Shown here: piece after piece, positions 1 to 33,660 of the stretch
How the letters are laid out: every line of letters starts with the position of its first letter
Position numbering within the stretch: the stretch's first letter is position 1
From: a virus
Taxonomy: Duplodnaviria > Heunggongvirae > Uroviricota > Caudoviricetes
Virus record (IMG/VR): IMGVR_UViG_2913167280_000001
Length of the DNA: 33,660 nt
Direction: 5' to 3' (one strand)
The notes under the pieces: model-generated
Database searches by the model: none
The model's input: only the letters and a program-made list of their open reading frames with translations
What the model was told of the DNA's origin: nothing
Program-made: the position numbers and the translations under genes

Positions 1-132
1 AAAAGTTTGATGCTCAAAGAATTAAACTTCGTAATGAATTACGTGTTCACTCTTGAGACTTGGTATTCATTTATCGTCTTGCGACGTTAAGAATCCGTAT
101 CTTCGAGTGCCCACACAGATTGTCTGATAAAT

Positions 133-145
133 TGTTAAAGAGCAG
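133..145 (-). promoter_or_regulatory. rRNA operon leader boxA antitermination element
   Basis: Minus strand reads TGCTCTTTAACAA, the rrn boxA consensus, downstream of the rrn P2 promoter. The 16S gene is not in the window. Confidence 0.8.
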
Positions 146-183
146 TTGCGACGCGGCTTTCAGCTCAGCGGCGCGGGGTGTGC

Positions 184-211
184 ATAATACGCTTTCCCGC
201 TACAGAGTCAA
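184..211 (-). promoter_or_regulatory. rRNA operon promoter P2
   Basis: Minus strand has -35 TTGACT (206-211) and -10 TATTAT (184-189) with a 16-bp spacer, matching rrn P2 architecture. Confidence 0.8.
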
Positions 212-301
212 GCATTTTTTTGCTTTTCTCTGCCGGAATTCTCAGGAGAATCCCGCTGACCCGGCGGCGTGTTTGCCGTTGTTCCGTGTCAGTGGTGGCG
301 C

Positions 302-352
302 ATTATAGGGAGTTATTCTGAGCTGACAAGAGGAAATTTAAAATAATTTATC
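302..352 (-). promoter_or_regulatory. rRNA operon promoter P1 with upstream AT-rich UP element
   Basis: Minus strand has -35 TTGTCA (324-329) and -10 TATAAT (302-307) with a 16-bp spacer, preceded by an AT-rich tract (AAATTATTTTAAATTTCCTC) typical of the rrn P1 UP element. Confidence 0.85.
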
Positions 353-407
353 GTTCGTTCAATTCTTAAGCAAAACACCTTAAAAACGACCATTTCCGGT
401 TGGAAAT

Positions 408-440
408 TAGACAAAAAGCGAGCCCCGAAGGACTCGCTTG
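408..440 (-). terminator. intrinsic terminator downstream of clpB
   Basis: GC-rich stem of about 9 bp with one mismatch, followed by a T run on the minus strand, directly after the clpB stop at 447-449. Confidence 0.6.
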
Positions 441-446
441 TCTTAT

Positions 447-3020
447 TTACTGGACGGCGACGATCCGGTCTTCATTAACTTCCAGGCGAATAACTTTACC
501 TGGAACCAATTCACCAGACAGTATTTGCTGTGCCAGCGGGTTTTCGATCTGCTGCTGGATAGCACGTTTCAGAGGACGTGCACCATAGACCGGATCGTAA
601 CCGTTCTCGCTCAGCAGTTTCAGCGCCTCGTCAGAAATGTGGATTTCATAACCACGTTCTTCCAGACGTTTGTACAGACGTTTCAACTGAATCTGCGCAA
701 TCGACGCAATGTGCTGTTCACCCAGCGGATGGAAGACCACCACCTCATCAATACGGTTAATAAACTCCGGACGGAAGTTATGGCTTACCACACCGAGCAC
801 CAGCTCTTTCATGTGCGCATAATCCAGTTCACCGAAGCGTTCCTGAATCAAATCGGAACCGAGGTTAGAGGTCATAATGACAACCGTATTACGGAAGTCG
901 ACCGTTCTCCCCTGCCCGTCAGTCAGACGCCCATCATCCAGTACCTGCAACAGAATGTTGAAGACATCCGGATGTGCTTTTTCCACTTCATCCAGCAGGA
1001 TGACGGAATACGGACGACGACGCACCGCTTCGGTCAGGTAGCCACCTTCTTCATAACCGACATATCCCGGAGGCGCACCAACCAGACGAGACACCGAGTG
1101 TTTCTCCATAAACTCGGACATATCGATACGGACCATCGCCTCGTCGCTATCAAACATAAAGTTCGCCAGCGCCTTACAAAGTTCAGTTTTACCCACACCA
1201 GTTGGGCCGAGGAACAGGAATGAACCAATCGGGCGATTTGGATCCGCCAGCCCCGCACGGCTACGACGAATAGCGTTAGATACCGCATCAACCGCTTCGT
1301 TCTGACCAATAACGCGCTGGTGCAGTTCTTGCTCCATACGCAGCAGTTTTTCGCGCTCGCTTTCCATCATGCGAGAAACCGGAATCCCCGTCCAACGCGC
1401 CAGCACTTCAGCAATTTCGGCGTCGGTCACTTTATTACGCAACAGACGCATAGTTTTGCCTTCGAGCTGCGTTGCGGCTTCCAGTTGCTTTTCCAGTTCC
1501 GGGATTTTGCCGTATTGCAGTTCAGACATCCGCGCCAGGTCACCCACACGGCGAGCCTGTTCAATGGCGATTTTCGCCTGCTCCAGTTCCGCTTTAATGG
1601 TCTGTGTACCAGAGAGCGACGCTTTCTCTGCTTTCCACTCTTCTTCTAACTCGGAGTACTGACGTTCTTTGTCGCTCAGTTCTTCGTTGAGCATATCCAG
1701 GCGTTTTTTACTGGCTTCATCAGACTCTTTCATTAACGCCTGTTGTTCCAGTTTGAGCTGGATGATACGACGATCGAGTCGGTCGAGTTCTTCCGGTTTT
1801 GAGTCAATCTGCATACGAATGCTGGATGCTGCTTCATCGATCAGGTCGATGGCTTTATCCGGCAGCTGACGGTCAGCAATGTAGCGATGAGACAATGTCG
1901 CCGCTGCAACAATTGCCGGGTCAGTAATTTGCACATGGTGGTGCAGCTCGTAACGTTCTTTCAGGCCACGCAGAATAGCAATGGTGTCCTCAACAGAAGG
2001 CTCGGCAACAAACACTTTCTGGAAGCGACGTTCCAACGCAGCATCTTTTTCGATGTACTGGCGATATTCGTCCAGCGTCGTAGCACCCACACAGTGCAGT
2101 TCACCACGCGCCAGTGCCGGTTTCAGCATATTCCCGGCGTCCATTGCGCCATCGGCTTTACCTGCGCCGACCATGGTATGTAATTCGTCGATAAACAGGA
2201 TGACGTTGCCTTCCTGTTTGGAGAGATCGTTAAGCACGCCTTTTAAACGTTCTTCAAACTCACCGCGATATTTCGCCCCAGCCACCAGCGCGCCCATATC
2301 CAGCGCCAGTACGCGGCGGCCTTTCAGCCCTTCCGGCACTTCACCATTAATAATACGCTGCGCCAGACCTTCAACGATGGCAGTTTTACCAACACCAGGC
2401 TCACCAATCAGCACCGGGTTATTTTTAGTACGACGTTGCAGTACCTGAATGGTACGGCGAATTTCTTCATCACGACCAATCACCGGATCGAGTTTGCCTT
2501 GTTCGGCTCGTTCGGTAAGGTCGATGGTGTATTTTTTCAAAGCCTGACGTTGGTCTTCAGCTCCTTGATCATTCACGCTTTCACCTCCGCGCATTTGTTC
2601 AATCGCTTGAGTAATGTTGGCGGTAGTCGCCCCTGCTGCTTTCAGGATATCGGCCAGCGTGCCGCGAGACTCAAGTGCCGCCAGAACGAACAGTTCTGAC
2701 GAGATAAAGTTATCACCACGTTTTTGCGCCAGCTTGTCGCAAAGATTAAGAACGCGCACCAGATCCTGTGATGGCTGGACATCGCCACCTGTACCTTCAA
2801 CCTGTGGTAAACGGTTTAATGCCTGAGTGATATCTGTGCGCAACTGGCCAGCATTGATGCCAGCAGATGTTAATAAAGGACTAACCGAACCCCCTTCCTG
2901 ATTCAGCAGGGCGCTCATTAAATGAAGTGGTTCGATGAATTGGTTGTCGTGCCCGAGTGCAAGTGATTGGGCATCGGCAAGAGCAAGCTGGAATTTATTA
3001 GTAAGACGATCCAGACGCAT
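447..3020 (-). CDS. clpB: ClpB disaggregase (AAA+ chaperone), 857 aa
   Basis: Translation begins [18 protein letters not shown] at the ATG at 3018-3020 with a GGAGG Shine-Dalgarno; two Walker A ([16 protein letters not shown]) nucleotide-binding domains. The ORF-track start at 3032 is a non-ATG extension. Confidence 0.97.
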
Positions 3021-3058
3021 AACTCCTCCCATAACGGATCAAAGTTGCTACTGGAGAT

Positions 3059-3087
3059 TAAATGAGGTCATCCCTCAATTATTCAAG
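3059..3087 (-). promoter_or_regulatory. sigma-32 heat-shock promoter for clpB
   Basis: Minus strand reads CTTGAA, then a 14-bp spacer, then CCTCATTTA, a close match to the sigma-32 consensus (CTTGAA / CCCCATNTA), about 40 bp upstream of the clpB ATG. Confidence 0.65.
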
Positions 3088-3149
3088 GTTATTGACCAGA
3101 TTAATGTGAAAAGAAAATCACGCGTACCGGATCGTCTTGATTCTTTAGG

Positions 3150-3881
3150 TTATATCAGCCAAATGAAACTTGCCATACGACCGGTGATCTTGTCGCGACG
3201 ATAAGAGAAGAAAGTCTCATTTTCCGTATATGTACAACGGTCGCCGCCGAAAATTTGCTCAACACCAACGCTCGCCAGACGCTGTCGGGCAAGCTGATAA
3301 ATATCCGCCAGATACTTATCACCATGCTGAATGAAAGCTGTACTCGCGTTGGCGTCTACTTCCATAAACGCCTCGCGAACCTCCGGCCCCACTTCAAACG
3401 CGCGTGGACCGATTGCCGGCCCCAACCAGGTAAGAATGTTTTCGGGCTTATCGGCAAAGCAGGAAACCGTCTCTTCCAGCACGCCTGCGCACAGTCCACG
3501 CCAGCCAGCATGGGCAGCCGCGACTTCCGTTCCTGCCCGATTGCAAAACAGCACAGGCAGGCAATCGGCTGTCATTACGGCACAAACCGTGCCGGGTGTG
3601 TTGCTATACGAGGCATCCGCCCGTTTTGAGGTATAAGGTTCGCCAGTAAGCTTAAGCACATCTTTACCGTGTACCTGCTCAAGCCAGACCGGTTTTGAAG
3701 GCAAATTACCCGCAGCAAAAAGCCGCTTGCGATTTTCCTCGACGTGCTCCGGGTTATCACCACAATGAGCACCGAGGTTGAGCGAGTCGTAGGGCGGCAA
3801 GCTCACGCCGCCGACACGGGTAGAGCTACAGGCCGCAACACCTTTTGGCAGCGGCCACTGCGGGACAATCAGCTTACTCAT
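3150..3881 (-). CDS. pgeF: YfiH/PgeF family protein, 243 aa
   Basis: Full-length ORF in the conserved clpB-yfiH-rluD context; 4-nt overlap with the rluD stop. Confidence 0.85.
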   Translation of the reverse strand: MSKLIVPQWPLPKGVAACSSTRVGGVSLPPYDSLNLGAHCGDNPEHVEENRKRLFAAGNLPSKPVWLEQVHGKDVLKLTGEPYTSKRADASYSNTPGTVCAVMTADCLPVLFCNRAGTEVAAAHAGWRGLCAGVLEETVSCFADKPENILTWLGPAIGPRAFEVGPEVREAFMEVDANASTAFIQHGDKYLADIYQLARQRLASVGVEQIFGGDRCTYTENETFFSYRRDKITGRMASFIWLI

Positions 3882-4858
3882 AACCAGTCCACTTCATCCT
3901 TATGCTCTTCGAAATCGGCGCGCATCACCTCAATCAGCTCCACCATATCTTGTGGAATAGGCGCATGCCATTCCATTTCAATGCCGGAGATCGGGTGATA
4001 AAGACGCAGCATGGTTGCATGAAGCGCCTGACGATCAAACTTACGCAGCGTGGAGATAAACGCTTCCGAAGCACCTTTTGGCGGACGCGGACGGCCACCA
4101 TAAACCGGATCGCCCACCAGCGGATGGGTTATATGGGCCATATGCACGCGGATCTGGTGCGTACGTCCAGTTTCCAGACGCAGCCGCAGACGCGTGTGCA
4201 CACGGAAGTGTTCCATAATGCGATAGTGAGTGACCGCCGGTTTGCCCATCGGATGCACCGCCATATGAGTTCGTTTGGTCGGATGGCGACTGATTGGCTC
4301 GTCCACCGTGCCACCAGCAGTCATATGACCAATTGCTACCGCTTCATACTCACGAGTAATTTCACGTCGTTGCAGAGATTCCACCAGGCGCGTCTGGGCT
4401 GGAACGGTTTTTGCCACAACCATGAGGCCAGTGGTGTCTTTATCCAGACGATGGACAATACCCGCACGCGGTACATCGGCAATGGGCGGATAGTAATGAA
4501 GCAACGCATTCAATACCGTGCCATCCGGGTTACCCGCGCCAGGATGTACCACCAGGTCGCGCGGTTTATTAATGACGATAATGTCTTCATCTTCATAGAC
4601 GATATCCAGCGGGATATCCTGCGGTTCAAAACGCGCTTCTTCTTCAATCTCGGCGTTGATGGCCACCAGCTCGCCACCTAATACTTTTTCTTTCGGCTTA
4701 TCACAAACTTTGCCGTTAACCAGCACGCGCTGGTTGAGGATCCATTCTTTTATTCGCGAACGTGAATAATCCGGGAACATTTCGGCTAAAGCCTGATCTA
4801 AGCGTTGACCGAGTTGGTTTTCGGACACTGTTGCAGTGAGTTCTACTCGTTGTGCCAT
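3878..4858 (-). CDS. rluD: 23S rRNA pseudouridine synthase RluD, 326 aa
   Basis: RluA-family catalytic motif HRLDKDTTG preceded by an S4-like N-terminal region; divergent from bamD as in E. coli. Confidence 0.93.
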   Translation of the reverse strand: MAQRVELTATVSENQLGQRLDQALAEMFPDYSRSRIKEWILNQRVLVNGKVCDKPKEKVLGGELVAINAEIEEEARFEPQDIPLDIVYEDEDIIVINKPRDLVVHPGAGNPDGTVLNALLHYYPPIADVPRAGIVHRLDKDTTGLMVVAKTVPAQTRLVESLQRREITREYEAVAIGHMTAGGTVDEPISRHPTKRTHMAVHPMGKPAVTHYRIMEHFRVHTRLRLRLETGRTHQIRVHMAHITHPLVGDPVYGGRPRPPKGASEAFISTLRKFDRQALHATMLRLYHPISGIEMEWHAPIPQDMVELIEVMRADFEEHKDEVDWL

Positions 4859-4992
4859 ATATACTGCTTCTTCGTTTATCGTTGGGGTTTTACGGCTTTG
4901 CCGTTTAATATAGTGTGCTATTGTAGCTGGTCTTAACCGGGAGCAGGAACAGAGAATCTCCCGTATTACATTTTGAGGAAAGTCAAAACGTC

Positions 4993-5730
4993 ATGACGCG
5001 CATGAAATATCTGGTGGCAGCCGCCACACTAAGCCTGTTTTTGGCGGGTTGCTCGGGGTCAAAGGAAGAAGTACCTGATAATCCGCCAAATGAAATTTAC
5101 GCGACTGCACAACAAAAGCTGCAGGACGGTAACTGGAGACAGGCAATAACGCAACTGGAAGCGTTAGATAATCGCTATCCGTTTGGTCCGTATTCGCAGC
5201 AGGTGCAGCTGGATCTCATCTACGCCTACTATAAAAACGCCGATCTGCCGTTAGCACAGGCTGCCATCGATCGTTTTATTCGCCTCAACCCGACCCATCC
5301 GAATATCGATTATGTCATGTACATGCGTGGCCTGACCAATATGGCGCTGGATGACAGTGCGCTGCAAGGGTTCTTTGGCGTTGACCGTAGCGATCGCGAT
5401 CCTCAACATGCTCGAGCTGCGTTTAGTGACTTTTCCAAACTGGTGCGCGGCTATCCAAACAGCCAGTACACCACTGATGCAACCAAACGTCTGGTGTTCC
5501 TGAAAGATCGTCTGGCGAAATATGAATACTCCGTTGCAGAGTACTACACCGAACGTGGCGCATGGGTTGCCGTCGTCAACCGCGTCGAAGGCATGCTGCG
5601 CGACTACCCGGATACCCAGGCTACGCGTGATGCGCTGCCGCTGATGGAAAATGCTTACCGCCAGATGCAGATGAACGCTCAGGCTGAAAAAGTCGCGAAA
5701 ATTATTGCCGCTAACAGCAGCAACACTTAA
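4993..5730 (+). CDS. bamD: outer membrane protein assembly factor BamD (lipoprotein), 245 aa
   Basis: Signal peptide ending in a lipobox (LFLAGCSG); full-length match to remembered E. coli BamD. Confidence 0.95.
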
Positions 5731-5748
5731 CAGGTGTGATATACGCAA

Positions 5749-5777
5749 AACGGCAGCCCTGGAGCTGTCGTTTTTTT
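5749..5777 (+). terminator. intrinsic terminator after bamD
   Basis: Stem AACGGCAGC / GCTGTCGTT followed by a run of 7 T. Confidence 0.7.
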
Positions 5778-5946
5778 ATTCGATTTGAACGCTAACTAAA
5801 GCGATTCAGTCGCGACTGATCCTATCAAATATGGCTCGCTTTGAGACATTCCTCAAGTAAAAAAACACCTCTTCCTGCGATTTCTCACAAAAAAACTTCG
5901 TTGACAAAAAGTGACAAAATTATGAGATTTTCATCACACATTTTGA

Positions 5947-6342
<396 letters not shown>

Positions 6343-6365
6343 TCCTTTATATTGAGTGTATCGCC

Positions 6366-6389
6366 AACGCGCCTTCGGGCGCGTTTTTT
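6366..6389 (+). terminator. intrinsic terminator after raiA
   Basis: Perfect 8-bp stem AACGCGCC / GGCGCGTT with a TTCG loop and a T run. Confidence 0.85.
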
Positions 6390-6465
6390 GTAAAGCTAAC
6401 AAATTGTTTCTATTAGCTTATTTCTTATAAACATCCACAAACTGTCCACATCAGTAATGATATAC

Positions 6466-6490
6466 AAGCCCGCAAAAAAAATGCGGGCTT
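6466..6490. terminator. hairpin downstream of the methyltransferase gene (possible bidirectional terminator)
   Basis: Perfect 9-bp stem AAGCCCGCA / TGCGGGCTT with an A7 loop, 4 nt after the methyltransferase stop; flanking sequence is only moderately T-rich. Confidence 0.4.
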
Positions 6491-6494
6491 TGTC

Positions 6495-7301
6495 TTATGT
6501 AGCCGAAATGGTTGTGGTGATGGTCCCCCGAAGCCGCTGCGCAGCTACCTCAAAATAATGATCACTGGTTTCTATACCAATAAATTTTCGCCCTGCTTTC
6601 AGTGCAGCCACACCCGTTGTCCCTGACCCCATAAAAGGATCAAGGACTGTTCCGCCACTATTCGCAGTTCTGACCAGTTCTGCCATAAGTTCTTCTGGTT
6701 TTCCGGTCGGGTGCATTTTCTTTGATGGGATAACCGGGAACGTCATGCAGCCGTCGAACGGTCCCGAAGGCGATTTATCTAAATGGCCTTTACTGCCCCA
6801 GACGATGTATTCGCACTGATGCCGGAAATACCCCGTATGGGGTGTTCGTGACCCCCTTCCTTTGTTCCACGCAATGATGCCGCGCCATGTGAAACCACTG
6901 GCCTGAAATGCATCAGTTAAAGCTGGCAGTTGTCGCCAGTCAGTAAATACCAGGGCATAACCGCCCGGCCTGACTGCGCGGTGTGCCTGTGCCATCCATA
7001 ATTGTGTCCAGTAAGCCCACGAACGGGCATCCATGTTTTCACCCGCAAACCCATCAAAGCGATGAAGGCTCTCGCCGTTCAGATATTTTGCGTGGCTGCC
7101 CTGGTTGGTGCGTCCGGCCTTGTGTGTCGCGCCCGAACTGTAAGGCGGGTCAGTGATTAAGGCATCAATACTTTCTGGCTCAATCAGCGGCAATATTTCC
7201 AGCGCATTCCCACGACAGAGCGTGGCATTGTCAGTCTGATAAACCTTAGTGTGTTCCGGTGTATGTGCTGGTTGGTGCTGGATTGTGATCCCCACGGTCA
7301 T
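6495..7301 (-). CDS. beta-class DNA methyltransferase (N6-adenine or N4-cytosine), 268 aa
   Basis: DPPY catalytic motif at residues 51-54 lies N-terminal to the AdoMet-binding motif DPFMGSGTT (beta-class order). ATG at 7299-7301 with a GAGGAG Shine-Dalgarno. Confidence 0.85.
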   Translation of the reverse strand: MTVGITIQHQPAHTPEHTKVYQTDNATLCRGNALEILPLIEPESIDALITDPPYSSGATHKAGRTNQGSHAKYLNGESLHRFDGFAGENMDARSWAYWTQLWMAQAHRAVRPGGYALVFTDWRQLPALTDAFQASGFTWRGIIAWNKGRGSRTPHTGYFRHQCEYIVWGSKGHLDKSPSGPFDGCMTFPVIPSKKMHPTGKPEELMAELVRTANSGGTVLDPFMGSGTTGVAALKAGRKFIGIETSDHYFEVAAQRLRGTITTTISAT

Positions 7302-7443
7302 AACTCCTCATGTGTGTGGGGTGCTCGATGGCTCTCGTTATCTGGTTAAGTGTTTTGCAGCGCGGACATTTTATTTCAATGTAGTGAAATGAGGCGCGGG
7401 CAAGTAGTTTGTTGCAATTTTTGCATCGTACATTTTGCGTCAT
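7246..7443 (-). CDS. com: Com-like zinc-finger protein (Mu com family), about 65 aa
   Basis: Sequence MTQNVRCKNCNKLL...IEIKCPRCK carries the Cys4 pattern remembered from Mu Com (RCKNCNKLL...IEIRCPRCK). It overlaps the first 56 nt of the downstream methyltransferase gene. ATG at 7441-7443; the track start at 7452 is GTG. Confidence 0.75.
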   Translation of the reverse strand: MTQNVRCKNCNKLLARASFHYIEIKCPRCKTLNQITRAIEHPTHMRSYDRGDHNPAPTSTYTGTH

Positions 7444-7488
7444 TTGCGGCACCTCTTGTGTGGTTACTGCTGCCGATATGATAACAAA

Positions 7489-7526
7489 TTGATCGCTTTT
7501 ATCGATCGGTTTTATATTATCGATCT
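7489..7526. promoter_or_regulatory. cluster of three GATC (Dam) sites upstream of com
   Basis: GATC at 7491, 7504 and 7522, within 35 bp and 48-82 bp upstream of the com ATG, in the divergent intergenic region. Confidence 0.6.
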
Positions 7527-7982
7527 GTGTTTTCTATTTTGTTCATGGGGCTGTTTGGCCTCACTTGTGCTGTAGTTTTAATGCGGAGGCTTCAAGTGCA
7601 ATATTTAAAGGGAACACCATTACATCAGTCCCGATTTGCAAGTGTCAGGATTACATGTCCTTCAGAGTTTTCCTCTTCAATAGAGGAGTATTTTCAAAAT
7701 AATGGATTTGATATAGGTCGTGTGACTTGCTTCTCTGCGAATGCACCCGATATGCTTAGTGTTATGTTCGAATTGCTCTCACGGGCGAAAAAATTTGCAG
7801 GGGTTATTATGGGGTTGTTAAACAGGAATGATGTTGAAGTTGAGCTACACCTTTGTACCAGAGATGATGAGCCTAAAACTGCAAAGCTCAAATTAAGAAA
7901 CCTCAAAGATGTTGATGCGTGTGAGCGCCTGATTGATAAACTGGCTACTGTGGTAATAACGTCAAAGAAAAATGAAGAATAA
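7527..7982 (+). CDS. hypothetical protein, AT-rich accessory gene (start uncertain)
   Basis: ORF clearly lower in GC than its flanks, divergent from com. The track start is GTG; a GTG at 7596 preceded by GGAGG is another candidate start. No recognisable motif. Confidence 0.5.
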   Translation: MFSILFMGLFGLTCAVVLMRRLQVQYLKGTPLHQSRFASVRITCPSEFSSSIEEYFQNNGFDIGRVTCFSANAPDMLSVMFELLSRAKKFAGVIMGLLNRNDVEVELHLCTRDDEPKTAKLKLRNLKDVDACERLIDKLATVVITSKKNEE

Positions 7983-8014
7983 TCGGTAAGCCAACCACCC
8001 TCTCTGGAAATAAA

Positions 8015-8043
8015 AAGCCCGCGACTAATCCTGCGGGCTTTTT
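8015..8043. terminator. bidirectional intrinsic terminator
   Basis: Perfect 8-bp stem AAGCCCGC / GCGGGCTT flanked by an A5 run upstream and a T5 run downstream, 30 nt after the stop of the 7527-7982 ORF. Confidence 0.75.
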
Positions 8044-8536
8044 GCATTCAGGTTTGCGAGATAGGGTGCCTTATCGACCTTAACCCTGGCAACCGATTGA
8101 CGGGGGATTGCTCCCCCGTCGCGGTTTCCTTACTGCTTACACTGTAAGAACGCCGCAAACTCCGCTCCCCAGAAGCTCATCCGTATCTCACACAGCGAAC
8201 CGTGTAGCATCCAGATGATGAGGATTGCCGTCACGCAGAACGTGATGGCTATAAGCGATTTTTGCGACATAGCACTTGCTCCTTTTTTTGCAAAGGCGCT
8301 AAGCTCTTGCCCGCTTATTGATTACGTTGTGAAACGCCCAGAGTTGAACATAAGGTTTAGTTGGGCCTTTTTACATCTGGCCTTCGTGTTTGCTGTCCAG
8401 CCATCAGTCGAAAGGCGTCCGCGTGAATTCTAGCCTGCTTTTTTTTCTTGCTTCAATACGTTGACTAATTTCAACACTCTGTTGTGCATATCCTGAACGC
8501 AGACATTATTCAGTCACGCATTTGATACATGCTTCC

Positions 8537-8561
8537 GCCGGCGTTCGCGCCGGTTTTTTTT
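8537..8561 (+). terminator. orphan intrinsic terminator inside an ORF-poor region
   Basis: GC stem CCGGCG / CGCCGG followed by 8 T; no convincing protein-coding gene upstream. Confidence 0.55.
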
Positions 8562-8941
8562 CGTCCTGTTGTTGCGTAGATCGTCATGTGCGATCGAGGC
8601 GCGGCATTGATCCTTTTTTCAGTTTAATTTCGACTCTCAATTTTACGCAGGCCGCGCCGCGTCTGGCTTCGTTGTTTGACGATTTTTCTATGCGATCCTT
8701 TCGCGATCGTGTCTCGCCCCACGCAAAGCATGAAAACTCTTTTAATATCATGCGGTTTCGTTGACCCCGCCATTTATGGGATCGTAAAAAACTCTCTGAA
8801 AACTGAAAAAAATTTCAAAGCGTGAAATTTCAGATCTTCGCTTTTCCCTCAGTTGCTGCGCGGGCTGGCTGTCATTTTTGCACGGCAGAAAACTGAAAAA
8901 CTGTTTCGACACAAAACCCGCGGGTTGGAGGGGGTAGCGCG

Positions 8942-8986
8942 GTTTACGTCACCTCACGCTTTACGTCACACCGTTTACGTGGTGTG
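8942..8986. repeat. iteron-like direct repeats and an inverted repeat
   Basis: TTTACGTCAC at 8943-8952 and 8960-8969, TTTACGTGGT at 8974-8983; inverted repeat CACACC-N8-GGTGTG at 8967-8986. Confidence 0.6.
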
Positions 8987-9038
8987 CGCATACAGCGCCG
9001 GAATGGCACGCAGAACGCATTAATCAGGTGGCAGATAT

Positions 9039-9064
9039 GAAAACGCACGACCGGAGCCGTGCGT
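9039..9064 (-). terminator. putative terminator at the end of the tail operon
   Basis: Stem ACGCACG / CGTGCGT followed on the minus strand by 4 T, about 40 nt after the stop of the last tail gene. Confidence 0.4.
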
Positions 9065-9102
9065 TGCGTGATGGGCGTTTATGGGGGTTTTATGCCCGGT
9101 GA

Positions 9103-10800
9103 TCAGGCGATAAGGTCACCGTATTTTTCGCGCAGGCTCGTAGCCTGTTTGGCGTCTGCGGCAAGTTCGCTGCTGTTTGTTGGTGCGCCGGTGTTGCTGT
9201 GGGTGTGGTTTGCAGTGTGTGTGGCCAGCAACTGAACCAGATCCAGAATATCAATCAACAACGTCAGCAGATTAAGTCCGGATTTTTCCCGTGAGCCACC
9301 GCGACCAATAAATACTGTCGGGGCTGTAAACTCCAGACCGCCGTCCGCCCGGCATGTTCTGCGGCCTCCCACGTTTTCAGTAAGGTCGCGCTCAATCGTG
9401 GATGTCGCCCCTTTGAGTTTAGTCAGCAAATCCTGCGCTACCATCTGGATATGCTCACCGGCTGCGATCGCATAATGACCAGTAGTAATGTGTTCTGTCT
9501 GGCCTGTCATCAGCTTGCTGGTTCCCAGAACGCTGGTTATGTCGTTTGCCTGTACTGTTGTTGTTCTGGTTGTTGTTGTGCGTTCTTCCTGATCGCTGTT
9601 AATGGTTCGCCTGGCTGAATGCTCCCTGATTTGCTGATCGGTTTCTCTGTGCCAGCTTCCGTCAGTCGTGACACGCTGAAACACTTCTGCGCGCTGTTGC
9701 TGCAGCTGTTCGCCGGGCTTTACATCAGGCAGGTTATGGCCAGCGGGTAAGATTTGCCTGATGACAGGTTTATCCGGTCGTCCTTCAATGTTGGATATTT
9801 CCACGATGGTGCCAGCCGGCGGGTAGGCAAAACATCCCGCCTCACTGCCAGCCATGGGGACGGGGAGCGGTACTGCCGGGTAAACGGGCGTATCGCTTTT
9901 ATCGTTGCCGTTCTCATCAAGCAACTGCACATCGACGGCGTAGCGTGGGCGGAAACTGTCGGCCACATCGCCCAGGGTGGCGGGCTCCGTTGGTGCAATG
10001 ACGCGCGCCAGCCGGGTATGTAGCGTACCGCTGGCCAGTTCCGGGAACTGTGTTTCCATTTGTCTGCGTAATGGTGATTTGGAAACAGGGCTGCCCGTGG
10101 CGGTAAGGCGCTCCCATGTCAGGGTCATTTTCTCGTTGTTGAGGGCTACACGGGTAATGCGCCCGGCTGGAAGGTTCACGCCCGGTCGCACAGTTTCCAT
10201 AAACATGATGTCGATGCTGTTTCCGCCGCTTTGCCCGAGTGTGTACTGTTGCGGAATATCCGGCATTGTAATGCTGGCAAATCGTGAATCAGCTGCACTT
10301 CCCACAAATACAGAACCGTCCGGCATAGGGTGCCAGACGTAATCGTTGATACTGAATGCTCGCCCCAGTTGGCTGAGCAGCTGTGCTCCGCTGCCGCTGT
10401 GGGTGATGTAGGGAGTTGGTATACTGGCATAATCCGCATCCGGAGTGATAAAAACGATACCGCTTTGTCGCCCCAGATTATCGAGTACCCCCCGCAACGT
10501 CGGGTGTTGCATGGAGCAAGGGAAATCAAAATCCAGCACAGCAGCCGCTTCACGAATAAAAAGGCGACGTGAGCCATTTTCAGCAGGTTGATCGCGCTCA
10601 ATGTAGCCGGAGAAATAGCGCCATGCTTCACCGTCACGGCCGAGATCAATTTGTACCATTGCGCCGGCAAGGCTGTGTTCGGGTGACAGATTGTTAACAG
10701 AAATGAAGCCACGACCGGCAGCATTCAGGGTAAGAACAAGGCTTATATCGGCAATTTCCACCCATTCGCCATTAATCATGCAGCGTTGTATCAATTTCAT
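9103..10800 (-). CDS. tail spike protein with a gpV/gp5-type OB-fold domain and an N-terminal extension (possible hub-spike fusion), 565 aa
   Basis: Residues about 306-350 (PVPMAGSEAGCFAYPPAGTIVEISNIEGRPDKPVIRQIL) resemble the conserved spike OB-fold motif; C-terminal HTANHTHS resembles the histidine tip motif of P2 gpV. Last gene of the tail operon, ATGA-coupled to the upstream gene. Confidence 0.6.
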   Translation of the reverse strand: MKLIQRCMINGEWVEIADISLVLTLNAAGRGFISVNNLSPEHSLAGAMVQIDLGRDGEAWRYFSGYIERDQPAENGSRRLFIREAAAVLDFDFPCSMQHPTLRGVLDNLGRQSGIVFITPDADYASIPTPYITHSGSGAQLLSQLGRAFSINDYVWHPMPDGSVFVGSAADSRFASITMPDIPQQYTLGQSGGNSIDIMFMETVRPGVNLPAGRITRVALNNEKMTLTWERLTATGSPVSKSPLRRQMETQFPELASGTLHTRLARVIAPTEPATLGDVADSFRPRYAVDVQLLDENGNDKSDTPVYPAVPLPVPMAGSEAGCFAYPPAGTIVEISNIEGRPDKPVIRQILPAGHNLPDVKPGEQLQQQRAEVFQRVTTDGSWHRETDQQIREHSARRTINSDQEERTTTTRTTTVQANDITSVLGTSKLMTGQTEHITTGHYAIAAGEHIQMVAQDLLTKLKGATSTIERDLTENVGGRRTCRADGGLEFTAPTVFIGRGGSREKSGLNLLTLLIDILDLVQLLATHTANHTHSNTGAPTNSSELAADAKQATSLREKYGDLIA

Positions 10801-11372
10801 GTTTTCCCTTCCTCTTTCACGCTCCCGATGCCAACAGCATCCAGACCAGAGCCAACGGCATCATTGATTTTTTTCCAGAACGAACTTTGCGTATTCATGC
10901 CTTTGTCTGGTGCCTGTTCGCTGCCATTCTGGGTCTGCTGTCTGGCGATGGTTTTCTGCGAACCGCTGCGTGCGGATGCTTTCTCTGGCACGCTTAATTT
11001 TTCCCTGAGAGTAAAGGTGATCTGCCAGTGCATTTTTCCCTGTTGTTCCGTGGCATCAATGCCACCAGAAAATACCCCCTGTCGCATATTGATTGCCTTC
11101 GCGGTAGCGTTAGCAATGCGATAGGTTTTTTTAGCACCGTTGCTTTCTGTTGCCTCCGCAAGCTGAAAAATACGGGTCAGAATAGCTTCATCGTTAAAAT
11201 CAATAACCCCCGACACGCGCAGCTCTTTAGCCTTGTTTCCCTGCTGGGCGCTCGTGGTGCTGGTTGACTGTCCGGACATATCTTTGTCCGGTAGTTGCAT
11301 GGTGGCGCTGACGGTGATGTTGCGCAGCAGAATGGCTTCTCCGTCAAGCGCAAGGACAATCATCTGGGTCAT
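10797..11372 (-). CDS. putative tail/baseplate protein, 191 aa (family uncertain)
   Basis: Translationally coupled between an unknown gene and the spike gene; no secure motif. Confidence 0.3.
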   Translation of the reverse strand: MTQMIVLALDGEAILLRNITVSATMQLPDKDMSGQSTSTTSAQQGNKAKELRVSGVIDFNDEAILTRIFQLAEATESNGAKKTYRIANATAKAINMRQGVFSGGIDATEQQGKMHWQITFTLREKLSVPEKASARSGSQKTIARQQTQNGSEQAPDKGMNTQSSFWKKINDAVGSGLDAVGIGSVKEEGKT

Positions 11373-12057
11373 GTAGTGCTTCCCTTAGTGATGAGAGATT
11401 ATCGCCGACGAACAGCATCACAGCTGTAAAAACCCACTCGGGGTGTGGGATGTTTTTTTGTATCAGCACTGCAGCCTGGCTAAGGGCTCCTTTGTAGCAA
11501 AAGCGCCACACCGGGCAAAATTTTTGCCGGAGTGCGGTCTGCTGATTAGCTATTTCCTGTAAGGCTTTATCTCTCGCATTCATGAACTGATGCAGTGATG
11601 ATGACAATGTTTCCGGTGATGTAGCGGCAGGAGTGGCTGCCTGTGCAATGGTTGCCGCCAGCGACATGCTGCGAGTGGTCTGTGTCGACAGCATTATCGG
11701 TTCTGGAAGTGATGTTGCCGGTCTGGCGGGGATTTGCATTCTGCTGATGGCCAGTGAAAGCTGGCTGGAGATCATGCGGGACATTCGTCCCACCTCCGGC
11801 AACGGAAATGCGCCTGAAAATTGCCTGGCGAGTGATAAAAACTCGCCAGCAGAAGGAGCGCAAAATAACAGCGCCACAATGTCCTTTTCCGTGTTTTCTT
11901 TCAGATAGGGTAAAAGTGCAGATACAGCATTTTCGGGGCTGAGATAACGCCCCGATGGTTTGATGTTTCCGGTATTTTCTGACCATGGATGAAGGCAAAC
12001 CACAGAGCATTTAATGTTCATGGCTGACGGGCGCAGAATTGCGTTTTCCCATTTCAT
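11344..12057 (-). CDS. hypothetical protein, 237 aa
   Basis: ATGA-coupled to the upstream fibre-chaperone gene; Ala/Ser/Thr-rich low-complexity central region; no recognisable motif. Confidence 0.4.
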   Translation of the reverse strand: MKWENAILRPSAMNIKCSVVCLHPWSENTGNIKPSGRYLSPENAVSALLPYLKENTEKDIVALLFCAPSAGEFLSLARQFSGAFPLPEVGRMSRMISSQLSLAISRMQIPARPATSLPEPIMLSTQTTRSMSLAATIAQAATPAATSPETLSSSLHQFMNARDKALQEIANQQTALRQKFCPVWRFCYKGALSQAAVLIQKNIPHPEWVFTAVMLFVGDNLSSLREALHDPDDCPCA

Positions 12058-12626
12058 TCTGACTCTCCAGCCTGAAAAGCGCGGATGTCGGCAAGATTAT
12101 TCAGACTATCCAGCACATCCTTCATCTGTCGCTGACGTCGATAAATTTCATCATTGCGGTTAACCTGCGCCTGCGCCATAGCTGTAGCCAGCCCCTCAAG
12201 CTCTGGCATCGACATCTTCACTTGCTGATTATCGGCGTCACCCCATGCCATAACGTCCCGCGCTGTGTCGGATTTTGATGCCATCACCACCGGATAAAGG
12301 CGGGTCAATGAGTCGGGGCCGGCGTTCCAGGTGCGACCGTTCCATTCGAACGTGAACGGCTGTGCTTCCTGTTCTGTGCGCCATGCCTCGATTTCCTGGC
12401 GTTTGGCGACTTTTGCTGCTTCCAGCATTTCAGGTGATACGGTGAACGGGGCAATCTTGCCCCATTTGCCGCTTTGCAGTTCCTGCCAGACGCGTTGGCC
12501 TGTCATTGCACTGTCTTCTGGTGTGGCTGTGTAGGGGACGGCTTCATCCATCCCTTCAAACAAAACTTCGCAGTCAATCGCACCGGATTCCAGATAGCGT
12601 GGATTCAGAATTTGTTGTATTTCCAT
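12054..12626 (-). CDS. putative tail fibre assembly/chaperone protein (second cassette), 190 aa
   Basis: Sits immediately downstream of tail fibre gene 2, by analogy with Mu U / P2 G; sequence differs from the first chaperone. Confidence 0.45.
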   Translation of the reverse strand: MEIQQILNPRYLESGAIDCEVLFEGMDEAVPYTATPEDSAMTGQRVWQELQSGKWGKIAPFTVSPEMLEAAKVAKRQEIEAWRTEQEAQPFTFEWNGRTWNAGPDSLTRLYPVVMASKSDTARDVMAWGDADNQQVKMSMPELEGLATAMAQAQVNRNDEIYRRQRQMKDVLDSLNNLADIRAFQAGESE

Positions 12627-12629
12627 TTT

Positions 12630-14681
12630 TTAGTTCACCCGCATAAATAAACCGACAAAGCATTCTGACGTGCCAAGTGTTGTTAAATGGCTGCCTGATA
12701 GTGCAATAAATGACCCTGCCTGTGGATATGAATTAGGAGACACAGTAATAAACTGTGGCGTGCTGGCATATGAGCCTGATGTGCTGCATTTCGCACTTAT
12801 TGTGACCGCCCCCAGTCTGGAGCCAGGTACAACTTGCCCCCTTTTCATTTTCCTGCTGCTGTCTGTGTCAGACTCACCAAAATAGGCCGCAAAAATCAGA
12901 CCTCCGACGCCCGGACTTCCCCATGCATTCCCTGTAACCGAGCGTAATAGATCTATTTGCGTCGCCGGGGACCACCACCCTTCAAGTTGAGGGCAGGCAG
13001 GATCTGCAATAAGACGGTTGTAATACAGCTCTCCACGAGCCCCCCGGTATGTAATGACTTTGTCATACACAGAGTGTGAGTTCGCATTGGCAGAAGAATA
13101 TGGTGACTCGATTTCTACTACACCATCAAATACTAATCCCGGAATTACCCTAATCGCTTCTGGATCTGTAATGACCTGTGTAACAAGATAGCGCCCTGGA
13201 GGCGTTTCCATGACCCACATAAGAAAATCCATGGGGCCATCCTTGCCTGTAAGCAGGTGGGGTGTTGAATAAAATGCTCCATAACCAAATGCGCCGGGTA
13301 ATGCCCCCCGACCTTCCGAGCGATCATAAATATCGCTTTGTAATGTCACTGTTCCGGAGTCTTCCAGCTCAAGCACCTTCCGCATATCTTCTGCTGTAGC
13401 TTGCGCCAGTAGTGAACGAGCCTTTTGCGTCACCTGGGCAAGTGATGCTTTCCCGTCCGTATTAAAGTACAGAAGGTTATCTGCCTGCGCTTTTAATTTG
13501 CTGATTGCCGTTAAAACATCGCTAAGCGGCTGTTTACCTGCCAGTGCGTTAGTGACCGTTGTTGCAAAGTTCGGGTCATTACCCAGCGCAGCTGCCAGCT
13601 CGTTCAGCGTGTCCAGAGCTTCCGGTGATGAGTCAACCAGCGCGGCAAGCAGTTTGCGGACAAACTCCGCATTGGCTATTTCAGTGCCTGCTGCGTCATC
13701 TGGCGGGGTTGGTGTTGTCGGTGCTCCGGTCAGTGCCGGGCTTTTCAGGGGAGCGCGTGCTTCAATCTGTGCGATGAGTGAAGCCTCATCAACCTTCAGA
13801 TTTTCCCAGCCAGCCAGATACCCCTGACCGCCGACGTAGCGATTGTAATAAATCTGACCATTAACACCGTAGTAAATTACTGCCTTATAGGCCCTGTCAT
13901 CGGTTGAGCTTTTAGGTTGTGGCCAGATAATTTCAATAACGCCGTTTGTCTGAATGCCTGGTACCACCACATTTGTGTCCGCAAATACGGTATAACGACC
14001 GGGTTTTGCCGTTTTTACCCAGCGGAGAAAATCGGCCTCTGTTTTAAACTCGGTCCTGTCGCCGCTGGAAAATACTTTCCCGAATCCAAACATGCCGGGA
14101 ATCGCCAGACGGCCTTCGGTGCGGTCGTAAAGGTCTGTTTGTACATCCATCGTTGCAGCAGTTTTCAACCCCAGATTGTCGCGGGATTCCTGTTGTGCTT
14201 CTTTCCCTTCTGCTGCAATTTCTGACAAACGGTTAGGGATTTTCAGCATTGATTTCAGCTCTGGATAAAGATCTATCTGCCAGCTCTGTGGAGGAACAGT
14301 AATTTGCGCAGCCTGAGCAATGCCGCTGTATATAATCGTGAAATTACGAATAAGTGACTCGCCTGTCACTTTTTGTCGAACAGGCGTTTTTATTACGCCG
14401 CATAGTGTTCCGCTGGCCTGATGGATGAGGCAAATCCAGTCATAGCTGAATGCACAGTCATCAGGAACAACCGCGCTACACACAATATTGTTCGGGCTTA
14501 ACTGGCCATAGGTCAGTTCATTCACGGTATATGTGATTTTTTCTTCCGGAACGGTATTATCTTCGTGCGTTGGTTCCCGCTCCATCAGGGCAAAAATAAT
14601 AGTGTCAGGGCGTGCAGGTAAATTACTGGCTGTGCATTCAGCAACCCACTTTTCAAATGCTTTCGTCAACAATGCGCTCAT
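12630..14681 (-). CDS. tail fibre protein 2 (P2 H / Mu S family), 683 aa
   Basis: N-terminal domain homologous to fibre 1 (PARPDT, NLIRTF/NLIRNF, WQID); central segment SPALTGAPTTP...ALVDSSPEALDTLNELAAALGNDPNFATT matches the conserved P2 H region; an internal duplicated domain (YDRxEGR...PGxFGxG, twice). Confidence 0.85.
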   Translation of the reverse strand: MSALLTKAFEKWVAECTASNLPARPDTIIFALMEREPTHEDNTVPEEKITYTVNELTYGQLSPNNIVCSAVVPDDCAFSYDWICLIHQASGTLCGVIKTPVRQKVTGESLIRNFTIIYSGIAQAAQITVPPQSWQIDLYPELKSMLKIPNRLSEIAAEGKEAQQESRDNLGLKTAATMDVQTDLYDRTEGRLAIPGMFGFGKVFSSGDRTEFKTEADFLRWVKTAKPGRYTVFADTNVVVPGIQTNGVIEIIWPQPKSSTDDRAYKAVIYYGVNGQIYYNRYVGGQGYLAGWENLKVDEASLIAQIEARAPLKSPALTGAPTTPTPPDDAAGTEIANAEFVRKLLAALVDSSPEALDTLNELAAALGNDPNFATTVTNALAGKQPLSDVLTAISKLKAQADNLLYFNTDGKASLAQVTQKARSLLAQATAEDMRKVLELEDSGTVTLQSDIYDRSEGRGALPGAFGYGAFYSTPHLLTGKDGPMDFLMWVMETPPGRYLVTQVITDPEAIRVIPGLVFDGVVEIESPYSSANANSHSVYDKVITYRGARGELYYNRLIADPACPQLEGWWSPATQIDLLRSVTGNAWGSPGVGGLIFAAYFGESDTDSSRKMKRGQVVPGSRLGAVTISAKCSTSGSYASTPQFITVSPNSYPQAGSFIALSGSHLTTLGTSECFVGLFMRVN

Positions 14682-14687
14682 TACTTC

Positions 14688-15239
14688 TTAATTCTCGCTA
14701 ATGTTCTGCGGTAATTCTGGCCATACAATCGCGGCATACGATGCTTTATCTGTAACCTGGCTGAATGTCATCTCCCGTAACGTTTTTGTATAAATACGGC
14801 AGGCTTTCAATTTCCCCCTGTCTTCGTCGCTGATTAATCCCAGCAGCAGGTCTTTTTCCCATTCGCTGGTCATGATGCTGGCCTGTTTTAACAGTGCATC
14901 ACGCTCATCTTCCGCTTTAAGTTTGTAGTCGAAGACAAATTTATCGTCGCGGTAAAACCAGTAACCAGGCACGGTAATACGGCGGTTAGCGGTAATATCA
15001 GGAACTTCAATAACACTGGCGTTACGGGGTTCAATGCCTGTCACATCCTTACCGACCCACACCACGCGCCCGTCTCCGGTGTAAACCATTTTTATGGTGT
15101 CACTGGCAAAGTTCTTCTGTTCTTCATACCAGTTTTTGCCGTCTTCCGAAAAAAGCCAGGTAACACCATATTGTTTTGTCAGCTGATATTGTTCCGCGGT
15201 TTTCGGGTTACCCGCAGTAATATTTTTTAAATGCAACAT
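14688..15239 (-). CDS. tail fibre assembly protein (first cassette), 183 aa
   Basis: Immediately downstream of fibre 1; size and C-terminal WPELP-type motif typical of the Tfa/U/G chaperone family. Confidence 0.7.
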   Translation of the reverse strand: MLHLKNITAGNPKTAEQYQLTKQYGVTWLFSEDGKNWYEEQKNFASDTIKMVYTGDGRVVWVGKDVTGIEPRNASVIEVPDITANRRITVPGYWFYRDDKFVFDYKLKAEDERDALLKQASIMTSEWEKDLLLGLISDEDRGKLKACRIYTKTLREMTFSQVTDKASYAAIVWPELPQNISEN

Positions 15240-15241
15240 TG

Positions 15242-16942
15242 TTAAACACTCGCCACGTTATACCAGGTACCGTTAATCAGTTTCTGAAGCGGTCGGTAAT
15301 ACACGCCGCCGATGTTATCTGCCGAATTACTTCCGGTTTCCTGCACATTAATACCGGATAACCCGTGGCCTGAAGGTGAGCGAAATGTCCAGGATATCTG
15401 GTTACCTCCCGGGTTGTAATACATTTCGGAACCATAACGCACATCCTGCACGCCGCCTGTTTTGGTCTGGTAACGGGCATCAAAGTTTCCGTAGTCTGAC
15501 GGTGTTACCCGCCCTGAAACATTCACTGCCCGGTTACTTTGTAACGCGCCATTCTGAAAACGGAATACGTGCTGACCATTGGCATAAACATCCAGCAGGC
15601 CGTCACCATTCTGTTTCAGGCCGGTATCGTTATCCCCGAAAGCAATTGAGTTTCCGCCCAGCGCATTCTGAACGCCGATACCCAGCGCACCATTCACCTG
15701 AGAACCGCCACCAACAGACACTTTATGCGACATGGATATTTCACCCGTCCGCAAATTAATAGTGAACGGACGCAGGGGGCCAATATCGCCGTTTTCGCCC
15801 TGATTTTCCCGGGTGGGAATAAGATGCAGGCACTCTTCAGAACGACGAAAAATCAGGCCAAAAGCTTCGTTGAAAATCCTCAGTGCATTAACACCACGGA
15901 TTTTCAGCTCCCCGGTCATGGTGTCGCCGTCGCGCTCAACAGCGTCTTTTGCTTTATCCATTGCGGCTTTTACTGCCTTTGATGTGGCGGCGCGGTCTTC
16001 TGCGTCGCTGTCGGTGGAGTTGCTGTACTGCGCAAAGCCTTTCTCCTTCAGTGTTGCGTCCGGATGATGGCGGGATTTTTCGTGCTCTGCCAGTGCATTG
16101 CTTTGTTCTTCGTCGGGTGTCTCCGGGCGCAGGTCCTGTGGGCCGTCTCCTGTCATTTTTGCAAGTGGCGCGACAAAGTGTCGGAAGCCGTTACCGTCTG
16201 TATAAGACGCATGTTCCTGGCGGGCGCAGAACGTAAAAACGGTATTCCATTCGCCGGTAACAAATCCCTGCCAGCTTGCATCAATCCAGATGGTATCCCC
16301 GACCGCAGCCGGCAGGCTGTAAGGTTCGCGCAGACTGACGCGCAGACCTCCCACATAACCCACGCCGGCGGCAACAGTAGCGGTACCGTCCTGATAGCTG
16401 ACCTGAAAACCATCCCCCAGAAAAGCGGCTTCACCGTAGTGATCAAACGCCAGCAGCCGGCGGGCCTCATCCATTCCTGCAAGGCGTGCAGTGAAATCAA
16501 TCTGCCAGACATCAGCGCTGACATCGATATGCATTGCTGCGGCTGCGCCGTCAAACTCCATGGAAAATGTGCGGATCAGGTTGTTTCCCTGCACGCCGTT
16601 CGCTGTTTTAATTTTTTGCTGACGAGGTGTGTGTGCAATCATGCAGAGCACGCCGCTTTCTTCGTTCAGCAGACCGATCCAGTTGTATTCGAAGTCGCCG
16701 ACTGTCGTGTCCAGAATGATGGAAAACGCGGTCGCGTTCGGCGACAGGAGGCCGTACTGGGTGACCGGCGCACGATACTGAATCATGGATTCATCAGGGA
16801 GTATCTCATCGCGGGGGATCTCTGCGGATTCATCCTGTCCCGGAATATATGCAAAAACAAATGTATCCGGGCGCGCAGGTTTTCCACTGATGATTTGATT
16901 TGCGCACCAGTGTTCGTACTGTTCAGTAATAATCGTGCTCAT
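15242..16942 (-). CDS. tail fibre protein 1 (P2 H / Mu S family), 566 aa
   Basis: Contains SRHHPDATLKEKGF...ATSKAVKAA and the C-terminus GDNDTGLKQNGDGLLDVYANGQHVFRFQNG...INGTWYNVASV, matching remembered P2 H conserved blocks. Confidence 0.88.
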   Translation of the reverse strand: MSTIITEQYEHWCANQIISGKPARPDTFVFAYIPGQDESAEIPRDEILPDESMIQYRAPVTQYGLLSPNATAFSIILDTTVGDFEYNWIGLLNEESGVLCMIAHTPRQQKIKTANGVQGNNLIRTFSMEFDGAAAAMHIDVSADVWQIDFTARLAGMDEARRLLAFDHYGEAAFLGDGFQVSYQDGTATVAAGVGYVGGLRVSLREPYSLPAAVGDTIWIDASWQGFVTGEWNTVFTFCARQEHASYTDGNGFRHFVAPLAKMTGDGPQDLRPETPDEEQSNALAEHEKSRHHPDATLKEKGFAQYSNSTDSDAEDRAATSKAVKAAMDKAKDAVERDGDTMTGELKIRGVNALRIFNEAFGLIFRRSEECLHLIPTRENQGENGDIGPLRPFTINLRTGEISMSHKVSVGGGSQVNGALGIGVQNALGGNSIAFGDNDTGLKQNGDGLLDVYANGQHVFRFQNGALQSNRAVNVSGRVTPSDYGNFDARYQTKTGGVQDVRYGSEMYYNPGGNQISWTFRSPSGHGLSGINVQETGSNSADNIGGVYYRPLQKLINGTWYNVASV

Positions 16943-17574
16943 GCTTCATCTGCCTGTAATGTGTAATGTTCCACGGACAGGCCGTAATGTCCTGCCTGTA
17001 GCGAAGCGGTTAACCAGATGGTGTCCTTTCTCACCGTTGCTTCTGCTGTGTGATACCTGTAATGGCCATCGAATGTGCCGGCTGTCATCCGGGCAGTGGT
17101 TGTATTGATTACCTGAAAGAAATAGCGCCTGCAGGTACGACCATACTGGCGCACGAGCTGCATCATCAGCGCGTTGTTTTCACTTAACTGGGTGTCATTA
17201 ATGCGCAGTAAAATAACGTCCCAGTCATGCTGCAGTTGCCGTTCCAGTGTTTTAACGTCTCCCACGCCAAGACGCTTAAAGATGCGTTCGAAGCCGGCGC
17301 GTTCGCCAGAGTCCTGAGCGTTAATAAACGCGTGTTTCACTCTTAAGCGAAATAATGAAACCGGCTCACCTTTAAATCGGGTGATATTGCGCTGATAAGC
17401 CAGCAGGTTAAGTAAAGGCTCTGCGCAGGTGTCGACATCAATCTGCTGTAGTGGCCACGTCAGCCAGCTGTATACCTTTTCCCAGTAGCGATGCGATGAA
17501 TGTGCCAGCGTTAACGGCTCACCTTTATTCATCCAGGTGGGGAGCGGGAATTCAGGGATCTCCGGAAGTTTCAC
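16939..17574 (-). CDS. putative baseplate/tail protein (P2 gpI-like by synteny), 211 aa
   Basis: Sits between the J-like baseplate gene and the tail fibre, overlapping both; GTG start per the track. Confidence 0.45.
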   Translation of the reverse strand: MKLPEIPEFPLPTWMNKGEPLTLAHSSHRYWEKVYSWLTWPLQQIDVDTCAEPLLNLLAYQRNITRFKGEPVSLFRLRVKHAFINAQDSGERAGFERIFKRLGVGDVKTLERQLQHDWDVILLRINDTQLSENNALMMQLVRQYGRTCRRYFFQVINTTTARMTAGTFDGHYRYHTAEATVRKDTIWLTASLQAGHYGLSVEHYTLQADEA

Positions 17575-18755
17575 TCGCTCACCTCCACAGTAAGGGATTC
17601 CAGACGAGGAACAGCCAGATCACTGAGAATATCTGGAAGAGAAAATGTAACCGACTCCACCTGTGGAAATACCTGGTGGATCTCTTCGCCCAGTCTGGAC
17701 ATGCTGAAACGGCTATACGGCCATGTTTTCTGAACGTCATAATCGCTGTTTTCTCGAAATGCACAGCGAACCAGATTTTCCACATTGCGCAATAACGTCT
17801 GAATTTCCTCATCGCTGAGGTTCAGCGTTGCATATAACCAGAGTGTCACGGTCAGGGTGTGGCGTGTTTCAGGCATGGAAAAACAGCGCAGATCATCACC
17901 GTGTCCGTGATGACCTTCATCGTTAATGAATGCGTTTACTGCATCAACGAACGGTTCGGATGCGATGCCGGTATCCAGCAGAATGTAAGCATTTGCTGTG
18001 CCGGGGCCGCGTGGTGCGTCATGCAGAAAATAGATGCGGTCGGCACTGACGCCGGCAACGCCGGCAATTAATCCCCGATAAACTGCATCGGTGTGATAAG
18101 CGCCGGCAAGATTAAACTGATTGCGAACACGATCACGCAGCTCGTCATCGCTTTCTTCGTTGGCACCCGGTGTGGTCAGCCAGTTTTCATCGTTCTCAAC
18201 ACCGGCAATACCATCAATCGCCACTGGAAGGATGCGGTAATATCCCGGCGCAAGGTTAAAGCCGGCTCCGGCCTGTTCCGCAGAAACATCGATGTTCATG
18301 CTGAGTGTTCCTGCCGGAATAACGGTATCCCTGACAACGGTCAGCGTATAAATCACGCCGTTAATGCGTTCTGTCTGAATCTGCGTACCGGCCGGCACGG
18401 TAACTGCGCGATCAATGTCGTTCTTGGTGAAACGAATCACGCCGGCTGCGTGCGTGGCGGCCTTGCGTTGCAGGTTTACCGCCCAGGCAAAAACATCAAC
18501 GAATACACCGCTGGCATCGGCCAGAAACAGGTTTTTCATCACCACATTAACCAGCGCATCTTTCAGCCACATCACGGGTTTTGTGGTGATGGCTGTAATC
18601 AGTCGCCAGAACGGCGACATGCGGGATGTGTTGGTGATAAGCCCTTCGTCTTTGACAATGGCTTCAAATTCAGCGCGTGCCTGTTCTTCGGTTACCGGCA
18701 TGCCGTTATCAGCCAGAATGCGCTCGTAATCTGCGGTGGGTTTGCCGTTAATCAT
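17571..18755 (-). CDS. baseplate protein (P2 gpJ / T4 gp6-like), about 394 aa
   Basis: Size and position after the W-like gene and before the I-like gene and fibres; probable ATG at 18753-18755 (the track start at 18758 is TTG). Confidence 0.65.
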   Translation of the reverse strand: MINGKPTADYERILADNGMPVTEEQARAEFEAIVKDEGLITNTSRMSPFWRLITAITTKPVMWLKDALVNVVMKNLFLADASGVFVDVFAWAVNLQRKAATHAAGVIRFTKNDIDRAVTVPAGTQIQTERINGVIYTLTVVRDTVIPAGTLSMNIDVSAEQAGAGFNLAPGYYRILPVAIDGIAGVENDENWLTTPGANEESDDELRDRVRNQFNLAGAYHTDAVYRGLIAGVAGVSADRIYFLHDAPRGPGTANAYILLDTGIASEPFVDAVNAFINDEGHHGHGDDLRCFSMPETRHTLTVTLWLYATLNLSDEEIQTLLRNVENLVRCAFRENSDYDVQKTWPYSRFSMSRLGEEIHQVFPQVESVTFSLPDILSDLAVPRLESLTVEVSE

Positions 18756-19098
18756 CAAGAGATACCGTAAAAGTCAGGGGTTCAAAAAAATCTTCGGTGT
18801 GGGCGCTAATCAGCAGGCGACCAGAAAGCGGGGTTTCTTCTGTCACACTGACCGTGCCGGGTGTGATGCGCTCATCATCTTCAATCAGCAGTGTCATCTG
18901 CATCATGATGTCGGCACGAAGTGTCGGGCTTTTTTCAGCCAGCAGGCGCGTTGCCAGTCCGCTCTCAATGATGGCGTGCTGGCAGTCCTGGGCAATACTT
19001 TCCCTGTTGTTGCATAACACCGGCTCACTGGCGCTGTTCAGCGTGAGATTGCGGCCGGTGATGAGCAAATCAATGTAAAGCGGTTTATCAGTATGCAT
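18748..19098 (-). CDS. putative baseplate wedge protein (gpW/gp25-like), about 116 aa
   Basis: Internal ATG at 19096-19098 of the 162-aa track ORF gives a 116-aa product immediately after the tape measure stop; size and position match P2 gpW. The longer ORF overlaps the tape measure gene by 149 nt. Confidence 0.45.
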   Translation of the reverse strand: MHTDKPLYIDLLITGRNLTLNSASEPVLCNNRESIAQDCQHAIIESGLATRLLAEKSPTLRADIMMQMTLLIEDDERITPGTVSVTEETPLSGRLLISAHTEDFFEPLTFTVSLDD

Positions 19099-21184
19099 GC
19101 AGCTCCATCCACTCGTTAAGACGGGCAGGGGATGGATCCTGCACATTGACGTTAACCACACGACGGGAGTTGTCGATGGTGGTCTGGTTTTCGCTGTTGT
19201 TCTGCATCTCTGCCGCAATGCCGCCCGGTCCCGCACTGATGGCTTTGCCGCCGGTTAATACGGAGCCTTCGCCACTTCCTGTGCTTTCCGGTGTGTCGAT
19301 ATTGACGCCGGGGATCATGTTGAGCTTGCCTACAATCCAGCCCCATGAATCACTGAAGGACTGTTTCACCAGTTCCCAGAGGTTACTGAAAATATTCAGG
19401 ATGCCGCCCGCGAGATCCTTCAGGGCATCCAGTGGTGAATGCGTGGAAAAATAGTTAACCAGTGCATTCCAGCCGTCCTGGATTGTGTTCCATGCATTGC
19501 CGAACCATGCCCCCATACTGCCGACCATTTCAGCCACCCACTGAAAGGCGGCGGTATCCATCAGCGCGGCTTTAATCTCATCCCAGCGGGTGATCAGGAA
19601 ATAAATGCCCACGCCCAGCGCAGCCAGTGCCAGGATGATTAATGTGATGGGGCTGAAAAGTAACTGTGTTGCAATTGCGGCTCCGCTGGTGACTGCGGTG
19701 TAGATTTTCATTGCTATGCCGGCGGCACCCAGCGCAACAGAATAAAGCCAGAGTCCGGCGCGCTGTAATTTCAGCAGCGCCAGCTGAATTTTTGCTTTGA
19801 CGTTGTATGTTCCCATAGCAATGGACATGGCCAGATACAGCGCCCTGACCGTTCGGGCAACTACAGTGAATGCCCACATGGTAGCCGTCAGTGTGCGTTT
19901 CAGCAGAATGAGAATCTTCAGCGGCGCAACAGCTGCCAGCCAGACCAGCCGCAGTCCTGTCCAGACAAACTTCGCCACACCCACCATAATGTTGACAACA
20001 GCACCCACTGCGGCAATGCCCAGCAGGGCGGCAGACAGTAAACCAATGGCCCGTGTGATATTGGGATACAGACGTAACCAGGCAACAAAGGATTTACCGC
20101 CTTCGTTGCTTTTCTGGATAAACGGGTACAGAACAGGCAGCAACTGCGTGCCAATTTCGATGCGAATGCCGTTAATAATTGCAGCGGCCTGTTCCCATGG
20201 ATCAGCCATGGCCTGTGCCATTTCGACAGCCTTATCCATACCTTTGATATTGCCCAGCGTGGCGATATTCTTTTCAAGTCCGCCAATGTCTGCATTGAGT
20301 AATTTAATCATGGCCACAGCTTCATCGGAGCCAAAGGCGCTTTTCAGCAAATCGGAATCAGCCACTTTTGACAGATCACCAAATTTACCCCTGATAAGTT
20401 TCATGATCTCGACAACACTTTTCATCGTGCCGTCTTTATTCACGAAATTAAGCCCCAGCTTTTTCTGGGCGCTGCCTACTGCGGCAAGAAATGCCTTGTA
20501 CTTTGTCCCGGCCTCGCTGCCACTCATGGTGGCCTGCAGCTGTCCCAGCACGGCGAACTGTTCAGCCGCATCAATACCGGCCGCTTTTGCACTGGCACCC
20601 AGCGTGGTGAACGCCGCTGACATGTTATCGCCGGTTGTTTTAAACATTTGCACGGCGGTGGCGGTTTGCCCGGCGACCTGCTCCACCCATTTGCTTTTTC
20701 CCATGGCATCAGCCTGGTCTTTAAAGATGCCGTACATGGTGCCCATGTAGGCGGTAATGGTCTGGCTGCTGGATTTGGTTGCTGCTGCCACCGTTGCTGA
20801 TGCGGTGGTGAAGCGGGACAGCTCATCGTCAGTTAATCCGGCAATGGCTGACTGGATGTCGTAAGAAGCACGCACAAAATCCTGCGCAGCCCCGCCGTAT
20901 TCCATAGTGAAATCAACGGCGGCGCGGCTGAGTTTACGCAATCCGGACTCTGCGACGCCCAGTGATTTCACCTCACCGAGCGCCCTGTCCATTTCAATGG
21001 CTGGCATCAGTGCCCCCTGAATGGCTGCACCCACTCCCCAGAGCGCAGCGCCTCCGGTAGCAATGTCCCGAAAGGCTCCCCGACTTGTTGCAGCAAATCC
21101 CTGAACCTGTCGCCCGGCCGCACGCAACGGCCTTGTCAGGCGGTCTGTCAGTTCAAGAAGTAATTCAAGGCGCTGTTGTGACAT
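19088..21184 (-). CDS. tail tape measure protein, 698 aa
   Basis: Long Ala/Gly-rich protein with central hydrophobic segments, directly downstream of the frameshifted chaperone; its ATG overlaps the stop of the chaperone -1 frame (TAATG). Confidence 0.85.
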   Translation of the reverse strand: MSQQRLELLLELTDRLTRPLRAAGRQVQGFAATSRGAFRDIATGGAALWGVGAAIQGALMPAIEMDRALGEVKSLGVAESGLRKLSRAAVDFTMEYGGAAQDFVRASYDIQSAIAGLTDDELSRFTTASATVAAATKSSSQTITAYMGTMYGIFKDQADAMGKSKWVEQVAGQTATAVQMFKTTGDNMSAAFTTLGASAKAAGIDAAEQFAVLGQLQATMSGSEAGTKYKAFLAAVGSAQKKLGLNFVNKDGTMKSVVEIMKLIRGKFGDLSKVADSDLLKSAFGSDEAVAMIKLLNADIGGLEKNIATLGNIKGMDKAVEMAQAMADPWEQAAAIINGIRIEIGTQLLPVLYPFIQKSNEGGKSFVAWLRLYPNITRAIGLLSAALLGIAAVGAVVNIMVGVAKFVWTGLRLVWLAAVAPLKILILLKRTLTATMWAFTVVARTVRALYLAMSIAMGTYNVKAKIQLALLKLQRAGLWLYSVALGAAGIAMKIYTAVTSGAAIATQLLFSPITLIILALAALGVGIYFLITRWDEIKAALMDTAAFQWVAEMVGSMGAWFGNAWNTIQDGWNALVNYFSTHSPLDALKDLAGGILNIFSNLWELVKQSFSDSWGWIVGKLNMIPGVNIDTPESTGSGEGSVLTGGKAISAGPGGIAAEMQNNSENQTTIDNSRRVVNVNVQDPSPARLNEWMELHAY

Positions 21185-21665
21185 TACGATCCCTTAAAAG
21201 CACGGATAATGCCGTTATTGACGGCGATGCTCATATTTTCCCAGTAGTGGTTATCCAGCCAGACGGCGGCAGCCAGTGACTGCGGCGAGTCATCCTCGCC
21301 GGGCAGCCAGTGGCGGCGCAGAATCAGCATCCGGGTAAGGTCATTGCGATCAATGGCCCCCAGATGGCTTTTTATTTTTTTACGGTGATTTCCACTTCCG
21401 GCACAAACTCGTTATTCACGGCTGTTGCCAGGCTGGCTGGCATTCCTGGTTTTTCCAGCAACTGGTTCAGCAGATCGCGGTGCTCTTTAATCACGATACG
21501 GCGCAGGTAGTTTTTCAGCGGCGCGATTTTGTTATCCGGCATGAAGTCGTTCTGCAGGTCGTTGTAGGCTTTTACGGTCGGGATAAACGTCAGTTCATGC
21601 TCGCCGACCTGTAAAGTGATGGTGTTCTCTGCGGTAGTCTGGGTGTTTTTATCGTTCATCATCAT
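21184..21665 (-). CDS. tail assembly chaperone; 97-aa product (21372-21665) plus a predicted -1 frameshift fusion of about 158 aa extending to 21184
   Basis: ORF between tube and tape measure genes with an AAGGA Shine-Dalgarno. Minus-strand slippery heptamer A AAA AAA (21375-21381) abuts the zero-frame stop; the -1 frame is open for 61 codons and ends at a TAA overlapping the tape measure ATG. Confidence 0.7.
21375..21381 (-). promoter_or_regulatory. programmed -1 ribosomal frameshift slippery site (A AAA AAA)
   Basis: Seven consecutive A on the coding strand, in X XXY YYZ register, immediately 5' of the chaperone stop codon. Confidence 0.65.
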
Positions 21666-21729
21666 TTCCTTTTAAAGTCAAGAATAAGAGGGCTTAATAA
21701 GCCTGCAGGAAGGCTTATTAAGCGTAAAA

Positions 21730-22071
21730 TCAGCGCACGCCGTCGTGCTCAAGGCTGAAATGATTGCCATCCGGGCGGTTTTTAAAACGACCGCCCCATG
21801 CGCCACCAAGGGATTCCCAGTACTCGCCCAGCTCGCGGTAGGCCTCTGTGCGGGTCTGATATTCACCGTTAATAAACAGATTAAAATCCACGGCCAGCCG
21901 CTGGCAGTGCAGGCTGTTGGCAATGCCGGATCCCTTTTGTGCGTTGAGTTTTGCCTGTTCTGGCGTGCGGTACGCCTCACCGAACGTCAGGCCATAACCG
22001 CGCTGATGGGCAAACTGGATGAGTTTTCCGATCATGACGGTAAATTGTTGTTGCTTATCGGAGAGTTTCAT
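21730..22071 (-). CDS. peptidase M15-type cell-wall hydrolase (endolysin-like), 113 aa
   Basis: Zinc-ligand pattern H-x6-D (SLHCQRLAVD) plus a C-terminal D-x2-H (DGNH), as in small phage L-Ala-D-Glu peptidases and VanY-like enzymes. Confidence 0.6.
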   Translation of the reverse strand: MKLSDKQQQFTVMIGKLIQFAHQRGYGLTFGEAYRTPEQAKLNAQKGSGIANSLHCQRLAVDFNLFINGEYQTRTEAYRELGEYWESLGGAWGGRFKNRPDGNHFSLEHDGVR

Positions 22072-22175
22072 TTTTGCTCCTTATGAGGTTGCTGAGGTTT
22101 GCGCAGCCAGTACCACAGTGCCCGGATAATTTTCCAGGCAATGGCAGCAGCTTTTTGTTCCCTGCGGGACAGCAT
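22068..22175 (-). CDS. small ORF, 35 aa (MLSRREQKAAAIAWKIIRALWYWLRKPQQPHKEQK)
   Basis: GAGGAG Shine-Dalgarno 8 nt upstream of the ATG; its TGA stop overlaps the ATG of the M15 peptidase gene (ATGA). Below the ORF-track length cutoff. Confidence 0.4.
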   Translation of the reverse strand: MLSRREQKAAAIAWKIIRALWYWLRKPQQPHKEQK

Positions 22176-22180
22176 TGCTG

Positions 22181-22477
22181 TTACTCCTCTTTGTTCTCTT
22201 TCTCGCCCAGCTTCCGGCGCATATGACGCAGGAAGATTTCAACAATCTGGTAACCGGCAACGCCCATTGCAGTGCCTGCGCCGGCAATGGCCAGTGGGTC
22301 AAGGTTCGGGTAACGAACCAGCAGGGCAGCGGCAGAAACACCCAGCGCGCTCCCCAGCAGGGTTCGACCCACAAACAACCGCAACGTAATCGGCTCTGCG
22401 CCAGCCAGCACCCGACTTGCGGCAGCGATTCCGCCCAGAATGCCCAGGGTGATAATGGTGCGCTCATGCTCCTGCAT
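22181..22477 (-). CDS. holin-like small membrane protein, 98 aa
   Basis: Three predicted hydrophobic segments and a highly charged C-terminal tail (RRKLGEKENKEE), a holin-like topology; sits upstream of the peptidase. Confidence 0.5.
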   Translation of the reverse strand: MQEHERTIITLGILGGIAAASRVLAGAEPITLRLFVGRTLLGSALGVSAAALLVRYPNLDPLAIAGAGTAMGVAGYQIVEIFLRHMRRKLGEKENKEE

Positions 22478-22480
22478 GGT

Positions 22481-22936
22481 TCACCCCATCAGTCCGCGCA
22501 CGTCGTTCTCTGAGAGAACGGGCACGCCGTTGATACGCACAAAGTCAGGGCTTGCCACCACGTACTTGATTTTGTGCGTGGTCAGATCTGCGCTTTCGGT
22601 GTCAATGCTTAACAGGCCGGAAAGCATCAGCTCACAACCGAAGGCTTCAACGCGGATTTCTTCAGTGCCCGTGTTGGCGTAAAACACAAAATCCATTGGC
22701 GGCAGATCGCGCCACGATCCCGCCTGAGCAGCCACTTCCCCGAGCTGGTTAAAGCTGCGGGTACTCATTTCGATTTCACCTTCGGCACTGACAGGTCCAC
22801 GCAGTTTACCGTCAGGGATGCCACGGGTTTTGGCAACGGCGCTTTCATCGCTGATGTCCAGTGAGATGCTTTTCACATGGATATCCGTTCCACCGATAAA
22901 GGTGTCAAACGCCATGCCGTTAATGCGGGTCGTCAT
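22481..22936 (-). CDS. putative tail tube protein, 151 aa
   Basis: Follows the sheath-sized gene with an ATGA overlap; size fits contractile-tail tube proteins. Called by synteny. Confidence 0.55.
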   Translation of the reverse strand: MTTRINGMAFDTFIGGTDIHVKSISLDISDESAVAKTRGIPDGKLRGPVSAEGEIEMSTRSFNQLGEVAAQAGSWRDLPPMDFVFYANTGTEEIRVEAFGCELMLSGLLSIDTESADLTTHKIKYVVASPDFVRINGVPVLSENDVRGLMG

Positions 22937-24081
22937 GCCTTTTCCTCCAGAGATTTATCCAGCTGAATGCCCACTTTGATGGTTTTAGGGCAGGCGTAAG
23001 GGCGGACAACAATGCTGATGCTGACCGTCTTTTCGTCCTGCCAGGTGATAACCACGTCGCCTTTTTTTGGGGATTTCACTTCGCCCGGAAACGTGATGCC
23101 GTTAATTTGCATGGATTTCGCCATGGCACGCAGTGGGCGGGCAAACAGCGTTTCATGTGCGGCAATGCTGCCCGGCGTGCTGTTCAGCGAGCGGTCGGCA
23201 ATCTTGGGGATGGCCATCAGCCGCACGCGGCGCGCCACCTTATCAGCAATGCGGACATGCTCAATGACGTTGTAGTCCCCGCCTTCCACTTCAAGTGTTA
23301 CACCGTCAGCCCAGTAAAGGCCGTCATAGTCGGCATACCACATGGGCACGCTGTAGCGGGCGGTTGCCAGTGCCTGCAGAGTGTCGAGATCAATTGCCTG
23401 CCCTGCGCTGTCTTTCGGGCGTTCTGTGGTTTTCAGTGCGGACAGGGGCCCGGTTGCCACACGTGCCGGACTGTCAGCAATGGTGACGGTGCTGTTACAC
23501 AGGCGACCAGCAAGAACGCCCGGTTCAAATCCAAAAATCTCCGGAACCAGCATGACCTGCGGAGCTGCAATGCCTTTCTGTAGCGCGGTCAGTTCGGCAA
23601 CGTATTCCGCCCAGGTTTTACTGTTGTCGTTGGCGGCGATGGTCAGGATGAACCAGATGCGGCGCTGATATTTATTGATGATGGTCTGACGTAACGCCTG
23701 TATGGCGTTGATGTCATCCTTCGTGCTGACCGGTTCGGTGATCACCACGCCTTCAACTGAAACAGTTTCCTGAGCCGCCAGTATGGCGTTCTGCCATGCC
23801 TGGCAGGCTGGCGTTGCTTCTTTGCCTTTGCCGGCTTCCGGCAGAACGGCAACATAGAAAAAGGCATTCTGTCCGGCATTGGTCAGCGCAGACTGAAGGA
23901 AATTCTTCAGCGGATTGGCGTTTGTTCCCAGCAGTTCATCCAGATCGCTGTTGGCATTAACCGGCAGAACCTTACCTTTGTTGTTTTGTGCATTGCCCAC
24001 AAACAGCAGCGTATTTTCCACGCCGTCCGGCGAGCTACTGAACGTGTTGTACTGTTCAATCGTGACAGATGGCCATGTCAT
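22933..24081 (-). CDS. putative tail sheath protein, about 382 aa
   Basis: Largest gene before the tube gene; start set at the ATG at 24079-24081 (AGGAG Shine-Dalgarno 7 nt upstream) rather than the track start at 24213. Not P2 FI-like by eye. Confidence 0.55.
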   Translation of the reverse strand: MTWPSVTIEQYNTFSSSPDGVENTLLFVGNAQNNKGKVLPVNANSDLDELLGTNANPLKNFLQSALTNAGQNAFFYVAVLPEAGKGKEATPACQAWQNAILAAQETVSVEGVVITEPVSTKDDINAIQALRQTIINKYQRRIWFILTIAANDNSKTWAEYVAELTALQKGIAAPQVMLVPEIFGFEPGVLAGRLCNSTVTIADSPARVATGPLSALKTTERPKDSAGQAIDLDTLQALATARYSVPMWYADYDGLYWADGVTLEVEGGDYNVIEHVRIADKVARRVRLMAIPKIADRSLNSTPGSIAAHETLFARPLRAMAKSMQINGITFPGEVKSPKKGDVVITWQDEKTVSISIVVRPYACPKTIKVGIQLDKSLEEKA

Positions 24082-24100
24082 GGTTTGTCTCCTGATTTTG

Positions 24101-24814
24101 TTATCTCGTGCCGCCGTAATGCAGGCTGCGCAGCTGCGCTTCCAGAATGCGGGCAAATTCAGCATCGCTGGCTCCCAGAAATGCGCGGGAAGGGATTTTG
24201 ATTTCCCATACACGTTTTTTCTGCTCGCCTTTCAGAATGCTGATCACCAGTCCGGCCTGCGCCATACTCATGTTTTCCATAATCCATTTCAGGGAAGGTT
24301 TTCTGCGCCCCCTGCGCCCGGTCTTTTTGCTGACTGCGCCGACGGGGGCGCGAAAGCCCAGAGAAAGAAGGCGTTCTGCCTGCCGTCGTGTGGCGGGACG
24401 GGTGCGCATGGCTTCGCTGTCCCGGCGTTTTGTGGCGCGGCCTTTGATGGTTGCGCCGTGCTGTTGCACCCACGCGACCGCCCCACCATGAGAGCCGGTG
24501 TTGTAATCCCCTTTTTTGAAGAAAAGGCGGACACTTTTCCCGCTGCCGTCAACCCTGATGGCCAGCAGTTTCGGCAGTCCCAGCAGCATTTTGTTTTTAT
24601 ACCTGCCGCTGGCTTTATCCGGTCTTTTTCGTGGTGCCCAGGCTGCCCCCTCCGGTGTTCGCTGTGCTTTCACATTGCGTCGTGCAGCCGGTATCAGGCC
24701 GTATTTCGCAATGCGAACCAGCAGCCTTTTGGCCTTTGCCGGCGGAAGTTCTGCCTCTCTGATGGCGCGACGAACCTGCCGGAGTTGTGACTCGTTAATC
24801 ACGGGGCGCGTCAT
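24101..24814 (-). CDS. putative virion morphogenesis / tail completion protein, 237 aa
   Basis: Basic protein between the head completion gene and the sheath gene; called by position. Confidence 0.4.
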   Translation of the reverse strand: MTRPVINESQLRQVRRAIREAELPPAKAKRLLVRIAKYGLIPAARRNVKAQRTPEGAAWAPRKRPDKASGRYKNKMLLGLPKLLAIRVDGSGKSVRLFFKKGDYNTGSHGGAVAWVQQHGATIKGRATKRRDSEAMRTRPATRRQAERLLSLGFRAPVGAVSKKTGRRGRRKPSLKWIMENMSMAQAGLVISILKGEQKKRVWEIKIPSRAFLGASDAEFARILEAQLRSLHYGGTR

Positions 24815-25284
24815 GGCATCACCTGGCAGTGAAGCTGATGCGCCTGAGCCACCCAGATTTCAGGCTTTTCCAGCTGGTAACGTTTCCCGCCTCTGGGGAT
24901 GGGGCCGTTTTCGTCCTCAACCAGGGTGATGGGATCAACCAGCGGCAGACTGATTTCCAGCCATGCCACTTCATTTTCATCATCCACTTCGACGTCAACG
25001 GTTGGCGCATCCAGTGCCAGGCGCTGGCGCAGGTCGCCGCCGTTGTCTGCCAGCCAGGCTTCAACCAGAGAAAACACCAAATCCGGATTGAGCTGACGAT
25101 AGGGCCATGCGTCCCATCGCAGAAAAGCCGTATATTTTCGGACCTGTGTGCATAACTGCCCGTGCCCCAGCGACTTCGTAAACGGAATGAGCGTGATGTC
25201 ATCCATGTCACTGGTGAACGGAATGCGTGAGCGTGCCGGCAGATTGTTTTCAATGAATGCCGTCAGGCTGGCGAGTTGCGTCAT
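24811..25284 (-). CDS. putative head-tail joining / tail completion protein, 157 aa
   Basis: Immediately downstream of the L-like gene, ATGA-coupled to the next gene; size close to P2 gpR. Confidence 0.4.
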   Translation of the reverse strand: MTQLASLTAFIENNLPARSRIPFTSDMDDITLIPFTKSLGHGQLCTQVRKYTAFLRWDAWPYRQLNPDLVFSLVEAWLADNGGDLRQRLALDAPTVDVEVDDENEVAWLEISLPLVDPITLVEDENGPIPRGGKRYQLEKPEIWVAQAHQLHCQVMP

Positions 25285-25293
25285 ACCGTTACC

Positions 25294-25788
25294 TTAATCA
25301 ATCAGCGCGATGGATGCACGTGGTCGGCCCAGCAGCGCCCGCACCGCCATTGCCGCTTCAGCCAGCAACGTCCGGCGGCTCTCGCTGGCTTCTGATGAGG
25401 GCTGCGCCTCGCGTCGCCCCACGCTGGCAGATTCCGGCAAAAGATCGGCCTTTGCGCGGGCATACACAGCCTTGGTGTAAAGTGCTGTAATGTGGTTCTG
25501 CATCCGTTCAGGTTGTGCATCCGTATTGCGCGGCTCTGGTTGCAACACGGTGTAACCCGGAATATCGGCGGCCCGGGTGTAGCCCTGTTCCTGCCAGTAT
25601 TCACGGCGTGCAGCCAGTTCAGTGTTAATCTCTGTTACCGCGCAAAGCAGCGCCGTCAGCACCGTTTCGTGTGACGTGACGGCGGGGATGCTGCGGCTCT
25701 TTTCAAAATCGCCGGCATCAATATCCGGCCAGAATCCATCGTTCTGAATAATGGCCTGCTGATAGTGAATGCTTTTCCCGTCAAACAT
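25294..25788 (-). CDS. head completion/stabilisation protein (P2 gpL-like), about 164 aa
   Basis: Follows the M-like gene as in P2; start set at the ATG at 25786-25788 (GGAG upstream), because the longer track ORF overlaps the M gene by 97 nt. Confidence 0.55.
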   Translation of the reverse strand: MFDGKSIHYQQAIIQNDGFWPDIDAGDFEKSRSIPAVTSHETVLTALLCAVTEINTELAARREYWQEQGYTRAADIPGYTVLQPEPRNTDAQPERMQNHITALYTKAVYARAKADLLPESASVGRREAQPSSEASESRRTLLAEAAMAVRALLGRPRASIALID

Positions 25789-25886
25789 GCTCACTCCGGG
25801 GAAAGGCGGGCTGACCGGTTTCCGCAGTGTGCTGATGGCTTTTACCGGCACACCTCCACCGCGCCCGCCCGGTTGTTGGGAGTTGT

Positions 25887-26597
25887 TTACGTGCCCTGCA
25901 ACGCGCGCAGTCTTGCGGCAATGCGCTGGCGCAGGGTTTTCACCTGAATTTTGGGATGCAGCCAGGCAGCCCGTTCCAGGCACTGGTCGGCCTGTTGCAG
26001 TCTCTCCGGATCGTTAATTGCGCTGGCCTGTGGCTTGCCGTCATCGCCGCGCAGCAGCAGGATGCCTGCAAAGCGCCAGTAGCGGGCAGCAAGGCGTTCA
26101 TTCACGCGCCATTTGTCGCGGATTTTTTCAAACACCTGCTGAAAATATGGCGCGATACTGTTCCCGCGTTCAGCTTCGTTTTCTGCCCATTCAAGAATGA
26201 AATGGGCCACAAACGTTGGCAGCTCGCTTTTGAAGTTCTCCGGCGTCTTTTGCCCCTGCTCAATGGCAATGTCAGCCCACCGCAGCGCCATCTCAAACTG
26301 CCCGGTATCGAACAGCCAGATGATGCAGTACACCAGAATGGGATTCTGATAGACGCGTTCCCCCTCCAGATAAGCCTGTGCGTGTGGCAGCCAGCGGGGC
26401 AGCAGCGTGTTCCGCTTGAATTCCAGCTTGTCAGACAGCAGCTCCATGTTGTGCAGTTGTCTGACATCGTTATCCAGTGCCAGCAGCTTAATGTGCTGAC
26501 TCTCTGTGCTGACGGCGCGCCCGTCTGTTCTGGTCATGAGCGCCGCACGGCGCTCATCCATCTGTCGGGCACGTTGTCGCTGCATTGGCGTTGGCAT
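25887..26597 (-). CDS. terminase small (endonuclease) subunit, P2 gpM-like, 236 aa
   Basis: Block LLPRWLPHAQAYLE...ILVYCIIWLFDTGQFEMALRWADIAIEQGQKTP resembles the remembered conserved gpM-family region; sits in an O-N-M-L order. Confidence 0.75.
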   Translation of the reverse strand: MPTPMQRQRARQMDERRAALMTRTDGRAVSTESQHIKLLALDNDVRQLHNMELLSDKLEFKRNTLLPRWLPHAQAYLEGERVYQNPILVYCIIWLFDTGQFEMALRWADIAIEQGQKTPENFKSELPTFVAHFILEWAENEAERGNSIAPYFQQVFEKIRDKWRVNERLAARYWRFAGILLLRGDDGKPQASAINDPERLQQADQCLERAAWLHPKIQVKTLRQRIAARLRALQGT

Positions 26598-26614
26598 ACC
26601 GTGCGCTCCGTTTA

Positions 26615-27628
26615 TCAGGCGATGGTGACCGCAGACTCATCCACGGCAGCATATAAATCCGGATCGCCCAGGGCGTACCCCTCATAACGCCAGTATGAGT
26701 TTTCGAACTGTTTGCGATCGCCCACATCTTCTGCCTTGCGGCGGCGGGAGCCTTTCAGCGTCAGGATCTGCAGGTTTGGCAGCATGGTCACCACCATACG
26801 TTTGCCCGGCATAAACGGCGGAATGATGGCCTTGCGGCCCGCAATGTTCTTCGTCAGCAACTGTGCGGCCACTTTTTCGGTGGGCTTGTCCTCTTTGTTG
26901 TAGAGGCGTAGTTCTTCAGCAGCCACAAGGTCTGCGCCAACCAGTACAGTAAGGCGAGGATCGTTGTGATATTGCGCCGGGATATAAGTGCGGATCAGGT
27001 CTGAGGCCATGGCATCAAGGCTGACATAATCACCGCCTTCGCCCAGGGTAACGGCGTCCGTCAGAATACGGGAGGTATTGCCGGGCTGTTCTCCCCACTT
27101 TTTGGCGATTTCATGCCAGCCGACGTTAACGTCTTCGCCGTTCGGGTGACTTTCCGGGTCAGAGTTTTCAGCAGCCTCTTTACCGTTAAAGCCAATGCGC
27201 AGCATGTCCAGCGCAAAGTTGGTGACGGCGGCGGAGTTCATCAGGTTGAAAAATTCCTGCGGGCTGCCGGCATTCGCCCAGATGGCGAGTTGTTCCCAGG
27301 TGATCACGCAGCAGGAATCAGTTTCAACGAGTTTAAATTCGTTGCCTTTGATGCCCGAACCTTTAGCGAAACGACCGCTTTTCACGCGACCGGTGCGCAG
27401 CGTGGATTCGCCCACGGTGACGACCTGCCCTTGCGGGTGCGGAACGTCCATGCAGGTGATGAAACTCAGAAATTCCGTGCTTTCCAGCAGGGCTTTGCGC
27501 AGGGCAATACTGCGTGGCTCGGTCAGCGAAAAGAAACGATCGCTTGATTTCCCGCAGTCACTGAATGTTTTTTGCAGTTCGCTGATGTACTGATTAACCA
27601 GCTTTTGTGCTTCTGGTGTCATGTTCAT
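26615..27628 (-). CDS. major capsid protein, P2 gpN-like, 337 aa
   Basis: Conserved blocks GFNGKEAAENSD, VGW, LGEGGDYVSLDA and DPRLTVLVG match remembered P2 gpN. Confidence 0.85.
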   Translation of the reverse strand: MNMTPEAQKLVNQYISELQKTFSDCGKSSDRFFSLTEPRSIALRKALLESTEFLSFITCMDVPHPQGQVVTVGESTLRTGRVKSGRFAKGSGIKGNEFKLVETDSCCVITWEQLAIWANAGSPQEFFNLMNSAAVTNFALDMLRIGFNGKEAAENSDPESHPNGEDVNVGWHEIAKKWGEQPGNTSRILTDAVTLGEGGDYVSLDAMASDLIRTYIPAQYHNDPRLTVLVGADLVAAEELRLYNKEDKPTEKVAAQLLTKNIAGRKAIIPPFMPGKRMVVTMLPNLQILTLKGSRRRKAEDVGDRKQFENSYWRYEGYALGDPDLYAAVDESAVTIA

Positions 27629-27642
27629 TGCGTTCTCTCCGG

Positions 27643-28533
27643 TTACACCAGGTTAAAAGTTTCGCCACCGGCCGGATTGTTGCCCGGCAGCTTCGTGGCG
27701 TCCTTGCTGAGTTCAGCAAATGCGGTTTCCATACTGGTAACCTTCTCCGCGATGGCGTTCACTGTGGAGAACAGCTTTTCGCCCTGCTCGGTGGTCAGCG
27801 TGAAGGTTTTGTCGTCCTTGTTGTTCTGTTCTGCGTTGTCCTGCCCCTGATCGCCGGTGCTGCCTTCCGGCTTGTTATCACCGGTATCTTTCGGGGCATC
27901 CTTCGCGCTGAACTGCGCGACGTTTTCTTCCAGTTTGTTCAGGCGTTCGCCGGTTTTGTTGATGGCGTCCATCAACTGACCGAACTGTTTTTCGTTCATG
28001 TCGTTTTCCTGTTTGTTGCGTCCCACGGAGAAAAGGCCGGAAAAGAAACTGCGTTTGGCCTGCTCGTCGTCAGACTGCAGCGTGAAATTCAGTTCTTCTG
28101 CATTTCCCATGTGAATGGAGTCTCCCTGCGAAAATTGCAGGCGGGTGGTGTTGATGCTGGCCGGTGTGTCAGTCACGGCGATACCGGATACAAAGAATTT
28201 GCCTGTTCCCAGGTAGTTTTCCTTTACCTCTATGGAGGTGAAAAGTTTTTGCCCGGCCTCGTTGGCTTCGGTCAGAAAGCGGTTGGGTATCAGGCGGGCT
28301 TTCAGCTGCACTTTATCGCCGACTTTTTCCGCCTTCAGTGCATCAACAAGACCATAGTTATTGGTGAAAGCACGCCAGCCGGCGCTGGCATGAAACGGCC
28401 AGAGCATGGCGGTGTGTTCGTCCGGGTTATAAACCTCGGCGGCATCCGTCAGCCACTTTGGATCAATTTCCCGACCGTCGATGGTGGGGCCTGAAGTGGC
28501 TACGACCACCCAGTCTGTTTTCAGTTTCGACAT
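27643..28533 (-). CDS. capsid scaffolding protein, P2 gpO-like, 296 aa
   Basis: N-terminal region (TIDGREI, YGLVDALKAEK), TGKFFVSGIAVTDTPAS and METAFAELS match remembered gpO blocks; first gene of the operon divergent from the terminase gene. Confidence 0.8.
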   Translation of the reverse strand: MSKLKTDWVVVATSGPTIDGREIDPKWLTDAAEVYNPDEHTAMLWPFHASAGWRAFTNNYGLVDALKAEKVGDKVQLKARLIPNRFLTEANEAGQKLFTSIEVKENYLGTGKFFVSGIAVTDTPASINTTRLQFSQGDSIHMGNAEELNFTLQSDDEQAKRSFFSGLFSVGRNKQENDMNEKQFGQLMDAINKTGERLNKLEENVAQFSAKDAPKDTGDNKPEGSTGDQGQDNAEQNNKDDKTFTLTTEQGEKLFSTVNAIAEKVTSMETAFAELSKDATKLPGNNPAGGETFNLV

Positions 28534-28616
28534 CTGAATTAACCCGCTGATAAAAATTAAACTGGCGTTATTTAACGGAGAAATGAAAATGTCGTCATCT
28601 GATTAATTTCCGGTAC

Positions 28617-28642
28617 TTTCGGATATGCGTATATATCCGAAA
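28617..28642. promoter_or_regulatory. dyad-symmetric element in the divergent terminase / capsid promoter region
   Basis: Perfect 10-bp inverted repeat TTTCGGATAT-N6-ATATCCGAAA, with partial flanking extension (CGGTA / TACCG). Confidence 0.5.
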
Positions 28643-28727
28643 AATACCGAAAAGCGATATTCGTTTTTAAAAAAGCCTTTGCTGAAAATGCATAAATTAA
28701 AATTGCATCAGCAGGTGAGGTTTATTT

Positions 28728-30515
28728 ATGGCGTATTCTGATGAGGTGATTGCTGCTGCAAAATCGCTCTATCTGAAAAGGCACACACCAAAAGAAATAC
28801 AAAAGAAGCTCGGACTGAACAGCCCGCGAATTGTTTATTACTGGGCGACAAAGTTTGAGTGGTACACACAGCTTAATACTGAAGGCGTGGAAGATGTTAT
28901 CGCCCGTCGTCTCGCTGTACTGGCGGAGCGTGATCATAAAACGCCGGAAGAACACGATGAACTCGATCGCCTGATTGGCCATCACGTCAAACTGATGTCG
29001 GTCAGGAACAAGCACACGGAACGAATGGCCGAGATTGAACGAATGGGAGCGGATATTCCCCAATCTGGTCGTTATGGAAAAGAAGAACGCGGAGAAAAAG
29101 GTGCAGGTAAGAAAGAGCGCCCCCGCAAAGCTAATGACGTTTCCGGACTGACTGCTGAAAGTTTTGAGCCGTTTACGAAAAAGTTGTTTACTTACCAGTT
29201 GCTCCTGCGTGAAAACAAATTCCGCCGTGTACGCAACCTGCTTAAATCCCGCCAGATTGGGGCGACGTATTACTTCGCGTTTGAGGCATTTGAAGATGCA
29301 GTATTAACAGGCGACACACAGATATTTTTATCGGCATCAAAACGTCAGGCCGAAGTGTTCCGTACTTATATTGTAAAAATTGCACAAACAGAGTTTGGCA
29401 TTCCCATTAAAGGCAATCCGGTTAAGTTAAGTAATCTGGCTGAACTGTATTTTCTGGCGACCAACAGTAACACAGCGCAGTCAAACAGCGGCCACCTGTA
29501 TATTGATGAATACCTGTGGATCCCCGGTTTTCGCCGTCTCAATGAAGTGGCGTCAGGGATGGCCACCCATAAACACTGGCGCATTACCTATTTCTCCACG
29601 CCGTCATCCAAAACACACCAGGGTTACCCGTTCTGGTCTGGCGATGAATGGCGCAAAGGCGATCCGAAACGAAAAGGGGTTGAGTTTCCGTCCTTTGATG
29701 AGCTGCGCGATGGTGGGCGTGAATGTCCGGATGGTCAGTGGCGCTATGTGGTTACGCTGGAAGATGCCATTGCCGGCGGCTTTAACCTTGCTGACATCAA
29801 CGAGCTGCGCGAGCGATACAACGAAACAGCGTTCAATATGCTGTTTATGTGTGTGTTTGTGGATGACAAAGAGAGCGTCTTTAAATTTGATGATCTTGTG
29901 CGTTGTGGTGTTGATGTCAGTACGTGGGAGGATTTTCACCCGGAAGAGTCCATGCCATTTGGTAACCGTGAGGTTTGGGGCGGCTTTGACCCTGCGCGCT
30001 CCGGCGATAACGCCACATTTGTAGTGCTGGCACCGCCGCTGGTTGCGGCAGAACGATTCCGCGTGCTGGAAAAACACCACTGGCGCAGCATGTCATTCCA
30101 GTTTATGGCAGAGCGTATACGCAGCATTAAAGCACGCTATAACATGACGTTTATCGGCATTGACGTCACCGGTCTTGGCTACGGTGTCTTTGAGCTGGTT
30201 CAGGGATTTGCCCGCCGTGAAACAGTGGCCATTCATTACAGCGTGGAATCCAAAAACCGCCTGGTGATGAAGATGCTGGATCTGATTTACGCCAACCGTA
30301 TTGAGTGGGATGAAGAAGCCACGGATATTCCGGCATCGTTCCTGGCCATTCGTCAGGAATCCACCAACAGCGGCAATAAAGTCACTTTCACCGCCGAACG
30401 TAGCGAAGAAACCGGGCACGCTGACATCTTCTTTGCCATAGCTCATGCCGCAAGTAATGAACCCCTGAACTATAAGCACAAGCGCAAATCAACATGGATC
30501 CTGTCAGATGAGTAA
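28728..30515 (+). CDS. terminase large (ATPase) subunit, P2 gpP-like, 595 aa
   Basis: N-terminal region typical of gpP-family terminases; Walker B-like LYIDEY; AGGTGAGG Shine-Dalgarno; stop overlaps the portal gene start. Confidence 0.85.
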   Translation: MAYSDEVIAAAKSLYLKRHTPKEIQKKLGLNSPRIVYYWATKFEWYTQLNTEGVEDVIARRLAVLAERDHKTPEEHDELDRLIGHHVKLMSVRNKHTERMAEIERMGADIPQSGRYGKEERGEKGAGKKERPRKANDVSGLTAESFEPFTKKLFTYQLLLRENKFRRVRNLLKSRQIGATYYFAFEAFEDAVLTGDTQIFLSASKRQAEVFRTYIVKIAQTEFGIPIKGNPVKLSNLAELYFLATNSNTAQSNSGHLYIDEYLWIPGFRRLNEVASGMATHKHWRITYFSTPSSKTHQGYPFWSGDEWRKGDPKRKGVEFPSFDELRDGGRECPDGQWRYVVTLEDAIAGGFNLADINELRERYNETAFNMLFMCVFVDDKESVFKFDDLVRCGVDVSTWEDFHPEESMPFGNREVWGGFDPARSGDNATFVVLAPPLVAAERFRVLEKHHWRSMSFQFMAERIRSIKARYNMTFIGIDVTGLGYGVFELVQGFARRETVAIHYSVESKNRLVMKMLDLIYANRIEWDEEATDIPASFLAIRQESTNSGNKVTFTAERSEETGHADIFFAIAHAASNEPLNYKHKRKSTWILSDE

Positions 30516-31542
30516 AAAGAAAAAATACCCCGTGTTACACGATGGCGTGGCAAAAAAAACAGCCAGCAAAATGACTTTTATTGAATTTGGTGACCCGGAA
30601 CCGGTCGCTGCATGGGGCTGTTATTACGGCTCGCTCTGGGATGGCTATAACGGCTGGTACACGCCGCCCATTGAGCGCATGGATCTCGCCATGTTGTCCA
30701 ATATCGCACCGTATCACGGCGCGGTATTGCGTGCGCGCGTCAATATGATCATGCAGGGTTTTCGGGGTGGTGGTGGTATGACACACGCCGCCATGGCGGC
30801 AGCAGTAACCAATCTGCTGATATTCGGGGATATGGGGTTGCTTAAAGTGCGCAATGGCTTCGGTCGGGTGGTGCGCCTGCATACGTTACCTTCTCTGTAC
30901 CTGCGGCGTAACAACGAGGGTGGCACGGTGATTGTGCAGGCAGCACTGGAAGATCTCGTTTATCAGCCAGGCGAAGTGGTGTTCGTAGCCATTTATGACC
31001 CGCAACAGCAGGTTTACGGTGTCCCGGATTATATTCACGGGATGGAATCCGCCATGCTGAATGTGGATGCCACCCGCTTTCGCCGCAAGTATTACAAGAA
31101 CGGCGCACATCTTGGTTATATCCTGTATTCCACTGACCCGGACATGGATCCCGAGCTCGAGGCGGAATTCCGTAAAAAGATAGAGGCGTCAAAAGGGGCG
31201 GGCAATTTTAAATCCATGTTTATCAATATACCGGGCGGAGACAAAGAAGGTGTTAAGGTGATCCCTATCGGGGATTCAGGTACAAAAGATGAGTTCCTGA
31301 ATATAAAAACCATCAGTGCCCAGGATCAGCTCGTTGCGCACCGTTTCCCACCCGGACTTGCCGGCATCATTCCCGCAAATACGGCCGGGCTTGGTGACCC
31401 ACTGAAATCCCGCGAGGCATATTACAGGGATGAGGTTATCCCGATGCGCCGCCTGATTATGGAGGGGATCAACAGCGACCCGGATATCAGACGACTGGGG
31501 GAGGTGAAATTTATTCTTGATTTTGATGAACCCATGGAGTGA
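30508..31542 (+). CDS. portal protein, P2 gpQ-like, 344 aa
   Basis: Same length as P2 gpQ; coupled directly downstream of the terminase gene in the P-then-Q order of P2. Confidence 0.75.
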   Translation: MSKKKKYPVLHDGVAKKTASKMTFIEFGDPEPVAAWGCYYGSLWDGYNGWYTPPIERMDLAMLSNIAPYHGAVLRARVNMIMQGFRGGGGMTHAAMAAAVTNLLIFGDMGLLKVRNGFGRVVRLHTLPSLYLRRNNEGGTVIVQAALEDLVYQPGEVVFVAIYDPQQQVYGVPDYIHGMESAMLNVDATRFRRKYYKNGAHLGYILYSTDPDMDPELEAEFRKKIEASKGAGNFKSMFINIPGGDKEGVKVIPIGDSGTKDEFLNIKTISAQDQLVAHRFPPGLAGIIPANTAGLGDPLKSREAYYRDEVIPMRRLIMEGINSDPDIRRLGEVKFILDFDEPME

Positions 31543-31607
31543 TGTGCGGTATGGGGAAAGAGCGGGTAAAATCGGTGGCAGTAAAACGCTGTTCCGGGAG
31601 GTGGAAA

Positions 31608-31865
31608 ATGCGCAGACAGAAAGCGCGATGTCATTGCTGCGGTGCACATGCAGTGATTGAGAAAACAGCCTGGAAAACCGATCAGTTTGCTGATGTGTAT
31701 TACCGTTGCACCCGTCTCGAGTGCGGACATACCTGGGTGATGAATCTGACCTACTCGCACACACTGGTGCCCAGCGGGCTGGAGAATGGTGTGTTAAAGC
31801 TGTTGATTGAGCGGATGCGTCCGGAAGAAAAACAAATGGCTCTGGAGTTGTTGCAGGCCGGATAG
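31608..31865 (+). CDS. Ogr/Delta-family zinc-finger late-gene activator (putative), 85 aa
   Basis: Cys pattern C-x-C-C...C-x4-C (RCHCCGAH...YYRCTRLECGHTW) resembles Ogr/Delta; GGAGG Shine-Dalgarno before the ATG at 31608. The track ORF starts earlier at a GTG overlapping the portal gene. Confidence 0.55.
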   Translation: MRRQKARCHCCGAHAVIEKTAWKTDQFADVYYRCTRLECGHTWVMNLTYSHTLVPSGLENGVLKLLIERMRPEEKQMALELLQAG

Positions 31866-31885
31866 CTGACGCGCTTTGCTTGTCC

Positions 31886-31935
31886 AACCCGGAACGGGCG
31901 CACAAAGAATTTGCGCACCCGTTCCGGGTTTTCTT
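31886..31935 (+). terminator. long hairpin with T run after the ogr-like gene
   Basis: About 21-bp stem with two mismatches (AACCCGGAACGGGCGCACAAA / TTTGCGCACCCGTTCCGGGTT) followed by TTTTCTT; lies between the convergent ogr-like and Rrf2 genes. Confidence 0.75.
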
Positions 31936-32293
31936 ATTTAATGGCAGACAACTGATAATTTGTGTCTTCCTGCAGGCTGGTTAAAGAAATATTATCCAGT
32001 GCAGCCAGAATAACGTGCTGTGTATATAATCCGGAACATTTCATTGCCCGGACAATATCACCAACACTGTAATTTTCTTTTGTTGGGATATATCCACCAC
32101 CCGGGCCGCGTGTGGCTTTTACCAGGCTACTTTCCCGTAAATATCTGAATATTTGCTCCAGATATGACAGTGAAACGGTTTCTTTGCTTAATTGCCGGAG
32201 CGAGATTGGCTTTCCGGTGTACTGTTTCACAAATTTAATCATTACCATAACTGCAACTGATGCACGCTGGCTTCCGGAATTATCTTTCATCAT
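31934..32293 (-). CDS. Rrf2-family transcriptional regulator, about 119 aa
   Basis: Helix-turn-helix region with SLSYLEQIFRYLRESSLVKATRGPGGGY, matching the Rrf2/IscR signature; only one Cys after the HTH, so probably not an Fe-S type. Start set at the ATG at 32291-32293. Confidence 0.75.
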   Translation of the reverse strand: MMKDNSGSQRASVAVMVMIKFVKQYTGKPISLRQLSKETVSLSYLEQIFRYLRESSLVKATRGPGGGYIPTKENYSVGDIVRAMKCSGLYTQHVILAALDNISLTSLQEDTNYQLSAIK

Positions 32294-32304
32294 GATTACT
32301 TCCA

Positions 32305-32592
32305 TTAATGGCATAAATTGATGGAGCGGGTCAGTGAATAAAGAGGCAATACATTCCATCCCTTAGAGCGCCAGCTGTCTGCAACATCTTTACTTCTTGT
32401 TATCGCCGGCATTCCAATAGGATTATTTGCGTGCATCCATGCCACTGGCTCTGCTTCCAGTGATGCAAGTGCGATTTCCAGTGCGATTAACATATTGTGA
32501 TCGTCTTCATCAAGACCGAACGGGATGTCTTCGCGCCACGATTTAAACTCTGTGATTTTACGTTGTAACCATTCTTTGGTAATGGTGGACAT
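32305..32592 (-). CDS. hypothetical protein, about 95 aa
   Basis: ATG at 32590-32592 with an AGGAG Shine-Dalgarno 5 nt upstream; between the parR-like and Rrf2 genes on the same strand. No recognisable motif. Confidence 0.5.
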   Translation of the reverse strand: MSTITKEWLQRKITEFKSWREDIPFGLDEDDHNMLIALEIALASLEAEPVAWMHANNPIGMPAITRSKDVADSWRSKGWNVLPLYSLTRSINLCH

Positions 32593-32606
32593 AGTTACTC
32601 CTGTTT

Positions 32607-32921
32607 TCACTTCGGAAAAAACGCCTGAATATTCTTCTTCACCTGCTGCATATGGGGGGCGCTGTCTGCTGCTGGTTGCGCCGGTTTTTCAGGCTGTACT
32701 GGTAGCGGTGGCATCCTTATTTCGTCTTCTGACCATTCTGCCAGCGAATACGCCAACGCGGGGATGCGTTTTATAAGAGCCAGTCCGGCCAGAAAAGCCG
32801 CGCGTTGTGCGCGGCTGCGTTCGGAGGCTGGCAGGCTGTCGAGGTAACTGCACGCCTCCCGTTCGCTCTTGACGACGGCGGGCTTCAGATAGAAACTTAT
32901 CCGTCTGGTTGGTGTCGTCAT
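32607..32921 (-). CDS. parR: ParR-like partition adaptor protein, about 104 aa
   Basis: N-terminal YLDSLPASERSRAQRAAFLAGLAL resembles plasmid R1 ParR (from memory); AAGGAG Shine-Dalgarno 7 nt before the ATG at 32921, embedded in the parM 3' end. Confidence 0.65.
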   Translation of the reverse strand: MTTPTRRISFYLKPAVVKSEREACSYLDSLPASERSRAQRAAFLAGLALIKRIPALAYSLAEWSEDEIRMPPLPVQPEKPAQPAADSAPHMQQVKKNIQAFFPK

Positions 32922-32925
32922 TGAT

Positions 32926-33660
32926 TTACTCCTTGTCCATTGCGTACAGCCCATTAACCAGAGCAAACTGTGGCACCCCGTCCGCGATGAAAGTCGCATT
33001 AACTCCGCAGGCTTCGCGGATAGCGGGTGCCACAATCTCCGCTCCTCCACCTACAACCATCACCCGCCCGTAACCCGAAAAACCCGCCAGCGCGCGGATC
33101 ACGCGTTGTTTCAGTGTTTCCTCCTTTTCACGAATAACTGCCATCAGGCTGGCGTAATGCGCGTCATTGTGGATGTGCTGGCGCAACCAGGCTTCATCGT
33201 GGCGATGTTCGATAATGGTATTGGCGATGTGGTGACTGGTGCGCATACCGTTGGTGGCCATCACCGACAGCACGGCGTCGGCCATCAGAGAAACGCCTAC
33301 GTGTGGATCGCAAAACACCTGGCTGATACCTGCCAGTTGCCCCTGAACCTTTGCCACATCCAGCGTGGTTCCGCCCAAATCCACAATCAGCAGGGATTCA
33401 AACGGACTCATGTCAGCCAGTGCTTTAAAGCCAGCCGGAATGGATTCAGGCATAACCCGCACGTTACGGATAGTGAATGCCTCGCCGTTCTGGTACTCCA
33501 CCTGGCGCATAACGTTCGCTTTTTTGCGGTTGATGTTGGCCATGTCCGGCTGTGCGTTTGTGTCGAAATACTCGCTCAGTGGCAGGGTGACAACCACATC
33601 CACCTCCTGTGGCGTGATGCCTGATTTGACCAGCGCATGATGAATGGCAATGACATTCAC
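32926..33660 (-). CDS. parM: ParM/StbA-like actin-type segregation ATPase, C-terminal about 244 aa (N-terminus beyond the window edge)
   Basis: Actin-fold motifs LLIVDLGGTTLD and MVVGGGAEI, plus VMPESIPAGF, match remembered ParM of plasmid R1. The ORF is open to the window edge. Confidence 0.75.
   Translation of the reverse strand: MNVIAIHHALVKSGITPQEVDVVVTLPLSEYFDTNAQPDMANINRKKANVMRQVEYQNGEAFTIRNVRVMPESIPAGFKALADMSPFESLLIVDLGGTTLDVAKVQGQLAGISQVFCDPHVGVSLMADAVLSVMATNGMRTSHHIANTIIEHRHDEAWLRQHIHNDAHYASLMAVIREKEETLKQRVIRALAGFSGYGRVMVVGGGAEIVAPAIREACGVNATFIADGVPQFALVNGLYAMDKE

Follow-up and report, generated by a model that had tools for sequence, protein, structure and literature searches.

Insertion site and ends of the prophage

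The window, meaning the whole stretch of DNA analysed, is 33,660 nucleotides long. The host genes clpB, yfiH, rluD, bamD and raiA (6001-6342) are followed by phage-specific DNA that continues beyond the window end (Table 1). The sequence-only reading that preceded this work had placed a prophage between raiA and pheL. The insertion point is as it described, but the first phage base is 6392, one base beyond the 6391 given there. An att repeat had been expected within 6391-6494. The repeat lies instead at 6372-6391, and the remainder of that interval is the phage att arm.

The right end is known from L013, another assembly of a near-identical strain, which extends beyond the window. Over window positions 22609-33660 L013 shows no mismatches and 2 homopolymer indels, and it runs on to int, attR and pheL. 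Its right end encodes parM, gpA, MarR, DUF4754, DUF4761, Cox, a C-type repressor and a tyrosine integrase adjoining pheL (Pfam Int_N plus Phage_integrase, HTH_3 and Phage_Cox). In L013 gpA is split by a +1 change in an A7 run, which could reflect either an error in sequencing or genuine damage to the gene.

The 20-bp core is common to attL, attR and attB. It also adjoins int/pheL in STEC313 and in L013, where it lies beside a P2-type integrase and next to pheL. In the empty sites of K-12 and Escherichia sp. E1V33 the terminator is followed by TGACAGC of the pheL promoter, and the E1V33 attB equals the left side of attL joined to the right side of attR. The raiA-pheL site is contiguous in 5273 of 5426 complete E. 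coli genomes. Insertion restores both the raiA/RaiZ terminator and the -35 box of the pheL promoter. The left arm contains two predicted sites, 11 bp apart, matching the P2-type arm-site consensus tgTGGaCa (PMC3448106), and the int-side arm of L013 also has paired ATCCACA repeats. The integration mechanism had earlier been left unresolved. A near-identical assembly carries the other end and unoccupied sites are available for comparison, and together these sequences resolve where the phage is integrated.

Table 1. Positions of the features in the window (strand: +, -, or. where none applies).
Feature	Position	Strand	Evidence or remark
raiA/RaiZ intrinsic terminator	6366..6391	+	terminator scan
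attL core CCTTCGGGCGCGTTTTTTGT, 20 bp	6372-6391	+	3' half of raiA/RaiZ terminator
Phage att arm	6392..6494	.	two P2-type integrase arm sites and terminator
Predicted P2-type integrase arm site 1	6432-6439	reverse complement TGTGGATG	consensus match
Predicted P2-type integrase arm site 2	6443-6450	reverse complement TGTGGACA	consensus match
Bidirectional terminator of methyltransferase gene	6466-6490	both	terminator scan
Beta-class amino-methyltransferase, 268 aa	6495..7301	-	Pfam N6_N4_Mtase 2.5e-33; PHROG 67
Hairpin CCCCAC...GUGGGG, after Com target	7321-7290	-	RNA fold
Predicted Com target GAGAGCC-AUC-GAGCACC	7336-7320	-	
com, zinc-ribbon translational activator, Mu Com family	7246..7443	-	Pfam Zn_ribbon_Com 9.8e-12
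Three GATC sites upstream of com	7491..7525	-	spacing 18 and 13 bp
orf128, cargo gene	7596..7982	+	PHROG 14142, unknown function, 7e-51
hok toxin gene	8130-8270	-	Pfam HOK_GEF 2e-7
hok locus with upstream leader region	8130..8444	-	type I toxin-antitoxin cargo
Candidate cos region, TTGGAGGGGGTAGCGCG then three TTTACGT repeats	8925..8980	.	
HP1 orf35 equivalent, 565 aa	9103-10800	-	distal baseplate
HP1 orf34 equivalent, 191 aa	10797-11372	-	distal baseplate
HP1 orf33 equivalent, 237 aa	11344-12057	-	distal baseplate
DUF4376 protein, fibre set 2	12054-12626	-	Pfam DUF4376
Fibre 2	12630-14681	-	Pfam Phage_tail_fib N-terminal domain
Tfa chaperone, fibre set 1	14688-15239	-	Pfam Caudo_TAP
Fibre 1	15242-16942	-	Pfam Phage_tail_fib N-terminal domain
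I-like	16939-17574	-	Pfam match
J	17571-18755	-	Pfam match
DUF2590	18748-19098	-	Pfam match
Tape measure	19088-21184	-	Pfam match
DUF6890	21184-21330	-	Pfam match
Tail assembly chaperone	21372-21659	-	Pfam match
M15 endolysin	21730-22071	-	Pfam Peptidase_M15_4
Holin	22181-22477	-	Pfam Phage_holin_3_2
Tube	22481-22936	-	Pfam Phage_HP1_Orf24, 1e-50
Sheath	22933-24081	-	Pfam DUF2586, 1e-127
S-like	24101-24814	-	Pfam Phage_tail_S
R-like	24811-25284	-	Pfam P2_Phage_GpR
L	25294-25788	-	Pfam Phage_GPL
M	25887-26597	-	Pfam Phage_term_smal
N (capsid)	26615-27628	-	Pfam Phage_cap_P2; 59% identical to Evevirus
O	27643-28533	-	Pfam Phage_GPO
P, terminase large subunit	28728-30515	+	Pfam Terminase_6N/6C/5
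Q, portal	30508-31542	+	Pfam Phage_portal
ogr, late activator	31608-31865	+	Pfam Ogr_Delta
gpA-to-gpQ accessory region	31934..33660	-	
Rrf2-family regulator	31934-32293	-	Pfam Rrf2
95-aa ORF	32305-32592	-	
parR/StbB-like	32607-32921	-	Pfam Plasmid_stab_B
parM	32926 to past window end	-	Pfam ParM

Cargo and com module

At the hok locus, positions 8031-8444 share 85% nucleotide identity with their counterparts in Chuche and UTI89 PhiECO5, and no Rfam match to Sok was found there. orf128, on the strand opposite to com, has no Pfam and no PADLOC match.

The sequence-only reading recognised a Mu-style com module at the host-proximal end, and the sequence comparisons bear this out. Com shares 59.5% identity with Mu Com and 98.5% with Chuche Com. 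In their flanks and in their identical 18/13 spacing the three GATC sites correspond to the part of the Mu mom promoter that is controlled by Dam and OxyR; this arrangement occurs once in the window and in 0 of 100 shuffles. The predicted Com target fits the motif NGAGNNCC(N)2-3GAGNNCCNN. The hairpin encloses the methyltransferase Shine-Dalgarno (7309-7304) and AUG (7301), and its fold (-19.2 kcal/mol, z = -2.2) is modestly more stable than shuffles. Alignment with Mu com-mom shows conservation of GCCNNCGAGCAYCCCAC...GUGGG, and a model in which the start codon is held in a hairpin has been published (PMC6483171). Together, Com, the GATC triplet, the Com target and the start-codon hairpin indicate that the com module is Mu-derived, with a methyltransferase in Mom's place. 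Unlike in Mu, a transposable phage, com is here carried by a P2-family phage, and the module lacks ~42 bp that in Mu form part of the promoter and C-activator region.

The methyltransferase gene start overlaps the 3' end of com. Its product is a beta-class N6_N4 enzyme and not a Mom acyltransferase. The motif order is DPPY, near the N-terminus, then FMGSGTT. The closest solved relatives are DpnA and CcrM, the Chuche protein is 97% identical, and the enzyme is not of the Dam-like Hia5 family, whose DPPY is at about residue 194. It is probably an N6-adenine (m6A-type) methyltransferase. The order com then methyltransferase is already known from FluMu, Pnm1 and B3 (PMC3299994).

Late region

P then Q diverge from O, N, M and L (28533 down to 25294), the P2-like head gene order reported in the sequence-only reading. 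The full late order is Q-P | O-N-M-L-R-S-sheath-tube-holin-lysin-chaperone-tape measure-DUF2590-J-I-fibre-orf33/34/35, an order shared exactly with Haemophilus phage HP1 and with the Escherichia phage Evevirus ev239. As that reading had also noted, sheath and tube are not P2-type, and tblastn against the P2-order phages Chuche and UTI89 PhiECO5 detects neither. By tblastn the sheath is 55-56% identical to those of Evevirus and ESSI-2 and 46% identical to HP1 orf23. The lysis genes lie between tube and chaperone, as in HP1 and Evevirus, and no spanin gene was recognised beside the endolysin. The baseplate and fibre block (18755 down to 9103) lies downstream of the tape measure gene in the direction of transcription, again as first described, and baseplate and tail core genes (16939..21659) keep the order of HP1 orf26-30 and Evevirus gp06-11. 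Two fibre sets stand in tandem (12054..16942), the N-terminal domains of the fibres being 38% identical to each other. The distal baseplate genes (Pfam HP1_ORF34 1e-53; PHROG 2258 baseplate 6e-232) share 34-46% amino acid identity with Evevirus and 24-47% with HP1. The P2 late-promoter motif TGT-N12-ACA showed no excess.

In the Evevirus ev239 record, the end that abuts the adapter can be aligned with the candidate cos region. HP1 cos is likewise flanked by the TTTACGT motif, and in HP1, too, cos is found between orf35 and attP. These likenesses suggest that cos probably lies near 8925-8980. A search for a P2-like cos sequence found none.

Early region and mosaic joints

The gpA-gpQ interval is a known P2 hotspot (PMC9122126). 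A recombination joint between early and late regions lies inside parR at ~32762. From there on the early region (the 5' part of parR, parM, gpA and several small genes) is 95-96% identical in nucleotide sequence to the P2-order coliphages Chuche (PP925824), P88/Xuanwuvirus and UTI89 PhiECO5. A second joint, at 6532, was found by comparison with a prophage at flk-pdxB. Positions 6532-33660 are 98.2% identical to that prophage, whose int and C differ, and relative to it the int/att module is swapped. The third joint lies around the hok-com-methyltransferase cargo (96.7% identical to Chuche), which is 85-97% identical to that of the P2-order coliphages and occupies the same place beside attP as there. 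By these alignments mosaicism is real at parR, at the integrase/att module and at the cargo.

Relation to known phages

The late order, Q/P through orf35, is identical to that of HP1 (Hpunavirus, Peduoviridae; with HP2, F108, phiO18P and K139-like phages), and sheath, tube and orf34 belong to HP1-named Pfam families. However, amino acid identity to HP1 is only 24-57%. HP1 has a CI-type repressor and integrates in a tRNA-Leu gene (PMC3448106), whereas the raiA element has a P2-type C/Cox switch and arm sites and uses a protein-gene terminator. HP1 has one fibre and lacks com, hok and parMR, while the raiA element has two fibres and all three. The HP1 sequence was deposited in 1995-96 (accession U24159).

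For almost every late protein the nearest deposited phages are Evevirus (ESSI2_ev239/ev015/ev040/ev129), Cronobacter ESSI-2 and Yersinia vB_YenM_324, with a capsid identity of 57-59%. Identity to ev239 reaches 64% for J and 78% for the endolysin, and the gene order is the same, including ogr directly after Q. In contrast, nucleotide similarity to this group amounts to ~4.6 kb of patches at 65-75%, far under the 70% genome-wide genus level. These phages also have a different replication gene (annotated DNA primase), a different early region, a single fibre and other cargo (an O-acetyltransferase). The element could have been a routine close relative of a described phage. Its late order from Q to orf35 is indeed that of HP1, but the nearest deposited phage is only ~55-59% identical in capsid and sheath.

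The exact same architecture is found, by published description, in PhiECO4, PhiECO6, PhiYPS and PhiYE98 of E. coli and Yersinia (Nilsson et al. 2011, PMC3448106). These have a P2-type regulatory and integrase region, and their O, N, M and L genes cluster with those of HP1. E. coli prophages combining a P2-type switch with HP1-cluster structural genes are already known from that work. PhiECO6 is listed there at 35.8 kb, the size estimated for the raiA element, and the text makes no mention of a raiA (yfiA) or pheA site.

Nature of the element

The sequence-only reading saw a P2 head joined to a foreign tail. Such a novel mosaic across families, built by recombination from P2 head and packaging genes, a tail module of unrelated origin and a Mu end, would agree with the P2-family Pfam domains of the head genes, with a sheath and tube that lack P2-order homologues and with the truly Mu-derived com region. 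It is extremely improbable, since the same head-tail combination and order recur in HP1, HP2, F108, phiO18P, K139-like phages, ESSI-2, Evevirus and vB_YenM_324. Against Evevirus the head proteins reach 43-59% identity, against P2-order phages only 24-35%; the values for Evevirus, HP1 and Chuche are 59%, 31% and 27% in capsid N, and 59%, 53% and 35% in terminase P. Tail proteins rank the same way. For head and tail genes together, Evevirus is nearest (37-78% amino acid identity) and HP1 next, while P2-order phages give 24-35% or no match. Late regions of the P2-order coliphages have the P2 order, with the baseplate ahead of an FI/FII-type sheath and tube, and positions 9103-32350 show no nucleotide similarity to them except for fibre fragments. 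Because the head proteins are no closer than the tail proteins to P2-order phages, head and tail form one HP1-type module. Their layout is standard in the HP1-like branch, which makes the element a new representative of a known type and not a novel mosaic.

A defective prophage, whether domesticated, replication-dead or tailocin-like, is unlikely. The gpA frameshift in L013, the spanin that was not found and the second fibre, a pseudogene in SC418 (the closest complete-genome relative), speak for it. However, all 33 window genes mapped from a 98% identical annotated prophage are open, with 0 internal stops, the second fibre having been left out of this mapping as a pseudogene in the reference. 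int, cox, C and both att sites are present, and L013 shows two other homopolymer +1 indels relative to the window besides the one in gpA. The family is also widespread and 95-99% conserved over many strains and several insertion sites, which points to recent mobility. Extrachromosomal maintenance as a phage-plasmid through ParM/ParR partition is suggested by parM and the StbB/ParR-like gene adjoining gpA, a pair also present in Chuche and UTI89 PhiECO5. This is very unlikely, as clean att junctions mark the element as integrated both here and in all the relatives examined, plasmids account for only 5 of 1815 matching places, and no plasmid replicon gene is present apart from gpA.

The element at raiA is thus apparently an intact temperate P2-family phage of the HP1-like branch. 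From the open reading frames alone we infer that it is active. It is very probably a prophage of the family Peduoviridae (P2-like phages) with an HP1-type late region, ~35.8 kb long with the left 27.3 kb in the window, and with the modular genome and life cycle that follow. The late module has its only relatives in HP1, ESSI-2 and Evevirus phages, and the early module, int/att module and cargo are traded with P2-order coliphages.

A P2-type integrase would bind TGTGGA(C/T) sites on both att arms and recombine at the core. Cox would act as excisionase and as switch partner of the C repressor. Rolling-circle replication would be started by gpA, and the late operons would be switched on by Ogr. 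The P and M terminase would package from cos in its probable place between orf35 and the cargo. A P2-family head would be built by the O, N, L and Q proteins and joined to an HP1-type contractile tail with two alternative fibres, and the holin and M15 endolysin would lyse the cell. Between the candidate cos and att the phage carries the hok-type toxin locus, the 128-aa gene of unknown function and the com operon. Com is predicted to open the hairpin hiding the ribosome site of the DNA amino-methyltransferase, and this enzyme would shield phage DNA against restriction.

Gene content and integrity of the prophage

Genes were mapped from an ORF listing, PGAP annotations transferred from near-identical genomes, and Pfam and PHROG scans. 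Beyond the host genes, a single unbroken prophage runs from 6392 to the end of the window; its total length is about 35.8 kb. From 6392 it encodes a methyltransferase, com, orf128 and hok, followed by about 830 bp of non-coding DNA. Next come homologues of HP1 orf35, orf34 and orf33, a DUF4376 gene, fibre 2, Tfa, fibre 1, I, J, a DUF2590 gene, the tape measure, a DUF6890 gene, a chaperone, an M15 endolysin, holin, tube, sheath, S-like, R-like, L, M, N and O genes, all on the minus strand. Beyond O lie P, Q and ogr on the plus strand, then Rrf2, a 95-aa ORF, a parR-like gene and parM on the minus strand, the last of these truncated where the window stops. Transferring the annotation of a 98% identical prophage placed 33 genes, and every one of them is open here (33/33). 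The window holds no tRNA genes. At the Rfam gathering threshold the sole match was RyfD sRNA in the host flank (RF02768, 125 bits), an ordinary host feature.

Features of the window and their coordinates
Feature	Coordinates	Strand	Remarks
clpB	447-3032	-	host
RyfD sRNA	3001-3139	-	host, upstream of clpB
yfiH			host
rluD			host
bamD	4993-5730		host
raiA	6001-6342		host
Attachment core	6372-6391		CCTTCGGGCGCGTTTTTTGT
Left junction	6391/6392		host/prophage
Arm sites	6432-6450		TGTGGACA and TGTGGATG (reverse complement)
Similarity to SC418 prophage	6532-33660		98.2% identical, colinear
Predicted start-codon hairpin	7321-7290		CCCCAC...GUGGGG
Putative Com-binding motif	7336-7320		GAGAGCC-AUC-GAGCACC (RNA)
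orf128	7596-7982	+	128 aa, between com and hok
Counterpart of ev239 end	8925-8934		...TTGGAGGGGG
Tandem fibre genes	12054-16942		two genes
Spanin candidate	21678-21980		overlaps endolysin or holin
Spanin candidate	22081-22467		overlaps endolysin or holin
Palindrome	28612-28643		TTTCGGATAT-GCGT-ATATATCCGAAA
ogr	31608-31865	+	Ogr_Delta
ParM/ParR pair	32607-33660	-	runs past window end
Joint inside parR	32762		start of similarity to Chuche and PhiECO5

The tail-collar N-terminal domains of the two fibres are 38% identical to each other, and each fibre gene has its own chaperone-like gene; the SC418 prophage of E. coli, a close relative, carries its second fibre as an annotated pseudogene. Neither spanin candidate has a Pfam match. 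In the window and in relatives, a plasmid partition pair of the StbA/StbB type (ParM/ParR) adjoins gpA, and ParM is 97-98% identical in amino acids to those of phage Chuche and UTI89 prophage PhiECO5, both of P2 gene order. The parM-parR-95-aa ORF-Rrf2 interval corresponds to the P2 gpA-Q interval, a known hotspot for accessory and defence genes (PMC9122126). This interval gave no PADLOC match, and none of orf128, Rrf2, the 95-aa ORF, hok and parR matched a defence family there.

Head and tail genes belong to one HP1-type late module

Pfam recovered the head and packaging set of the Peduoviridae, namely Phage_cap_P2 (2e-83), Phage_GPO, Phage_GPL, Phage_term_smal, Terminase_6N/6C/5 and Phage_portal, together with an Ogr/Delta late activator (9e-13). 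A gpA-type replication endonuclease (Phage_GPA) lies just past the window end in relatives. The sequence-only reading had described P followed by Q on one strand and O-N-M-L divergent from them, sheath and tube genes unlike those of P2, baseplate and fibre genes placed after the tape measure, and a Mu-style com gene adjoining the host junction, and these descriptive observations were confirmed. The sheath (DUF2586, 1e-127) and tube (Phage_HP1_Orf24, 1e-50) are not of the P2 FI/FII type, and tblastn found no match for them in two P2-order phages. A 191-aa protein of the distal baseplate matches HP1_ORF34 (1e-53); the latter two families are named for HP1 orf24 and orf34.

The interpretation placed on these observations was supported only in part. 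A P2 head joined to a foreign tail had been proposed, and the separation of head from tail was not borne out. The gene tables of Haemophilus phage HP1 and of Escherichia phage ESSI2_ev239 (Evevirus) show the same late order gene for gene: R, S, sheath, tube, holin, lysin, chaperone, tape measure, DUF2590, J, I, fibre, Tfa and orf33-35. In both, as here, the lysis genes lie between tube and chaperone and three distal genes, orf33-35, are present, whereas both have one fibre and the element has two. By tblastn, HP1 proteins are 24-57% identical to those of the element. The sheath matched 76 of 50,697 phage records, and 76/76 are HP1-like Peduoviridae, with identities of about 55% (Evevirus, ESSI-2, vB_YenM_324, SW3) and 46-48% (HP1, HP2, F108, phiO18P). 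The capsid has the same best matches at 57-59%. Gene by gene, head and tail proteins rank the relatives alike as Evevirus, HP1 and P2-order phages (N, 59, 31 and 27%; P, 59, 53 and 35%), Q itself being 50% identical to Evevirus, 54% to HP1 and 30% to P2-order phages. The shared gene order and matching rankings indicate that head and tail are one co-inherited HP1-type late module. The element is modular, as had been claimed; its modules are early, late, int/att and cargo, not head versus tail.

Late control and a candidate cos

The Ogr-dependent late promoter motif TGT-N12-ACA occurs 8 times in the window (8.9 expected), with no match in the P/O or other late intergenic regions. The centre of the divergent P/O promoter region is a near-perfect palindrome nested in CGGTA...TACCG, with no further copies in the window; the late activator may bind there. 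A tblastn match to the element's Ogr was also found in HP1 at about 10650 (34% identity, 80% query coverage), in a part of the record between orf14 and Q that has no annotated gene.

The non-coding DNA separating hok from the orf35 homologue is, with moderate confidence, the probable location of cos. This stretch can be aligned to the terminus of the ev239 record, at which the phage sequence ...GCAGGCGGGGGC gives way directly to a Nextera adapter. The interval contains three TTTACGT repeats; the same motif flanks the annotated HP1 cos, which lies in the equivalent interval. No better-than-chance match to the cos sequences of P2 and 186 was found, with as many as 6 substitutions allowed. The last 75 bases or so of the ev239 record (NC_049392.1 / LR597637.1) are Nextera adapter, CTGTCTCTTATACACATCTCCGAGCCCACGAGAC...ATCTCGTATGCCGTCTTCTGCTTG, followed by poly-A. 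This adapter is contamination that incidentally marks a physical DNA end.

Integration at the raiA terminator

The right end of the prophage was found in a near-identical assembly, L013 (GCA_004745395.1, PDII01000025.1), which matches window 22609-33660 with 0 mismatches and 2 homopolymer indels; the two come from the same strain or a near-identical one. Its further 8.6 kb encode parM, gpA, a Derepression-family gene, MarR, DUF4754, DUF4761, Cox, a C-type HTH repressor and integrase, followed by attR, pheL and pheA. The proposed insertion after raiA, before pheL/pheA, was correct. A +1 in an A-run at L013 7373-7376 (AAAAAAA, versus AAGAAA in relatives) breaks the L013 gpA into two ORFs, of 432 aa and 533 aa. 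Other homopolymer +1 indels in this assembly correspond to window 24214 and 28698, one of which cuts the S-like gene to 218 aa. The gpA split is probably a sequencing (homopolymer) error.

In STEC313, a genome with a prophage in the same site, the longest sequence common to both junction regions is 20 bp, ACAAAAAACGCGCCCGAAGG. The sequence-only reading had put the left boundary at 6391, which is essentially right, and had suggested direct repeats matching 6391-6494; a repeat does exist at the junctions, located instead at 6372-6391. This core is the descending arm and T-tract of the raiA terminator, at which the sRNA RaiZ, annotated in K-12, also ends. In the empty K-12 site the terminator is followed by TGACAGCG... 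and then pheL. At attR of STEC313 and L013 the order is phage...ACGCA-CCTTCGGGCGCGTTTTTTGT-TGACAGC...pheL, so that insertion rebuilds the pheL -35 box (TTGACA) as well as a terminator with slight imperfections. Empty sites, which the reading had proposed looking for in related strains, are common: in 5273/5426 complete E. coli genomes no insert separates raiA from pheL, and the empty site of Escherichia sp. E1V33 equals the window left flank plus the L013 right flank. About 30 genomes carry a prophage of this kind there. A literature search for raiA, pheL and prophage returned nothing relevant. The use of the raiA/RaiZ terminator as an attachment site, with raiA and the pheL promoter both left intact, is mildly new.

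The late genes are HP1-like, and a regulatory group of the HP1/186 type (sensu Nilsson et al. 2011) was considered, which has a CI repressor, 186-type arm sites (tgccGCCActt) and a tRNA target. It was rejected: the repressor is an 89-aa C-type HTH protein alongside Cox, the arm sites have another sequence, and the target is the raiA terminator. A tRNA target was likewise rejected, the window having no tRNA genes. Paired arm repeats 11 bp apart are present on both att arms (ATGTGGATG twice on the int side in L013) and fit the P2-type consensus tgTGGaCa (Nilsson et al. 2011, PMC3448106). The integrase, seen in L013 and STEC313 beyond the window, has Int_N and Phage_integrase domains with Phage_Cox alongside, and its closest counterpart in a deposited phage is 64% identical. 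Integrase domains, arm sites, 20-bp core and Cox, the putative excisionase, are those of a P2-type system, and the integrase is a P2-type tyrosine recombinase.

The host flank (1-6391) is 95.4% identical to E. coli K-12 and STEC313 and 95.8-95.9% identical to E. whittamii Sa2BVA5 and E1V33. A diagnostic 30-mer matched the latter two; the flank is no closer to either than to E. coli, so the match does not single out a host species. The host probably falls outside typical E. coli and may belong to a cryptic clade of Escherichia.

A putatively Com-controlled methyltransferase cargo

Com (Zn_ribbon_Com) is 59.5% identical to Mu Com, and the parts of a Mu com-mom module appear to be present: Com, a Com-binding hairpin, a start-site hairpin and an upstream GATC cluster. 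Three GATC sites upstream of com are spaced 18 and 13 bp apart exactly as in the Mu mom control region, with similar flanks; this spacing occurs once in the window and in 0/100 shuffles. The putative Com-binding RNA fits the bipartite motif NGAGNNCC(N)2-3GAGNNCCNN defined by SELEX (PMC6483171). The adjoining hairpin is homologous to the Mu translation-inhibition structure and is predicted to hold the Shine-Dalgarno and AUG of the downstream gene.

The effector is not Mom, an adenine modifier with an acyltransferase fold, as it matches Pfam N6_N4_Mtase (2.5e-33). It is a 268-aa beta-class amino-methyltransferase with DPPY followed by FMGSGTT, and its nearest structures are DpnA and CcrM. A methyltransferase following com is already known in FluMu, Pnm1 and B3 (PMC3299994). 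The enzymes characterised from those phages, the Hia5 family, resemble Dam and have DPPY near residue 194; the element's methyltransferase is therefore of a different class. Transcription of the com operon would be sensitive to Dam and OxyR; Com would then open the start-codon hairpin and allow translation of the methyltransferase, which would modify phage DNA as an anti-restriction measure. A bolder proposal, which we consider rather unlikely, is that the entire Mu mom cassette (Dam/OxyR-type GATC triplet, Com, Com-binding hairpin and start-codon hairpin) moved onto a beta-class adenine methyltransferase and is now portable anti-restriction cargo across P2-order and HP1-order Peduoviridae. 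The tightness of Com control suggests possible toxicity or broad specificity of the enzyme, as with Hia5; in that case it would represent a second, unrelated family of low-specificity m6A methyltransferases. The putatively Com-controlled methyltransferase cargo is mildly new and offers a testable candidate anti-restriction device.

Between com and hok, on the opposite strand, orf128 belongs to PHROG 14142, to which no function is assigned there, and has no Pfam match; lying among cargo genes, it is a candidate for a defence or counter-defence role. Relatives inserted at the same raiA site in E. coli H49/H50 (NZ_CP043414.1, NZ_CP074819.1) have an 'ATP-dependent nuclease' instead of the methyltransferase cargo, so the att-adjacent interval is a variable cargo slot. 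A type I hok/sok toxin-antitoxin pairs a Hok/Gef toxin with a Sok antisense RNA. The hok gene matches HOK_GEF (2e-7) and its leader is 85% identical to other phage hok loci. Rfam gave no match to Sok or hok mRNA even at E <= 1, and over 6300-9200 only chance-level matches.

Relationship to known phages and exchange of modules

Megablast of the prophage against the 50,697 phage records returned cargo and fibre fragments only, so protein-level searches were needed for placement. No phage record covers at least 80% of the query. ICTV genera are delimited at about 70% nucleotide identity or more over the whole genome. Membership of Evevirus or Hpunavirus was rejected, since Evevirus aligns over patches of about 4.6 kb at 65-75% and HP1 over about 1 kb. 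By the usual genus criterion the element would represent a lineage with no named representative in the deposited-phage collection, probably an unnamed genus, its closest deposited phages being about 55-59% identical in capsid and sheath proteins. As for a close described relative with the same gene order, on which the sequence-only reading had turned, the late order is a known one and none is close at the nucleotide level. In bacterial genomes, by contrast to deposited phages, the lineage is common: among 5426 complete E. coli genomes, 41 cover at least 80% of 12000-33660, and the assembly collection has 121 indexed blocks with the exact ParR protein.

The element, whose late module is of HP1 type and whose early and integration modules are of P2 type, is of a known kind. 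Prophages PhiECO4 and PhiECO6 of E. coli and PhiYPS and PhiYE98 of Yersinia were described with a P2-type regulatory/integrase region and with O, N, M and L in the HP1 cluster (Nilsson et al. 2011, PMC3448106); the element is likened to these four by architecture alone, which is the same. A survey of P2-like viruses (PMC13100340) does not mention HP1 or Evevirus by name.

Three mosaic joints were recognised. The SC418 prophage, inserted between flk and pdxB, differs in integrase and repressor, and its similarity to the element ends inside the last methyltransferase codons, so the int/attP module has been swapped with both arms included. In the composite of window and L013, sequence from inside parR through parM and gpA is 95-96% identical in nucleotides to the isolated phage Chuche and to PhiECO5, in both of which the late genes follow the classical P2 order. 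At the same place adjoining attP, Chuche carries a hok-com-methyltransferase cargo with 85-97% identity to that of the element. With sharp joints inside parR and at the methyltransferase 3' end, the element is a clean case of module exchange between P2-order and HP1-order phages. The HP1-type head-tail layout itself is normal, and such prophages should not be flagged as inter-family chimeras.

Follow-up and report, generated by a model that had tools for sequence, protein, structure and literature searches.

A Mu com-mom type control region stands before an ordinary DNA methyltransferase gene in a P2-family prophage of Escherichia coli

In a P2-family prophage of E. coli, the control region of Mu com-mom fronts an ordinary DNA methyltransferase gene, and Mom is absent. 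The prophage was analysed within a stretch of 33,660 nucleotides, called here the window. We think it probable (about 0.6) that the locus is a portable cassette for the control of modification genes, homologous to Mu com-mom, carrying a different enzyme and placed close to the attachment site in P2-family prophages. From sequence comparisons, its most likely mode of action would be transcription gated by Dam and OxyR combined with Com-activated translation of an orphan anti-restriction methyltransferase. The pairing of Com with a methyltransferase is itself already known in other phages. The novelty implied by a preliminary description of this DNA was therefore set too high, as com followed by a methyltransferase has been published for FluMu, Pnm1, Hia5 and B3 (PMC3299994) and for KS5 (PMC3091744), and this exact pair is annotated in RefSeq in about 171 of 5426 complete E. 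coli genomes (~3%) and also in phage Chuche.

The prophage end and the two genes are as follows.

6389..6494, no strand: prophage left end, on the attL side; K-12 homology runs to about 6388
6495..7301, minus strand: orphan beta-class DNA methyltransferase (PF01555, PHROG 67)
7246..7443, minus strand: com, encoding a Com-family CCCC zinc-ribbon protein of 65 aa, ATG start (PF10122, PHROG)

Host DNA matching K-12 stops at about 6388, directly past the raiA terminator, and the methyltransferase gene is therefore the first gene of the prophage, so that the pair indeed lies at the prophage end beside host DNA, as had been described. A terminator-like hairpin is found at 6466-6490, right behind the methyltransferase stop codon, and in phage Chuche this hairpin separates the methyltransferase gene from int. 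The divergence of Chuche from the window before 6532 raised the idea that integration had swapped the C-terminus of the methyltransferase; this was rejected because K-12 homology does not extend past about 6388, and the segment 6389-6531, in which the hairpin is again present, is phage DNA that has diverged. On the other side, the block of homology to further E. coli prophages, about 160 of them, stops at 7528, the outer edge of the OxyR-like 37-mer presented below. A divergent gene at 7596-7982, without Pfam or PADLOC match, was considered as part of the module and rejected, being common to just nine genomes while homology elsewhere ends at 7528; the analogously placed divergent gene of locus L006 is unrelated to it. 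An Rfam search of 6200-9300 returned nothing close to any gathering score.

The methyltransferase is 268 aa long counted from AUG 7301, and is probably a protein of 266 aa starting at GUG 7295; the representative of its nearest 90%-identity cluster, which stands for 1486 sequences, also has 266 aa. It matched Pfam PF01555 (N6_N4_Mtase, E=2.5e-33) and no other Pfam family, and PHROG 67 (DNA methyltransferase, 8.7e-82). DPPY at residue 51 is N-terminal to AdoMet motif I (FxGxG), present as FMGSG at 223-227 in the DPFMGSGTT that begins at residue 221, and this is the beta-class order; the first assignment of the partner gene to beta-class methyltransferases, and not to Mom, was thus correct. DPPY favours N6-adenine, and PF01555 takes in N4-cytosine enzymes too. 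Because of its DPPY the enzyme probably targets N6-adenine. Its PDB relatives (DpnA, CcrM, MboIIA, RsrI and PvuII) are all beta-class, and the attempt to take target specificity from these solved structures was rejected, since the closest, DpnA (E=1e-20), is too distant for transfer. A BLAST sorting of 72 distinct proteins from genes that follow com put the enzyme in the PF01555 group and outside the Hia5 type, and by this similarity it is placed outside the Hia5/Hin1523-type subfamily of non-specific adenine methyltransferases. A paper on the ST131 methylome does not cover this methyltransferase. No endonuclease gene lies beside it, its neighbours being com and host raiA, and it is an orphan without an adjacent cognate endonuclease.

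The description of the small protein as Com-like was upheld by profile searches, in which it scored 44.4 bits (cut-off 22.9) with Pfam PF10122 (Zn_ribbon_Com, E=1.1e-11) and 2.3e-17 with the PHROG 'gpCom control of modification'. Its cysteines are at positions 7, 10, 26 and 29, and an alignment of 23 homologues including Mu Com has 11 invariant columns (R6, C7, C10, K12, L13, L14, E23, C26, R28, C29 and K30). By these matches the 65-aa protein belongs to the Com family, and binding of zinc and RNA is predicted. The name given by NCBI, 'Com family DNA-binding transcriptional regulator', is at odds with the experimentally defined role of Com as an RNA-binding translational activator.

Three elements were located where com runs into the methyltransferase gene.

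7320..7336, minus strand: Com-operator-like RNA motif GAGAGCC-AUC-GAGCACC, fitting the published Com SELEX motif
7290..7321, minus strand: translation-inhibition hairpin (TIS-like), burying Shine-Dalgarno GGAG, AUG 7301 and GUG 7295
7304..7309, minus strand: methyltransferase Shine-Dalgarno GAGGAG, read from the sequence

The two genes overlap by 56 nt counted from the AUG and by 50 nt from the in-frame GUG 7295, and the Mu com/mom overlap from its GUG is likewise 50 nt, in agreement with the Mu-like layout originally proposed. The Shine-Dalgarno GAGGAG is 8 nt from GUG 7295 and just 2 nt from AUG 7301. The preliminary description had suggested folding the mRNA around the methyltransferase start, and this fold gave a Com-operator-like motif beside a hairpin in which the start codon is enclosed. 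The locus thus has the com-mom layout, with an overlap and with the payload start inside a hairpin abutting the operator, and the com reading frame spans both the operator and the entire hairpin. The hairpin has a predicted energy of -14.3 kcal/mol (z=-2.95), equalled or bettered by 2 of 200 shuffles, and every one of the 12 enterobacterial com loci compared, Mu among them, keeps its outer stem CCCCAC/GUGGGG. The operator sequence GAGAGCCAUCGAGCACC at 7336-7320 fits GAGNNCC-N2-3-GAGNNCC and begins 41 nt upstream of GUG 7295. For comparison, the SELEX consensus for Com is NGAGNNCC(N)2-3GAGNNCCNN (PMC6483171), and 14 of 19 positions are identical between the operator of the window and the native Mu site GAAUGCCUGCGAGCAUCCC (PMC6483171). 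A 4-bp stem with a 6-nt loop is expected there; in the clade of the window, pair 2 of the operator stem is an A.A mismatch, and the minimum-energy fold at this place is a different 3-bp stem of -1.7 kcal/mol. The operator motif is present in most of 80 com loci, where the 4-bp stem covaries (45 distinct instances), and it is kept in loci such as L060 and L084, where it lies beyond the com frame.

Upstream of com, the following features were found.

7491, 7504 and 7522: GATC triad, 48-82 nt upstream of the com ATG, read from the sequence
7492..7528, no strand: OxyR-consensus-like 37-mer holding the GATC triad (15 of 20 specified positions)
7478..7486, minus strand: candidate extended -10 element TGtTATCAT for com, predicted by promoter scan

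That these three GATCs recall the Mu mom promoter had been noticed before, and the likeness proved to extend to equal spacing and to the same register on the OxyR consensus. The spacing is 18 and 13 in the window, 18 and 13 in Mu mom, and 19 and 13 in agn43; in this register the triad matches the OxyR consensus at 15 of 20 positions, the single best of about 67,000 positions in the window, and Mu mom and agn43 score 13/20 and 14/20. The GATC cluster by itself is not significant, because triplets within 40 bp are expected about 0.9 times per 33.6 kb and a second one is present at 8579-8609; over the whole window GATC shows no excess (114 observed, 114.7 expected). The cluster gains its significance because independent enterobacterial com loci share a spacing of (18+/-1, 13) in the 200 nt ahead of com, where chance would give it about 2e-5 times per locus, because the triad coincides with the top OxyR-consensus match of the window, and because it is missing from about 50 non-enterobacterial com loci. 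The second triplet (spacing 13, 17) was rejected as another switch, with an OxyR-consensus score below 13/20, and two of its three sites are not kept in the Yersinia relative. The triad fits the geometry of a Dam/OxyR switch, from which OxyR binding and repression are predicted.

Loss of the GATC cluster from related prophages had been named beforehand as an argument against such a switch; since related Salmonella and Yersinia prophages keep the triad, this argument does not apply. In detail, the triad is kept, with diverged spacers, in Salmonella L009, Yersinia L092, Apirhabdus L013 and Enterobacteriaceae L016, the payloads of the last two being Mom. A form with two GATCs at 13-nt spacing is found in L005, L006, L011 and L090, and com-less copies of the same methyltransferase (L094) are without the triad. 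The CCCCAC/GUGGGG stem and a Val-Gly start at GUG precede Mom (PF25680, matched by the payload of L006), C5 (PF00145) and PF01555 payloads, and com precedes five enzyme families overall.

The extended -10 element is kept as TGnTATCAT in Salmonella L009 and Yersinia L092. Of the three GATCs, that at 7504 overlaps the predicted -35 and that at 7491 is within the predicted promoter spacer, in a scan where promoter-like sites were no commoner than in shuffled sequence. No C-like or Ogr-like activator site was recognised in the conserved module, by a comparison that did not include a Mu C binding model. A late promoter of the P2 Ogr type (TGT-N12-ACA) was also considered and rejected, the 5/6 match seen by eye (TGA-N12-ACA, 7546-7529) being beyond the conserved module. 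An extended -10 working unaided might mean a constitutive operon in a dam+ lysogen, which would speak against a late-lytic role.

On the reading that we prefer, the promoter would overlap the triad, so that OxyR would bind unmethylated GATCs and block transcription, and Dam methylation would exclude OxyR. We infer the block by OxyR because the site geometry equals that of the Mu mom and agn43 OxyR sites. The bicistronic mRNA would then give Com, with the methyltransferase start, most likely GUG 7295, shut in the stable hairpin. By homology to Mu, Com would bind GAGNNCC-N3-GAGNNCC abutting the 5' arm of the hairpin, and the hairpin would open for translation. The orphan methyltransferase, probably an N6-adenine enzyme, would modify phage DNA and incidentally host DNA, and the modification would allow evasion of restriction in the next host, as for Mom and the FluMu-type enzymes. 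Such a double lock suggests that uncontrolled expression of the methyltransferase is harmful. The mismatched operator stem, a promoter identified by consensus only and the lack of an identified counterpart of Mu C were counted against this mechanism.

It is rather unlikely, though conceivable, that the com leader as a whole (triad, com, operator and GUG-GGG hairpin) is a self-contained, horizontally exchanged safety switch for DNA-modifying enzymes, with a methyltransferase that is phase-variable in lysogens. In that event, recombination at GUGGGG may have joined the leader to at least three unrelated enterobacterial enzyme families (Mom, C5 and beta-class N6). Phase variation like that of agn43 would be possible because of the extended -10, apparently independent of an activator, that adjoins the triad, and lysogens would then have heterogeneous methylomes. 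On this view, the tight control may also reflect an enzyme of very relaxed specificity, like Hia5 or M.EcoGII.

Phase variation taken on its own, as an epigenetic switch of the lysogen, we consider unlikely. Competition between Dam and OxyR after replication would set heritable ON and OFF states, as in agn43, and a fraction of the lysogens would express the methyltransferase and have an altered methylome, with consequences for host gene regulation or as restriction bet-hedging, in place of an exclusively late-lytic role. The triad geometry fits agn43 (19, 13) equally well as Mu, TGnTATCAT comes right after the third GATC in the E. coli, Salmonella and Yersinia versions alike, the module shows no recognised C-like or Ogr-like site, and it sits at the prophage edge, typical of lysogen-expressed genes. 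However, the promoter is a prediction, Mu has the same triad and is not phase-variable, and a second layer of Com and hairpin is hard to square with routine expression. Furthermore, lysogens do not express related prophage methyltransferases such as M.EcoGI and M.EcoGII (PMC5778455, PMC4659465).

Turning to the translational lock, the hairpin could be opened without binding of Com to RNA, because ribosomes on com traverse it. If coupling alone were at work, ribosomes would melt the hairpin and reinitiate, Com would be unneeded in trans, and the operator would be kept for its coding of A-x-E-H-P-T. The com frame that crosses operator and hairpin, the stem mismatch in the clade of the window, and the conserved EHPT peptide encoded by the operator nucleotides are all consistent with this. 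We nevertheless find it improbable, since the stem covaries over the 45 operator variants although the encoded peptide differs, which argues that selection acts on the operator RNA, and L060 and L084 keep the operator outside the com frame. In addition, Mu has the same overlap and yet requires Com in trans (PMC3299994, PMC6483171, both with reference to Wulczyn 1989 and Hattman 1987).

Very improbable, finally, is a triad that works without OxyR, whether by way of SeqA, by methylation acting directly on RNA polymerase at the -35/spacer region, or as a target of the phage methyltransferase in self-activating feedback; GATCs on the predicted -35 and in the spacer would suit it, and an adenine methyltransferase of relaxed specificity would hit GATC too, as Hia5 does (PMC3299994), but the OxyR consensus is matched outside the GATCs as well, in the register of two validated sites, and the spacer differences between lineages fall at consensus-free positions.

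If the cassette reading, with its Dam/OxyR gate and Com-dependent start, is right, the Mu mom control circuit is not confined to Mu or to Mom and moves as a unit into P2-family prophages, where it precedes ordinary methyltransferases. In methylome surveys the enzyme would appear as a silent orphan methyltransferase. The likely lock also shows how the enzyme might be activated, namely by adding Com or deleting the hairpin in a dam+ or oxyR- background, and the locus would be a handy second system for the study of Com-RNA recognition and of epigenetic control by Dam and OxyR.

Mu com-mom is like the window in its Com zinc ribbon, in the 50-nt overlap, in the 18, 13 triad in the same OxyR register, and in an operator directly upstream of a CCCAC/GUGGG hairpin holding the payload GUG. 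The differences are that the payload of the window is a PF01555 methyltransferase and that of Mu is Mom (PF25680), and that the carrier is a P2-family integrating prophage whereas Mu is a transposable phage. The triad of the window is 27 nt nearer to com and abuts the putative extended -10, its hairpin is stabler (-14.3 versus -9.0 kcal/mol) and its operator stem is mismatched. Mu Pmom needs the activator C as well, whereas a C-type activator site was not recognised at the locus of the window. In agn43 (flu), three GATCs (19, 13) likewise lie inside an OxyR site adjoining the -10, although downstream of it where the triad of the window is upstream, and what the agn43 switch regulates is an adhesin, without a translational lock.

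M.EcoGI and M.EcoGII resemble the enzyme of the window in being beta-class orphans on E. coli prophages, at 349 aa against 266-268 aa. They are non-specific adenine methyltransferases, silent in lysogens and toxic on expression (PMC5778455); a link of M.EcoGII to com was considered and rejected, com being unmentioned in that paper. Methyltransferases at the mom position behind com, as in the window, are Hin1523 (FluMu), Nma1821 (Pnm1), Hia5 and B3 ORF47/48 (PMC3299994), and such an enzyme, not expressed in lysogens, is presumed to be under Com control and to counter restriction (PMC3299994). These enzymes are of another family (no Pfam family matched L060, the payload from H. influenzae), their carriers are Mu-like and their loci are without the GATC triad. 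Com with a PF01555 methylase is also annotated in the P2-like phages KS5 of Burkholderia (gp21/gp20, PMC3091744), Smp131 of Stenotrophomonas (orf5/orf4) and Chuche of Escherichia, which share gene pair, enzyme family and phage family with the window. These pairs are known from gene tables alone, and no analysis of their regulation has been published. The KS5 pair lies between tail-fibre and tail-sheath genes and that of Smp131 beside the portal gene. Identity between the proteins of Chuche and those of the window is 97% for the methyltransferase and 98.5% for Com.

The preliminary description had proposed a Com-like gene overlapping a DNA methyltransferase gene in place of mom, with a GATC cluster upstream, and all of these elements were found where it had placed them.

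7491, 7504 and 7522: three GATC sites (the triad), 48-82 nt upstream of the com ATG
7443-7246, minus strand: com, 65 aa, preceded by a good Shine-Dalgarno (GAGGTG); its four cysteines are residues 7, 10, 26 and 29
7336-7320: Com-operator-like RNA motif, mRNA cGAGAGCC-AUC-GAGCACCcc, an exact fit to the SELEX motif and identical to the Mu site at 14/19 positions
7321-7290: hairpin directly 3' of the operator, the last two operator C residues being common to both
7301-6495, minus strand: methyltransferase, PF01555 (N6_N4), E=2.5e-33

The small protein is indeed a Com-like Cys4 zinc protein, matching Pfam Zn_ribbon_Com (44.4 bits, E=1.1e-11, above the curated threshold of 22.9 bits) and also the PHROG family 'gpCom control of modification'. 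Across 22 aligned homologues, Mu Com among them, the four cysteines and seven further residues are invariant. The NCBI/RefSeq name for the 7246-7443 protein, 'Com family DNA-binding transcriptional regulator', is probably misleading, the characterised family member being an RNA-binding translational activator. As had been claimed, the second gene encodes a beta-class enzyme and not Mom, with DPPY at residue 51 before DPFMGSGTT at residue 221. It lacks a Mom domain, and no endonuclease gene lies beside it; because of the DPPY motif, its target is probably N6-adenine.

The GATC cluster is by itself not beyond chance. The window contains 114 GATCs against 114.7 expected, about 0.9 triplets within 40 bp would be expected under random placement, and a second triplet lies at 8579-8609. 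The meaning of the cluster comes from its architecture, not its count. Along the direction of com the sites are spaced by 18 then 13 nt, compared with 18 and 13 in Mu com-mom and 19 and 13 in agn43, the second Dam/OxyR site. We scanned both strands of the whole window with the 37-nt OxyR consensus ATAGNTNNNANCTAT-N7-ATAGNTNNNANCTAT (20 specified positions), and the top match, 15/20 at 7492-7528, falls exactly on the triad, followed by the adjacent register (14/20), with the rest of the window at 13/20 or lower. Under the same scoring, the experimentally established Dam-sensitive OxyR sites of Mu mom and agn43 reach 13/20 and 14/20 respectively, and the GATC offsets within the 37-mer (3-4, 22 and 35) are common to all three.

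The cluster is also conserved in related prophages, contrary to the lack of conservation that the preliminary description had named as evidence against it. We compared 80 com loci (one genome per species), supplemented by extra E. coli, Salmonella and Yersinia loci. Mu and the window have the three-site form (18-19, 13), and so do Salmonella L009, Yersinia kristensenii L092, Apirhabdus L013 and Enterobacteriaceae L016. Two sites at the 13-nt spacing are kept in E. coli L005 and L006, Citrobacter L011 and Salmonella L090. A hand count of the window against its Yersinia counterpart gave differences at 6/23 spacer positions and at 0/12 GATC positions. Triad-type clusters were found in 0 of about 50 non-enterobacterial com loci, and the triad is absent at com-less copies of the same methyltransferase (L094: 82% protein identity, directly after ogr); therefore the triad travels with com. 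A natural triad-less variant of the module is seen at L010 (2400-2503), where a deletion between GATCGAT repeats has left one GATC versus three; this contig, labelled Vagococcus but carrying enterobacterial prophage DNA, is probably contamination.

A SELEX study of Com defined NGAGNNCC(N)2-3GAGNNCCNN as its bipartite motif; in Mu, the native site is GAAUGCCUGCGAGCAUCCC (PMC6483171). A relaxed form of this operator was found in most com loci, and its 4-bp stem covaries over 45 distinct instances: pair 1 is G-C in 22 and A-U in 23, and pair 2 is U-A in 14, C-G in 14, G-C in 7 and A-U in 3, using a search pattern that did not demand complementarity at pairs 2 and 3. Pair 2 is mismatched in the window's clade (A.A or C.A), so that the hairpin form of the window's own operator is uncertain. 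Folding of the mRNA at the methyltransferase start, as had been suggested, gave a start-burying hairpin beside the operator, with an outer stem CCCCAC/GUGGGG, an inner stem CAUGA/UUAUG and the Shine-Dalgarno GGAG in the 4-nt loop. Its energy is -14.3 kcal/mol (z=-2.95; 2/200 shuffles equally good), and that of the equivalent Mu hairpin is -9.0 kcal/mol. AUG 7301 and, in the same frame, GUG 7295 are both base-paired within it. Because the Shine-Dalgarno lies 8 nt from GUG 7295 and only 2 nt from AUG 7301, and because this GUG is the positional counterpart of the Mu mom GUG start, the true start is probably GUG 7295, giving a product of 266 aa. This is also the length of the sequence that represents the nearest 90%-identity cluster (1486 sequences), and the overlap with com from GUG 7295 is 50 nt, as in Mu.

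The (C)CCCAC...GUGGG(G) hairpin is kept in 12/12 enterobacterial loci, as is a Val-Gly start of the downstream protein, the payload, from the hairpin GUG, whether this is Mom (PF25680), C5 (PF00145) or PF01555. That unrelated enzymes have a common, RNA-dictated N-terminus indicates selection on the hairpin structure, and also suggests that cassettes are exchanged at the payload start codon. A clean case of replacement at this codon is seen in E. coli prophages L005 (1458-2664) and L006 (1754-2645): com, leader and upstream region are almost identical, and the two part about 10 nt past the payload GUG, L005 continuing with a C5 cytosine methyltransferase and L006 with Mom.

These gene identities, motifs, folds and conservation bear out the proposal of a Dam-sensitive, Com-activated methyltransferase, and the best-supported reading is control by two locks, in which binding, timing and target are inferred. 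The first would act on transcription from a promoter overlapping the triad, for which a candidate extended -10 element, TGtTATCAT (7486-7478), recurs in the copies from Salmonella and Yersinia. Unmethylated GATCs would let OxyR shut this promoter off, and Dam methylation would bar OxyR from the site. The second would act on translation, Com from the same mRNA binding the operator and opening the hairpin so that the methyltransferase is made and can modify progeny DNA against restriction, a role shown for Mom and proposed for FluMu-type enzymes (PMC3299994). Phase-variable expression in lysogens, similar to agn43, is a plausible alternative, favoured by the lack of an evident activator site and a predicted promoter that appears self-sufficient. 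Plain translational coupling would likewise agree with com translation running through the hairpin, and a third alternative is that methylation acts on the promoter independently of OxyR.

The module lies at a host boundary. Its first 6342 positions belong to the E. coli chromosome (clpB, yfiH, rluD, bamD, raiA), as counted from the window start, and K-12 homology stops at ~6388, immediately past the raiA terminator. The prophage that follows combines a contractile tail with a capsid and terminase module of P2 type, and its structural genes have no close relatives in the searched phage collection. com and the methyltransferase are its first two genes, both on the minus strand. At >=95% identity the module is present in about 171/5426 complete E. 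coli genomes. There it sits in classical P2-like prophages, flanked by hok/ogr on one side and the att junction on the other, at varied integration sites (raiA, flk), and homology with most of these genomes ends at 7528, where the OxyR-like 37-mer has its outer edge.

Several neighbouring features were observed. A Hok/Gef (MokW-like) toxin gene (8130-8270, minus strand) adjoins the module, and in several distinct prophages of the P2 family (raiA, flk and ihfA-pheT sites) the hok-com-methyltransferase trio occupies the end nearest att. The divergent gene at 7596-7982 (plus strand, 128 aa, GTG start) shares a 150-bp intergenic region with com; it belongs to PHROG 14142, of unknown function, had no match in Pfam and PADLOC searches, and is outside the conserved module, being present in only about 9 genomes. 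Between hok and a baseplate gene, 830 bp without annotated gene (8271-9102) contain 7 GATCs in 258 bp (8579-8836), (G)ACGTAAA repeats (about 8940-8985) and TTTTCAGTTTTC repeats; a prophage of Yersinia kristensenii retains large blocks of this stretch and four of the GATCs, at 77% column identity, and it may be a regulatory or origin-like region.

The 72 distinct proteins downstream of com comprise D12 Dam-like (36), PF01555 (8), Hia5-type (7), Mom (6), C5 (4) and other or unclear (11), Mom being a minority payload. The window's methyltransferase also occurs without com at L094/L095 (2001-2795), L003 and L004 (2404-3156), in P2-like prophages at copA (82% protein identity, 20 nt after ogr) and, in a prophage whose tail is of the window's type, inside a holin/endolysin cassette (74% nucleotide identity). 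The gene is thus mobile and has come under at least three kinds of control. Near-identical com and D12 loci on >=12 scaffolds of Methylophaga thiooxydans DMS010 (L021, L027-L030, L033-L039), several at scaffold ends, could reflect a transposable (Mu-like) prophage present in multiple copies or an artefact of assembly. In Margulisiibacteriota and Saganbacteria MAGs (L068 2489-2701, L081 2495-2677), a Com-like zinc-ribbon ORF shares 28 nt with the beginning of an ORF resembling aspartyl-tRNA synthetase (N-terminus MYR..CGELRKKDVG..), an unexpected partner for a Com homologue; the operator motif was not found at these two loci.

Our literature search, of incomplete coverage and therefore weak evidence, returned no description of a complete Dam/OxyR triad before non-Mom payloads, of the common GUGGGG junction or of the breadth of com payload families. 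A com gene followed by a DNA methyltransferase has been published for FluMu, Pnm1, Hia5 and B3 (PMC3299994), and the gene table of the P2-like Burkholderia phage KS5 lists a 'Com translational regulator' that overlaps a PF01555 methylase (PMC3091744). The P2-like phage Smp131 is annotated likewise with Com and a methylase, and the exact window pair is already labelled in RefSeq and in the phage Chuche record. The Com-methyltransferase pairing is already known, and the window's pair adds a further case. Judged from sequence, its control region is homologous to that of Mu com-mom and would work alike; because its payload is not Mom, it does not strictly qualify as a com-mom operon.

Follow-up and report, generated by a model that had tools for sequence, protein, structure and literature searches.

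An uncharacterised accessory gene at the att-proximal edge of P2/HP1-like prophages of Enterobacterales

The open reading frame (ORF) at positions 7596-7982 (+) of the 33,660-nt stretch of DNA analysed here, referred to below as the window, is a genuine protein-coding and selectively maintained accessory gene of P2/HP1-like (Peduovirinae) prophages. It is an uncharacterised prophage moron, of a kind that will not surprise a specialist, and no publication on it was found in the literature. An earlier note, made from the sequence alone, had described the gene as prophage cargo, and this description is borne out by presence/absence polymorphism, varying neighbours at the att edge, atypical GC content and purifying selection.

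Genomic setting and extent of the gene

E. coli chromosome, with rluD, bamD and raiA (6001-6342), makes up the leftmost 6.4 kb of the window; the host small RNA RyfD (Rfam RF02768, 125 bits) is located in this chromosomal part at 3001-3139 (-). The prophage starts just past raiA and comprises genes for a methyltransferase and Com, the ORF and hok, followed by HP1/P2-like tail and baseplate genes. The gene order is identical in the RefSeq annotation of a 99.9%-identical genome.

The first prophage gene after raiA (6495-7301, -) encodes an N6/N4 DNA methyltransferase, according to Pfam (N6_N4_Mtase, E 2.5e-33), PADLOC (MTase_II, E 1e-62) and RefSeq. Next comes com (7246-7452, -), which shares 56 nt with the beginning of the methyltransferase gene; its product is a zinc-ribbon regulator of translation like Com of phage Mu (phrog 'gpCom control of modification'; Pfam Zn_ribbon_Com, E 1e-11). 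Together the two genes form a module (6495-7452) in the style of Mu com/mom, and this layout, with a triple of GATC sites upstream, is kept in phage Chuche and in a diverged metagenomic locus, L055. As in Mu, a Com zinc-ribbon gene overlaps the start of a modification gene at the end of the prophage, with the GATC triple upstream; however, the enzyme is an N6/N4 methyltransferase (PF01555) in place of Mom, and Mu has no divergent gene in the position of the ORF.

The reading frame is open from 7527 to 7982 (+) and would encode 151 amino acids if counted from the GTG codon at 7527, while the 128-residue form starting at GTG 7596 has the same coordinates as the RefSeq CDS WP_130259648.1. The latter start codon is preceded, at a distance of 6 nt, by a Shine-Dalgarno sequence GGAGG (7585-7589), and a purine-rich Shine-Dalgarno sequence occurs at the equivalent place in every other context examined. 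Four contexts also share a block GTA(A/G)TTTT, located 12-25 nt before the start codon and just upstream of the Shine-Dalgarno sequence. In another E. coli prophage variant (L002, NZ_CM143727.1) homology to the window begins about 30 nt upstream of 7596, and the sequences preceding the gene in Salmonella, Citrobacter, Pectobacterium, Yersinia and a distant E. coli subfamily bear no relation to that of the window, yet the start residue is the same; indeed, in every relative the protein begins at the position corresponding to 7596. The 151-residue reading adds an in-frame hydrophobic stretch of 23 codons, which is conserved in no other context. Because the start residue is the same despite unrelated upstream DNA, this extension appears to be an artefact, due to the frame being open upstream, and translation of it is improbable. 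The segment 7527-7595, for which the corresponding sequence in L002, L006, L012 and L004 is unrelated, would then represent a leader or a possible promoter region. Thus, the RefSeq call, the GGAGG sequence and the common start residue identify 7596-7982 as the gene, and the range of 128-151 residues first given for the product narrows to its lower value.

Protein-coding status is supported by the RefSeq CDS, a match to the family phrog_14142, the set of homologue clusters, substitution rates and an AF2 model. The length of the protein is constant down to 25% identity, nearly all full-length members of the approximately 60 clusters having 126-133 amino acids. Pairwise dN/dS values are 0.03-0.19 wherever dS is unsaturated, and the gene is under purifying selection. 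It could be supposed that the ORF is a chance or decaying frame without function, since no annotation or known domain attaches to it and few E. coli genomes carry it, but the conserved length, the confident predicted fold, the low dN/dS and the Shine-Dalgarno sequence present in every context effectively refute this supposition and leave it a negligible probability. The earlier note had named a lack of conservation in closely related prophages as one of the outcomes that would refute its proposal; the gene is conserved in six genera of Enterobacterales: it is kept across E. coli, Salmonella, Citrobacter, Enterobacter, Yersinia and Pectobacterium.

The base composition of the ORF is atypical, as expected of a moron. 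Its GC content is 39.3% (GC3 34%) versus 52.2% for the prophage part of the window, a difference of 13 points; windows of the same size average about 3 standard deviations higher, and just 0.26% of them are as low. The proposal that the gene has a lower GC content than the surrounding phage DNA is therefore correct.

The divergent com region and the terminator common to hok

The ORF is indeed transcribed divergently from com (7246-7452, -) across a cluster of GATC sites, as had been noticed. Three sites, at 7491, 7504 and 7522 (7491-7525), are located in the 143-bp com/ORF intergenic region, versus a window average of one site per 295 bp, and all three are kept in phage Chuche and in L055. The mom gene of Mu is controlled by a Dam/OxyR-sensitive GATC operator, and by analogy we infer that the triple upstream of com is a Dam-sensitive operator of this type. 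The ORF might share this operator with com.

A consensus scan of the region revealed a single consensus-like promoter site on the plus strand, TTGATC-N18-TATATT (7489-7518), which overlaps the GATC sites. The number of promoter-like sites, 4 against a shuffle expectation of 2.4±1.6, is not in excess, and the plus-strand candidate was rejected, being unconserved in L055. No conserved promoter of the ORF was found among the contexts compared.

The upstream regions of relatives point to other arrangements. In the loci adjacent to raiA a terminator-like hairpin immediately precedes the Shine-Dalgarno sequence of the ORF; this hairpin, AAAAAACCCCGAATCTGGGGTTTTTT, ends about 6 nt before the Shine-Dalgarno sequence in Salmonella (L006, 5950-6000), and the raiA-adjacent Citrobacter and Pectobacterium loci have it at the same place (L008, L016 and L018). 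It could be an attenuator, or it could end transcripts that run from int across attP. In the distant subfamily the homologue starts 10 nt past the int stop codon, behind an AGGAGG sequence, and therefore looks operonic and co-transcribed with int. In P2 lysogens int is transcribed together with the repressor gene C.

Another triple of GATC sites (8579, 8592 and 8609) is located in an unannotated gap at 8271-9102; apart from this gap and the com/ORF region, nowhere in the window do three such sites fall within 40 bp. The gap spans approximately 830 bp between hok and a gene for a 565-aa tail protein and contains no RefSeq gene; none of the five ORFs scanned in it had a Pfam match. The triple at 8579-8609 could be another Dam-sensitive control region.

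Thirty nucleotides past the stop codon of the ORF begins a hairpin, AAAAAGCCCGC-N10-GCGGGCTTTTT, with perfect 11-nt arms (8012-8022 and 8033-8043) and a 10-nt loop. The stem is G+C-rich and is preceded by an A-run and followed by a T-run (A5-GCCCGC / GCGGGC-T5), which would provide a U-tract on either strand, as in a bidirectional intrinsic terminator. The plus-strand fold has a z-score of -3.3 relative to shuffled sequences, none of which was as good, and the minus-strand fold a z-score of -2.5, matched by 5 of 200 shuffles. The perfect hairpin with A and T runs reported at this position is thus confirmed, and the predicted terminator at 8012-8043 would serve the ORF on the plus strand and the hok mRNA on the minus strand. 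An equivalent hairpin occupies the same place in L055 and in Chuche, in which the ORF is absent, and so it is not a private insulator of the ORF: of the insulating bidirectional terminator proposed earlier, the folds on both strands stand, but the insulation of this gene in particular does not. A hairpin 3' of the ORF is also found in the Salmonella and Pectobacterium loci, which makes a downstream stop a constant feature of the gene in other genera too. Overall, the hairpin is predicted to be a convergent terminator common to the ORF and the hok mRNA.

The convergent gene at 8130-8270 (-) encodes a type I toxin of the Hok/Gef family (Pfam HOK_GEF, E 2e-7; phrog_251, E 8.5e-23; RefSeq 'Hok/Gef family protein'). 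A putative full-length hok mRNA of about 415 nt (8008-8422, -; inferred end points) has a minimum free energy of -158 kcal/mol and a z-score of -5.8; its 5' end pairs with a 3' segment and its 3' end lies at the common hairpin. A promoter-like site for hok is present at 8456-8427. The search of Rfam revealed no RNA family in the ORF/hok region. The junction between sequences with and without the ORF is located just downstream of the 3' pairing segment of the hok mRNA, so that the fold-back pairing survives whether the ORF is gained or lost.

Protein family and predicted fold

The product has a molecular mass of 14.5 kDa and a pI of 6.7, with no transmembrane or hydrophobic segment, as expected of a soluble protein of the cytoplasm. 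It matches phrog_14142 (PHROGs v4) over its full length (residues 1-128 versus profile positions 1-128, E 7.4e-51), and all 44 aligned relatives match the same family. The family has no functional annotation, so that membership says nothing of mechanism. Homologues form 32 clusters in a single-sequence search and 60 in a profile search, and all named sources of these clusters are Enterobacterales; an exhaustive HMMER scan of 1.84 billion cluster representatives gave only 17 matches. No family member matched Pfam or NCBIfam. The window protein had no match among the 5027 models of PADLOC-DB v2, and its 44 relatives gave one spurious match (E 0.015). The absence of a recognisable motif, noticed at the outset, thus extends to Pfam, NCBIfam and PADLOC. 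Sequence and profile searches of the PDB returned noise only. Neither a signal peptide, secretion signal or effector-like domain, nor a helix-turn-helix or other DNA-binding signature, was found in the product.

A first AF2 run on 29 close homologues gave a pLDDT of 54.6, and a run on the 44-sequence alignment including distant members gave a pLDDT of 90 and a pTM of 0.85. The predicted structure is an α/β sandwich with the order β1-α1-β2-β3-α2-β4-β5-α3-β6. A Foldseek comparison with the PDB had a best E value of 0.12, and a structure search of BFVD yielded nothing below 1e-3. The predicted fold is therefore confident but orphan, without a known relative. The homology and structure search recommended earlier has thus assigned the protein to phrog_14142, with no significant relative in either structural collection.

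Invariant or nearly invariant residues are concentrated at the end of α2 and the start of β4 (A68, I71-M-G-L, R77, D79 and E81), at the end of β5 and the start of α3 (K99, L100, R101, D105 and C109), and in the N-terminal pair L9-H10. The alternation of residues along β4 and β5, with placement read from the alignment and secondary structure rather than from model coordinates, would set E81, E83 and H85 beside K97, K99 and R101 on one face of the sheet. This charged face suggests a conserved binding surface. A metal site formed by four cysteine/histidine residues was considered and is unlikely, since C45 and C87, two of the four cysteines, give way to other residues in distant members.

Two homologues, WP_133252896.1 (4010-4396 of L002) and ENA CAM7602060.1, carry the names 'RuvC family protein' and 'PDDEXK family nuclease'. 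Neither sequence nor fold similarity to RuvC or RNase H-like resolvases was found, and the protein does not show the αβββαβ core with D...(D/E)xK catalytic motif that marks PD-(D/E)XK nucleases. The likeness amounts to the names on these two records and to conserved acidic and basic residues on adjacent β-strands, nothing more. With no support from the tests of sequence or fold, both names are suspect; they are probably annotation errors that could spread.

Genomic contexts, distribution and possible function

In all contexts examined in detail, the ORF is located at the att-proximal edge of a P2/HP1-like prophage, and its neighbours vary. Homologues in Salmonella, Citrobacter and Pectobacterium are found directly after raiA, those in Yersinia after mlaA, sometimes beside a PemK toxin-antitoxin pair, and a 35%-identical subfamily after ybjL. 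The other E. coli prophage variant carries the gene after a 5'-truncated topB, with an Hsp70/J-domain pair, and in the 27%-identical E. coli subfamily it is next to btuC, behind int. The hok gene adjoins the ORF only in the E. coli and Yersinia types, and com and the methyltransferase gene do so in no arrangement other than the window type and L055; since most contexts of the ORF lack both hok and com, the idea that either is an obligatory partner was rejected. In L055, where the protein is 71% identical, the whole order methyltransferase-com-three GATC sites-ORF-hairpin-hok is kept, indicating that the arrangement in the window is not a one-off.

Several of these loci have features of their own. 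In L002 (1-3856) genes for a J-domain protein and an Hsp70-family protein together with the truncated topB replace com and the methyltransferase gene upstream of the ORF, and this unusual cargo set might be a conflict system. The PemK-type pair of Yersinia lies just upstream of the ORF (5127-5737 in L013 and L014), and one Yersinia prophage (L014, 6558-7243) has two hok copies downstream; toxin modules thus accumulate at the prophage edge. The Pectobacterium loci L016 and L017 (6001-9067), in which the ORF lies between raiA and pheA with only three further genes, one for an Ogr/Delta-like protein and two for unknown proteins, look like a prophage remnant retaining the ORF. In the subfamily adjacent to ybjL the homologue is directly followed, on the same strand, by an ORF of 120 aa (L027, 3054-3416; L029, 3339-3701) that is conserved and has no Pfam match; the two may form a two-gene module. 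Downstream of the Salmonella gene (L006, 6480-6760) dense short repeats of the GTGACGG / CCATCAC type, which look iteron-like, are present in a stretch of about 1 kb that precedes the tail-spike gene and in which no gene is called; the Citrobacter and Pectobacterium loci show the beginning of the repeat motif.

Of 5426 complete E. coli genomes, 13 carry the ORF and about 1500 have the com/hok flanks; the ORF is missing from most related prophages. In phage Chuche and most of these approximately 1500 genomes com and hok nearly abut; Chuche has the same com, three GATC sites and hok, with about 65 bp, including the terminator hairpin, where the ORF would be. Presence and absence between conserved flanks is evident from comparison of the window with Chuche, L002 and L055. 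By tblastn, the gene is absent from the 50,697 deposited phage genomes and the 72,556 plasmids searched, and only 2 of 185,579 species-representative genomes carry the gene. Most of the 34 IMG/VR viral contigs encoding it have it at the contig end. In Salmonella the gene is common, the members of one cluster being found on more than 1000 contigs. A repeat search revealed no flanking repeats that would suggest transposition. The gene is a stand-alone module moved by recombination in and out of the variable att-proximal phage end.

The product would be made in the lysogen. In the window, transcription would start from a promoter somewhere in the 143-bp com/ORF region that holds three Dam sites, and in the distant subfamily the homologue would be translated from the transcript of int; for the ORF, the hairpin common to hok would end transcription. 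Having no catalytic motif, membrane segment or obligatory partner gene, the protein would most likely bind a protein or a nucleic-acid or nucleotide target by the patch R77, D79, E81, K99, R101, D105 and H10. Its likeliest role would be in phage-phage or phage-host conflict, for example superinfection exclusion or defence benefiting the lysogen. To expression in the lysogen, binding rather than catalysis and a role in phage conflict, taken jointly, we assign a probability of about 40%.

Expression in the lysogen is favoured by the position of the distant subfamily behind int, while the hairpin immediately before the Shine-Dalgarno sequence in raiA-adjacent loci argues against simple constitutive expression. 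The conflict role is plausible from genomic context: the same slot holds the methyltransferase and Com, Hok, the PemK toxin-antitoxin pair and the Hsp70/J-domain pair, and the int-att region is a minor defence hotspot of P2-like phages (PMC13586616). On the other hand, there is no PADLOC match and no structural likeness to a solved defence or anti-defence protein, and the major defence hotspot of P2-like phages is gpA-gpQ (PMC9122126), from which the ORF locus differs in being att-proximal, on the ogr/tail side in most members. Like the accessory exclusion genes of P2 (old, tin and Z/fun), the ORF is non-essential, variable in presence and compositionally atypical; unlike them, it is without sequence or fold likeness to any PADLOC model, and its anti-phage activity is putative.

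A small soluble protein acting alone is as typical of an anti-defence inhibitor as of a defence effector, if not more so, and the product could instead serve the phage itself, not the lysogen, as an inhibitor in counter-defence or host takeover that binds and neutralises a host immunity protein or another host protein on infection or induction. The lack of motifs and of a partner gene is also typical of phage inhibitors, the gene lies beside the com-methyltransferase module, an anti-restriction device, in the window and L055, and on the circular phage genome it is situated just downstream of int-attP in the same direction. However, the protein resembles no solved anti-defence protein, its pI of 6.7 does not fit an acidic DNA mimic, and the gene lies outside the early operon of P2-like phages. 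Its absence from all deposited phage genomes searched and its retention before the host pheA in the apparent Pectobacterium remnant also argue against such a role, which we consider unlikely.

Equally unlikely is a lysogenic-conversion factor acting on host physiology or virulence and unrelated to phage conflict. The moron features (atypical GC, prophage-edge site and downstream terminator), the wide occurrence in Salmonella serovars and the position directly downstream of the stress gene raiA in several genera are in keeping with it, but the product lacks a signal peptide, secretion signal or effector-like domain, and no link to a pathotype emerged from the data examined. A still less likely function is regulation of prophage maintenance, either of integration and excision at att or of the hok or com-methyltransferase modules. 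The att-adjacent position is invariant in the loci examined, being int-adjacent in one subfamily, the order com-GATC-ORF-hok is kept in the diverged L055, and the terminator is common with hok; nevertheless, the protein has no DNA-binding signature and a neutral pI, hok and com are absent from most contexts with the ORF, and most related prophages work without it, Chuche being a viable isolated phage.

Returning to the conflict role, its most specific form would make phrog_14142 a new single-protein phage-conflict effector, anti-phage or anti-defence, with no solved fold relative and with expression tied in this E. coli lineage to the Dam-sensitive com-methyltransferase control region; so complete a picture is improbable. 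If expression of the ORF is tied to the Dam-sensitive divergent region, epigenetic switching would be possible. It is well established that accessory genes at prophage edges yield new proteins of immunity and counter-immunity, and this gene, being compact, under purifying selection and common in Salmonella, with a confidently predicted orphan fold, is a well-defined candidate that would be cheap to take into phage-challenge screens and structure determination.

Follow-up and report, generated by a model that had tools for sequence, protein, structure and literature searches.

The kilobase at 8047-9100 very probably consists of two modules of an HP1/ESSI-2-type prophage, namely a hok/sok-type cassette (8031-8456) and the cos region (~8612-9035). 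Both modules are ordinary, known prophage parts, and the assignment gives a function to an 830-bp gap in which PGAP places no feature in every relative inspected. The region was found in 51 of 5426 complete E. coli genomes. Throughout, the window denotes the whole stretch of DNA that was analysed, which is 33,660 nucleotides long.

The preliminary description of this DNA had pointed to ORF-poor, cis-acting DNA with repeated protein-binding-type motifs and a GATC cluster beyond chance, and our analysis upholds that view. A packaging site was not among the readings it proposed. All the sequence features that it listed are present, with coordinates off by one or two bases. The count of seven GATC sites is correct; they start at 8579, 8592, 8609, 8694, 8705, 8780 and 8833, so that 8694 had been placed exactly and the other six (given as 8580, 8593, 8611, 8706, 8781 and 8832) were shifted. 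These seven sites fall within 255 bp, where about one is expected from the local composition, and they form the GATC-richest 260-bp stretch of the 33.7-kb window, which has an overall density of 3.4 per kb. The TTTACGT-type repeats begin at 8943, 8960 and 8974 (the sequence being TTTACGTCAC in two of them and TTTACGTGGT in the third), and the inverted repeat AATTTCA-N5-TGAAATT occupies 8811-8829 exactly as described. The palindrome AACCCGCGGGTT exists but lies at 8915-8926 instead of 8914-8925, and the two copies of GAAAACTGAAAAA start at 8798, previously given as 8799, and at 8888. The plus-strand intrinsic terminator at 8537-8561 has the stem GCCGGCG/CGCCGGT followed by a T run. The whole window has just three copies of the motif AAACTGAAAAA (0.06 expected), and all of them are in 8047-9100 (8615-8625 on the minus strand, 8800-8810 and 8890-8900 on the plus strand). 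It is literally true, as had been claimed, that the minus strand has no ORF of at least 60 codons, but a real hok/Gef gene of 46 aa was thereby overlooked; the plus-strand ORFs in 8047-9100 are 72 and 80 aa long. The features of the two modules and their surroundings are as follows.

8012-8043, no strand: bidirectional intrinsic terminator, a perfect 13-bp stem with an A run and a T run on either side
8031-8456, minus strand: hok/sok-type type I toxin-antitoxin cassette, comprising the hok mRNA region and the promoter in front of it
8130-8270, minus strand: hok/Gef toxin ORF of 46 aa, identified by Pfam, PHROG and PGAP in relatives
8495-8608, plus strand: spacer module with the GATCs at 8579 and 8592 and the terminator 8537-8561, the latter from the terminator scan
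8579-8836, no strand: seven GATC (Dam) sites, five of them in the cos left arm, conserved in relatives
~8612-9035: predicted cos region, conserved and non-coding, supported by synteny, homology to known termini, terminase lineage and satellites
8612-8916, minus strand: predicted left (cosB-like) arm, colinear with the left ends of ESSI-2, ev015 and SW5
8615-8625, minus strand: distal inverted copy of AAACTGAAAAA, one of only three in the window
8653-8668, no strand: GC block CGCGCCGCGTCTGGCT, kept in L030, satellites, ESSI-2 and SW5
8798-8829, no strand: second copy of AAACTGAAAAA (8800-8810, plus strand) joined to the inverted repeat 8811-8829, conserved in L030 and satellites
8888-8900, plus strand: cos-proximal copy of AAACTGAAAAA, ~20 nt away from the predicted cut and reading TTTTTCAG on the packaging strand
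8917-8937, minus strand: predicted cos cleavage region and cohesive end, CTACCCCCTCCAACCCGCGGG on the minus strand, overlapping the palindrome at 8915-8926
8943-8983, no strand: right-arm repeats kept in L030 and satellites, three TTTACGT immediately ahead of the predicted cut, which read ACGTAAA on the packaging strand
9040-9063, minus strand: intrinsic terminator of the late (tail) operon, a 10-bp stem followed by UUUUC
9103-10800, minus strand: orf35-type baseplate gene, the last late gene and synteny anchor (PHROG 2258 'baseplate protein', E 6e-232)

The position of the conserved element is that of a cos site of the HP1 lineage. The genes for a tail fibre, a DUF4376 protein, a 237-aa protein, HP1_ORF34 and the PHROG 2258 baseplate protein follow the order of HP1 orf31-35; the neighbour of the baseplate gene (10797-11372) matches Pfam HP1_ORF34 with an E of 1e-53, and tblastn with the product of 9103-10800 matched HP1 orf35 and its homologues. 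In the HP1 annotation, orf35 is followed by 192 bp, the right end, and then cosL, attP and int. Likewise, the linear records of ESSI-2, ESSI2_ev015, ev129, ev239, SW5 and SW3, and those of HP1, HP2, Pmp6, phiO18P, K139 and VPUSM8, end 180-400 bp away from an orf35 homologue. The element has the placement of an HP1/ESSI-2-type cos, 150-400 bp past the orf35-type gene and the late terminator on the attP/int side, and the predicted cut is 166-186 bp from the baseplate stop codon, with 192 bp for the HP1 counterpart. The 78-nt segment 9025-9102 holding the late terminator folds at -22.9 kcal/mol (z -3.6), its stem at 9040-9063 has compensatory changes in the relative prophages L030 (C>T with G>A) and L006, and HP1, ESSI-2 and SW5 have a terminator at the equivalent position. 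The opinion that such a region is unexpected between a tail operon and accessory genes was wrong, as HP1-lineage phages keep cos exactly there.

Because blastn of 8440-9110 at distant sensitivity gave no match in the phage collection, the tie to known phages was made through the baseplate protein and direct pairwise alignment. The minus strand of the window is colinear with the ESSI-2 junction (65.5% over 171 nt, pairwise blastn E 1.4e-11) and also aligns with SW5 (pairwise E 2e-4). In the multiple alignment, GCGCTAC, the C-rich tract, TTTTG..TCG..TTTTTCAGTTTT and further blocks coincide. The ESSI-2 record carries the identical 15 nt CTACACCGCACCCGC at both ends, cosL of phiO18P is annotated at 1-16, and the ev015 record runs from ...GGCGCTAC directly into a sequencing adapter, which identifies this sequence as a physical DNA end. 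The predicted cut at 8917-8937 aligns with the terminal repeat of ESSI-2, with the ev015 end, and with the SW5 record junction and the annotated phiO18P cosL CTCATCCGCTCCCGCC. We infer the cut site from this alignment, at only ~65% identity to ESSI-2. The motifs around it recur at similar places. TTTTT(T)CAG lies inward of the left end, by 19-36 nt in the window, L030, the satellites, ESSI-2, ev015 and HP1, and by ~46 nt in P2. The shorter core CTGAAAAA of the distal motif copy is equally far from cos (~297-305 nt) in L030, the satellites and ESSI-2, and the 8798-8829 element takes the form GAATTTCAC...TTTTTTTCAG in ESSI-2 and ev015. At the position of the right-arm repeats before the ends, HP1 has the repeats CACGTAAA and CACGGAAA, and SW5 has GACGGAA repeats.

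The terminase points to the same lineage. The proteins gpM and gpP are encoded at 25887-26597 and 28728-30515 (Pfam Phage_term_smal and Terminase_6N/6C/5). The best matches of the small subunit are Yersinia phage 324, the ESSI-2 group, SW5/SI7 and the Vibrio/Aeromonas HP1-like phages, and P2 and 186 are absent from the best 40 of 169 records. Judged by sequence comparison, the small terminase is thus of the ESSI-2/HP1 lineage and not of the P2 lineage. The element is also shared with satellites. Three P4-like elements (L031, L047 and L058) carry it beside hok; L058 encodes a Toprim primase, an integrase and Ogr/Delta according to a Pfam scan, L031 has the same PGAP annotations, and each of these two has an iteron block of its own (GGTTACA repeats) adjoining its own primase. 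Satellite identity to the window is 34-58% at 8600-8800, 64-74% at 8800-8900 and 92-96% at 8900-8950, and the helper-satellite match includes a perfect 45-nt run at 8914-8958 covering the predicted cut, where identity is highest. P2 and P4 have essentially only the cos signal in common, and defence or cargo hotspots adjoin their cos (PMC9122126).

Comparison with related prophages, a check that the preliminary description had named, revealed that the non-coding part and its GATCs are conserved. Among 29 distinct relatives, we found no coding signal in the conserved part: frameshifts or stops often interrupt the small ORFs, third positions show no excess of changes, and no PHROG family was matched. 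A decayed gene, which had been named as the finding that would overturn the earlier interpretation, was rejected on these grounds.

We propose that the P2-family terminase (gpM and gpP) would recognise ~8612-9035 and cut it in a staggered manner, producing cohesive ends, before packaging. Read on the minus strand, the order agrees with HP1, phiO18P and ESSI-2 and comprises the orf35-type gene, the terminator (9063-9040), three ACGTAAA repeats (8983-8943), the predicted C-rich cut (~8937-8917) and a left arm of ~300 bp, containing two direct copies of TTTTTCAG, the inverted repeat, the GC block and the distal inverted motif copy. The left arm 8612-8916 would be the first ~300 bp of the left end of the mature genome and, by analogy with lambda cosB, probably binds the small terminase subunit together with host bending proteins. 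The three TTTACGT and the three AAACTGAAAAA copies are probably conserved arm motifs serving as terminase or host-factor sites. Past the left arm follows a variable cargo hotspot reaching the attachment site, which here holds hok, a hypothetical gene, and com with a DNA methyltransferase. Conservation stops at the left at ~8609-8612, and the cargo that relatives exchange just left of ~8609 includes hok, a YafO toxin-antitoxin, an ATP-dependent nuclease, DUF4875, and MTase with Com.

The hok/sok-type cassette is cargo of the prophage. The 8130-8270 ORF scored 30.9 bits against Pfam PF01848 HOK_GEF (cut-off 22) and gave an E of 8.5e-23 against PHROG 251, and PGAP annotates a "Hok/Gef family protein" at the equivalent position in relatives. 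The segment 8031-8444 is 82-85% identical to loci annotated as 'MokW-like host killing' or 'Hok/Gef' in the phages Chuche, P88 and 500465-2 and in Stx phages. A consensus scan located a hok promoter-like site, TTGAAG-18-TAGAAT, on the minus strand, with the -35 at 8456 and the -10 ending at 8427. The terminator at 8012-8043 (-20.2 kcal/mol, z -4.5), for which Rfam returned leader-terminator look-alikes only, ends both the plus-strand gene 7527-7982 and the minus-strand hok mRNA.

A replication origin, composed of iterons and an AT-rich, GATC-rich unwinding region under Dam/SeqA like oriC or P1 oriR, had been proposed in the preliminary description and would suit the three direct TTTACGT repeats, the A-rich motifs with seven GATCs in 255 bp, and the strong conservation without coding capacity. 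However, 8047-9100 contains no DnaA box TTATCCACA with up to one mismatch, and the repeats are common to satellites that use their own Toprim primase and different iterons. The replication origin of P2 and 186 is inside gene A, and a relative prophage of 96.5% identity has, beyond the window end, a gene for a rolling-circle replication endonuclease of the P2 gpA type. Given that position and sequence fit known genome termini instead, we consider an origin extremely unlikely. We also give very little weight to a model in which the true cos is in the P2 position, in the Q-ogr gap (31543-31608), and 8612-9035 is another conserved cis site. The early region and the head genes are indeed of the P2 family, with ogr and Q adjacent; the gap holds GGTATGGGGAAAGAGCGGG, which agreed with the P2 cohesive end at 12 of 19 positions in our own comparison, and GGGGAAAG, also found in the P2 cohesive end, and the satellite likewise has CGGGTAAAATC upstream of its delta gene. 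Yet chance alone should yield an 8-mer match in 67 kb of sequence (both strands), the ogr ribosome-binding site shares a gap that measures just 66 bp, and the 19-nt P2/186 cohesive-end consensus GGCG(A/T)GGCGGGGAAAGCA(C/T) was not found anywhere in the window with up to three mismatches. Moreover, terminase lineage and tail-end synteny are those of ESSI-2/HP1, with ends after orf35. Arm sites of attP were rejected, as cargo genes separate the element from the prophage end ~2 kb away, and relatives that share the element integrate at different sites, among them raiA and flk. The prophage encodes ParM and ParR, and ParMR centromeres are situated just upstream of parM; a centromere was set aside, since the match to the termini of ESSI-2, SW5 and phiO18P fits a packaging site better. 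By-eye inspection of the repeats against CRP, IHF, OxyR, CpxR, TyrR and PurR motifs and the Ogr motif TGT-N12-ACA found none that fits. An IMG/VR contig end at window-equivalent 8807 was judged to be an assembly break and not a terminus.

The spacer module 8495-8608 is confined to hok-carrying relatives: L001 and L003-L007 conserve it, other cargo takes its place in L030 and L032, and the satellites lack it. Its clean intrinsic terminator without a gene upstream, the conservation of 8497-8565 next to a variable stretch just upstream, and a promoter-like site, TTGAGG-N16-TATAAA, read by eye from the alignment at a fitting distance in L003-L007, might suggest one or more small RNA genes, for example a ~70-nt plus-strand RNA ending at 8537-8561. 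This idea, also raised in the preliminary description, is very improbable. The consensus scan found no convincing plus-strand promoter before the terminator in the window itself, the module folds no better than shuffled sequence (z -0.8), its distribution is limited as described, and such an RNA would account for at most ~70 of 1050 bases. The covariance-model scan that had been suggested matched no described sRNA family in the region: at the gathering score of Rfam 15, the sole match in the whole window was RyfD at 3001-3139, and with E up to 10, 7900-9250 gave only chance-level matches (E 0.14 or weaker) on terminators. A Dam-sensitive transcriptional control region for the cargo genes without a packaging role, with a phase-variable promoter like those of pap, agn43, gtr or Mu mom, could account for GATC tetranucleotides that are better conserved than their surroundings and for the GATC-N7-GATC pair with an altered spacer in L030. 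In L030 and L032, what follows immediately downstream on the minus strand is variable cargo, and a separate triple-GATC cluster is found upstream of com in the prophage analysed here. This reading is hard to reconcile, though, with the lack of any sigma-70-like promoter on either strand of 8460-9100 in the consensus scan and with a hok promoter that is hok's own. The homologous arms in ESSI-2, SW5, phiO18P and K139 adjoin attP and int instead of cargo, and the homology to termini and the satellite sharing would be left unexplained; we regard it as very unlikely.

The GATC cluster is real and under selection. All seven GATCs are retained in six E. coli/E. albertii relatives at 87-97% identity, and among the 29 distinct relatives 55% of the non-GATC columns in 8570-8844 vary, as against one of the 20 positions of the five core GATCs. 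In L030, the GATC-N7-GATC pair is kept and the sequence of its spacer is changed. Related phages also have left arms enriched in GATC, with 7 sites in the window, 5 in L030 and 2-4 in phages with defined ends, compared with 0 in the satellites. Packaging alone does not explain the cluster, because the satellites lack any GATC. As a speculative possibility, to which we assign a low probability, the conserved left-arm GATCs (often AAGGATC) could make the binding of terminase or a host factor dependent on Dam or SeqA and time packaging against replication, from which the satellites would escape, having lost every GATC. If true, this would be a cos-phage counterpart of the control of P1 pac, which has seven GATC-containing hexamers and is cleaved in dependence on Dam methylation. 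A literature search on Dam control of cos sites found nothing relevant. The modestly new observation is a cos left arm that is GATC-rich across HP1-lineage phages and GATC-free in satellites.

The predicted start and end of the mature genome of this prophage family would aid the ordering of assemblies and the design of transduction or phagemid tools. The rule that a cargo or defence hotspot lies beside cos would be extended from P2/P4 to an HP1/ESSI-2-type coliphage with a differently placed cos, and the shared cos core points to a matching family of P4-like satellites.

In toxin ORF, mRNA region, promoter and terminator, the cassette shows no notable difference from known hok/sok loci (R1 hok/sok, chromosomal hok/gef and prophage mokW/hokW), which likewise have a 46-aa Hok/Gef ORF, a homologous mRNA region of ~400 nt with promoter and terminator, and occurrence as prophage cargo. 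The predicted cos most resembles that of HP1-lineage Peduoviridae (Haemophilus HP1, Aeromonas phiO18P, Cronobacter ESSI-2, Escherichia ESSI2_ev015, Salmonella SW5 and Vibrio K139), where it occupies the same place after orf33-34-35 and a terminator and before cargo, attP or int. The layout is the same, with ACG(T/G)AAA repeats, a C-rich cut (CTAC...CCCGC) and TTTTG..TTTTTCAG, followed by a non-coding left arm of ~300 bp that likewise has a second TTTTTCAG, a CCAG.CCGCGCC block and several GATCs, and the lineage of the small terminase subunit is shared. In comparison with ESSI-2, the nearest record with a defined end, identity is only ~65%, and the C-rich core is CTACCCCCTCCAACC here versus CTACACCGCACCCGC; the paper on the ESSI-2 coliphage does not describe its termini. 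A large cargo hotspot (hok, com with MTase, and others) separates the arm from att here, whereas HP1 has only 250 bp. The ends are defined in some HP1-lineage records and, for the present prophage family, predicted from sequence comparison.

The cos of P2 and P4, a 19-nt cohesive end GGCGAGGCGGGGAAAGCAC used by helper and satellite, is served by the same terminase family as here, and is likewise G/C-rich and followed by TTTTTTCAG ~46 nt inside the left end. It also has a core common to the helper and P4-like satellites and an adjoining variable cargo or defence hotspot (PMC9122126). In P2, however, cos is located between A and the portal gene Q and adjoins Q, whereas here it would follow the tail genes, 22 kb from Q. 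Lambda cos (cosQ-cosN-cosB, with R sites and an IHF site) provides a working analogy only, without implied homology of sequence or proteins, in which a nicking site is joined on the first-packaged side by repeated small-terminase sites and a bend, and elements on the other side act when packaging finishes. P1 pac is a packaging site with about seven clustered Dam sites, similar in number to those at the predicted cos. Unlike the predicted cos, it belongs to a headful (pac) phage, and its GATCs flank the cut on either side within TGATCA/G hexamers, whereas the GATCs described here are one-sided, differ in their sequence context, which is often AAGGATC, and are missing from the satellites with the same site.

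The region at 8047-9100 very probably comprises, as judged from sequence comparison, a hok cassette and, in its lineage-normal position, the cos region of a prophage of HP1/ESSI-2 type. Host enterobacterial chromosome occupies window 1-6400 (clpB with the RyfD sRNA, then rluD, bamD and raiA), and the rest of the window, starting at about 6450, is a Peduoviridae (P2-family) prophage on the minus strand. RyfD (Rfam RF02768, 125 bits; 3001-3139, minus strand), in the place upstream of clpB that host chromosome would lead one to expect, is the sole gathering-score Rfam match in the window. The closest complete-genome relative of the prophage, 96.5% identical, is in E. coli STEC313, where a gpA-type replication endonuclease, cox, a repressor and an integrase beside pheL follow past the equivalent of the window end. 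The features of the prophage are as follows.

6495-7301, minus strand: DNA methyltransferase, the first prophage gene right of the chromosome junction
7246-7452, minus strand: Com zinc-ribbon regulator
7527-7982, plus strand: hypothetical gene
8012-8043: strong bidirectional terminator at the end of the hok cassette
8130-8270, minus strand: Hok/Gef toxin ORF, 46 aa
-35 at 8456 and -10 ending at 8427, minus strand: hok promoter
9103-10800, minus strand: orf35-type baseplate gene, right of the region
10797-11372, minus strand: HP1_ORF34 gene, then tail fibres and the remaining tail genes
25887-28533, minus strand: P2-type head genes (capsid, scaffold, small terminase)
28728-31542, plus strand: large terminase and portal

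Right of the portal gene follow ogr, an Rrf2 regulator and ParR/ParM. This integrating P2-family prophage carries an actin-type partition pair (StbA_N, ParM_N, Plasmid_stab_B) together with the Rrf2 regulator (31934-33660, minus strand; 15804-17755 in L033) between replication gene A and ogr/portal, the slot where P2 carries tin/old. At the other end, three GATC sites (7491, 7504, 7522) lie in ATCGATC-type repeats (7486-7525) directly upstream of com (7452, minus strand), and in the com operon (6495-7452) a PF01555 DNA methyltransferase gene comes after the Com zinc-ribbon gene. This arrangement is similar to that of the Dam/OxyR-controlled com-mom promoter in phage Mu, although an ordinary N6/N4 methyltransferase stands where Mu has Mom.

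The preliminary description had called the region ORF-poor. No long ORF is indeed present, but the 46-aa toxin ORF had been overlooked. Hok/Gef or MokW-like loci annotated in P2-like and Stx phages match window 8031-8444 at 77-85% identity. The comparison with relatives reveals the cassette to be a mosaic module: one leader variant is common to the window and prophage L001, another to prophages L003-L007. The adjoining conserved spacer (8495-8608) holds a plus-strand intrinsic terminator (8537-8561) with no identifiable upstream gene. In L003-L007 a promoter-like TTGAGG-N16-TATAAA site lies about 40 nt upstream of this terminator; the window and L001 are without it. The spacer might encode a short RNA, or it might act as an insulator against cargo-side transcription entering cos.

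Of 5426 complete E. coli genomes, 51 contain the stretch at about 8495-9100, which also occurs in E. albertii and in about 20 IMG/VR contigs; no feature is annotated in it in the relatives inspected. Its conservation exceeds that of the neighbouring hok gene, and 8790-9040 is almost unchanged. The stretch is not protein-coding: many of 29 distinct relatives have disrupted versions of the small ORFs, variation falls evenly on the codon positions, and the PHROGs comparison gave no match. In L030 and L032, relatives with other cargo, a YafO toxin-antitoxin pair replaces all DNA left of about 8609, and other relatives carry an ATP-dependent nuclease, DUF4875 or a RuvC-family protein further left. 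These swaps delimit a conserved core of about 8612-9100 that borders a cargo hotspot. The relatives occupy different chromosomal sites. The PGAP name of the gene preceding the YafO toxin gene (4292-5071 in L030, 3270-3896 in L032), 'iron-sulfur cluster assembly scaffold protein SufA', is probably a mis-annotation; at this location a cognate antitoxin or other cargo protein is more likely. One draft contig (L020/L054, IMGVR_UViG_2579779084_000005) ends at the equivalent of window 8807, within the AAACTGAAAAA/inverted-repeat block and away from the predicted cut, which we read as an assembly break.

Genes right of the core correspond to the late-operon end of HP1 (orf31 fibre, orf32, orf33, orf34 and orf35 baseplate), whose right genome end lies 192 bp after orf35 and is followed by cosL, attP and int. 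With the window baseplate protein as tblastn query, a homologue was found 180-400 bp from the linear-record end in ESSI-2, ESSI2_ev015, ev129, ev239, SW5, SW3, HP1, HP2, Pmp6, phiO18P (whose record has an annotated cohesive end), K139 and VPUSM8. The location, previously considered unexpected, is normal for cos in this lineage. Three records indicate that such ends are genuine: that of ESSI-2 both begins and finishes with the 15-nt sequence CTACACCGCACCCGC, the SW5 record opens within the same motif, and in the ev015 record ...GGCGCTAC runs straight into a transposase adapter, indicating a physical DNA end. That record (NC_049395.1, Escherichia phage ESSI2_ev015) starts at 1-47 with the reverse complement of the Nextera adapter CTGTCTCTTATACACATCTGACGCTGCCGACGA..., a contamination that incidentally marks the physical right end of virion DNA. 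The window minus strand, ...GACGTAAACCGCGCTACCCCCTCCAACCCGCGGGTTTTGTGTCGAAACAGTTTTTCAGTTTTC..., is colinear with the ESSI-2 junction, ...AAAAACGGCACTACACCGCACCCGCCTGCAAGTTTTGGATCGCAAAATTTTTTCAGTTTTG... (65.5% over 171 nt, pairwise E 1.4e-11); SW5 also matches colinearly, but more weakly. A multiple alignment carries the homology through the next ~300 bp, with left-arm blocks CCAG.CCGCGC, a second TTTTTCAG that has the inverted repeat beside it, ATTAAAAGAGTTTT, CCAGACGCGGCGCGGC and, further out, an inverted CTGAAAAA. The alignment places the predicted cut at about 8917-8937, at a distance of 166-186 bp from the stop codon of the baseplate gene. In ESSI-2, a small ORF directly past the cos arm is preceded by a near-consensus LexA box, TACTGTGTTTATATACAGT, some 340 nt in from the left end, which brings to mind the tum antirepressor of phage 186 and its SOS control.

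Three related ~12-kb P4-like elements were found by a blastn match in E. coli STEC367 and an IMG/VR pattern scan. A Pfam scan of L058 (IMGVR_UViG_2740892423_000020) identified a Toprim primase, an integrase and an Ogr/Delta gene, and L031 has the same gene set by PGAP annotation; these two also contain hok, a GGTTACA iteron block of their own and a stretch homologous to window 8612-9065. Satellite identity to the window climbs from 34-58% across the distal arm (8600-8800) through 64-74% at 8800-8900 to 92-96% at 8900-8950, and 8914-8958 matches perfectly over 45 nt. A satellite must share the packaging signal of its helper, and identity peaking at the predicted cut fits a cos, whereas an origin or promoter would not predict such a pattern. 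For P2 and P4, cos was reported as essentially the only homologous region, and cargo hotspots adjoin cos (PMC9122126). Two traits seen in L058 (1-4030 and 8940-9260), and also in L031 and L047, are a block of about 15 GGTTACA/TGTAACC iterons between int and delta and a P2-family major capsid gene belonging to the satellite itself (L058 2299-3423, Pfam E 6.5e-44). The capsid gene is unusual for a P4-type satellite.

These data bear on the functions initially proposed for the region. A replication origin is the least probable of them, since the region contains no DnaA boxes, the STEC313 relative has a gpA-type replication endonuclease, and the repeats are common to satellites with other iterons. 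Small RNA genes are scarcely more credible: Rfam covariance-model scans gave no relevant match in the region, the window has no convincing promoter for the terminator at 8537-8561, and the spacer module holding it is confined to hok-carrying relatives. We consider a Dam-controlled promoter similarly improbable because a consensus scan of the region found no promoter. The prophage might instead carry its cos at the P2 position beside Q, where the 66-bp Q-ogr gap has GGGGAAAG in common with the P2 end. This, too, is very unlikely, because the window has no match to the P2 cohesive end within 3 mismatches, and the terminase lineage and synteny point the other way. The nearest counterparts of the window small terminase come from Yersinia phage 324, the ESSI-2 group, SW5/SI7 and HP1-like phages of Vibrio and Aeromonas; P2 is absent from the best 40 of 169 records. 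The initial observation is confirmed, all listed sequence features being present within 0-2 bases of their reported positions, and its interpretation is largely replaced.

The GATC cluster is real and under selection. Its seven sites (8579, 8592, 8609, 8694, 8705, 8780, 8833) fall in 255 bp, where about one is expected, and no other 260-bp stretch of the window reaches as many. Across 8570-8844 in 29 distinct relatives, 55% of non-GATC columns vary, against 1 of the 20 positions of the five core GATC sites, and the divergent L030 keeps a GATC-N7-GATC pair despite a changed spacer sequence. Every true phage examined is GATC-rich after cos.

GATC sites observed in the first 250-350 nt after cos (0.5-1.3 expected per element)
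Window: 7
L030 (relative with other cargo): 5
ESSI-2: 3
ev015: 4
SW5: 4
HP1: 2
K139: 4
phiO18P: 4
Three satellites: 0 each

Summed over six less-related lineages, 24 GATC sites were observed against 6.9 expected, many in the form AAGGATC. As the satellites have none, GATC sites are not needed to share the cos core. They could possibly serve Dam-/SeqA-sensitive arm binding, belong to a GATC-containing protein site, or be unrelated to packaging; a literature search for Dam control of cos sites found nothing. This lineage-wide enrichment of the cos left arm, missing from satellites, is the main point of interest, and the rest is of low interest.

From the observed anatomy and homology of the cos region, we infer that gpM and gpP would bind the left arm late in infection, with the three AAACTGAAAAA/TTTTTCAG motifs at about 20, 110 and 300 nt from the cut, the last inverted, as candidate sites. 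AAACTGAAAAA occurs three times in the window, always inside the region (0.06 expected). The inverted repeat at 8811-8829 is probably a bending or host-factor site. Terminase would nick both strands in the C-rich core at about 8917-8937 and package leftwards in window coordinates, leaving the ACGTAAA repeats (8943-8983) on the presumed last-packaged side, with a possible role in the terminal cut. The late operon ends in the terminator hairpin at 9040-9063, supported by its fold and by compensatory changes in L030 and prophage L006, with equivalents in HP1, ESSI-2 and SW5. The sequence around the HP1 end follows the same grammar as the window, with CACGTAAA and CACGGAAA repeats before the end and TCCTTCCCCACC... 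and TTTGTGTTTTTTCAG after it; in P2, TTTTTTCAG lies about 46 nt in from the left end.

What the first reader, a model, noticed from the sequence alone, without database searches (positions are those of the whole stretch)
9103..10800. Spike protein with a roughly 300-aa N-terminal extension at the end of the tail operon; no separate gpV-like gene
The OB-fold spike motif lies at residues about 306-350 and the histidine tip motif (HTANHTHS) at the C-terminus, so the first 300 residues are an extra domain N-terminal to the spike. No separate gpV-like gene sits between the tape measure and W-like genes, where P2 and Mu keep theirs. This may be a hub-spike fusion, similar in architecture to VgrG. 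The baseplate genes W, J, I and the fibres lie between the tape measure and this gene, a different order from both P2 and Mu.
Basis: partly seen in the sequence, partly recalled or inferred. Interest (0 to 1): 0.5.

Follow-up and report, generated by a model that had tools for sequence, protein, structure and literature searches.

The report
Fused baseplate hub and tail spike
The last gene of this E. coli prophage's tail operon encodes one protein that joins the baseplate hub to the membrane-piercing spike, as in VgrG; the same fusion has already been noted for phage HP1, so this is a new member of a known kind.

Summary
ORF 9103-10800 (- strand, 565 aa) is intact. It is the last gene of the tail operon of an HP1-like (Peduoviridae) prophage in E. 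coli, and it is the homologue of HP1 orf35 (42% identity; phrog_2258, E 6e-232).

- The whole chain is collinear with the fused hub-spikes VgrG, Afp8, Pvc8 and AlgoCIS (Foldseek E 1e-15 to 4e-19).

In other relatives (phages ACA1, SMHB1, phi3 and Vibrio 1.202.O) the two halves are separate, overlapping genes. The junction maps to residues 232-250. Fused forms cluster almost as one clade.

No other hub or spike gene lies in the window. The upstream ORF34-like protein has a tube-initiator fold.

The fusion is not new. A 2023 paper supplement already states that HP1 fuses its gpD and gpV homologues.

Modest points of interest are the compact 240-aa hub, a helix-HxH-helix tip with no solved relative, and the split/fused polymorphism within one family.

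The parts
9103..10800 (-). Complete hub-spike gene (565 aa), homologue of HP1 orf35 / K139 orf39
   Evidence: ORF list and translation. phrog_2258 full-length match, E 6e-232. 42% identity to HP1 orf35 and 47% to ESSI-2/SW5-type phage 'baseplate protein'. A 99%-identity cluster has 956 member sequences.
10087..10800 (-). Residues 1-238: compact baseplate hub domain (gp27 / Mu gp44 / P2 gpD fold)
10051..10086 (-). Residues 239-250: linker at the fusion junction
   Evidence: In split relatives the hub ORF ends and the spike ORF starts here (alignment A1). Stand-alone spikes begin at query residues 242-251. phrog_4011 (a 315-aa family) starts at residue 243.
9745..10050 (-). Residues 251-352: N-terminal helices and OB-fold of the spike module
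9271..9744 (-). Residues 353-510: extended beta region, taken to be the trimeric beta-helix shaft of the spike
9106..9270 (-). Residues 511-565: tip module, Leu-rich helix (511-530), HxH (532-534), helix (543-563)
   Evidence: AF2 secondary structure, pLDDT about 90. The family profile A5 has G499, H532 and H534 invariant (these are G5, H38 and H40 in the numbering of the 71-residue fragment used for A5). No PDB or Pfam relative for the module.
9199..9207 (-). Codons for H532-T533-H534, the putative metal-binding HxH tip motif
   Evidence: His is conserved at both positions in 74 of 79 sequences. P2 gpV ends in ...LHTHKHPGDSGG.... One relative hits PF18946 'GpV Apex motif' at 3e-5.
9042..9065 (-). 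Terminator-like hairpin followed by UUUU, the end of the late operon
   Evidence: RNA fold dG -17 kcal/mol, z -3.83, 0 of 200 shuffles as stable. Sequence. The simple scanner did not flag it.
10797..11372 (-). ORF34-like gene (191 aa): tube-initiator / 'ripcord' (gpU-like) partner of the hub
11344..12057 (-). ORF33-like gene (237 aa), function unknown, syntenic with HP1 orf33
   Evidence: phrog_1677 and phrog_31292. No Pfam or NCBIfam hit. No similarity to the hub profile. The ACA1 homologue gp46 was detected in virions by mass spectrometry, per the annotation note and the supplement.
18748..19098 (-). W-like (DUF2590) sheath-initiator gene directly after the tape measure; no hub or spike gene lies between them
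   Evidence: PF10761, E 1.2e-35, aligned from ORF residue 55. The tape measure ORF ends at 19088.
19088..21184 (-). Tape measure protein
   Evidence: PF10145, E 7.5e-29; phrog_28.

Best explanation
The gene encodes the central baseplate protein of an HP1-like temperate myovirus. It is a single polypeptide in which a compact gp27/gp44/gpD-type hub domain (residues 1-238) is joined by a 12-residue linker to a gpV/gp45-type spike. The spike consists of an OB-fold, a beta-helix shaft and an HxH tip.

By analogy with solved baseplates, three copies would form the hub ring that adapts the three-fold spike to the six-fold tube. The ORF34-like tube initiator would sit on that ring. The W-J-I wedges, the tape measure and the tube/sheath would assemble around and on it.

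On sheath contraction the tube would drive the spike tip through the outer membrane. The tip is probably stiffened by a metal ion held by H532 and H534 of the three chains. Because hub and spike are covalently linked, they would leave the tube end as one unit, as VgrG does.

Shown here by computation: the intact, conserved ORF; the two folds and their order; the split homologues and the junction; the tube-initiator fold of the neighbouring gene; and the absence of any other hub or spike gene in the window.

Inferred and not tested: trimer formation, placement in the baseplate, metal binding, membrane piercing and release.
For: Family membership and synteny:
- Full-length match to the HP1 orf35 family, with HP1 gene order.

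Structure:
- AF2 model pLDDT 91.5, pTM 0.73.
- Foldseek: the top 15 hits are fused hub-spike proteins (AlgoCIS, VgrG, Pvc8, Anabaena CIS, Afp8), E 4e-19 to 6e-14 over 560-710 alignment columns.

The two halves as separate genes:
- They are separate, adjacent, overlapping genes in phages ACA1, Vibrio 1.202.O, SMHB1 and phi3.
- Among the best 150 cluster representatives at 50% identity, 14 are fused, 20 are hub-only (225-244 aa) and about 100 are spike-only.
- Fused forms are nearly monophyletic in a neighbour-joining tree of the hub domain.

Other evidence:
- HxH is conserved in 74 of 79 sequences and matches the P2 gpV HTH motif.
- The ORF34-like protein has a tube-initiator fold.
- No Phage_GPD or Phage_base_V hit in any other window ORF.
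- Literature: HHpred links ACA1 gp48 to P2 gpD and gp49 to gpV 3QR8, and states that HP1 fuses the two. ACA1 gp48 and gp49 were detected in virions by mass spectrometry (PMC10612066 supplement).
Against: - Sequence methods do not place the N-domain in the hub family. The window protein has no Pfam or NCBIfam hit, and only 1 of 27 relatives touches PF05954, at E 0.17. hhalign against an 11-sequence gpD alignment gives a collinear 140-column alignment but only E 0.015 and probability 3%.
- The hub is about 140 aa shorter than gpD or gp44, so part of the canonical hub is missing or supplied by another protein. ORF33-like is uncharacterised.
- All structural evidence rests on a predicted monomer. 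The shaft at 450-510 has lower confidence, and the trimer was not modelled.
- The tip (helix-HxH-helix) differs from the gpV apex and has no solved relative.
- Post-translational cleavage at the linker cannot be excluded.
Confidence: 0.85

Rival explanations
1. The protein is translated as a fusion but cleaved at the 239-250 linker during assembly. In the virion, hub and spike would then be separate chains, as in P2 and Mu, and the fusion would serve only to give equal amounts and co-assembly.
For: The linker (ERLTATGSPVSKSPL) is poorly conserved, lies exactly where relatives have a gene boundary, and has slightly lower pLDDT, 88-90. There is a precedent from general knowledge: T4 gp5 is cleaved during maturation.
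Against: No protease site or prohead-type protease acting on tail proteins is evident. VgrG, Afp8 and Pvc8 work uncleaved. No data in the window bear on this point.
Confidence: 0.08
2. The N-terminal domain is an accessory module (secretin-N0-like or cell-wall-binding) attached to the spike, and the true hub is another protein such as ORF33-like or ORF34-like.
Confidence: 0.04
3. The long ORF is an artefact: a sequencing or assembly frameshift, or a pseudogene-like accidental fusion of two overlapping genes, with no functional fused product.
For: Split relatives have the spike ORF in the -1 frame with a 10-28 nt overlap, so a 1-nt indel could fuse them. Public databases contain clear chimeras and one frameshifted copy (P0143) of this family.
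Against: The fused form is conserved at 530-612 aa across HP1, K139, phiO18P, ESSI-2-type phages and many enterobacterial prophages with 30-99% identity. It includes functional, plaque-forming phages. It carries a dedicated linker and forms a near-monophyletic clade. The 99% cluster has 956 members.
Confidence: 0.02
4. The gene belongs to a T6SS or a tailocin/eCIS (a true VgrG or Afp8) rather than to a phage.
For: The best full-length structural matches are VgrG and eCIS spikes. There are weak TIGR01646 and TIGR03361 hits.
Against: The cluster carries terminase, portal, scaffold, capsid, head-completion, lysis and tail-completion genes in HP1 order. Homologues are in isolated phages. VgrG model scores are 16-19 bits against cut-offs of 122-186. 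No Hcp, TssB/C or PAAR was found among the scanned ORFs.
Confidence: 0.01

Closest known systems
HP1 orf35 and its homologues (K139 orf39, phiO18P gp46, 'baseplate protein' of ESSI-2, SW5, SI7 and vB_YenM_324; phrog_2258)
   Same: Full-length homology (42% identity to HP1, 47% to ESSI-2/SW5-type). Same position as the last gene of the late operon after orf33 and orf34. Same 4-nt ATGA overlap with orf34. Same fused hub-linker-spike layout and HxH tip.
   Different: Below 50% identity to any isolated phage in the collection. The C-terminal shaft (residues about 440-500) is more divergent: tblastn to HP1 stops at residue 441. RefSeq annotates the E. coli copies only as 'hypothetical protein'.
P2 gpD (hub) plus gpV (spike); R2 pyocin PA0628 plus PA0616
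   Different: In P2 they are two genes in two operons, with V ahead of W and D last. Here they are one chain. The hub is 240 aa here against 387 aa. There is no significant sequence similarity. The tip here is helix-HxH-helix with a 31-residue tail after the motif, whereas gpV ends 12 residues after HTHKH.
Mu gp44 (hub) plus gp45 (spike), and the MuSo2 and Neisseria 43-kDa tail proteins
   Different: They are separate genes. From general knowledge (not checked here), Mu places them between the tape measure/gp43 and the W-like gene. Identity is 12-16%. The Mu hub is about 140 aa longer.
VgrG (T6SS) and the eCIS spikes Afp8, Pvc8 and AlgoCIS Alg8
   Different: This gene sits in a phage genome with head genes. 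It does not pass the VgrG sequence models. The hub is shorter. It carries its own HxH tip rather than a blunt beta-helix end capped by PAAR. It has no effector domain.
Split hub and spike genes of HP1-subgroup phages (ACA1 gp48/gp49, C5a, SMHB1 PP_00048/49, Vibrio 1.202.O gp40/41, Pseudomonas phi3)
   Same: Clear sequence homologues of the two halves (28-37% identity). Same synteny after the orf33 and orf34 homologues.
   Different: They are two ORFs that overlap by 10-28 nt, with the spike in the -1 frame and no linker. Some carry other tip modules, such as the Cys-rich tip in Vibrio 1.202.O gp41.
Cyanophage Pam3 hub gp19 (229 aa)
   Different: It is a separate gene from the Pam3 spike gp20, and the structural match is weaker than to Mu gp44.

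Membership tests
HP1 orf35 family (phrog_2258) | Full-length sequence match to the family profile | tested here: met
   E 6.3e-232, residues 1-565 against profile 1-544 of 544. tblastn matches HP1, K139, phiO18P and ESSI-2-type phages.
HP1 orf35 family (phrog_2258) | Last gene of the late operon, directly after the orf33 and orf34 homologues | tested here: met
   PF25759 HP1_ORF34 gene upstream with a 4-nt overlap, orf33-like gene before it, and a terminator-like hairpin downstream.
Baseplate hub gp27 / Mu gp44 / P2 gpD (Pfam Phage_GPD PF05954) | gp27-type hub fold | tested here: met
Baseplate hub gp27 / Mu gp44 / P2 gpD (Pfam Phage_GPD PF05954) | Significant match to the family's sequence model | tested here: not met
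   No PF05954 hit for the window protein or its N-domain. Only 1 of 27 relatives hits, at E 0.17.
Baseplate hub gp27 / Mu gp44 / P2 gpD (Pfam Phage_GPD PF05954) | Profile-profile similarity to gpD homologues | tested here: inconclusive
   hhalign of the N-domain profile A3 against the 11-sequence gpD alignment A6 gives a collinear alignment of 140 columns with 21% identity, E 0.015 and probability 3%. Against a single gpD sequence there is nothing. The literature reports an HHpred match of ACA1 gp48 to P2 gpD at 10% identity.
Baseplate hub gp27 / Mu gp44 / P2 gpD (Pfam Phage_GPD PF05954) | Full-size hub of about 380 aa | tested here: not met
   The domain ends at about residue 238. Stand-alone homologues are 225-244 aa. 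gpD is 387 aa.
Baseplate hub gp27 / Mu gp44 / P2 gpD (Pfam Phage_GPD PF05954) | Trimeric ring under the tube that adapts three-fold to six-fold symmetry | not testable with these tools
Central spike P2 gpV / Mu gp45 / T4 gp5 (Pfam Phage_base_V PF04717) | OB-fold domain | tested here: met
Central spike P2 gpV / Mu gp45 / T4 gp5 (Pfam Phage_base_V PF04717) | Trimeric beta-helix shaft after the OB-fold | tested here: inconclusive
Central spike P2 gpV / Mu gp45 / T4 gp5 (Pfam Phage_base_V PF04717) | HxH apex motif | tested here: met
   H532-T-H534 is conserved in 74 of 79 sequences, and P2 gpV has HTH. PF18946 Apex is hit by one relative only, at 3e-5, and not by the window protein.
Central spike P2 gpV / Mu gp45 / T4 gp5 (Pfam Phage_base_V PF04717) | Iron (or other metal) bound at the tip | not testable with these tools
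   Needs a purified trimer and metal analysis or a structure.
VgrG / Afp8 / Pvc8 fused hub-spikes | Hub, OB-fold and beta-helix collinear in one chain | tested here: met
VgrG / Afp8 / Pvc8 fused hub-spikes | Passes the VgrG sequence models (TIGR01646, TIGR03361) | tested here: not met
   19.2 and 16.1 bits against cut-offs of 121.8 and 186.35, and only the OB motif aligns.
VgrG / Afp8 / Pvc8 fused hub-spikes | Encoded in a T6SS or head-less eCIS/tailocin locus | tested here: not met
   The locus has terminase, portal, scaffold, capsid, head-completion and lysis genes. Homologues occur in isolated phages.

The most novel reading that the evidence does not exclude
The spike ends in a tip type that has not been described structurally. 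A Leu-rich helix (511-530) would run to the apex, the invariant HxH (532-534) would hold a metal at the turn, and a second helix (543-563) would fold back. The trimer would then carry a six-helix-bundle point rather than the beta-structured gpV apex.

In addition, the HP1 subgroup holds both split and fused forms that differ by a frame change at a short gene overlap. It would therefore be a living example of how VgrG-like hub-spike fusions arise.
Probability: 0.3. Interest if true: 0.45.

Novelty: new member of a known kind. Interest (0 to 1): 0.25.

Why it matters
- **Annotation gap.** RefSeq labels this gene and its two upstream partners as 'hypothetical protein' in the E. coli genomes that carry the prophage (66 of 5,426 complete genomes). 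Pfam has no model for the hub domain. The result supplies an evidence-based annotation: hub-spike fusion, tube initiator, and an orf33-like protein of unknown function.
- **Minimal contractile tail.** A tail can work with a 240-aa hub covalently tied to its spike.
- **Evolution of VgrG-type proteins.** Close relatives keep the two modules as separate overlapping genes. The family is therefore a convenient natural system for asking what fusion of hub and spike changes in assembly and release.
- **Overall significance.** None of this overturns current understanding. Fused hub-spikes are well known, and the HP1 fusion has been noted in print.

Tried and rejected
- **Sequence searches for the hub domain.** All of these found nothing significant, so the hub assignment rests on fold and context, not sequence:
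  - Pfam and NCBIfam on the whole protein and on residues 1-245;
  - Pfam on 27 relatives;
  - PDB sequence search with the protein and with the N-domain profile;
  - hhalign against a single P2 gpD sequence.
- **hhalign against a purpose-built gpD alignment.** I built it from 11 phages. The alignment is collinear but not significant.
- **Programmed frameshifting in split relatives.** I checked whether they might make a fused product by a programmed -1 frameshift. The spike ORF is always in the -1 frame, but the overlap holds no slippery heptamer and looks like ordinary overlapping start/stop coupling. Rejected.
- **Internal start at M256.** I checked whether the fused gene has an internal start that would yield a free spike. 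There is no Shine-Dalgarno-like sequence upstream, and the Met is not conserved in phiO18P. Rejected.
- **ORF33-like as a hidden hub.** It shows no similarity to the hub profile and has no family hits.
- **PDB and Pfam searches with a profile of the C-terminal tip module.** No relative was found.
- **Long or odd database homologues** (P0126, P0137, P0176, P0205). These are chimeras with fibre, replication or capsid fragments and are probably misassemblies. They are not new architectures.
- **Literature searches.** Searches for an HP1-type baseplate structure or a fuller description of the fusion found only the ACA1 paper.

Full report
**What is in the sequence**

The window holds E. coli chromosomal genes at its left end (clpB, yfiH, rluD, bamD), followed by a prophage whose late genes run on the - strand. 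In reading order these are:
- small terminase, capsid and scaffold, with large terminase and portal on the + strand;
- head completion, gpR-like and gpS-like tail completion;
- sheath (DUF2586), tube (Phage_HP1_Orf24), holin, M15 peptidase and tail chaperone;
- tape measure (19088-21184), a W-like DUF2590 gene, Baseplate_J and Tail_P2_I;
- two tail-fibre and assembly pairs;
- an orf33-like gene (11344-12057), an HP1_ORF34 gene (10797-11372), and the 565-aa ORF 9103-10800.

This is the gene order of Haemophilus phage HP1, orf23 to orf35, so the element belongs to the HP1 subgroup of Peduoviridae. Closely related DNA (90-99% identity) occurs in 66 of 5,426 complete E. coli genomes. There the three last genes are annotated 'hypothetical protein'.

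**Check of the observation**

The coordinates, strand and length are correct.
- The OB-fold signal is real but weak by sequence: PF04717 at residues 310-347 (E 0.019, below the gathering score) and TIGR01646 at 314-363 (E 5e-4, far below its cut-off).
- HTANHTHS is at residues 528-535. Only H532 and H534 are conserved, in 74 of 79 family sequences, and 31 residues follow the motif.
- No other ORF in the window hits a hub or spike family, and nothing lies between the tape measure and the W-like gene.
- A hairpin of -17 kcal/mol (z -3.8) followed by UUUU lies about 40 nt downstream of the stop codon. This fits the end of the operon, as annotated for K139.

Two details need correcting. First, the N-terminal module is about 240 residues, not 300. 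Second, P2 keeps V in front of W in a different operon from its tape measure, so the 'between tape measure and W' position applies to Mu only. The Mu gene order is from general knowledge and was not checked here.

**What the protein is**

It matches phrog_2258 'baseplate protein' end to end (E 6e-232). A second family of 315-aa proteins (phrog_4011) matches only residues 243-559.

tblastn finds homologues in 75 phage records, all from the HP1 subgroup: ESSI-2, SW5 and SI7 types at 45-47% identity, HP1 and HP2 at 42%, phiO18P at 39% and K139 at 32%.

In Pseudoalteromonas phage ACA1, Vibrio phage 1.202.O, Salinivibrio phage SMHB1 and Pseudomonas phage phi3 the match falls into two adjacent ORFs. 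One is a protein of about 230 aa that corresponds to residues 1-238. The other is a protein of 231-323 aa that starts at about residue 250. The phi3 hub ORF is not annotated in that record.

An exhaustive search of 1.84 billion cluster representatives gave 583 relatives. Among the best 150:
- 14 are fused (470-612 aa);
- 20 are hub-only (225-244 aa, matching query residues 1-231);
- about 100 are spike-only, and those that are complete at their N-terminus (51) start at query residue 242-253.

The protein is therefore a fusion of two modules that exist independently. The junction is at residues 232-250, filled here by the linker ERLTATGSPVSKSPL. In a neighbour-joining tree of the hub module the fused forms cluster together. 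The exceptions are one fused outlier (P0148) and one hub-only sequence inside the fused clade (P0143), which looks like a frameshifted copy. This suggests mainly one fusion event, but the tree has no support values.

**Test of the hub-spike idea**

An AlphaFold2 model built on a 99-sequence alignment of fused, hub-only and spike-only relatives is confident (mean pLDDT 91.5, pTM 0.73).

Foldseek, which scores the whole chain, ranks the fused hub-spikes first: AlgoCIS 7aef_q (3.7e-19), VgrG (9jg9, 8gra, 4mtk, 4uhv), Pvc8, the Anabaena and Streptomyces CIS spikes, and Afp8.

At the level of sequence the hub cannot be placed:
- there are no Pfam, NCBIfam or PDB-sequence hits;
- a profile-profile comparison with a gpD alignment I assembled from 11 phages gives a sensible collinear alignment but only E 0.015.

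**Is there another hub?**

ORF33-like has no family hits and no similarity to the hub profile, and its fold was not predicted.

**How it most likely works**

This section is inferred from the solved Mu, pyocin R2, Pam3, AFP/PVC and T6SS structures listed above.
- Three chains form the hub ring and the axial spike.
- The ORF34-like hexamer and the tape measure dock on the ring.
- The W-J-I wedges assemble around it.
- The tube and sheath grow from it.
- Contraction drives the spike through the outer membrane. The tip is probably stiffened by a metal ion bound to H532 and H534 of the three chains, as iron is in P2 gpV (general knowledge of the gpV structure, PDB entry 3QR8).
- Because hub and spike are one chain, they must leave the tube end together.

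Cleavage at the linker is a minor rival that only protein data can settle.

**Comparison with what is known, and novelty**

Fused hub-spikes are textbook for T6SS (VgrG) and eCIS (Afp8, Pvc8). For this very family, the supplement of the ACA1 genome paper (PMC10612066) lists gp48 as the gpD homologue ('cell puncturing device mounting domain') and gp49 as the gpV homologue. [quoted passage not shown]

The finding is therefore a new, poorly annotated member of a known kind. What this analysis adds:
- fold-level confirmation;
- the exact junction;
- the tube-initiator assignment of ORF34-like;
- the distribution of split and fused forms;
- the observation that the tip is a helix-HxH-helix module with no relative in the PDB or Pfam, whereas a few relatives carry other tip modules.

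**Verdict**

Novelty is low: a new member of a known kind. Interest is 0.25.

Noticed in passing
window 9106-9270 (-), residues 511-565: The spike tip is predicted as a Leu-rich helix, an invariant HxH and a second helix. This differs from the short beta-type apex of P2 gpV. A family profile of this module finds nothing in the PDB or Pfam, apart from one relative that hits PF18946 'GpV Apex motif'. A few relatives carry other tips, for example the Cys-rich ...ICPFMGKPH... in Vibrio phage 1.202.O gp41, or a gpV-like ...RQHTHTEVEPGSG....
   Followed up: partly
L002 3986-5361; L007 2989-4397; L003 3818-5448; L005 3001-4655: In the split relatives the hub and spike ORFs overlap by 10, 10, 28 and 16 nt, and the spike is always in the -1 frame. 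No slippery heptamer lies in the overlap, so this looks like ordinary coupled translation. A 1-nt indel here would create the fused form.
   Followed up: yes
L005 3001-3699 (Pseudomonas phage phi3, KT887559.1): A 232-aa hub ORF homologous to residues 1-238 is not annotated in the phi3 record. The ACA1 paper notes the same omission in phage C5a.
   Followed up: partly
window 11344-12057 (-): The ORF33-like gene (237 aa) has no Pfam or NCBIfam hit and only PHROGs of unknown function. Its ACA1 homologue is a virion protein by mass spectrometry. Its role in the baseplate is open.
   Followed up: partly
window 6495-7452 (-): A Com-like zinc-finger ORF (7246-7452, ...RCKNCNKLL...CPRCK...) overlaps the start of an N6/N4 DNA methyltransferase gene (6495-7301). 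The layout recalls Mu com-mom translational control, but with a different enzyme. In the related prophage, RefSeq calls the pair 'Com family DNA-binding transcriptional regulator' and 'DNA-methyltransferase'.
   Followed up: no
window 8130-8270 (-): A 46-aa Hok/Gef-like toxin ORF (...SLCEIR...EFAAFL...) sits between the methylase module and the end of the tail operon. The equivalent ORF is annotated as a Hok/Gef family protein in the related E. coli prophage (L009).
   Followed up: no
window 12054-16942 (-): There are two consecutive tail-fibre plus assembly-protein pairs, where HP1 has one. Parts of them are 80-95% identical in DNA to fibre genes of unrelated phages (phiP27, Rac-SA53 and an Actinobacillus phage record), which indicates mosaic exchange of host-range modules.
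   Followed up: no
window 32607-33050 (-): An ORF matching Plasmid_stab_B (E 1.6e-23) lies in the early region of an integrated prophage. The adjacent ORF that runs off the window end was not examined.
   Followed up: no
proteins P0126, P0137, P0176, P0205, P0143 (database relatives): Several public 'proteins' join pieces of this gene to tail-fibre, gpA replication or capsid fragments. P0143 is a hub-only sequence inside the fused clade whose C-terminus looks frameshifted. They are probably assembly or sequencing artefacts and should not be read as new architectures.
   Followed up: partly
L009 (NZ_LR778147.1) compared with window 1-6400: The near-identical prophage (98.6% over 3.6 kb) sits next to flk/yfcJ/fabB in strain SC418 but next to bamD/rluD/clpB in this window. 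Related prophages therefore use different chromosomal sites. No tRNA gene is present in the window.
   Followed up: no

Follow-up and report, generated by a model that had tools for sequence, protein, structure and literature searches.

A second, variable tail fibre cassette in the baseplate operon of an HP1-type Escherichia prophage

Phages of the HP1 family (Haemophilus HP1, Vibrio K139, Salmonella SI7 and Cronobacter ESSI-2) carry one fibre cassette within the gene order J, I, fibre, Tfa, ORF33, ORF34 and ORF35. PF12571-type anchors tether the fibres of P2 and of pyocins, and to our knowledge only a single fibre type has been described on small P2/HP1-type baseplates. The Mu G and P1 C segments hold two fibre-chaperone pairs per locus (S/U and S'/U'), one of which is expressed at a time through Gin/Cin inversion; the cassettes are opposed and have a constant N-terminal exon in common, and in Mu the chaperone stays bound to the fibre. 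The side tail fibres of lambda (Stf/Tfa of Ur-lambda) are an accessory fibre added to a primary adhesin. T4, with its long and short fibres, and the CBA120/phi92-type multi-spike phages display several receptor-binding proteins at once. Shigella phage Sf14 displays two long tail fibres (PMC11821841). The baseplates and attachment chemistries of T4, Sf14 and the CBA120/phi92-type phages are unrelated to those of the locus described here, which combines a small P2/HP1-type baseplate with paralogous anchors of the same family.

A fibre gene, a Caudo_TAP gene, an Stf-like fibre gene and a DUF4376 gene follow one another in phiP27 (L54-L57), Rac-SA53 (tail1-tail4) and the phiP27-like prophage of E. 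coli A36, as they do here. The two-cassette layout is already annotated, though uncharacterised, in phiP27 and Rac-SA53. A literature search gave no relevant description of two-fibre Peduoviridae or phiP27 particles.

Two fibre-chaperone cassettes between gpI and ORF33

The DNA analysed here, 33,660 nucleotides long and called the window below, is part of a temperate Escherichia prophage, a myovirus of the HP1/K139/SI7 type (Peduoviridae). Tape measure, DUF2590, J, I, fibre, Tfa, ORF33, ORF34 (PF25759) and ORF35 are found in the HP1-type order. Where HP1-family phages have a single fibre cassette between I and ORF33 the window has two; the extra one, inserted before ORF33, pairs a DUF4376 chaperone with a fibre whose anchor is paralogous. 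Both cassettes thus stand between the J/I genes and the HP1 ORF33-35 baseplate genes, in one operon:

17571..18758, minus strand: baseplate wedge protein, gpJ-like (PF04865, E=6e-32; phrog_6 baseplate wedge)
16939..17574, minus strand: baseplate protein, gpI-like (PF09684, Tail_P2_I), with a 4-nt overlap between its stop and the start of fibre 1
15242..16942, minus strand: fibre 1, 566 aa, the constant fibre (PF12571 at aa 3-157, E=2.5e-29; PF03406 at aa 297-335)
16463..16942, minus strand: fibre 1 anchor, aa 1-160, canonical HP1-family type, 23/28 family-conserved positions kept
15242..15972, minus strand: distal half of fibre 1, aa 324-566, a receptor-binding region similar to Mu S (match to the Mu tail fibre S of PDB 5yvq_A, E=1.5e-18)
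14688..15239, minus strand: chaperone 1, Mu gpU-type tail fibre assembly protein, 183 aa (PF02413, E=1.9e-21; PDB 5yvq_B, E=3e-39)
12630..14681, minus strand: fibre 2, 683 aa, the variable fibre of the second slot (PF12571 at aa 3-137, E=1e-11)
14253..14681, minus strand: anchor of fibre 2, aa 1-143, a diverged paralogue of the anchor typical of the HP1 family (38% identity with that of fibre 1)
13782..14156, minus strand: fibre 2 knob repeat 1, aa 176-300 (internal repeat, HMM coordinates)
12957..13355, minus strand: fibre 2 knob repeat 2, aa 443-575 (internal repeat, HMM coordinates)
12630..12956, minus strand: fibre 2 C-terminal tip, aa 576-683, allele-specific, of low identity between alleles
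12054..12626, minus strand: chaperone 2, DUF4376, 190 aa (PF14301, E=1.7e-16); its stop overlaps the next gene by 4 nt
11344..12057, minus strand: HP1 ORF33-like protein, 237 aa (synteny with HP1, K139 and SI7; phrog_1677)
10797..11372, minus strand: HP1 ORF34 baseplate complex protein (PF25759, E=1e-53)
9103..10800, minus strand: HP1 ORF35-like baseplate protein, 565 aa, last gene of the operon (phrog_2258 baseplate protein, E=6e-232)

An earlier note on this DNA had read the region as two complete fibre and chaperone cassettes in tandem on one strand. This was borne out: fibre 1, chaperone 1, fibre 2 and chaperone 2 are four intact minus-strand ORFs, with gaps of 2, 6 and 3 nt in gene order and 4-nt overlaps after them. 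No minus-strand sigma-70-like promoter was found inside the cassettes, promoter-like sites being rarer in the whole region than in shuffled sequence, and no convincing minus-strand terminator separates them. The TGT-N12-ACA motif of P2-type late promoters is found 8 times where chance predicts 8.9 and is absent from the divergent head-gene intergenic region, so that the motif is uninformative here. The GC content of the region is below that of the backbone. At the end of the operon the ORF35-like protein is 42-47% identical to HP1 orf35 and SI7 gp24. We considered the divergence of ORF33 as a co-adaptation to the second slot and rejected it: in translations compared by eye the differences lie mostly in the N-terminal ~30 aa, by the slot, which looks like the end of a recombination tract.

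Fibre 1 directly follows the gpJ and gpI genes, the position of fibres of the P2 gpH/R-pyocin Prf15 type. Mu S and U (PDB 5yvq) are homologous to its tip and to chaperone 1 respectively, and its distal half shares 86-92% nucleotide identity with phiP27, Rac-SA53 and the phiP27-like prophage of A36. Fibre 1 would provide the conserved specificity, and its homology to Mu S makes the LPS core its probable target. Chaperone 1, directly after fibre 1, scores 77 bits for PF02413 against a cut-off of 22.1.

Fibre 2 has a different make-up. Over aa ~170-683 it shares 52-59% identity with the distal part of lambdoid Stf-like proteins of ~1035 aa, but its N-terminus carries PF12571 in place of the PF08400 domain of the Stf family, so that the distal 75% alone is Stf-like; judged from these matches fibre 2 is a chimera of an HP1-type anchor and a lambdoid Stf-like shaft. 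The window also differs from lambda Stf in its contractile HP1-type tail and in having DUF4376 rather than lambda Tfa (PF02413). An AF2 model of fibre 2 aa 151-683 had a mean pLDDT of 60 and a pTM of 0.29, and a Foldseek search of this model against the PDB returned no match at E<=0.001. Chaperone 2, which directly follows the fibre 2 gene, matches PF14301 in its C-terminal part (aa 70-174) at 61 bits against a cut-off of 25; it has no PF02413 match, a homologue of solved structure was not found for it, and it is 77-80% identical in nucleotides to phiP27 L57 and Rac-SA53 tail4. Experiments have shown that Alteromonas V22 (gp27; PMC7289586) and Campylobacter CJIE1 (PMC7882524) need their DUF4376 proteins as fibre chaperones. 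By analogy to V22 and CJIE1, the only two cases where this role is shown, chaperone 2 is a candidate chaperone of fibre 2.

Direct comparison upheld most of what had been claimed earlier about the two pairs. The fibres have homologous N-termini (38% identity over 160 aa, E=3e-26) and share no sequence past this part; the two chaperones, PF02413 and PF14301, are unrelated; and fibre 2 does carry an internal duplication (aa ~164-300 against ~431-570, 36% identity, E=2e-26). The P2 H-like blocks that had been assigned to both fibres are present in fibre 1 only, as PF03406; what fibre 2 has in common with it is the PF12571 anchor and a generic coiled-coil motif of fibres.

The cassettes had also been set apart from the Mu G and P1 C segments for want of an invertase or inverted repeat, and our searches of the window agree. 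In positions 8500-19500 there are no inverted repeats longer than 23 nt or with Gin/Hin-type site features, short ones occur at chance level only, and no recombinase domain, including that of serine invertases, was found in the ORFs scanned in the window, which covers part of the prophage. A loose search for invertase sites (AAACCNNGGTTT, one mismatch allowed) gave chance-level matches only, its pattern AAACC..GGTTT being a short approximation of Gin/Hin site cores. In place of the adjacent serine invertase (Din family), flanking inverted sites and oppositely oriented cassettes of invertible fibre segments such as Mu G, P1 C and e14 P, the window has co-oriented cassettes, each fibre with its own anchor.

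Anchors and docking of the two fibres

The presence of two complete fibre-chaperone pairs in one operon suggests that particles probably display both fibres at once, which is the best-supported reading of the locus. The earlier note had proposed that both are made together and give a dual-receptor virion; the intact co-oriented cassettes, the single operon, the lack of a switch in the window, the PF12571 type of both anchors, the constraint on the second anchor and the presence of both cassettes in all 46 E. coli genomes with this baseplate support this in part, while we infer the receptors, the co-assembly on one particle and the use of the same six or of separate docking sites. On balance we favour the view that the late baseplate operon gained a second fibre and that virions carry both, fibre 1 being constant and fibre 2 exchangeable. 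J/I, both cassettes and ORF33-35 would be transcribed together and translated by coupling. Each fibre would trimerise with its own chaperone, fibre 1 with the Mu U-like Tfa and fibre 2 with the DUF4376 protein, and would dock on the baseplate via its own PF12571-type N-terminal anchor, so that there would be two fibre kinds per virion. Recombination with other prophages would replace the distal parts of fibre 2 and thereby tune host range at the strain level. If both fibres are displayed, this would be a natural small P2/HP1-type contractile particle with two receptor specificities from paralogous anchors. It would also offer phage and tailocin engineers a second attachment handle, with which a receptor-binding protein is added and the first one kept.

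Both anchors score above the PF12571 gathering cut-off of 23 bits (102.6 for fibre 1 and 45.5 for fibre 2), fibre 2 sitting one cassette further downstream of gpJ/gpI than fibre 1. The fibre 2 anchor keeps 13/28 family-conserved positions and has a 6-residue deletion; with 15 positions lost and this deletion it may not bind the canonical site, and since it is a divergent paralogue a common docking site for both fibres cannot be assumed. By Foldseek its AF2 model (pLDDT 77) is similar to the N-terminal part of a tail protein of 953 aa from the Haloferax HFTV1 tail structure (probability 1.0, TM 0.56); a profile search of the anchor against PDB sequences gave chance hits only. The anchor shows dN/dS of 0.08-0.15 at dS 0.4-2.9, which indicates that it is under purifying selection (dN/dS about 0.1), and its dS of 0.43-0.51 compares with 0.03-0.09 for the backbone.

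These data bear on whether the two fibres instead compete for the same six baseplate sites, giving a random mixture per virion or a mixed burst as a form of bet-hedging. Both anchors do belong to one family, PF12571, and neither an extra baseplate component nor a lineage-specific insertion was found. Indeed we found no baseplate adaptation special to the two-fibre lineage; a longer gpI C-terminus was rejected as one because the single-fibre relatives L028, L029 and L053 share it. Yet more than half of the positions conserved in the family differ in the second anchor, which is nonetheless strongly constrained; this fits a distinct, specialised interface better, and we regard competition for the same sites as unlikely.

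The comparison with phiP27-type loci speaks to the origin of the unit. Their DNA is collinear with the window at 72-92% identity (fibre 1 distal half, chaperone 1, fibre 2 shaft and DUF4376), and this collinearity is interrupted at the two anchors; no DNA match of the fibre 2 tip was found in these loci past query nt 3665. The phiP27-type phages have Mu-like baseplates (gp45-48) and a second fibre with PF08400, of lambda Stf type, whereas both anchors in the window are PF12571; the first fibre of phiP27 has no Pfam-recognised anchor, unlike fibre 1. With a PF08400 second anchor there and PF12571 here, the anchors track the baseplate type. One could suppose that fibre 2 attaches to fibre 1, to chaperone 1 or to some other part of the tail, forming a branch or an accessory side fibre as lambda Stf does. 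The Stf-like character of its distal 75% and its atypical anchor would suit this, as would the joint occurrence of the Stf-like module with the fibre 1 distal half and chaperone 1 in phiP27-type phages. However, it is the anchors and not the distal parts that change with the baseplate (PF12571 here, PF08400 in Mu-like tails), and as the fibre 1 distal half and chaperone 1 are common to both tail types a shared fibre 2 anchor would then be expected, which makes docking off the baseplate quite improbable.

Within our preferred reading of two displayed fibres, we tentatively speculate, with more doubt than confidence, that the fibre 2 anchor is an orthogonal module for a separate HP1-type baseplate site. 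Particles would then bear two full fibre sets, a constant one of Mu-S type and an exchangeable one of Stf type, and the unit would be a portable super-module between Mu-type and HP1-type tails in which only the two anchors are swapped. We know of no baseplate architecture with two full fibre sets in P2/HP1-type phages or tailocins.

Constant fibre 1 and variable fibre 2 across the lineage

Among species-representative HP1-family loci 69/70 have one anchor-bearing fibre and the sole two-fibre locus is that of Escherichia albertii; the fibre doubling is an innovation of the Escherichia lineage. A gpI of this type is present in 46/5,426 E. coli complete genomes, and comparison of accession lists placed the fibre 2 anchor in all 46 of them. 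The fibre 1 anchor is found at >=95% identity in 46 E. coli genomes, and wherever the upstream flank was readable (25/25 loci) the fibre 2 anchor follows fibre 1 and its chaperone.

The two fibres are unequal: fibre 1 hardly varies, and fibre 2 is a plug-in slot of very high variability. Identity between lineage members is 95-100% for J, I, fibre 1, chaperone 1, ORF34 and ORF35 (fibre 1, 97-98%), against 59% for fibre 2 and 73% for its DUF4376 neighbour, and from aa 450 to the end fibre 2 alleles are 30% identical. The ORFs of the seven full-length alleles sampled, 430-683 aa long, are intact and end in at least 5 different tips; further forms occur beyond these seven, and the knob is present in 1, 2 or 3 copies per allele. 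If both fibres are displayed, this asymmetry would provide a testable model in which temperate phages keep a conserved adsorption step while strain-level specificity is swapped.

Fibre 2 carries +1 frameshifts in homopolymer runs in two near-identical relatives and fibre 1 is truncated in one genome, so neither fibre is indispensable for persistence of the prophage. The frameshifts, together with the PGAP labelling of several alleles as pseudogene fragments and the lower GC of the region, might suggest that the second cassette is silent or in decay, a passenger that serves as a depot of spare parts for recombination and contributes nothing to the virion. The PGAP labels are artefactual, however, and the ORFs intact; with the anchor under constraint and the cassette universal among the 46 genomes, between translationally coupled essential genes, such a passenger is highly improbable. 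Alternation of the cassettes by slippage at the A5 or G6 runs of fibre 2, or by a regulator outside the window, which covers part of the prophage, is very improbable. The insertions in the two assemblies do fall exactly at these runs. Against slippage, however, the runs are of small length, common descent or an error of sequencing explains more simply why near-identical strains show one and the same change, and all other alleles examined are in frame.

RefSeq gives intact second fibres the label of pseudogene fragments or of 'shikimate transporter'. On direct check several of the alleles called pseudogenes by RefSeq/PGAP proved to be intact ORFs, which corrects the annotation of these second fibres.

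Two tandem fibre cassettes in one gene unit

The prophage begins after host genes of E. coli type at 447-6342 (clpB, pgeF, rluD, bamD and raiA) and reaches the end of the window, whose source contig is RHJM01000005.1 of assembly GCA_004212315.1. Its head genes are P2-like, with scaffold, capsid and small terminase on the minus strand, and it encodes an Ogr/Delta late activator. The tail gene order is that of HP1, K139 and SI7: DUF2586 protein, tube, tape measure, DUF2590, J, I, fibre, Tfa, ORF33, ORF34 and ORF35, where J and I (gpI) are baseplate wedge genes.

28728-31542, plus strand: terminase and portal
16942-15242, minus strand: fibre 1, 566 aa
15239-14688, minus strand: chaperone 1, 183 aa
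14681-12630, minus strand: fibre 2, 683 aa
12626-12054, minus strand: chaperone 2, 190 aa

The two fibre plus chaperone cassettes described in the earlier note are a solid observation, in tandem and in the same orientation. Both fibres carry a PF12571 anchor at the N-terminus, and alignment bore out the proposed homology of these domains (38% identity over 160 N-terminal aa, E=3e-26); beyond the anchor the fibres share no similarity. The solved Mu S/U complex is homologous to the distal half of fibre 1 (5yvq_A, E=1.5e-18) and to chaperone 1 (5yvq_B, E=3e-39). The chaperones were rightly called dissimilar, the second being a DUF4376 protein unrelated to this Mu U homologue. Experiments on Alteromonas phage V22 (PMC7289586) and on Campylobacter CJIE1 prophages (PMC7882524) have shown that the fibres there require DUF4376 proteins as chaperones. 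The internal duplication reported for fibre 2 corresponds to a knob-like domain of ~125 aa, whose two copies align with 36% identity (E=2e-26).

The intergenic gaps across the four-gene unit are only 2, 6 and 3 nt, and 4-nt overlaps link gpI to fibre 1 and chaperone 2 to ORF33. The second cassette therefore lies between translationally coupled genes, upstream of the baseplate genes ORF33-35. The cassettes are separated neither by a promoter-like site on the minus strand nor by a convincing terminator. We also looked for signs of a switch between alternative fibres. Inverted repeats in the cassette region are short (14-23 nt) and none resembles a crossover site, a loose pattern search for the invertase-site core gave matches at chance level, and the scanned ORFs of the window, which ends short of the prophage's integrase and regulatory end, hold no recombinase domain. 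Within that scope the claim that invertase and inverted repeats are absent stands.

A constant fibre and a variable slot

This gpI with the fibre 1 anchor was found in 46 of 5,426 complete E. coli genomes, and the fibre 2 anchor in 49 of the same 5,426 at 70-98% nucleotide identity. Comparison of the accession lists showed that every gpI-positive genome (46/46) is also positive for the fibre 2 anchor, which in all 25 loci with readable flanks belongs to a second fibre placed after fibre 1 and a Caudo_TAP (PF02413) chaperone. The double layout is universal within Escherichia for this gpI/baseplate.

The two cassettes are not equally conserved. Between lineage members the proteins J, I, fibre 1, chaperone 1, ORF34 and ORF35 are 95-100% identical; the corresponding values are 59% for fibre 2, 30% for its last ~230 aa and 73% for the DUF4376 protein. 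Synonymous divergence is highest at the second cassette, with dS of 0.03-0.09 for J, I and ORF34, ~0.1 for fibre 1, 0.14-0.25 for chaperone 1 and 0.43-0.51 for the fibre 2 anchor. The latter has a dN/dS of 0.08-0.15 (pairs with dS of at least 0.4) and is under strong purifying selection. All seven full-length fibre 2 alleles sampled are uninterrupted ORFs, 430-683 aa long, and among them are at least five different tips.

RefSeq (PGAP) nevertheless calls several intact second-fibre genes pseudogene fragments or 'shikimate transporter'. Three such genes (L001 16262-18313, L096 4762-6807 and L099 7262-9301), annotated as two pseudogene fragments of which one bears the name 'shikimate transporter', proved on direct check to be uninterrupted ORFs of 679-683 aa, and we rejected their pseudogene status as an annotation artefact. 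Two near-identical relatives, otherwise 99.9% identical to the window, carry +1 insertions in fibre 2, in an A5 run (L093 and L095) and a G6 run (L093); they lie within L093 7559-9613 and L095 2890-3568 and correspond to nt 290 and nt 1636 of the window's fibre 2. These represent either real decay or inactivation, or homopolymer sequencing errors. In one further E. coli genome (L007 5743-7440) the gene call for fibre 1 covers just a C-terminal fragment of 304 aa, with fibre 2 intact, and therefore the 'constant' fibre can be lost too.

The slot takes further forms among relatives. Some fibres have 1, 2 or 3 knob repeats with DUF4376, one form reaching 810 aa, and others, of 350, 518 and 842 aa, come without a separate chaperone. 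The 842-aa fibre (L118 and L119, 7001-9529) has the same anchor but lacks both knob repeats and a chaperone downstream, and matches in length phrog_33169, labelled 'unknown function'. A last form, seen in E. albertii (L012 7307-9247) and in L120 and L121, is a 285-aa protein that joins the fibre 2 anchor to a short stub rich in repeats; DUF4376 is absent. The 352-aa ORF that follows it had no match to local HMMs; together the two could be an adaptor and a distinct receptor-binding protein.

Kinship of the second cassette and a possible two-fibre particle

A family survey with an ORF34 alignment as query and one genome per species gave 80 loci, which were classified with home-built HMMs for the anchor, Tfa, DUF4376, J, I and ORF33-35. 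A single anchor-bearing fibre is present in 69 of the 70 loci holding both gpI and ORF34, and two only in Escherichia albertii (1/70). No cultured phage of the phage collection exceeded 32% identity to a fibre 2-type anchor, nor did any have two matching places. Neighbour-joining puts the fibre 2 anchor on a long branch, and no single-fibre phage is its sister. Of the 28 positions with at least 80% conservation across the family, this anchor retains only 13, whereas the anchor of fibre 1 retains 23.

Residues ~170-683 of fibre 2 align at 52-59% identity with the distal three-quarters of lambdoid Stf-like fibres of ~1035 aa, whose anchor is PF08400 rather than PF12571. The same four-gene layout (fibre, Caudo_TAP, Stf-like fibre, DUF4376) is found in phiP27, Rac-SA53 and the phiP27-like prophage of E. 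coli A36, but their baseplates are Mu-like whereas the baseplate here is HP1-type. The window is collinear with phiP27-type loci at 72-92% DNA identity over fibre 1 aa 324-566, chaperone 1, fibre 2 aa ~145-468 and DUF4376, and no DNA match to these loci extends across either anchor or the fibre 2 tip. The two-cassette unit is therefore common to two unrelated tail types, each anchor fitting its own baseplate. Such baseplate-matched anchors are the strongest indirect argument that both would be real attachment domains.

The reading with the most support, and a rather probable one, is that both fibres would be produced from the late operon, each would be folded by its own chaperone, and the paralogous anchors would mount both on the baseplate. 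The resulting particle would combine one conserved specificity with one exchangeable; the conserved one is Mu S-like and, by homology alone, probably targets the LPS core. The second anchor's divergence is somewhat in favour of a distinct baseplate interface over the sharing of six sites, but no baseplate change specific to the two-fibre lineage was found. The AF2 model of this anchor is of reasonable confidence (pLDDT 77, pTM 0.74), and Foldseek finds it similar (probability 1.0, TM 0.56) to the N-terminus of a large protein in the solved tail of Haloferax HFTV1, a likeness that is compatible with an attachment role but proves nothing. Comparative evidence lends good support to the two-fibre interpretation, which is plausible.

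Several receptor-binding proteins on one phage are nothing unusual: T4, Shigella phage Sf14 (PMC11821841) and multi-spike phages are familiar examples. The four-gene layout is already annotated in phiP27, without comment. We found no paper on a two-fibre HP1/P2-type particle, the paralogous second anchor or the constant/variable asymmetry.

Other features of the prophage

The prophage end (~6400 in the window) adjoins raiA/bamD here and in some genomes but flk in others (L001, L009 and L011 were compared), and therefore at least two integration sites are used by this lineage. At 32607-33660 (minus strand) this chromosomally integrated prophage carries a ParM/StbA actin-like partition ATPase, running past the window end, and a Plasmid_stab_B protein, a hint of plasmid-like maintenance, either as a present option or as a relic. 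A 46-aa ORF (8130-8270, minus strand) in the interval from the last baseplate gene to the prophage end matches, by position alone, a Hok/Gef-family toxin in the gene tables of relatives. A Com-type zinc-ribbon ORF (7246-7452, minus strand) overlaps the beginning of a gene for an N6/N4 DNA methyltransferase (6495-7301, minus strand), a pair like com-mom of Mu but with the methyltransferase standing as the regulated gene.

Follow-up and report, generated by a model that had tools for sequence, protein, structure and literature searches.

A very probable -1 ribosomal frameshift joining a Phage_TAC_10 tail assembly chaperone to DUF6890 in an HP1-like prophage of Escherichia coli

Frameshifting of the G/GT type is widely conserved among long-tailed phages; in lambda the ratio is about 30:1 (PMC5009743). 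The lambda G/G-T pair lies directly upstream of the tape measure gene and yields a short product and a -1 fusion that have a common N-terminal domain, with the slip site, G GGA AAG, near the end of the short open reading frame. Both forms bind the tape measure protein and the extension recruits the tube subunit (PMC5009743). In P2 the chaperone E is 91 aa long and the E+E' fusion 142 aa, the slip site (T TTT TTG) stands six codons before the stop, and the end of the extension overlaps the start of the tape measure gene (sources including PMC3091744). The P2 fusion is annotated in GenBank as a joined -1 frameshift CDS. A_AAA_AAA and A_AAA_AAC are also known slip sites, weak in E. coli in comparison with A AAA AAG, which is the site used in dnaX (PMC5009743).

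We analyzed a tail gene pair of this kind in a window of 33,660 nt (the whole stretch of DNA under study, IMG/VR record IMGVR_UViG_2913167280_000001). The window holds an HP1-like (Peduoviridae) prophage of E. coli, and it carries head-gene families of the P2 type (GPO, P2 capsid, GPL, gpR and gpS). The tail module is ordered sheath, tube, holin, endolysin, chaperone, tape measure. The tube gene belongs to the HP1 Orf24 family (22481..22936, minus strand; Pfam Phage_HP1_Orf24, E 1e-50); it is followed by the genes for a holin (22181-22477) and an M15 endolysin (21730-22071), by the chaperone gene (21372..21665, minus strand), and by a tape measure gene of 698 aa (19088..21184, minus strand; Pfam PhageMin_Tail, E 7.5e-29; "phage tail tape measure protein" in PGAP). 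A first-pass annotation, made from the letters of the sequence, had described the chaperone gene as lying between the tube and tape measure genes. It does lie directly upstream of the tape measure gene, as in lambda, but the holin and endolysin genes separate it from the tube gene, as they do in phage HP1. This interruption and the contractile tail distinguish the module from that of lambda, and no sequence similarity between lambda G/G-T and the pair described here was detectable.

The chaperone open reading frame (21665..21372) ends, on the minus strand, with ...ACC GTA AAA AAA TAA. Direct reading confirmed what had been claimed of this end: the seven A residues form an X XXY YYZ heptamer in the zero frame, A AAA AAA (21375..21381, minus strand), which adjoins the TAA stop (21374..21372) and falls within the overlap of the zero and -1 frames. 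The short, zero-frame product is 97 aa long, the length originally reported, when counted from the first of three consecutive ATG codons at 21665, but PGAP places the start at the third, 21659, which gives 95 aa. Shine-Dalgarno spacing is better there, and 95 aa is the more likely length. The zero-frame product matches Pfam Phage_TAC_10 (PF10963) over the full length of the model, with 90.8 bits against a gathering cut-off of 25.7, and its N-terminal domain is predicted to adopt the tail assembly chaperone fold. Searches of NCBIfam found no model for this half or for the DUF6890 half described below, and in the PDB, sequence and profile searches brought up no meaningful match, the hits being confined to b chains of ATP synthase, which are helical (E about 0.002).

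Upstream of the slip site the -1 frame is already open for 12 codons (10 ahead of the first codon of the heptamer), and it stays open to 21187. From the last A of the heptamer (21375) it reads IKSHLGAIDRNDLTRMLILRRHWLPGEDDSPQSLAAAVWLDNHYWENMSIAVNNGIIRAFKGS, a stretch of 63 codons (21375..21187) rather than the 61 counted in the first-pass annotation. Its stop, TAA at 21184..21186 on the minus strand, was correctly described as overlapping the tape measure ATG (21184..21182): one base is shared, the last A of the stop being the A of the ATG (TAATG). The first 18 codons of the extension, IKSHLGAIDRNDLTRMLI (21322..21375, minus strand), form a linker that has no start codon apart from an ATG at 21330. 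The linker lies upstream of a DUF6890 domain (21190..21321, minus strand), which is encoded in the -1 frame and would be the C-terminal domain of the long product. This domain matches PF21830 over its full length (1-44 of 44) with E 5e-23 and 81.1 bits against a gathering cut-off of 23.6; the same region matches PHROG 7050, a family of "unknown function", with E 8e-29. The predicted fusion is 160 aa long, or 158 aa with the PGAP start, and would be expected to contain the junction peptides ...EITVKKIKSHLGAID... and ITVKKIKSHLGAID. The likely Shine-Dalgarno sequence of the tape measure gene, AAGGGA (21190..21195, minus strand, read directly; duplex energy -3.8 kcal/mol), falls within the codons for the conserved FKG of the extension.

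Neither a run of A nor an open frame is rare enough to be telling. The window contains 16 runs of at least seven A, counting both strands, so that A7 alone is unremarkable, and open -1 frames are common behind stops at gene overlaps, where the following gene is read in that frame. The two features could therefore be a coincidence or a relic without function, the short chaperone being the only product that matters. This reading is exceedingly unlikely in view of how the arrangement is distributed among relatives. A first survey, drawn from genomes and viral contigs, comprised 128 distinct loci; a second, of relatives of HP1, K139, Vibrio phages and Pseudomonas phage phi3, comprised 76, and the two pooled gave 176 distinct contexts. 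Relative to the chaperone, DUF6890 occupies the -1 frame at 126 of 128 loci in the first survey and at all 76 in the second, which is the outcome of the comparison with related chaperone pairs that had been proposed as a check. A AAA AA[A/C] followed directly by a stop occurs at the same codon at 124 of the 128 loci; the exceptions are two loci with the single-tRNA slip motif A AAG, one with a 1-nt indel in the linker and one with a broken chaperone gene. At the homologous codon 175 of the 176 pooled contexts carry an in-frame A AAA AAN heptamer ending in AAA, AAC or AAG. The -1 frame is open for 62-64 codons at 123 of the 124 regular loci and for 60 at the other, and the tape measure start overlaps the stop of the extension, as ATGA in 60 and as TAATG in 39 of the 124.

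The arrangement is kept in Enterobacterales, Pasteurellaceae, Vibrio, Aeromonas and Pseudomonas, at protein identities of 30-50%, an observation that argues strongly against coincidence. So do the bases of the heptamer at synonymous sites, which are invariant, and the evidence of purifying selection in the -1 frame. The base that precedes the lysine codons is A in all 124 relatives, though the amino acid there varies, and every one of them has AAA as its first lysine codon. On these alignments it is the conservation, and not the A7 run or the open -1 frame by itself, that exceeds chance.

The coding signal in the linker bears on a second alternative, in which the -1 open reading frame is an independent small gene whose 48-aa DUF6890 protein starts at the ATG at 21330 and is never fused to the chaperone. 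The position of this ATG is suggestive, the Pfam DUF6890 model beginning three residues later, and a CDS of this kind is annotated by PGAP and in several phage records. In the linker, however, codon-position entropies in the -1 frame are 0.89/0.82/1.56, which matches the pattern of the chaperone gene read in its proper frame (0.82/0.63/1.46), and the most conserved linker residues are I8 (121/124), N11 (100/124) and R4 (99/124). These values indicate that -1-frame protein-coding constraint sets in at the slip site itself and thus covers the 18 codons that precede the ATG. The ATG itself has no Shine-Dalgarno sequence, its duplex energy being +0.7 kcal/mol, and relatives both close and distant have I or Y in place of its methionine. 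Across the relatives the distance from the stop to the first ATG, GTG or TTG in the -1 open reading frame varies between 5 and 170 nt, and in 14 of the 124 that reading frame has no start codon at all. Mean Shine-Dalgarno duplex energies are -4.35 for tape measure starts versus -1.76 for first start codons inside the -1 open reading frame. The lengths annotated for the supposed gene range from 29 to 51 aa, PGAP calling "DUF6890 proteins" of 29, 30, 46, 48 or 51 aa in different prophages. We consider an independent gene very improbable. The claim that the list of open reading frames misses a second product holds for the fusion, which is absent from it; the 48-aa part (21184..21330) is listed, and PGAP gives it an entry of its own as a "DUF6890 family protein". 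Two other routes to the extension were ruled out: stop-codon readthrough, the extension not being in the zero frame, and termination-reinitiation, there being no start near the stop and the linker being coding.

The fusion could in principle be made mainly by transcriptional rather than ribosomal slippage, RNA polymerase adding one A to the A7 run and the resulting A8 mRNA being translated normally. A homopolymeric A run is a substrate for RNA polymerase slippage, and the sequence with A7 cannot separate the two mechanisms because the product across the junction (VKK-IKS) is identical. The runs on which bacterial RNA polymerase is described as slipping efficiently consist of 9 A or T (PMC5009743); transcriptional slippage sites of this class include dnaX of Thermus and sites in IS elements. 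The run here is 7, below that length, and in 149 of the 176 relatives it is 6 (A6C or A6G). The zero-frame register X XXY YYZ is conserved, moreover, and register matters for the re-pairing of tRNAs but not for the polymerase. Slippage by the polymerase as the main source of the fusion is, on these observations, unlikely to a high degree.

We conclude that a chaperone-DUF6890 fusion is very probably produced by a -1 ribosomal frameshift of the G/GT type at A AAA AAA. The original proposal that this is the conserved chaperone frameshift of long-tailed phages finds support in the comparison, through the position of the pair, the heptamer, a -1 open reading frame without start signals, the coding signal and the predicted fold. 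Most ribosomes would stop at the TAA at 21374..21372 and release the short chaperone of 95-97 aa. A small fraction would slip back by one base on A AAA AAA, where both lysine tRNAs can re-pair perfectly, very likely at the moment when the stop, a codon that is decoded slowly, occupies the A site or adjoins it; these ribosomes would read ATA next and continue for 63 codons to give the fusion of 158-160 aa. If the analogy with lambda G/GT holds, both forms would coat the presumed client, the tape measure protein, through their common N-terminal domain, and the rare long form would recruit the tube protein by its C-terminal domain and so start tube polymerization, neither form ending up in the virion. 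On the same analogy both forms, made at a fixed low ratio, would be needed for tail assembly, and an excess of the fusion would be inhibitory. The binding of gpV by lambda T is the model for a partnership between DUF6890 and the tube protein, its presumed binding partner (PMC5009743). We infer that the slippage is ribosomal and of low efficiency, and the identity of the binding partners likewise.

In enterobacteria tRNA-Lys slips on A AAA AAN in dnaX, as proposed here, and the decoding of insA-insB' in IS1 also uses a frameshift; neither set of genes is related to the chaperone. The IS1 site is A AAA AAC. Frameshifting in dnaX needs both an upstream Shine-Dalgarno sequence and a strong downstream hairpin, whereas no conserved stimulator pair of that kind was found at the chaperone locus. 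Stimulators on the 3' side of the dnaX or IS3 type are stable, conserved hairpins or pseudoknots that stand 5-9 nt beyond the heptamer. When we looked for an upstream Shine-Dalgarno-like stimulator, the signal was inseparable from that of the conserved L-E/D-I codons. Downstream, an irregular hairpin is predicted at 21326..21369 (minus strand), beginning 6 nt after the heptamer, with an 8-bp stem, CAUCUGGG/CCCGGAUG, that begins 9 nt after it. At -19.5 kcal/mol the hairpin ranks, for stability, in the top 8% of 45-nt windows in the gene pair, but its dinucleotide-shuffle z of -1.48 is not significantly above shuffled stability. It is a possible stimulator on the strength of this folding prediction.

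Close relatives carry changes that break the stem, and in other lineages the hairpins found this far from the heptamer are different ones. Stems of 8 bp or more occur at the right distance in 54 of 124 relatives, versus 3 and 32 in two control windows, and the stability of the downstream window has a median rank of 0.20 among 25 representative sequences. One subgroup of relatives has a downstream hairpin with covarying pairs. A search for a universally conserved downstream RNA structure among the relatives found none, and Rfam gave no match to a frameshift element; conserved structure downstream of the slip site is lineage-specific at best.

The stop codon may itself play the part of a stimulator. 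It abuts the heptamer in 145 of the 176 contexts (about 80%), and all three stop codons are used. We tentatively raise the idea of a -1 "shifty stop", a possibility that we regard as somewhat doubtful. In its favor, the stop abuts a weak heptamer (A AAA AAA or A AAA AAC), whereas the sole clade with the strong heptamer A AAA AAG, that of phi3, has its stop seven codons later. The lysine (or asparagine) tRNAs would slip while the release factor is slow on the adjacent stop. There are two caveats to the idea: the A AAA AAG clade represents a single evolutionary event, and the conserved I/L at the first residue of the extension partly fixes the position of the stop. If it were true, termination and slippage would compete, and the outcome would determine how much short chaperone is made relative to long; this proportion could vary with the activity of the release factor or with how the host is growing.

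The resemblance to P2 E/E+E' extends beyond shared family membership in the Peduoviridae and shared head-gene families. As in P2, the end of the extension overlaps the tape measure start, and Pfam splits both pairs, into Phage_TAC_7 and Phage_P2_GpE for P2 and into Phage_TAC_10 and DUF6890 here. The products are longer than those of P2 (95-97 aa against 91 aa for the chaperone, 158-160 aa against 142 aa for the fusion), and the slip site is A AAA AAA, adjoining the stop, instead of T TTT TTG six codons before it. Pfam searches of the pair gave no match to Phage_TAC_7 or Phage_P2_GpE, for the extension even at E<=10, and hhalign against P2 E and E', for which a single P2 sequence served as template, gave nothing significant (E 0.18 and 0.61). 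The relatives of P2 E+E' that were fetched from viral contigs were near-identical copies only. The one alignable P2 segment was a 9-residue HW.P motif (E 0.18). The pair is best regarded, by analogy, as a functional counterpart of lambda G/GT and P2 E/E+E' and not as a detectable homologue of P2 E/E'. With no homology to P2 E/E' detected, it is position and analogy that support a function for DUF6890; on those grounds the domain would be the counterpart of lambda T and P2 E', and the role of the lambda pair is expected here too.

True homologues, with 35-52% identity over both frames, are found in HP1, as orf26 and the unannotated 190 nt before orf27, and also in HP2, K139, phiO18P, ESSI-2 and Pseudomonas phi3. 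The hosts of these phages differ from that of the window. In the HP1-type homologues, as here, the genes run tube, lysis genes, chaperone, tape measure, the heptamer occupies the corresponding codon, and the -1 extension is shared. Nevertheless a joined CDS of the kind annotated for P2 is absent from all eight HP1-type feature tables that we inspected (ESSI-2, ESSI2_ev239, YenM_324, HP1, 1.202.O, K139, phi3 and yong1), and in PGAP, Pfam and PHROGs the second half stands as a protein in its own right, with unknown function. Our literature search found no mention of DUF6890 and nothing that linked HP1 or K139 to a chaperone frameshift; the 2004 survey of Xu, Hendrix and Duda was outside its reach.

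The G/GT mechanism is already textbook knowledge, and the value of the present analysis is in correcting the annotation of the HP1-like tail module. Pfam DUF6890 and PHROG 7050 become readable as the frameshift-encoded C-terminal domain of Phage_TAC_10 chaperones. If they are read so, the many "DUF6890 family protein" calls in bacterial genomes, 29-51 aa long, represent pieces of a ribosomal-slippage fusion CDS and not genes of their own. The same reading explains the stretch of approximately 190 nt between chaperone and tape measure that is left unannotated or hypothetical in HP1, K139, ESSI-2 and other HP1-like phages. The roughly 175 natural A AAA AAN variants, with or without an adjacent stop, also provide convenient material on which the tuning of -1 frameshifting by stop codons could be tested. 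Among the relatives we further found two natural in-frame fusions of the chaperone to DUF6890 (P0005 and P0018), both the result of deletions and possibly derived from defective prophages.

The tail assembly chaperone gene (21665 to 21372, on the minus strand like all relevant genes of the module) ends in ACC GTA AAA AAA TAA. Its 5' end reads ATG ATG ATG; the third of these, at 21659, is preferred both by PGAP and on Shine-Dalgarno spacing, and yields a protein of 95 aa, compared with 97 aa from the first. The slippery run of seven A (21381..21375, minus strand) is read as A AAA AAA in the chaperone's own (zero) frame, with the stop codon immediately 3'. After a one-base backward slip the first codon is ATA, and the -1 frame stays open for 63 codons (IKSHLG...AFKGS), up to a TAA at 21186..21184 on the same strand. 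The last A of this stop is the A of the tape-measure ATG, a one-base overlap between the extension and the tape-measure gene, and the likely tape-measure ribosome binding site, AAGGGA, sits within the last extension codons (FKG). Read against the sequence, the chaperone frameshift described in the first-pass annotation holds with small corrections: the -1 frame after the A7 is open, for 63 rather than 61 codons, and its TAA does overlap the tape-measure ATG. The chaperone gene lies between the tube and tape-measure genes, as proposed, but holin and M15 endolysin genes intervene on the tube side, in HP1 as in the window.

The sheath gene (22933-24213) contains a second in-frame A AAA AAA, with its A7 at 23068, 42 codons before the sheath stop. 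There the -1 frame closes after 25 codons, within the gene. This heptamer has most likely arisen by chance and shows that an A7 by itself is not diagnostic.

In Pfam, the zero-frame protein matches Phage_TAC_10 (E 6e-26) and the -1 stretch matches DUF6890 (E 5e-23), both at full length; PHROGs labels both halves as of unknown function, and NCBIfam has no model for either. The P2 pair, whose E/E+E' frameshift is experimentally established (PMC3091744) and which appears in GenBank as a joined -1 frameshift CDS, is likewise split between two Pfam families, Phage_TAC_7 and Phage_P2_GpE. Two single-ORF proteins, P0005 and P0018 (the latter at 636-1037 of locus L319), are natural in-frame fusions of Phage_TAC_10 and DUF6890, formed in both cases by a deletion through which the slip region was lost. 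A metagenome scaffold, on which a tape-measure gene follows immediately, is the source of one, and a Salmonella Montevideo genome that of the other. They may represent long forms that have become hard-wired, or else belong to defective prophages.

Comparison with related phages had been set as a check, and the slip site and -1 frame recur across two surveys. Heptamer, stop and open -1 frame are kept in all seven divergent E. coli and phage relatives examined, most of which have I or Y in place of the Met that PGAP uses as a start. Among 128 distinct loci in the first survey, DUF6890 lies in the -1 frame in 126, and A AAA AAA or A AAA AAC is followed directly by TAA, TGA or TAG in 124. The exceptions are two loci with A AAG, the classic single-tRNA slip motif, one with a one-base indel in the linker (the first 18 codons of the extension) and one with a disrupted chaperone gene. 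In L091 (IMG/VR UViG 2551306561_000001) the -1 frame is still intact through the heptamer and the start of the linker, after which a one-base indel shifts the rest of DUF6890 to the zero frame, behind a TGA stop; this indel is a sequencing error or reflects a decaying prophage. The -1 arrangement was found in every one of 76 further distinct loci, including HP1, HP2, K139, Vibrio, Pasteurella, Aeromonas and Pseudomonas phi3. Pooling both surveys gave 176 distinct slip-site contexts, of which 145 have A AAA AA[A/C] with an adjacent stop and 30, which all belong to the phi3 clade, show A AAA AAG and reach the zero-frame stop seven codons later. In every lineage with A AAA AAA or A AAA AAC, the stop directly adjoins the heptamer. 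In the phi3 clade members L156 and L239-L276 the homologous codon position is occupied by the strong heptamer A AAA AAG.

So far as can be judged from sequence, the -1 frame is translated from the slip site onward. Codon-position entropy in that frame is 0.75/0.59/1.47 for the whole extension and 0.89/0.82/1.56 for its first 18 codons, a stretch located 5' of both the Pfam domain and any candidate start; the corresponding values for the chaperone gene, read in its own frame, are 0.82/0.63/1.46. In the 124 loci with a regular slip site, base 3 of the codon preceding the lysines is invariably A, despite a variable amino acid, and the first lysine codon is AAA (124 of 124), reflecting selection on the heptamer as such. 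The first ATG, GTG or TTG of the -1 ORF falls 5 to 170 nt past the stop, and 14 of these loci have none at all. Shine-Dalgarno pairing upstream of -1 ORF start codons is essentially absent: pairing with the 16S rRNA 3' end is +0.7 kcal/mol at ATG 21330, and the population mean is -1.76 kcal/mol, versus -4.35 kcal/mol at tape-measure starts. The "DUF6890 family protein" called by PGAP is 29, 30, 46, 48 or 51 aa long depending on the prophage, a scatter expected of a gene caller seeking a nonexistent start.

The likeliest route of the frameshift would be tandem -1 tRNA slippage on A AAA AAA, or P- and E-site slippage with the stop codon waiting in the A site; the two yield an identical protein. 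Transcriptional slippage on the A7 would also give this product, but it is unlikely as the main route, given that efficient slippage of this kind needs a run of about nine (PMC5009743) and most relatives have A6 only. Ribosomal slippage in E. coli is weak at both A AAA AAA and A AAA AAC relative to A AAA AAG, and the lambda long-to-short chaperone ratio is about 1:30 (PMC5009743); a weak site fits the low ratio that chaperones need. Slow-to-decode A-site codons, including stops, promote slippage (PMC5009743). The presence of the adjacent stop in four-fifths of lineages and its absence from the A AAA AAG clade, a single clade, hint that it may help here.

A hairpin of -19.5 kcal/mol starts 6 nt past the window heptamer, with an 8-bp stem from 9 nt past. 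It is not significantly more stable than shuffled sequence (z -1.48), close relatives carry stem-breaking changes, and different hairpins occur at matching distance in other lineages, with covarying pairs in one group of 44 sequences; a 3' stimulator is thus possible, yet lineage-specific. No Rfam element matches. An ESSI-2-like group (L006, L007, L025-L027, L054, L060, L063, L139, L143, L150 and others) has an 8-bp hairpin, CGAGUCCR...YGGACUCG, that begins 9 nt past the heptamer and covaries at pair 8 (G-C/A-U) and pair 7 (C-G/A-U). It is composed of CGA, GGA and CUC codons, which are rare in E. coli. In this subgroup it has the look of a genuine frameshift stimulator; the window's lineage lacks it.

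The window pair is an unannotated case of the established chaperone frameshift, of the lambda G/GT and P2 E/E+E' type. It works like the P2 pair, although sequence homology between them was not found; its homologues in HP1 are orf26 and the unannotated stretch before orf27. By analogy with lambda (PMC5009743), we infer that the domain common to both forms would bind the tape measure protein, and that the rare long form, through DUF6890, would recruit the HP1 Orf24-type tube protein. The value of the finding is mainly for annotation: none of eight HP1-type phage records has a joined CDS in its feature table, the two ORFs are given separately in a 2024 description of an HP1-like Aeromonas phage (PMC11292799), and DUF6890 is mentioned in no paper found in a literature search. 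A 2004 survey may already include HP1.

At 100% identity, the window corresponds to a prophage of E. coli SC418; a 551-bp query across the chaperone-extension region has matches in 42 of the 5426 complete E. coli genomes. Its left end (1-6400) is host chromosome, with clpB (447-3032), yfiH (3150-3881), rluD (3878-4858) and bamD (4993-5730); the first phage gene, a DNA methylase, lies at 6495-7301, which places the prophage junction just past bamD. Head genes are P2-type (terminase, GPO scaffold, P2 capsid, GPL, gpR, gpS) and the tail module is HP1-type (DUF2586 sheath, HP1 Orf24 tube, DUF2590, baseplate J, HP1 ORF34).

The 64-nt gap from endolysin stop to chaperone start (21666-21729) leaves no room for spanin genes, whereas HP1, ESSI-2, ESSI2_ev239, YenM_324 and E. 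coli EC22 have Rz-like spanin genes at this spot. Within the gap, at 21692-21723 on the minus strand, is a terminator-like element, a perfect inverted repeat of 13 bp (GCTTAATAAGCC TTCCTGCA GGCTTATTAAGC) followed by a weak T-rich tail, which may separate or attenuate transcription of the lysis genes versus the tail genes. Two minus-strand tail fibre genes (12630-14681 and 15242-16942) share the same tail-collar N-terminal domain, and downstream of each, on that strand, lies a small gene, DUF4376 (12054-12626) and Caudo_TAP (14688-15239), respectively; together they may form a dual receptor-binding set.
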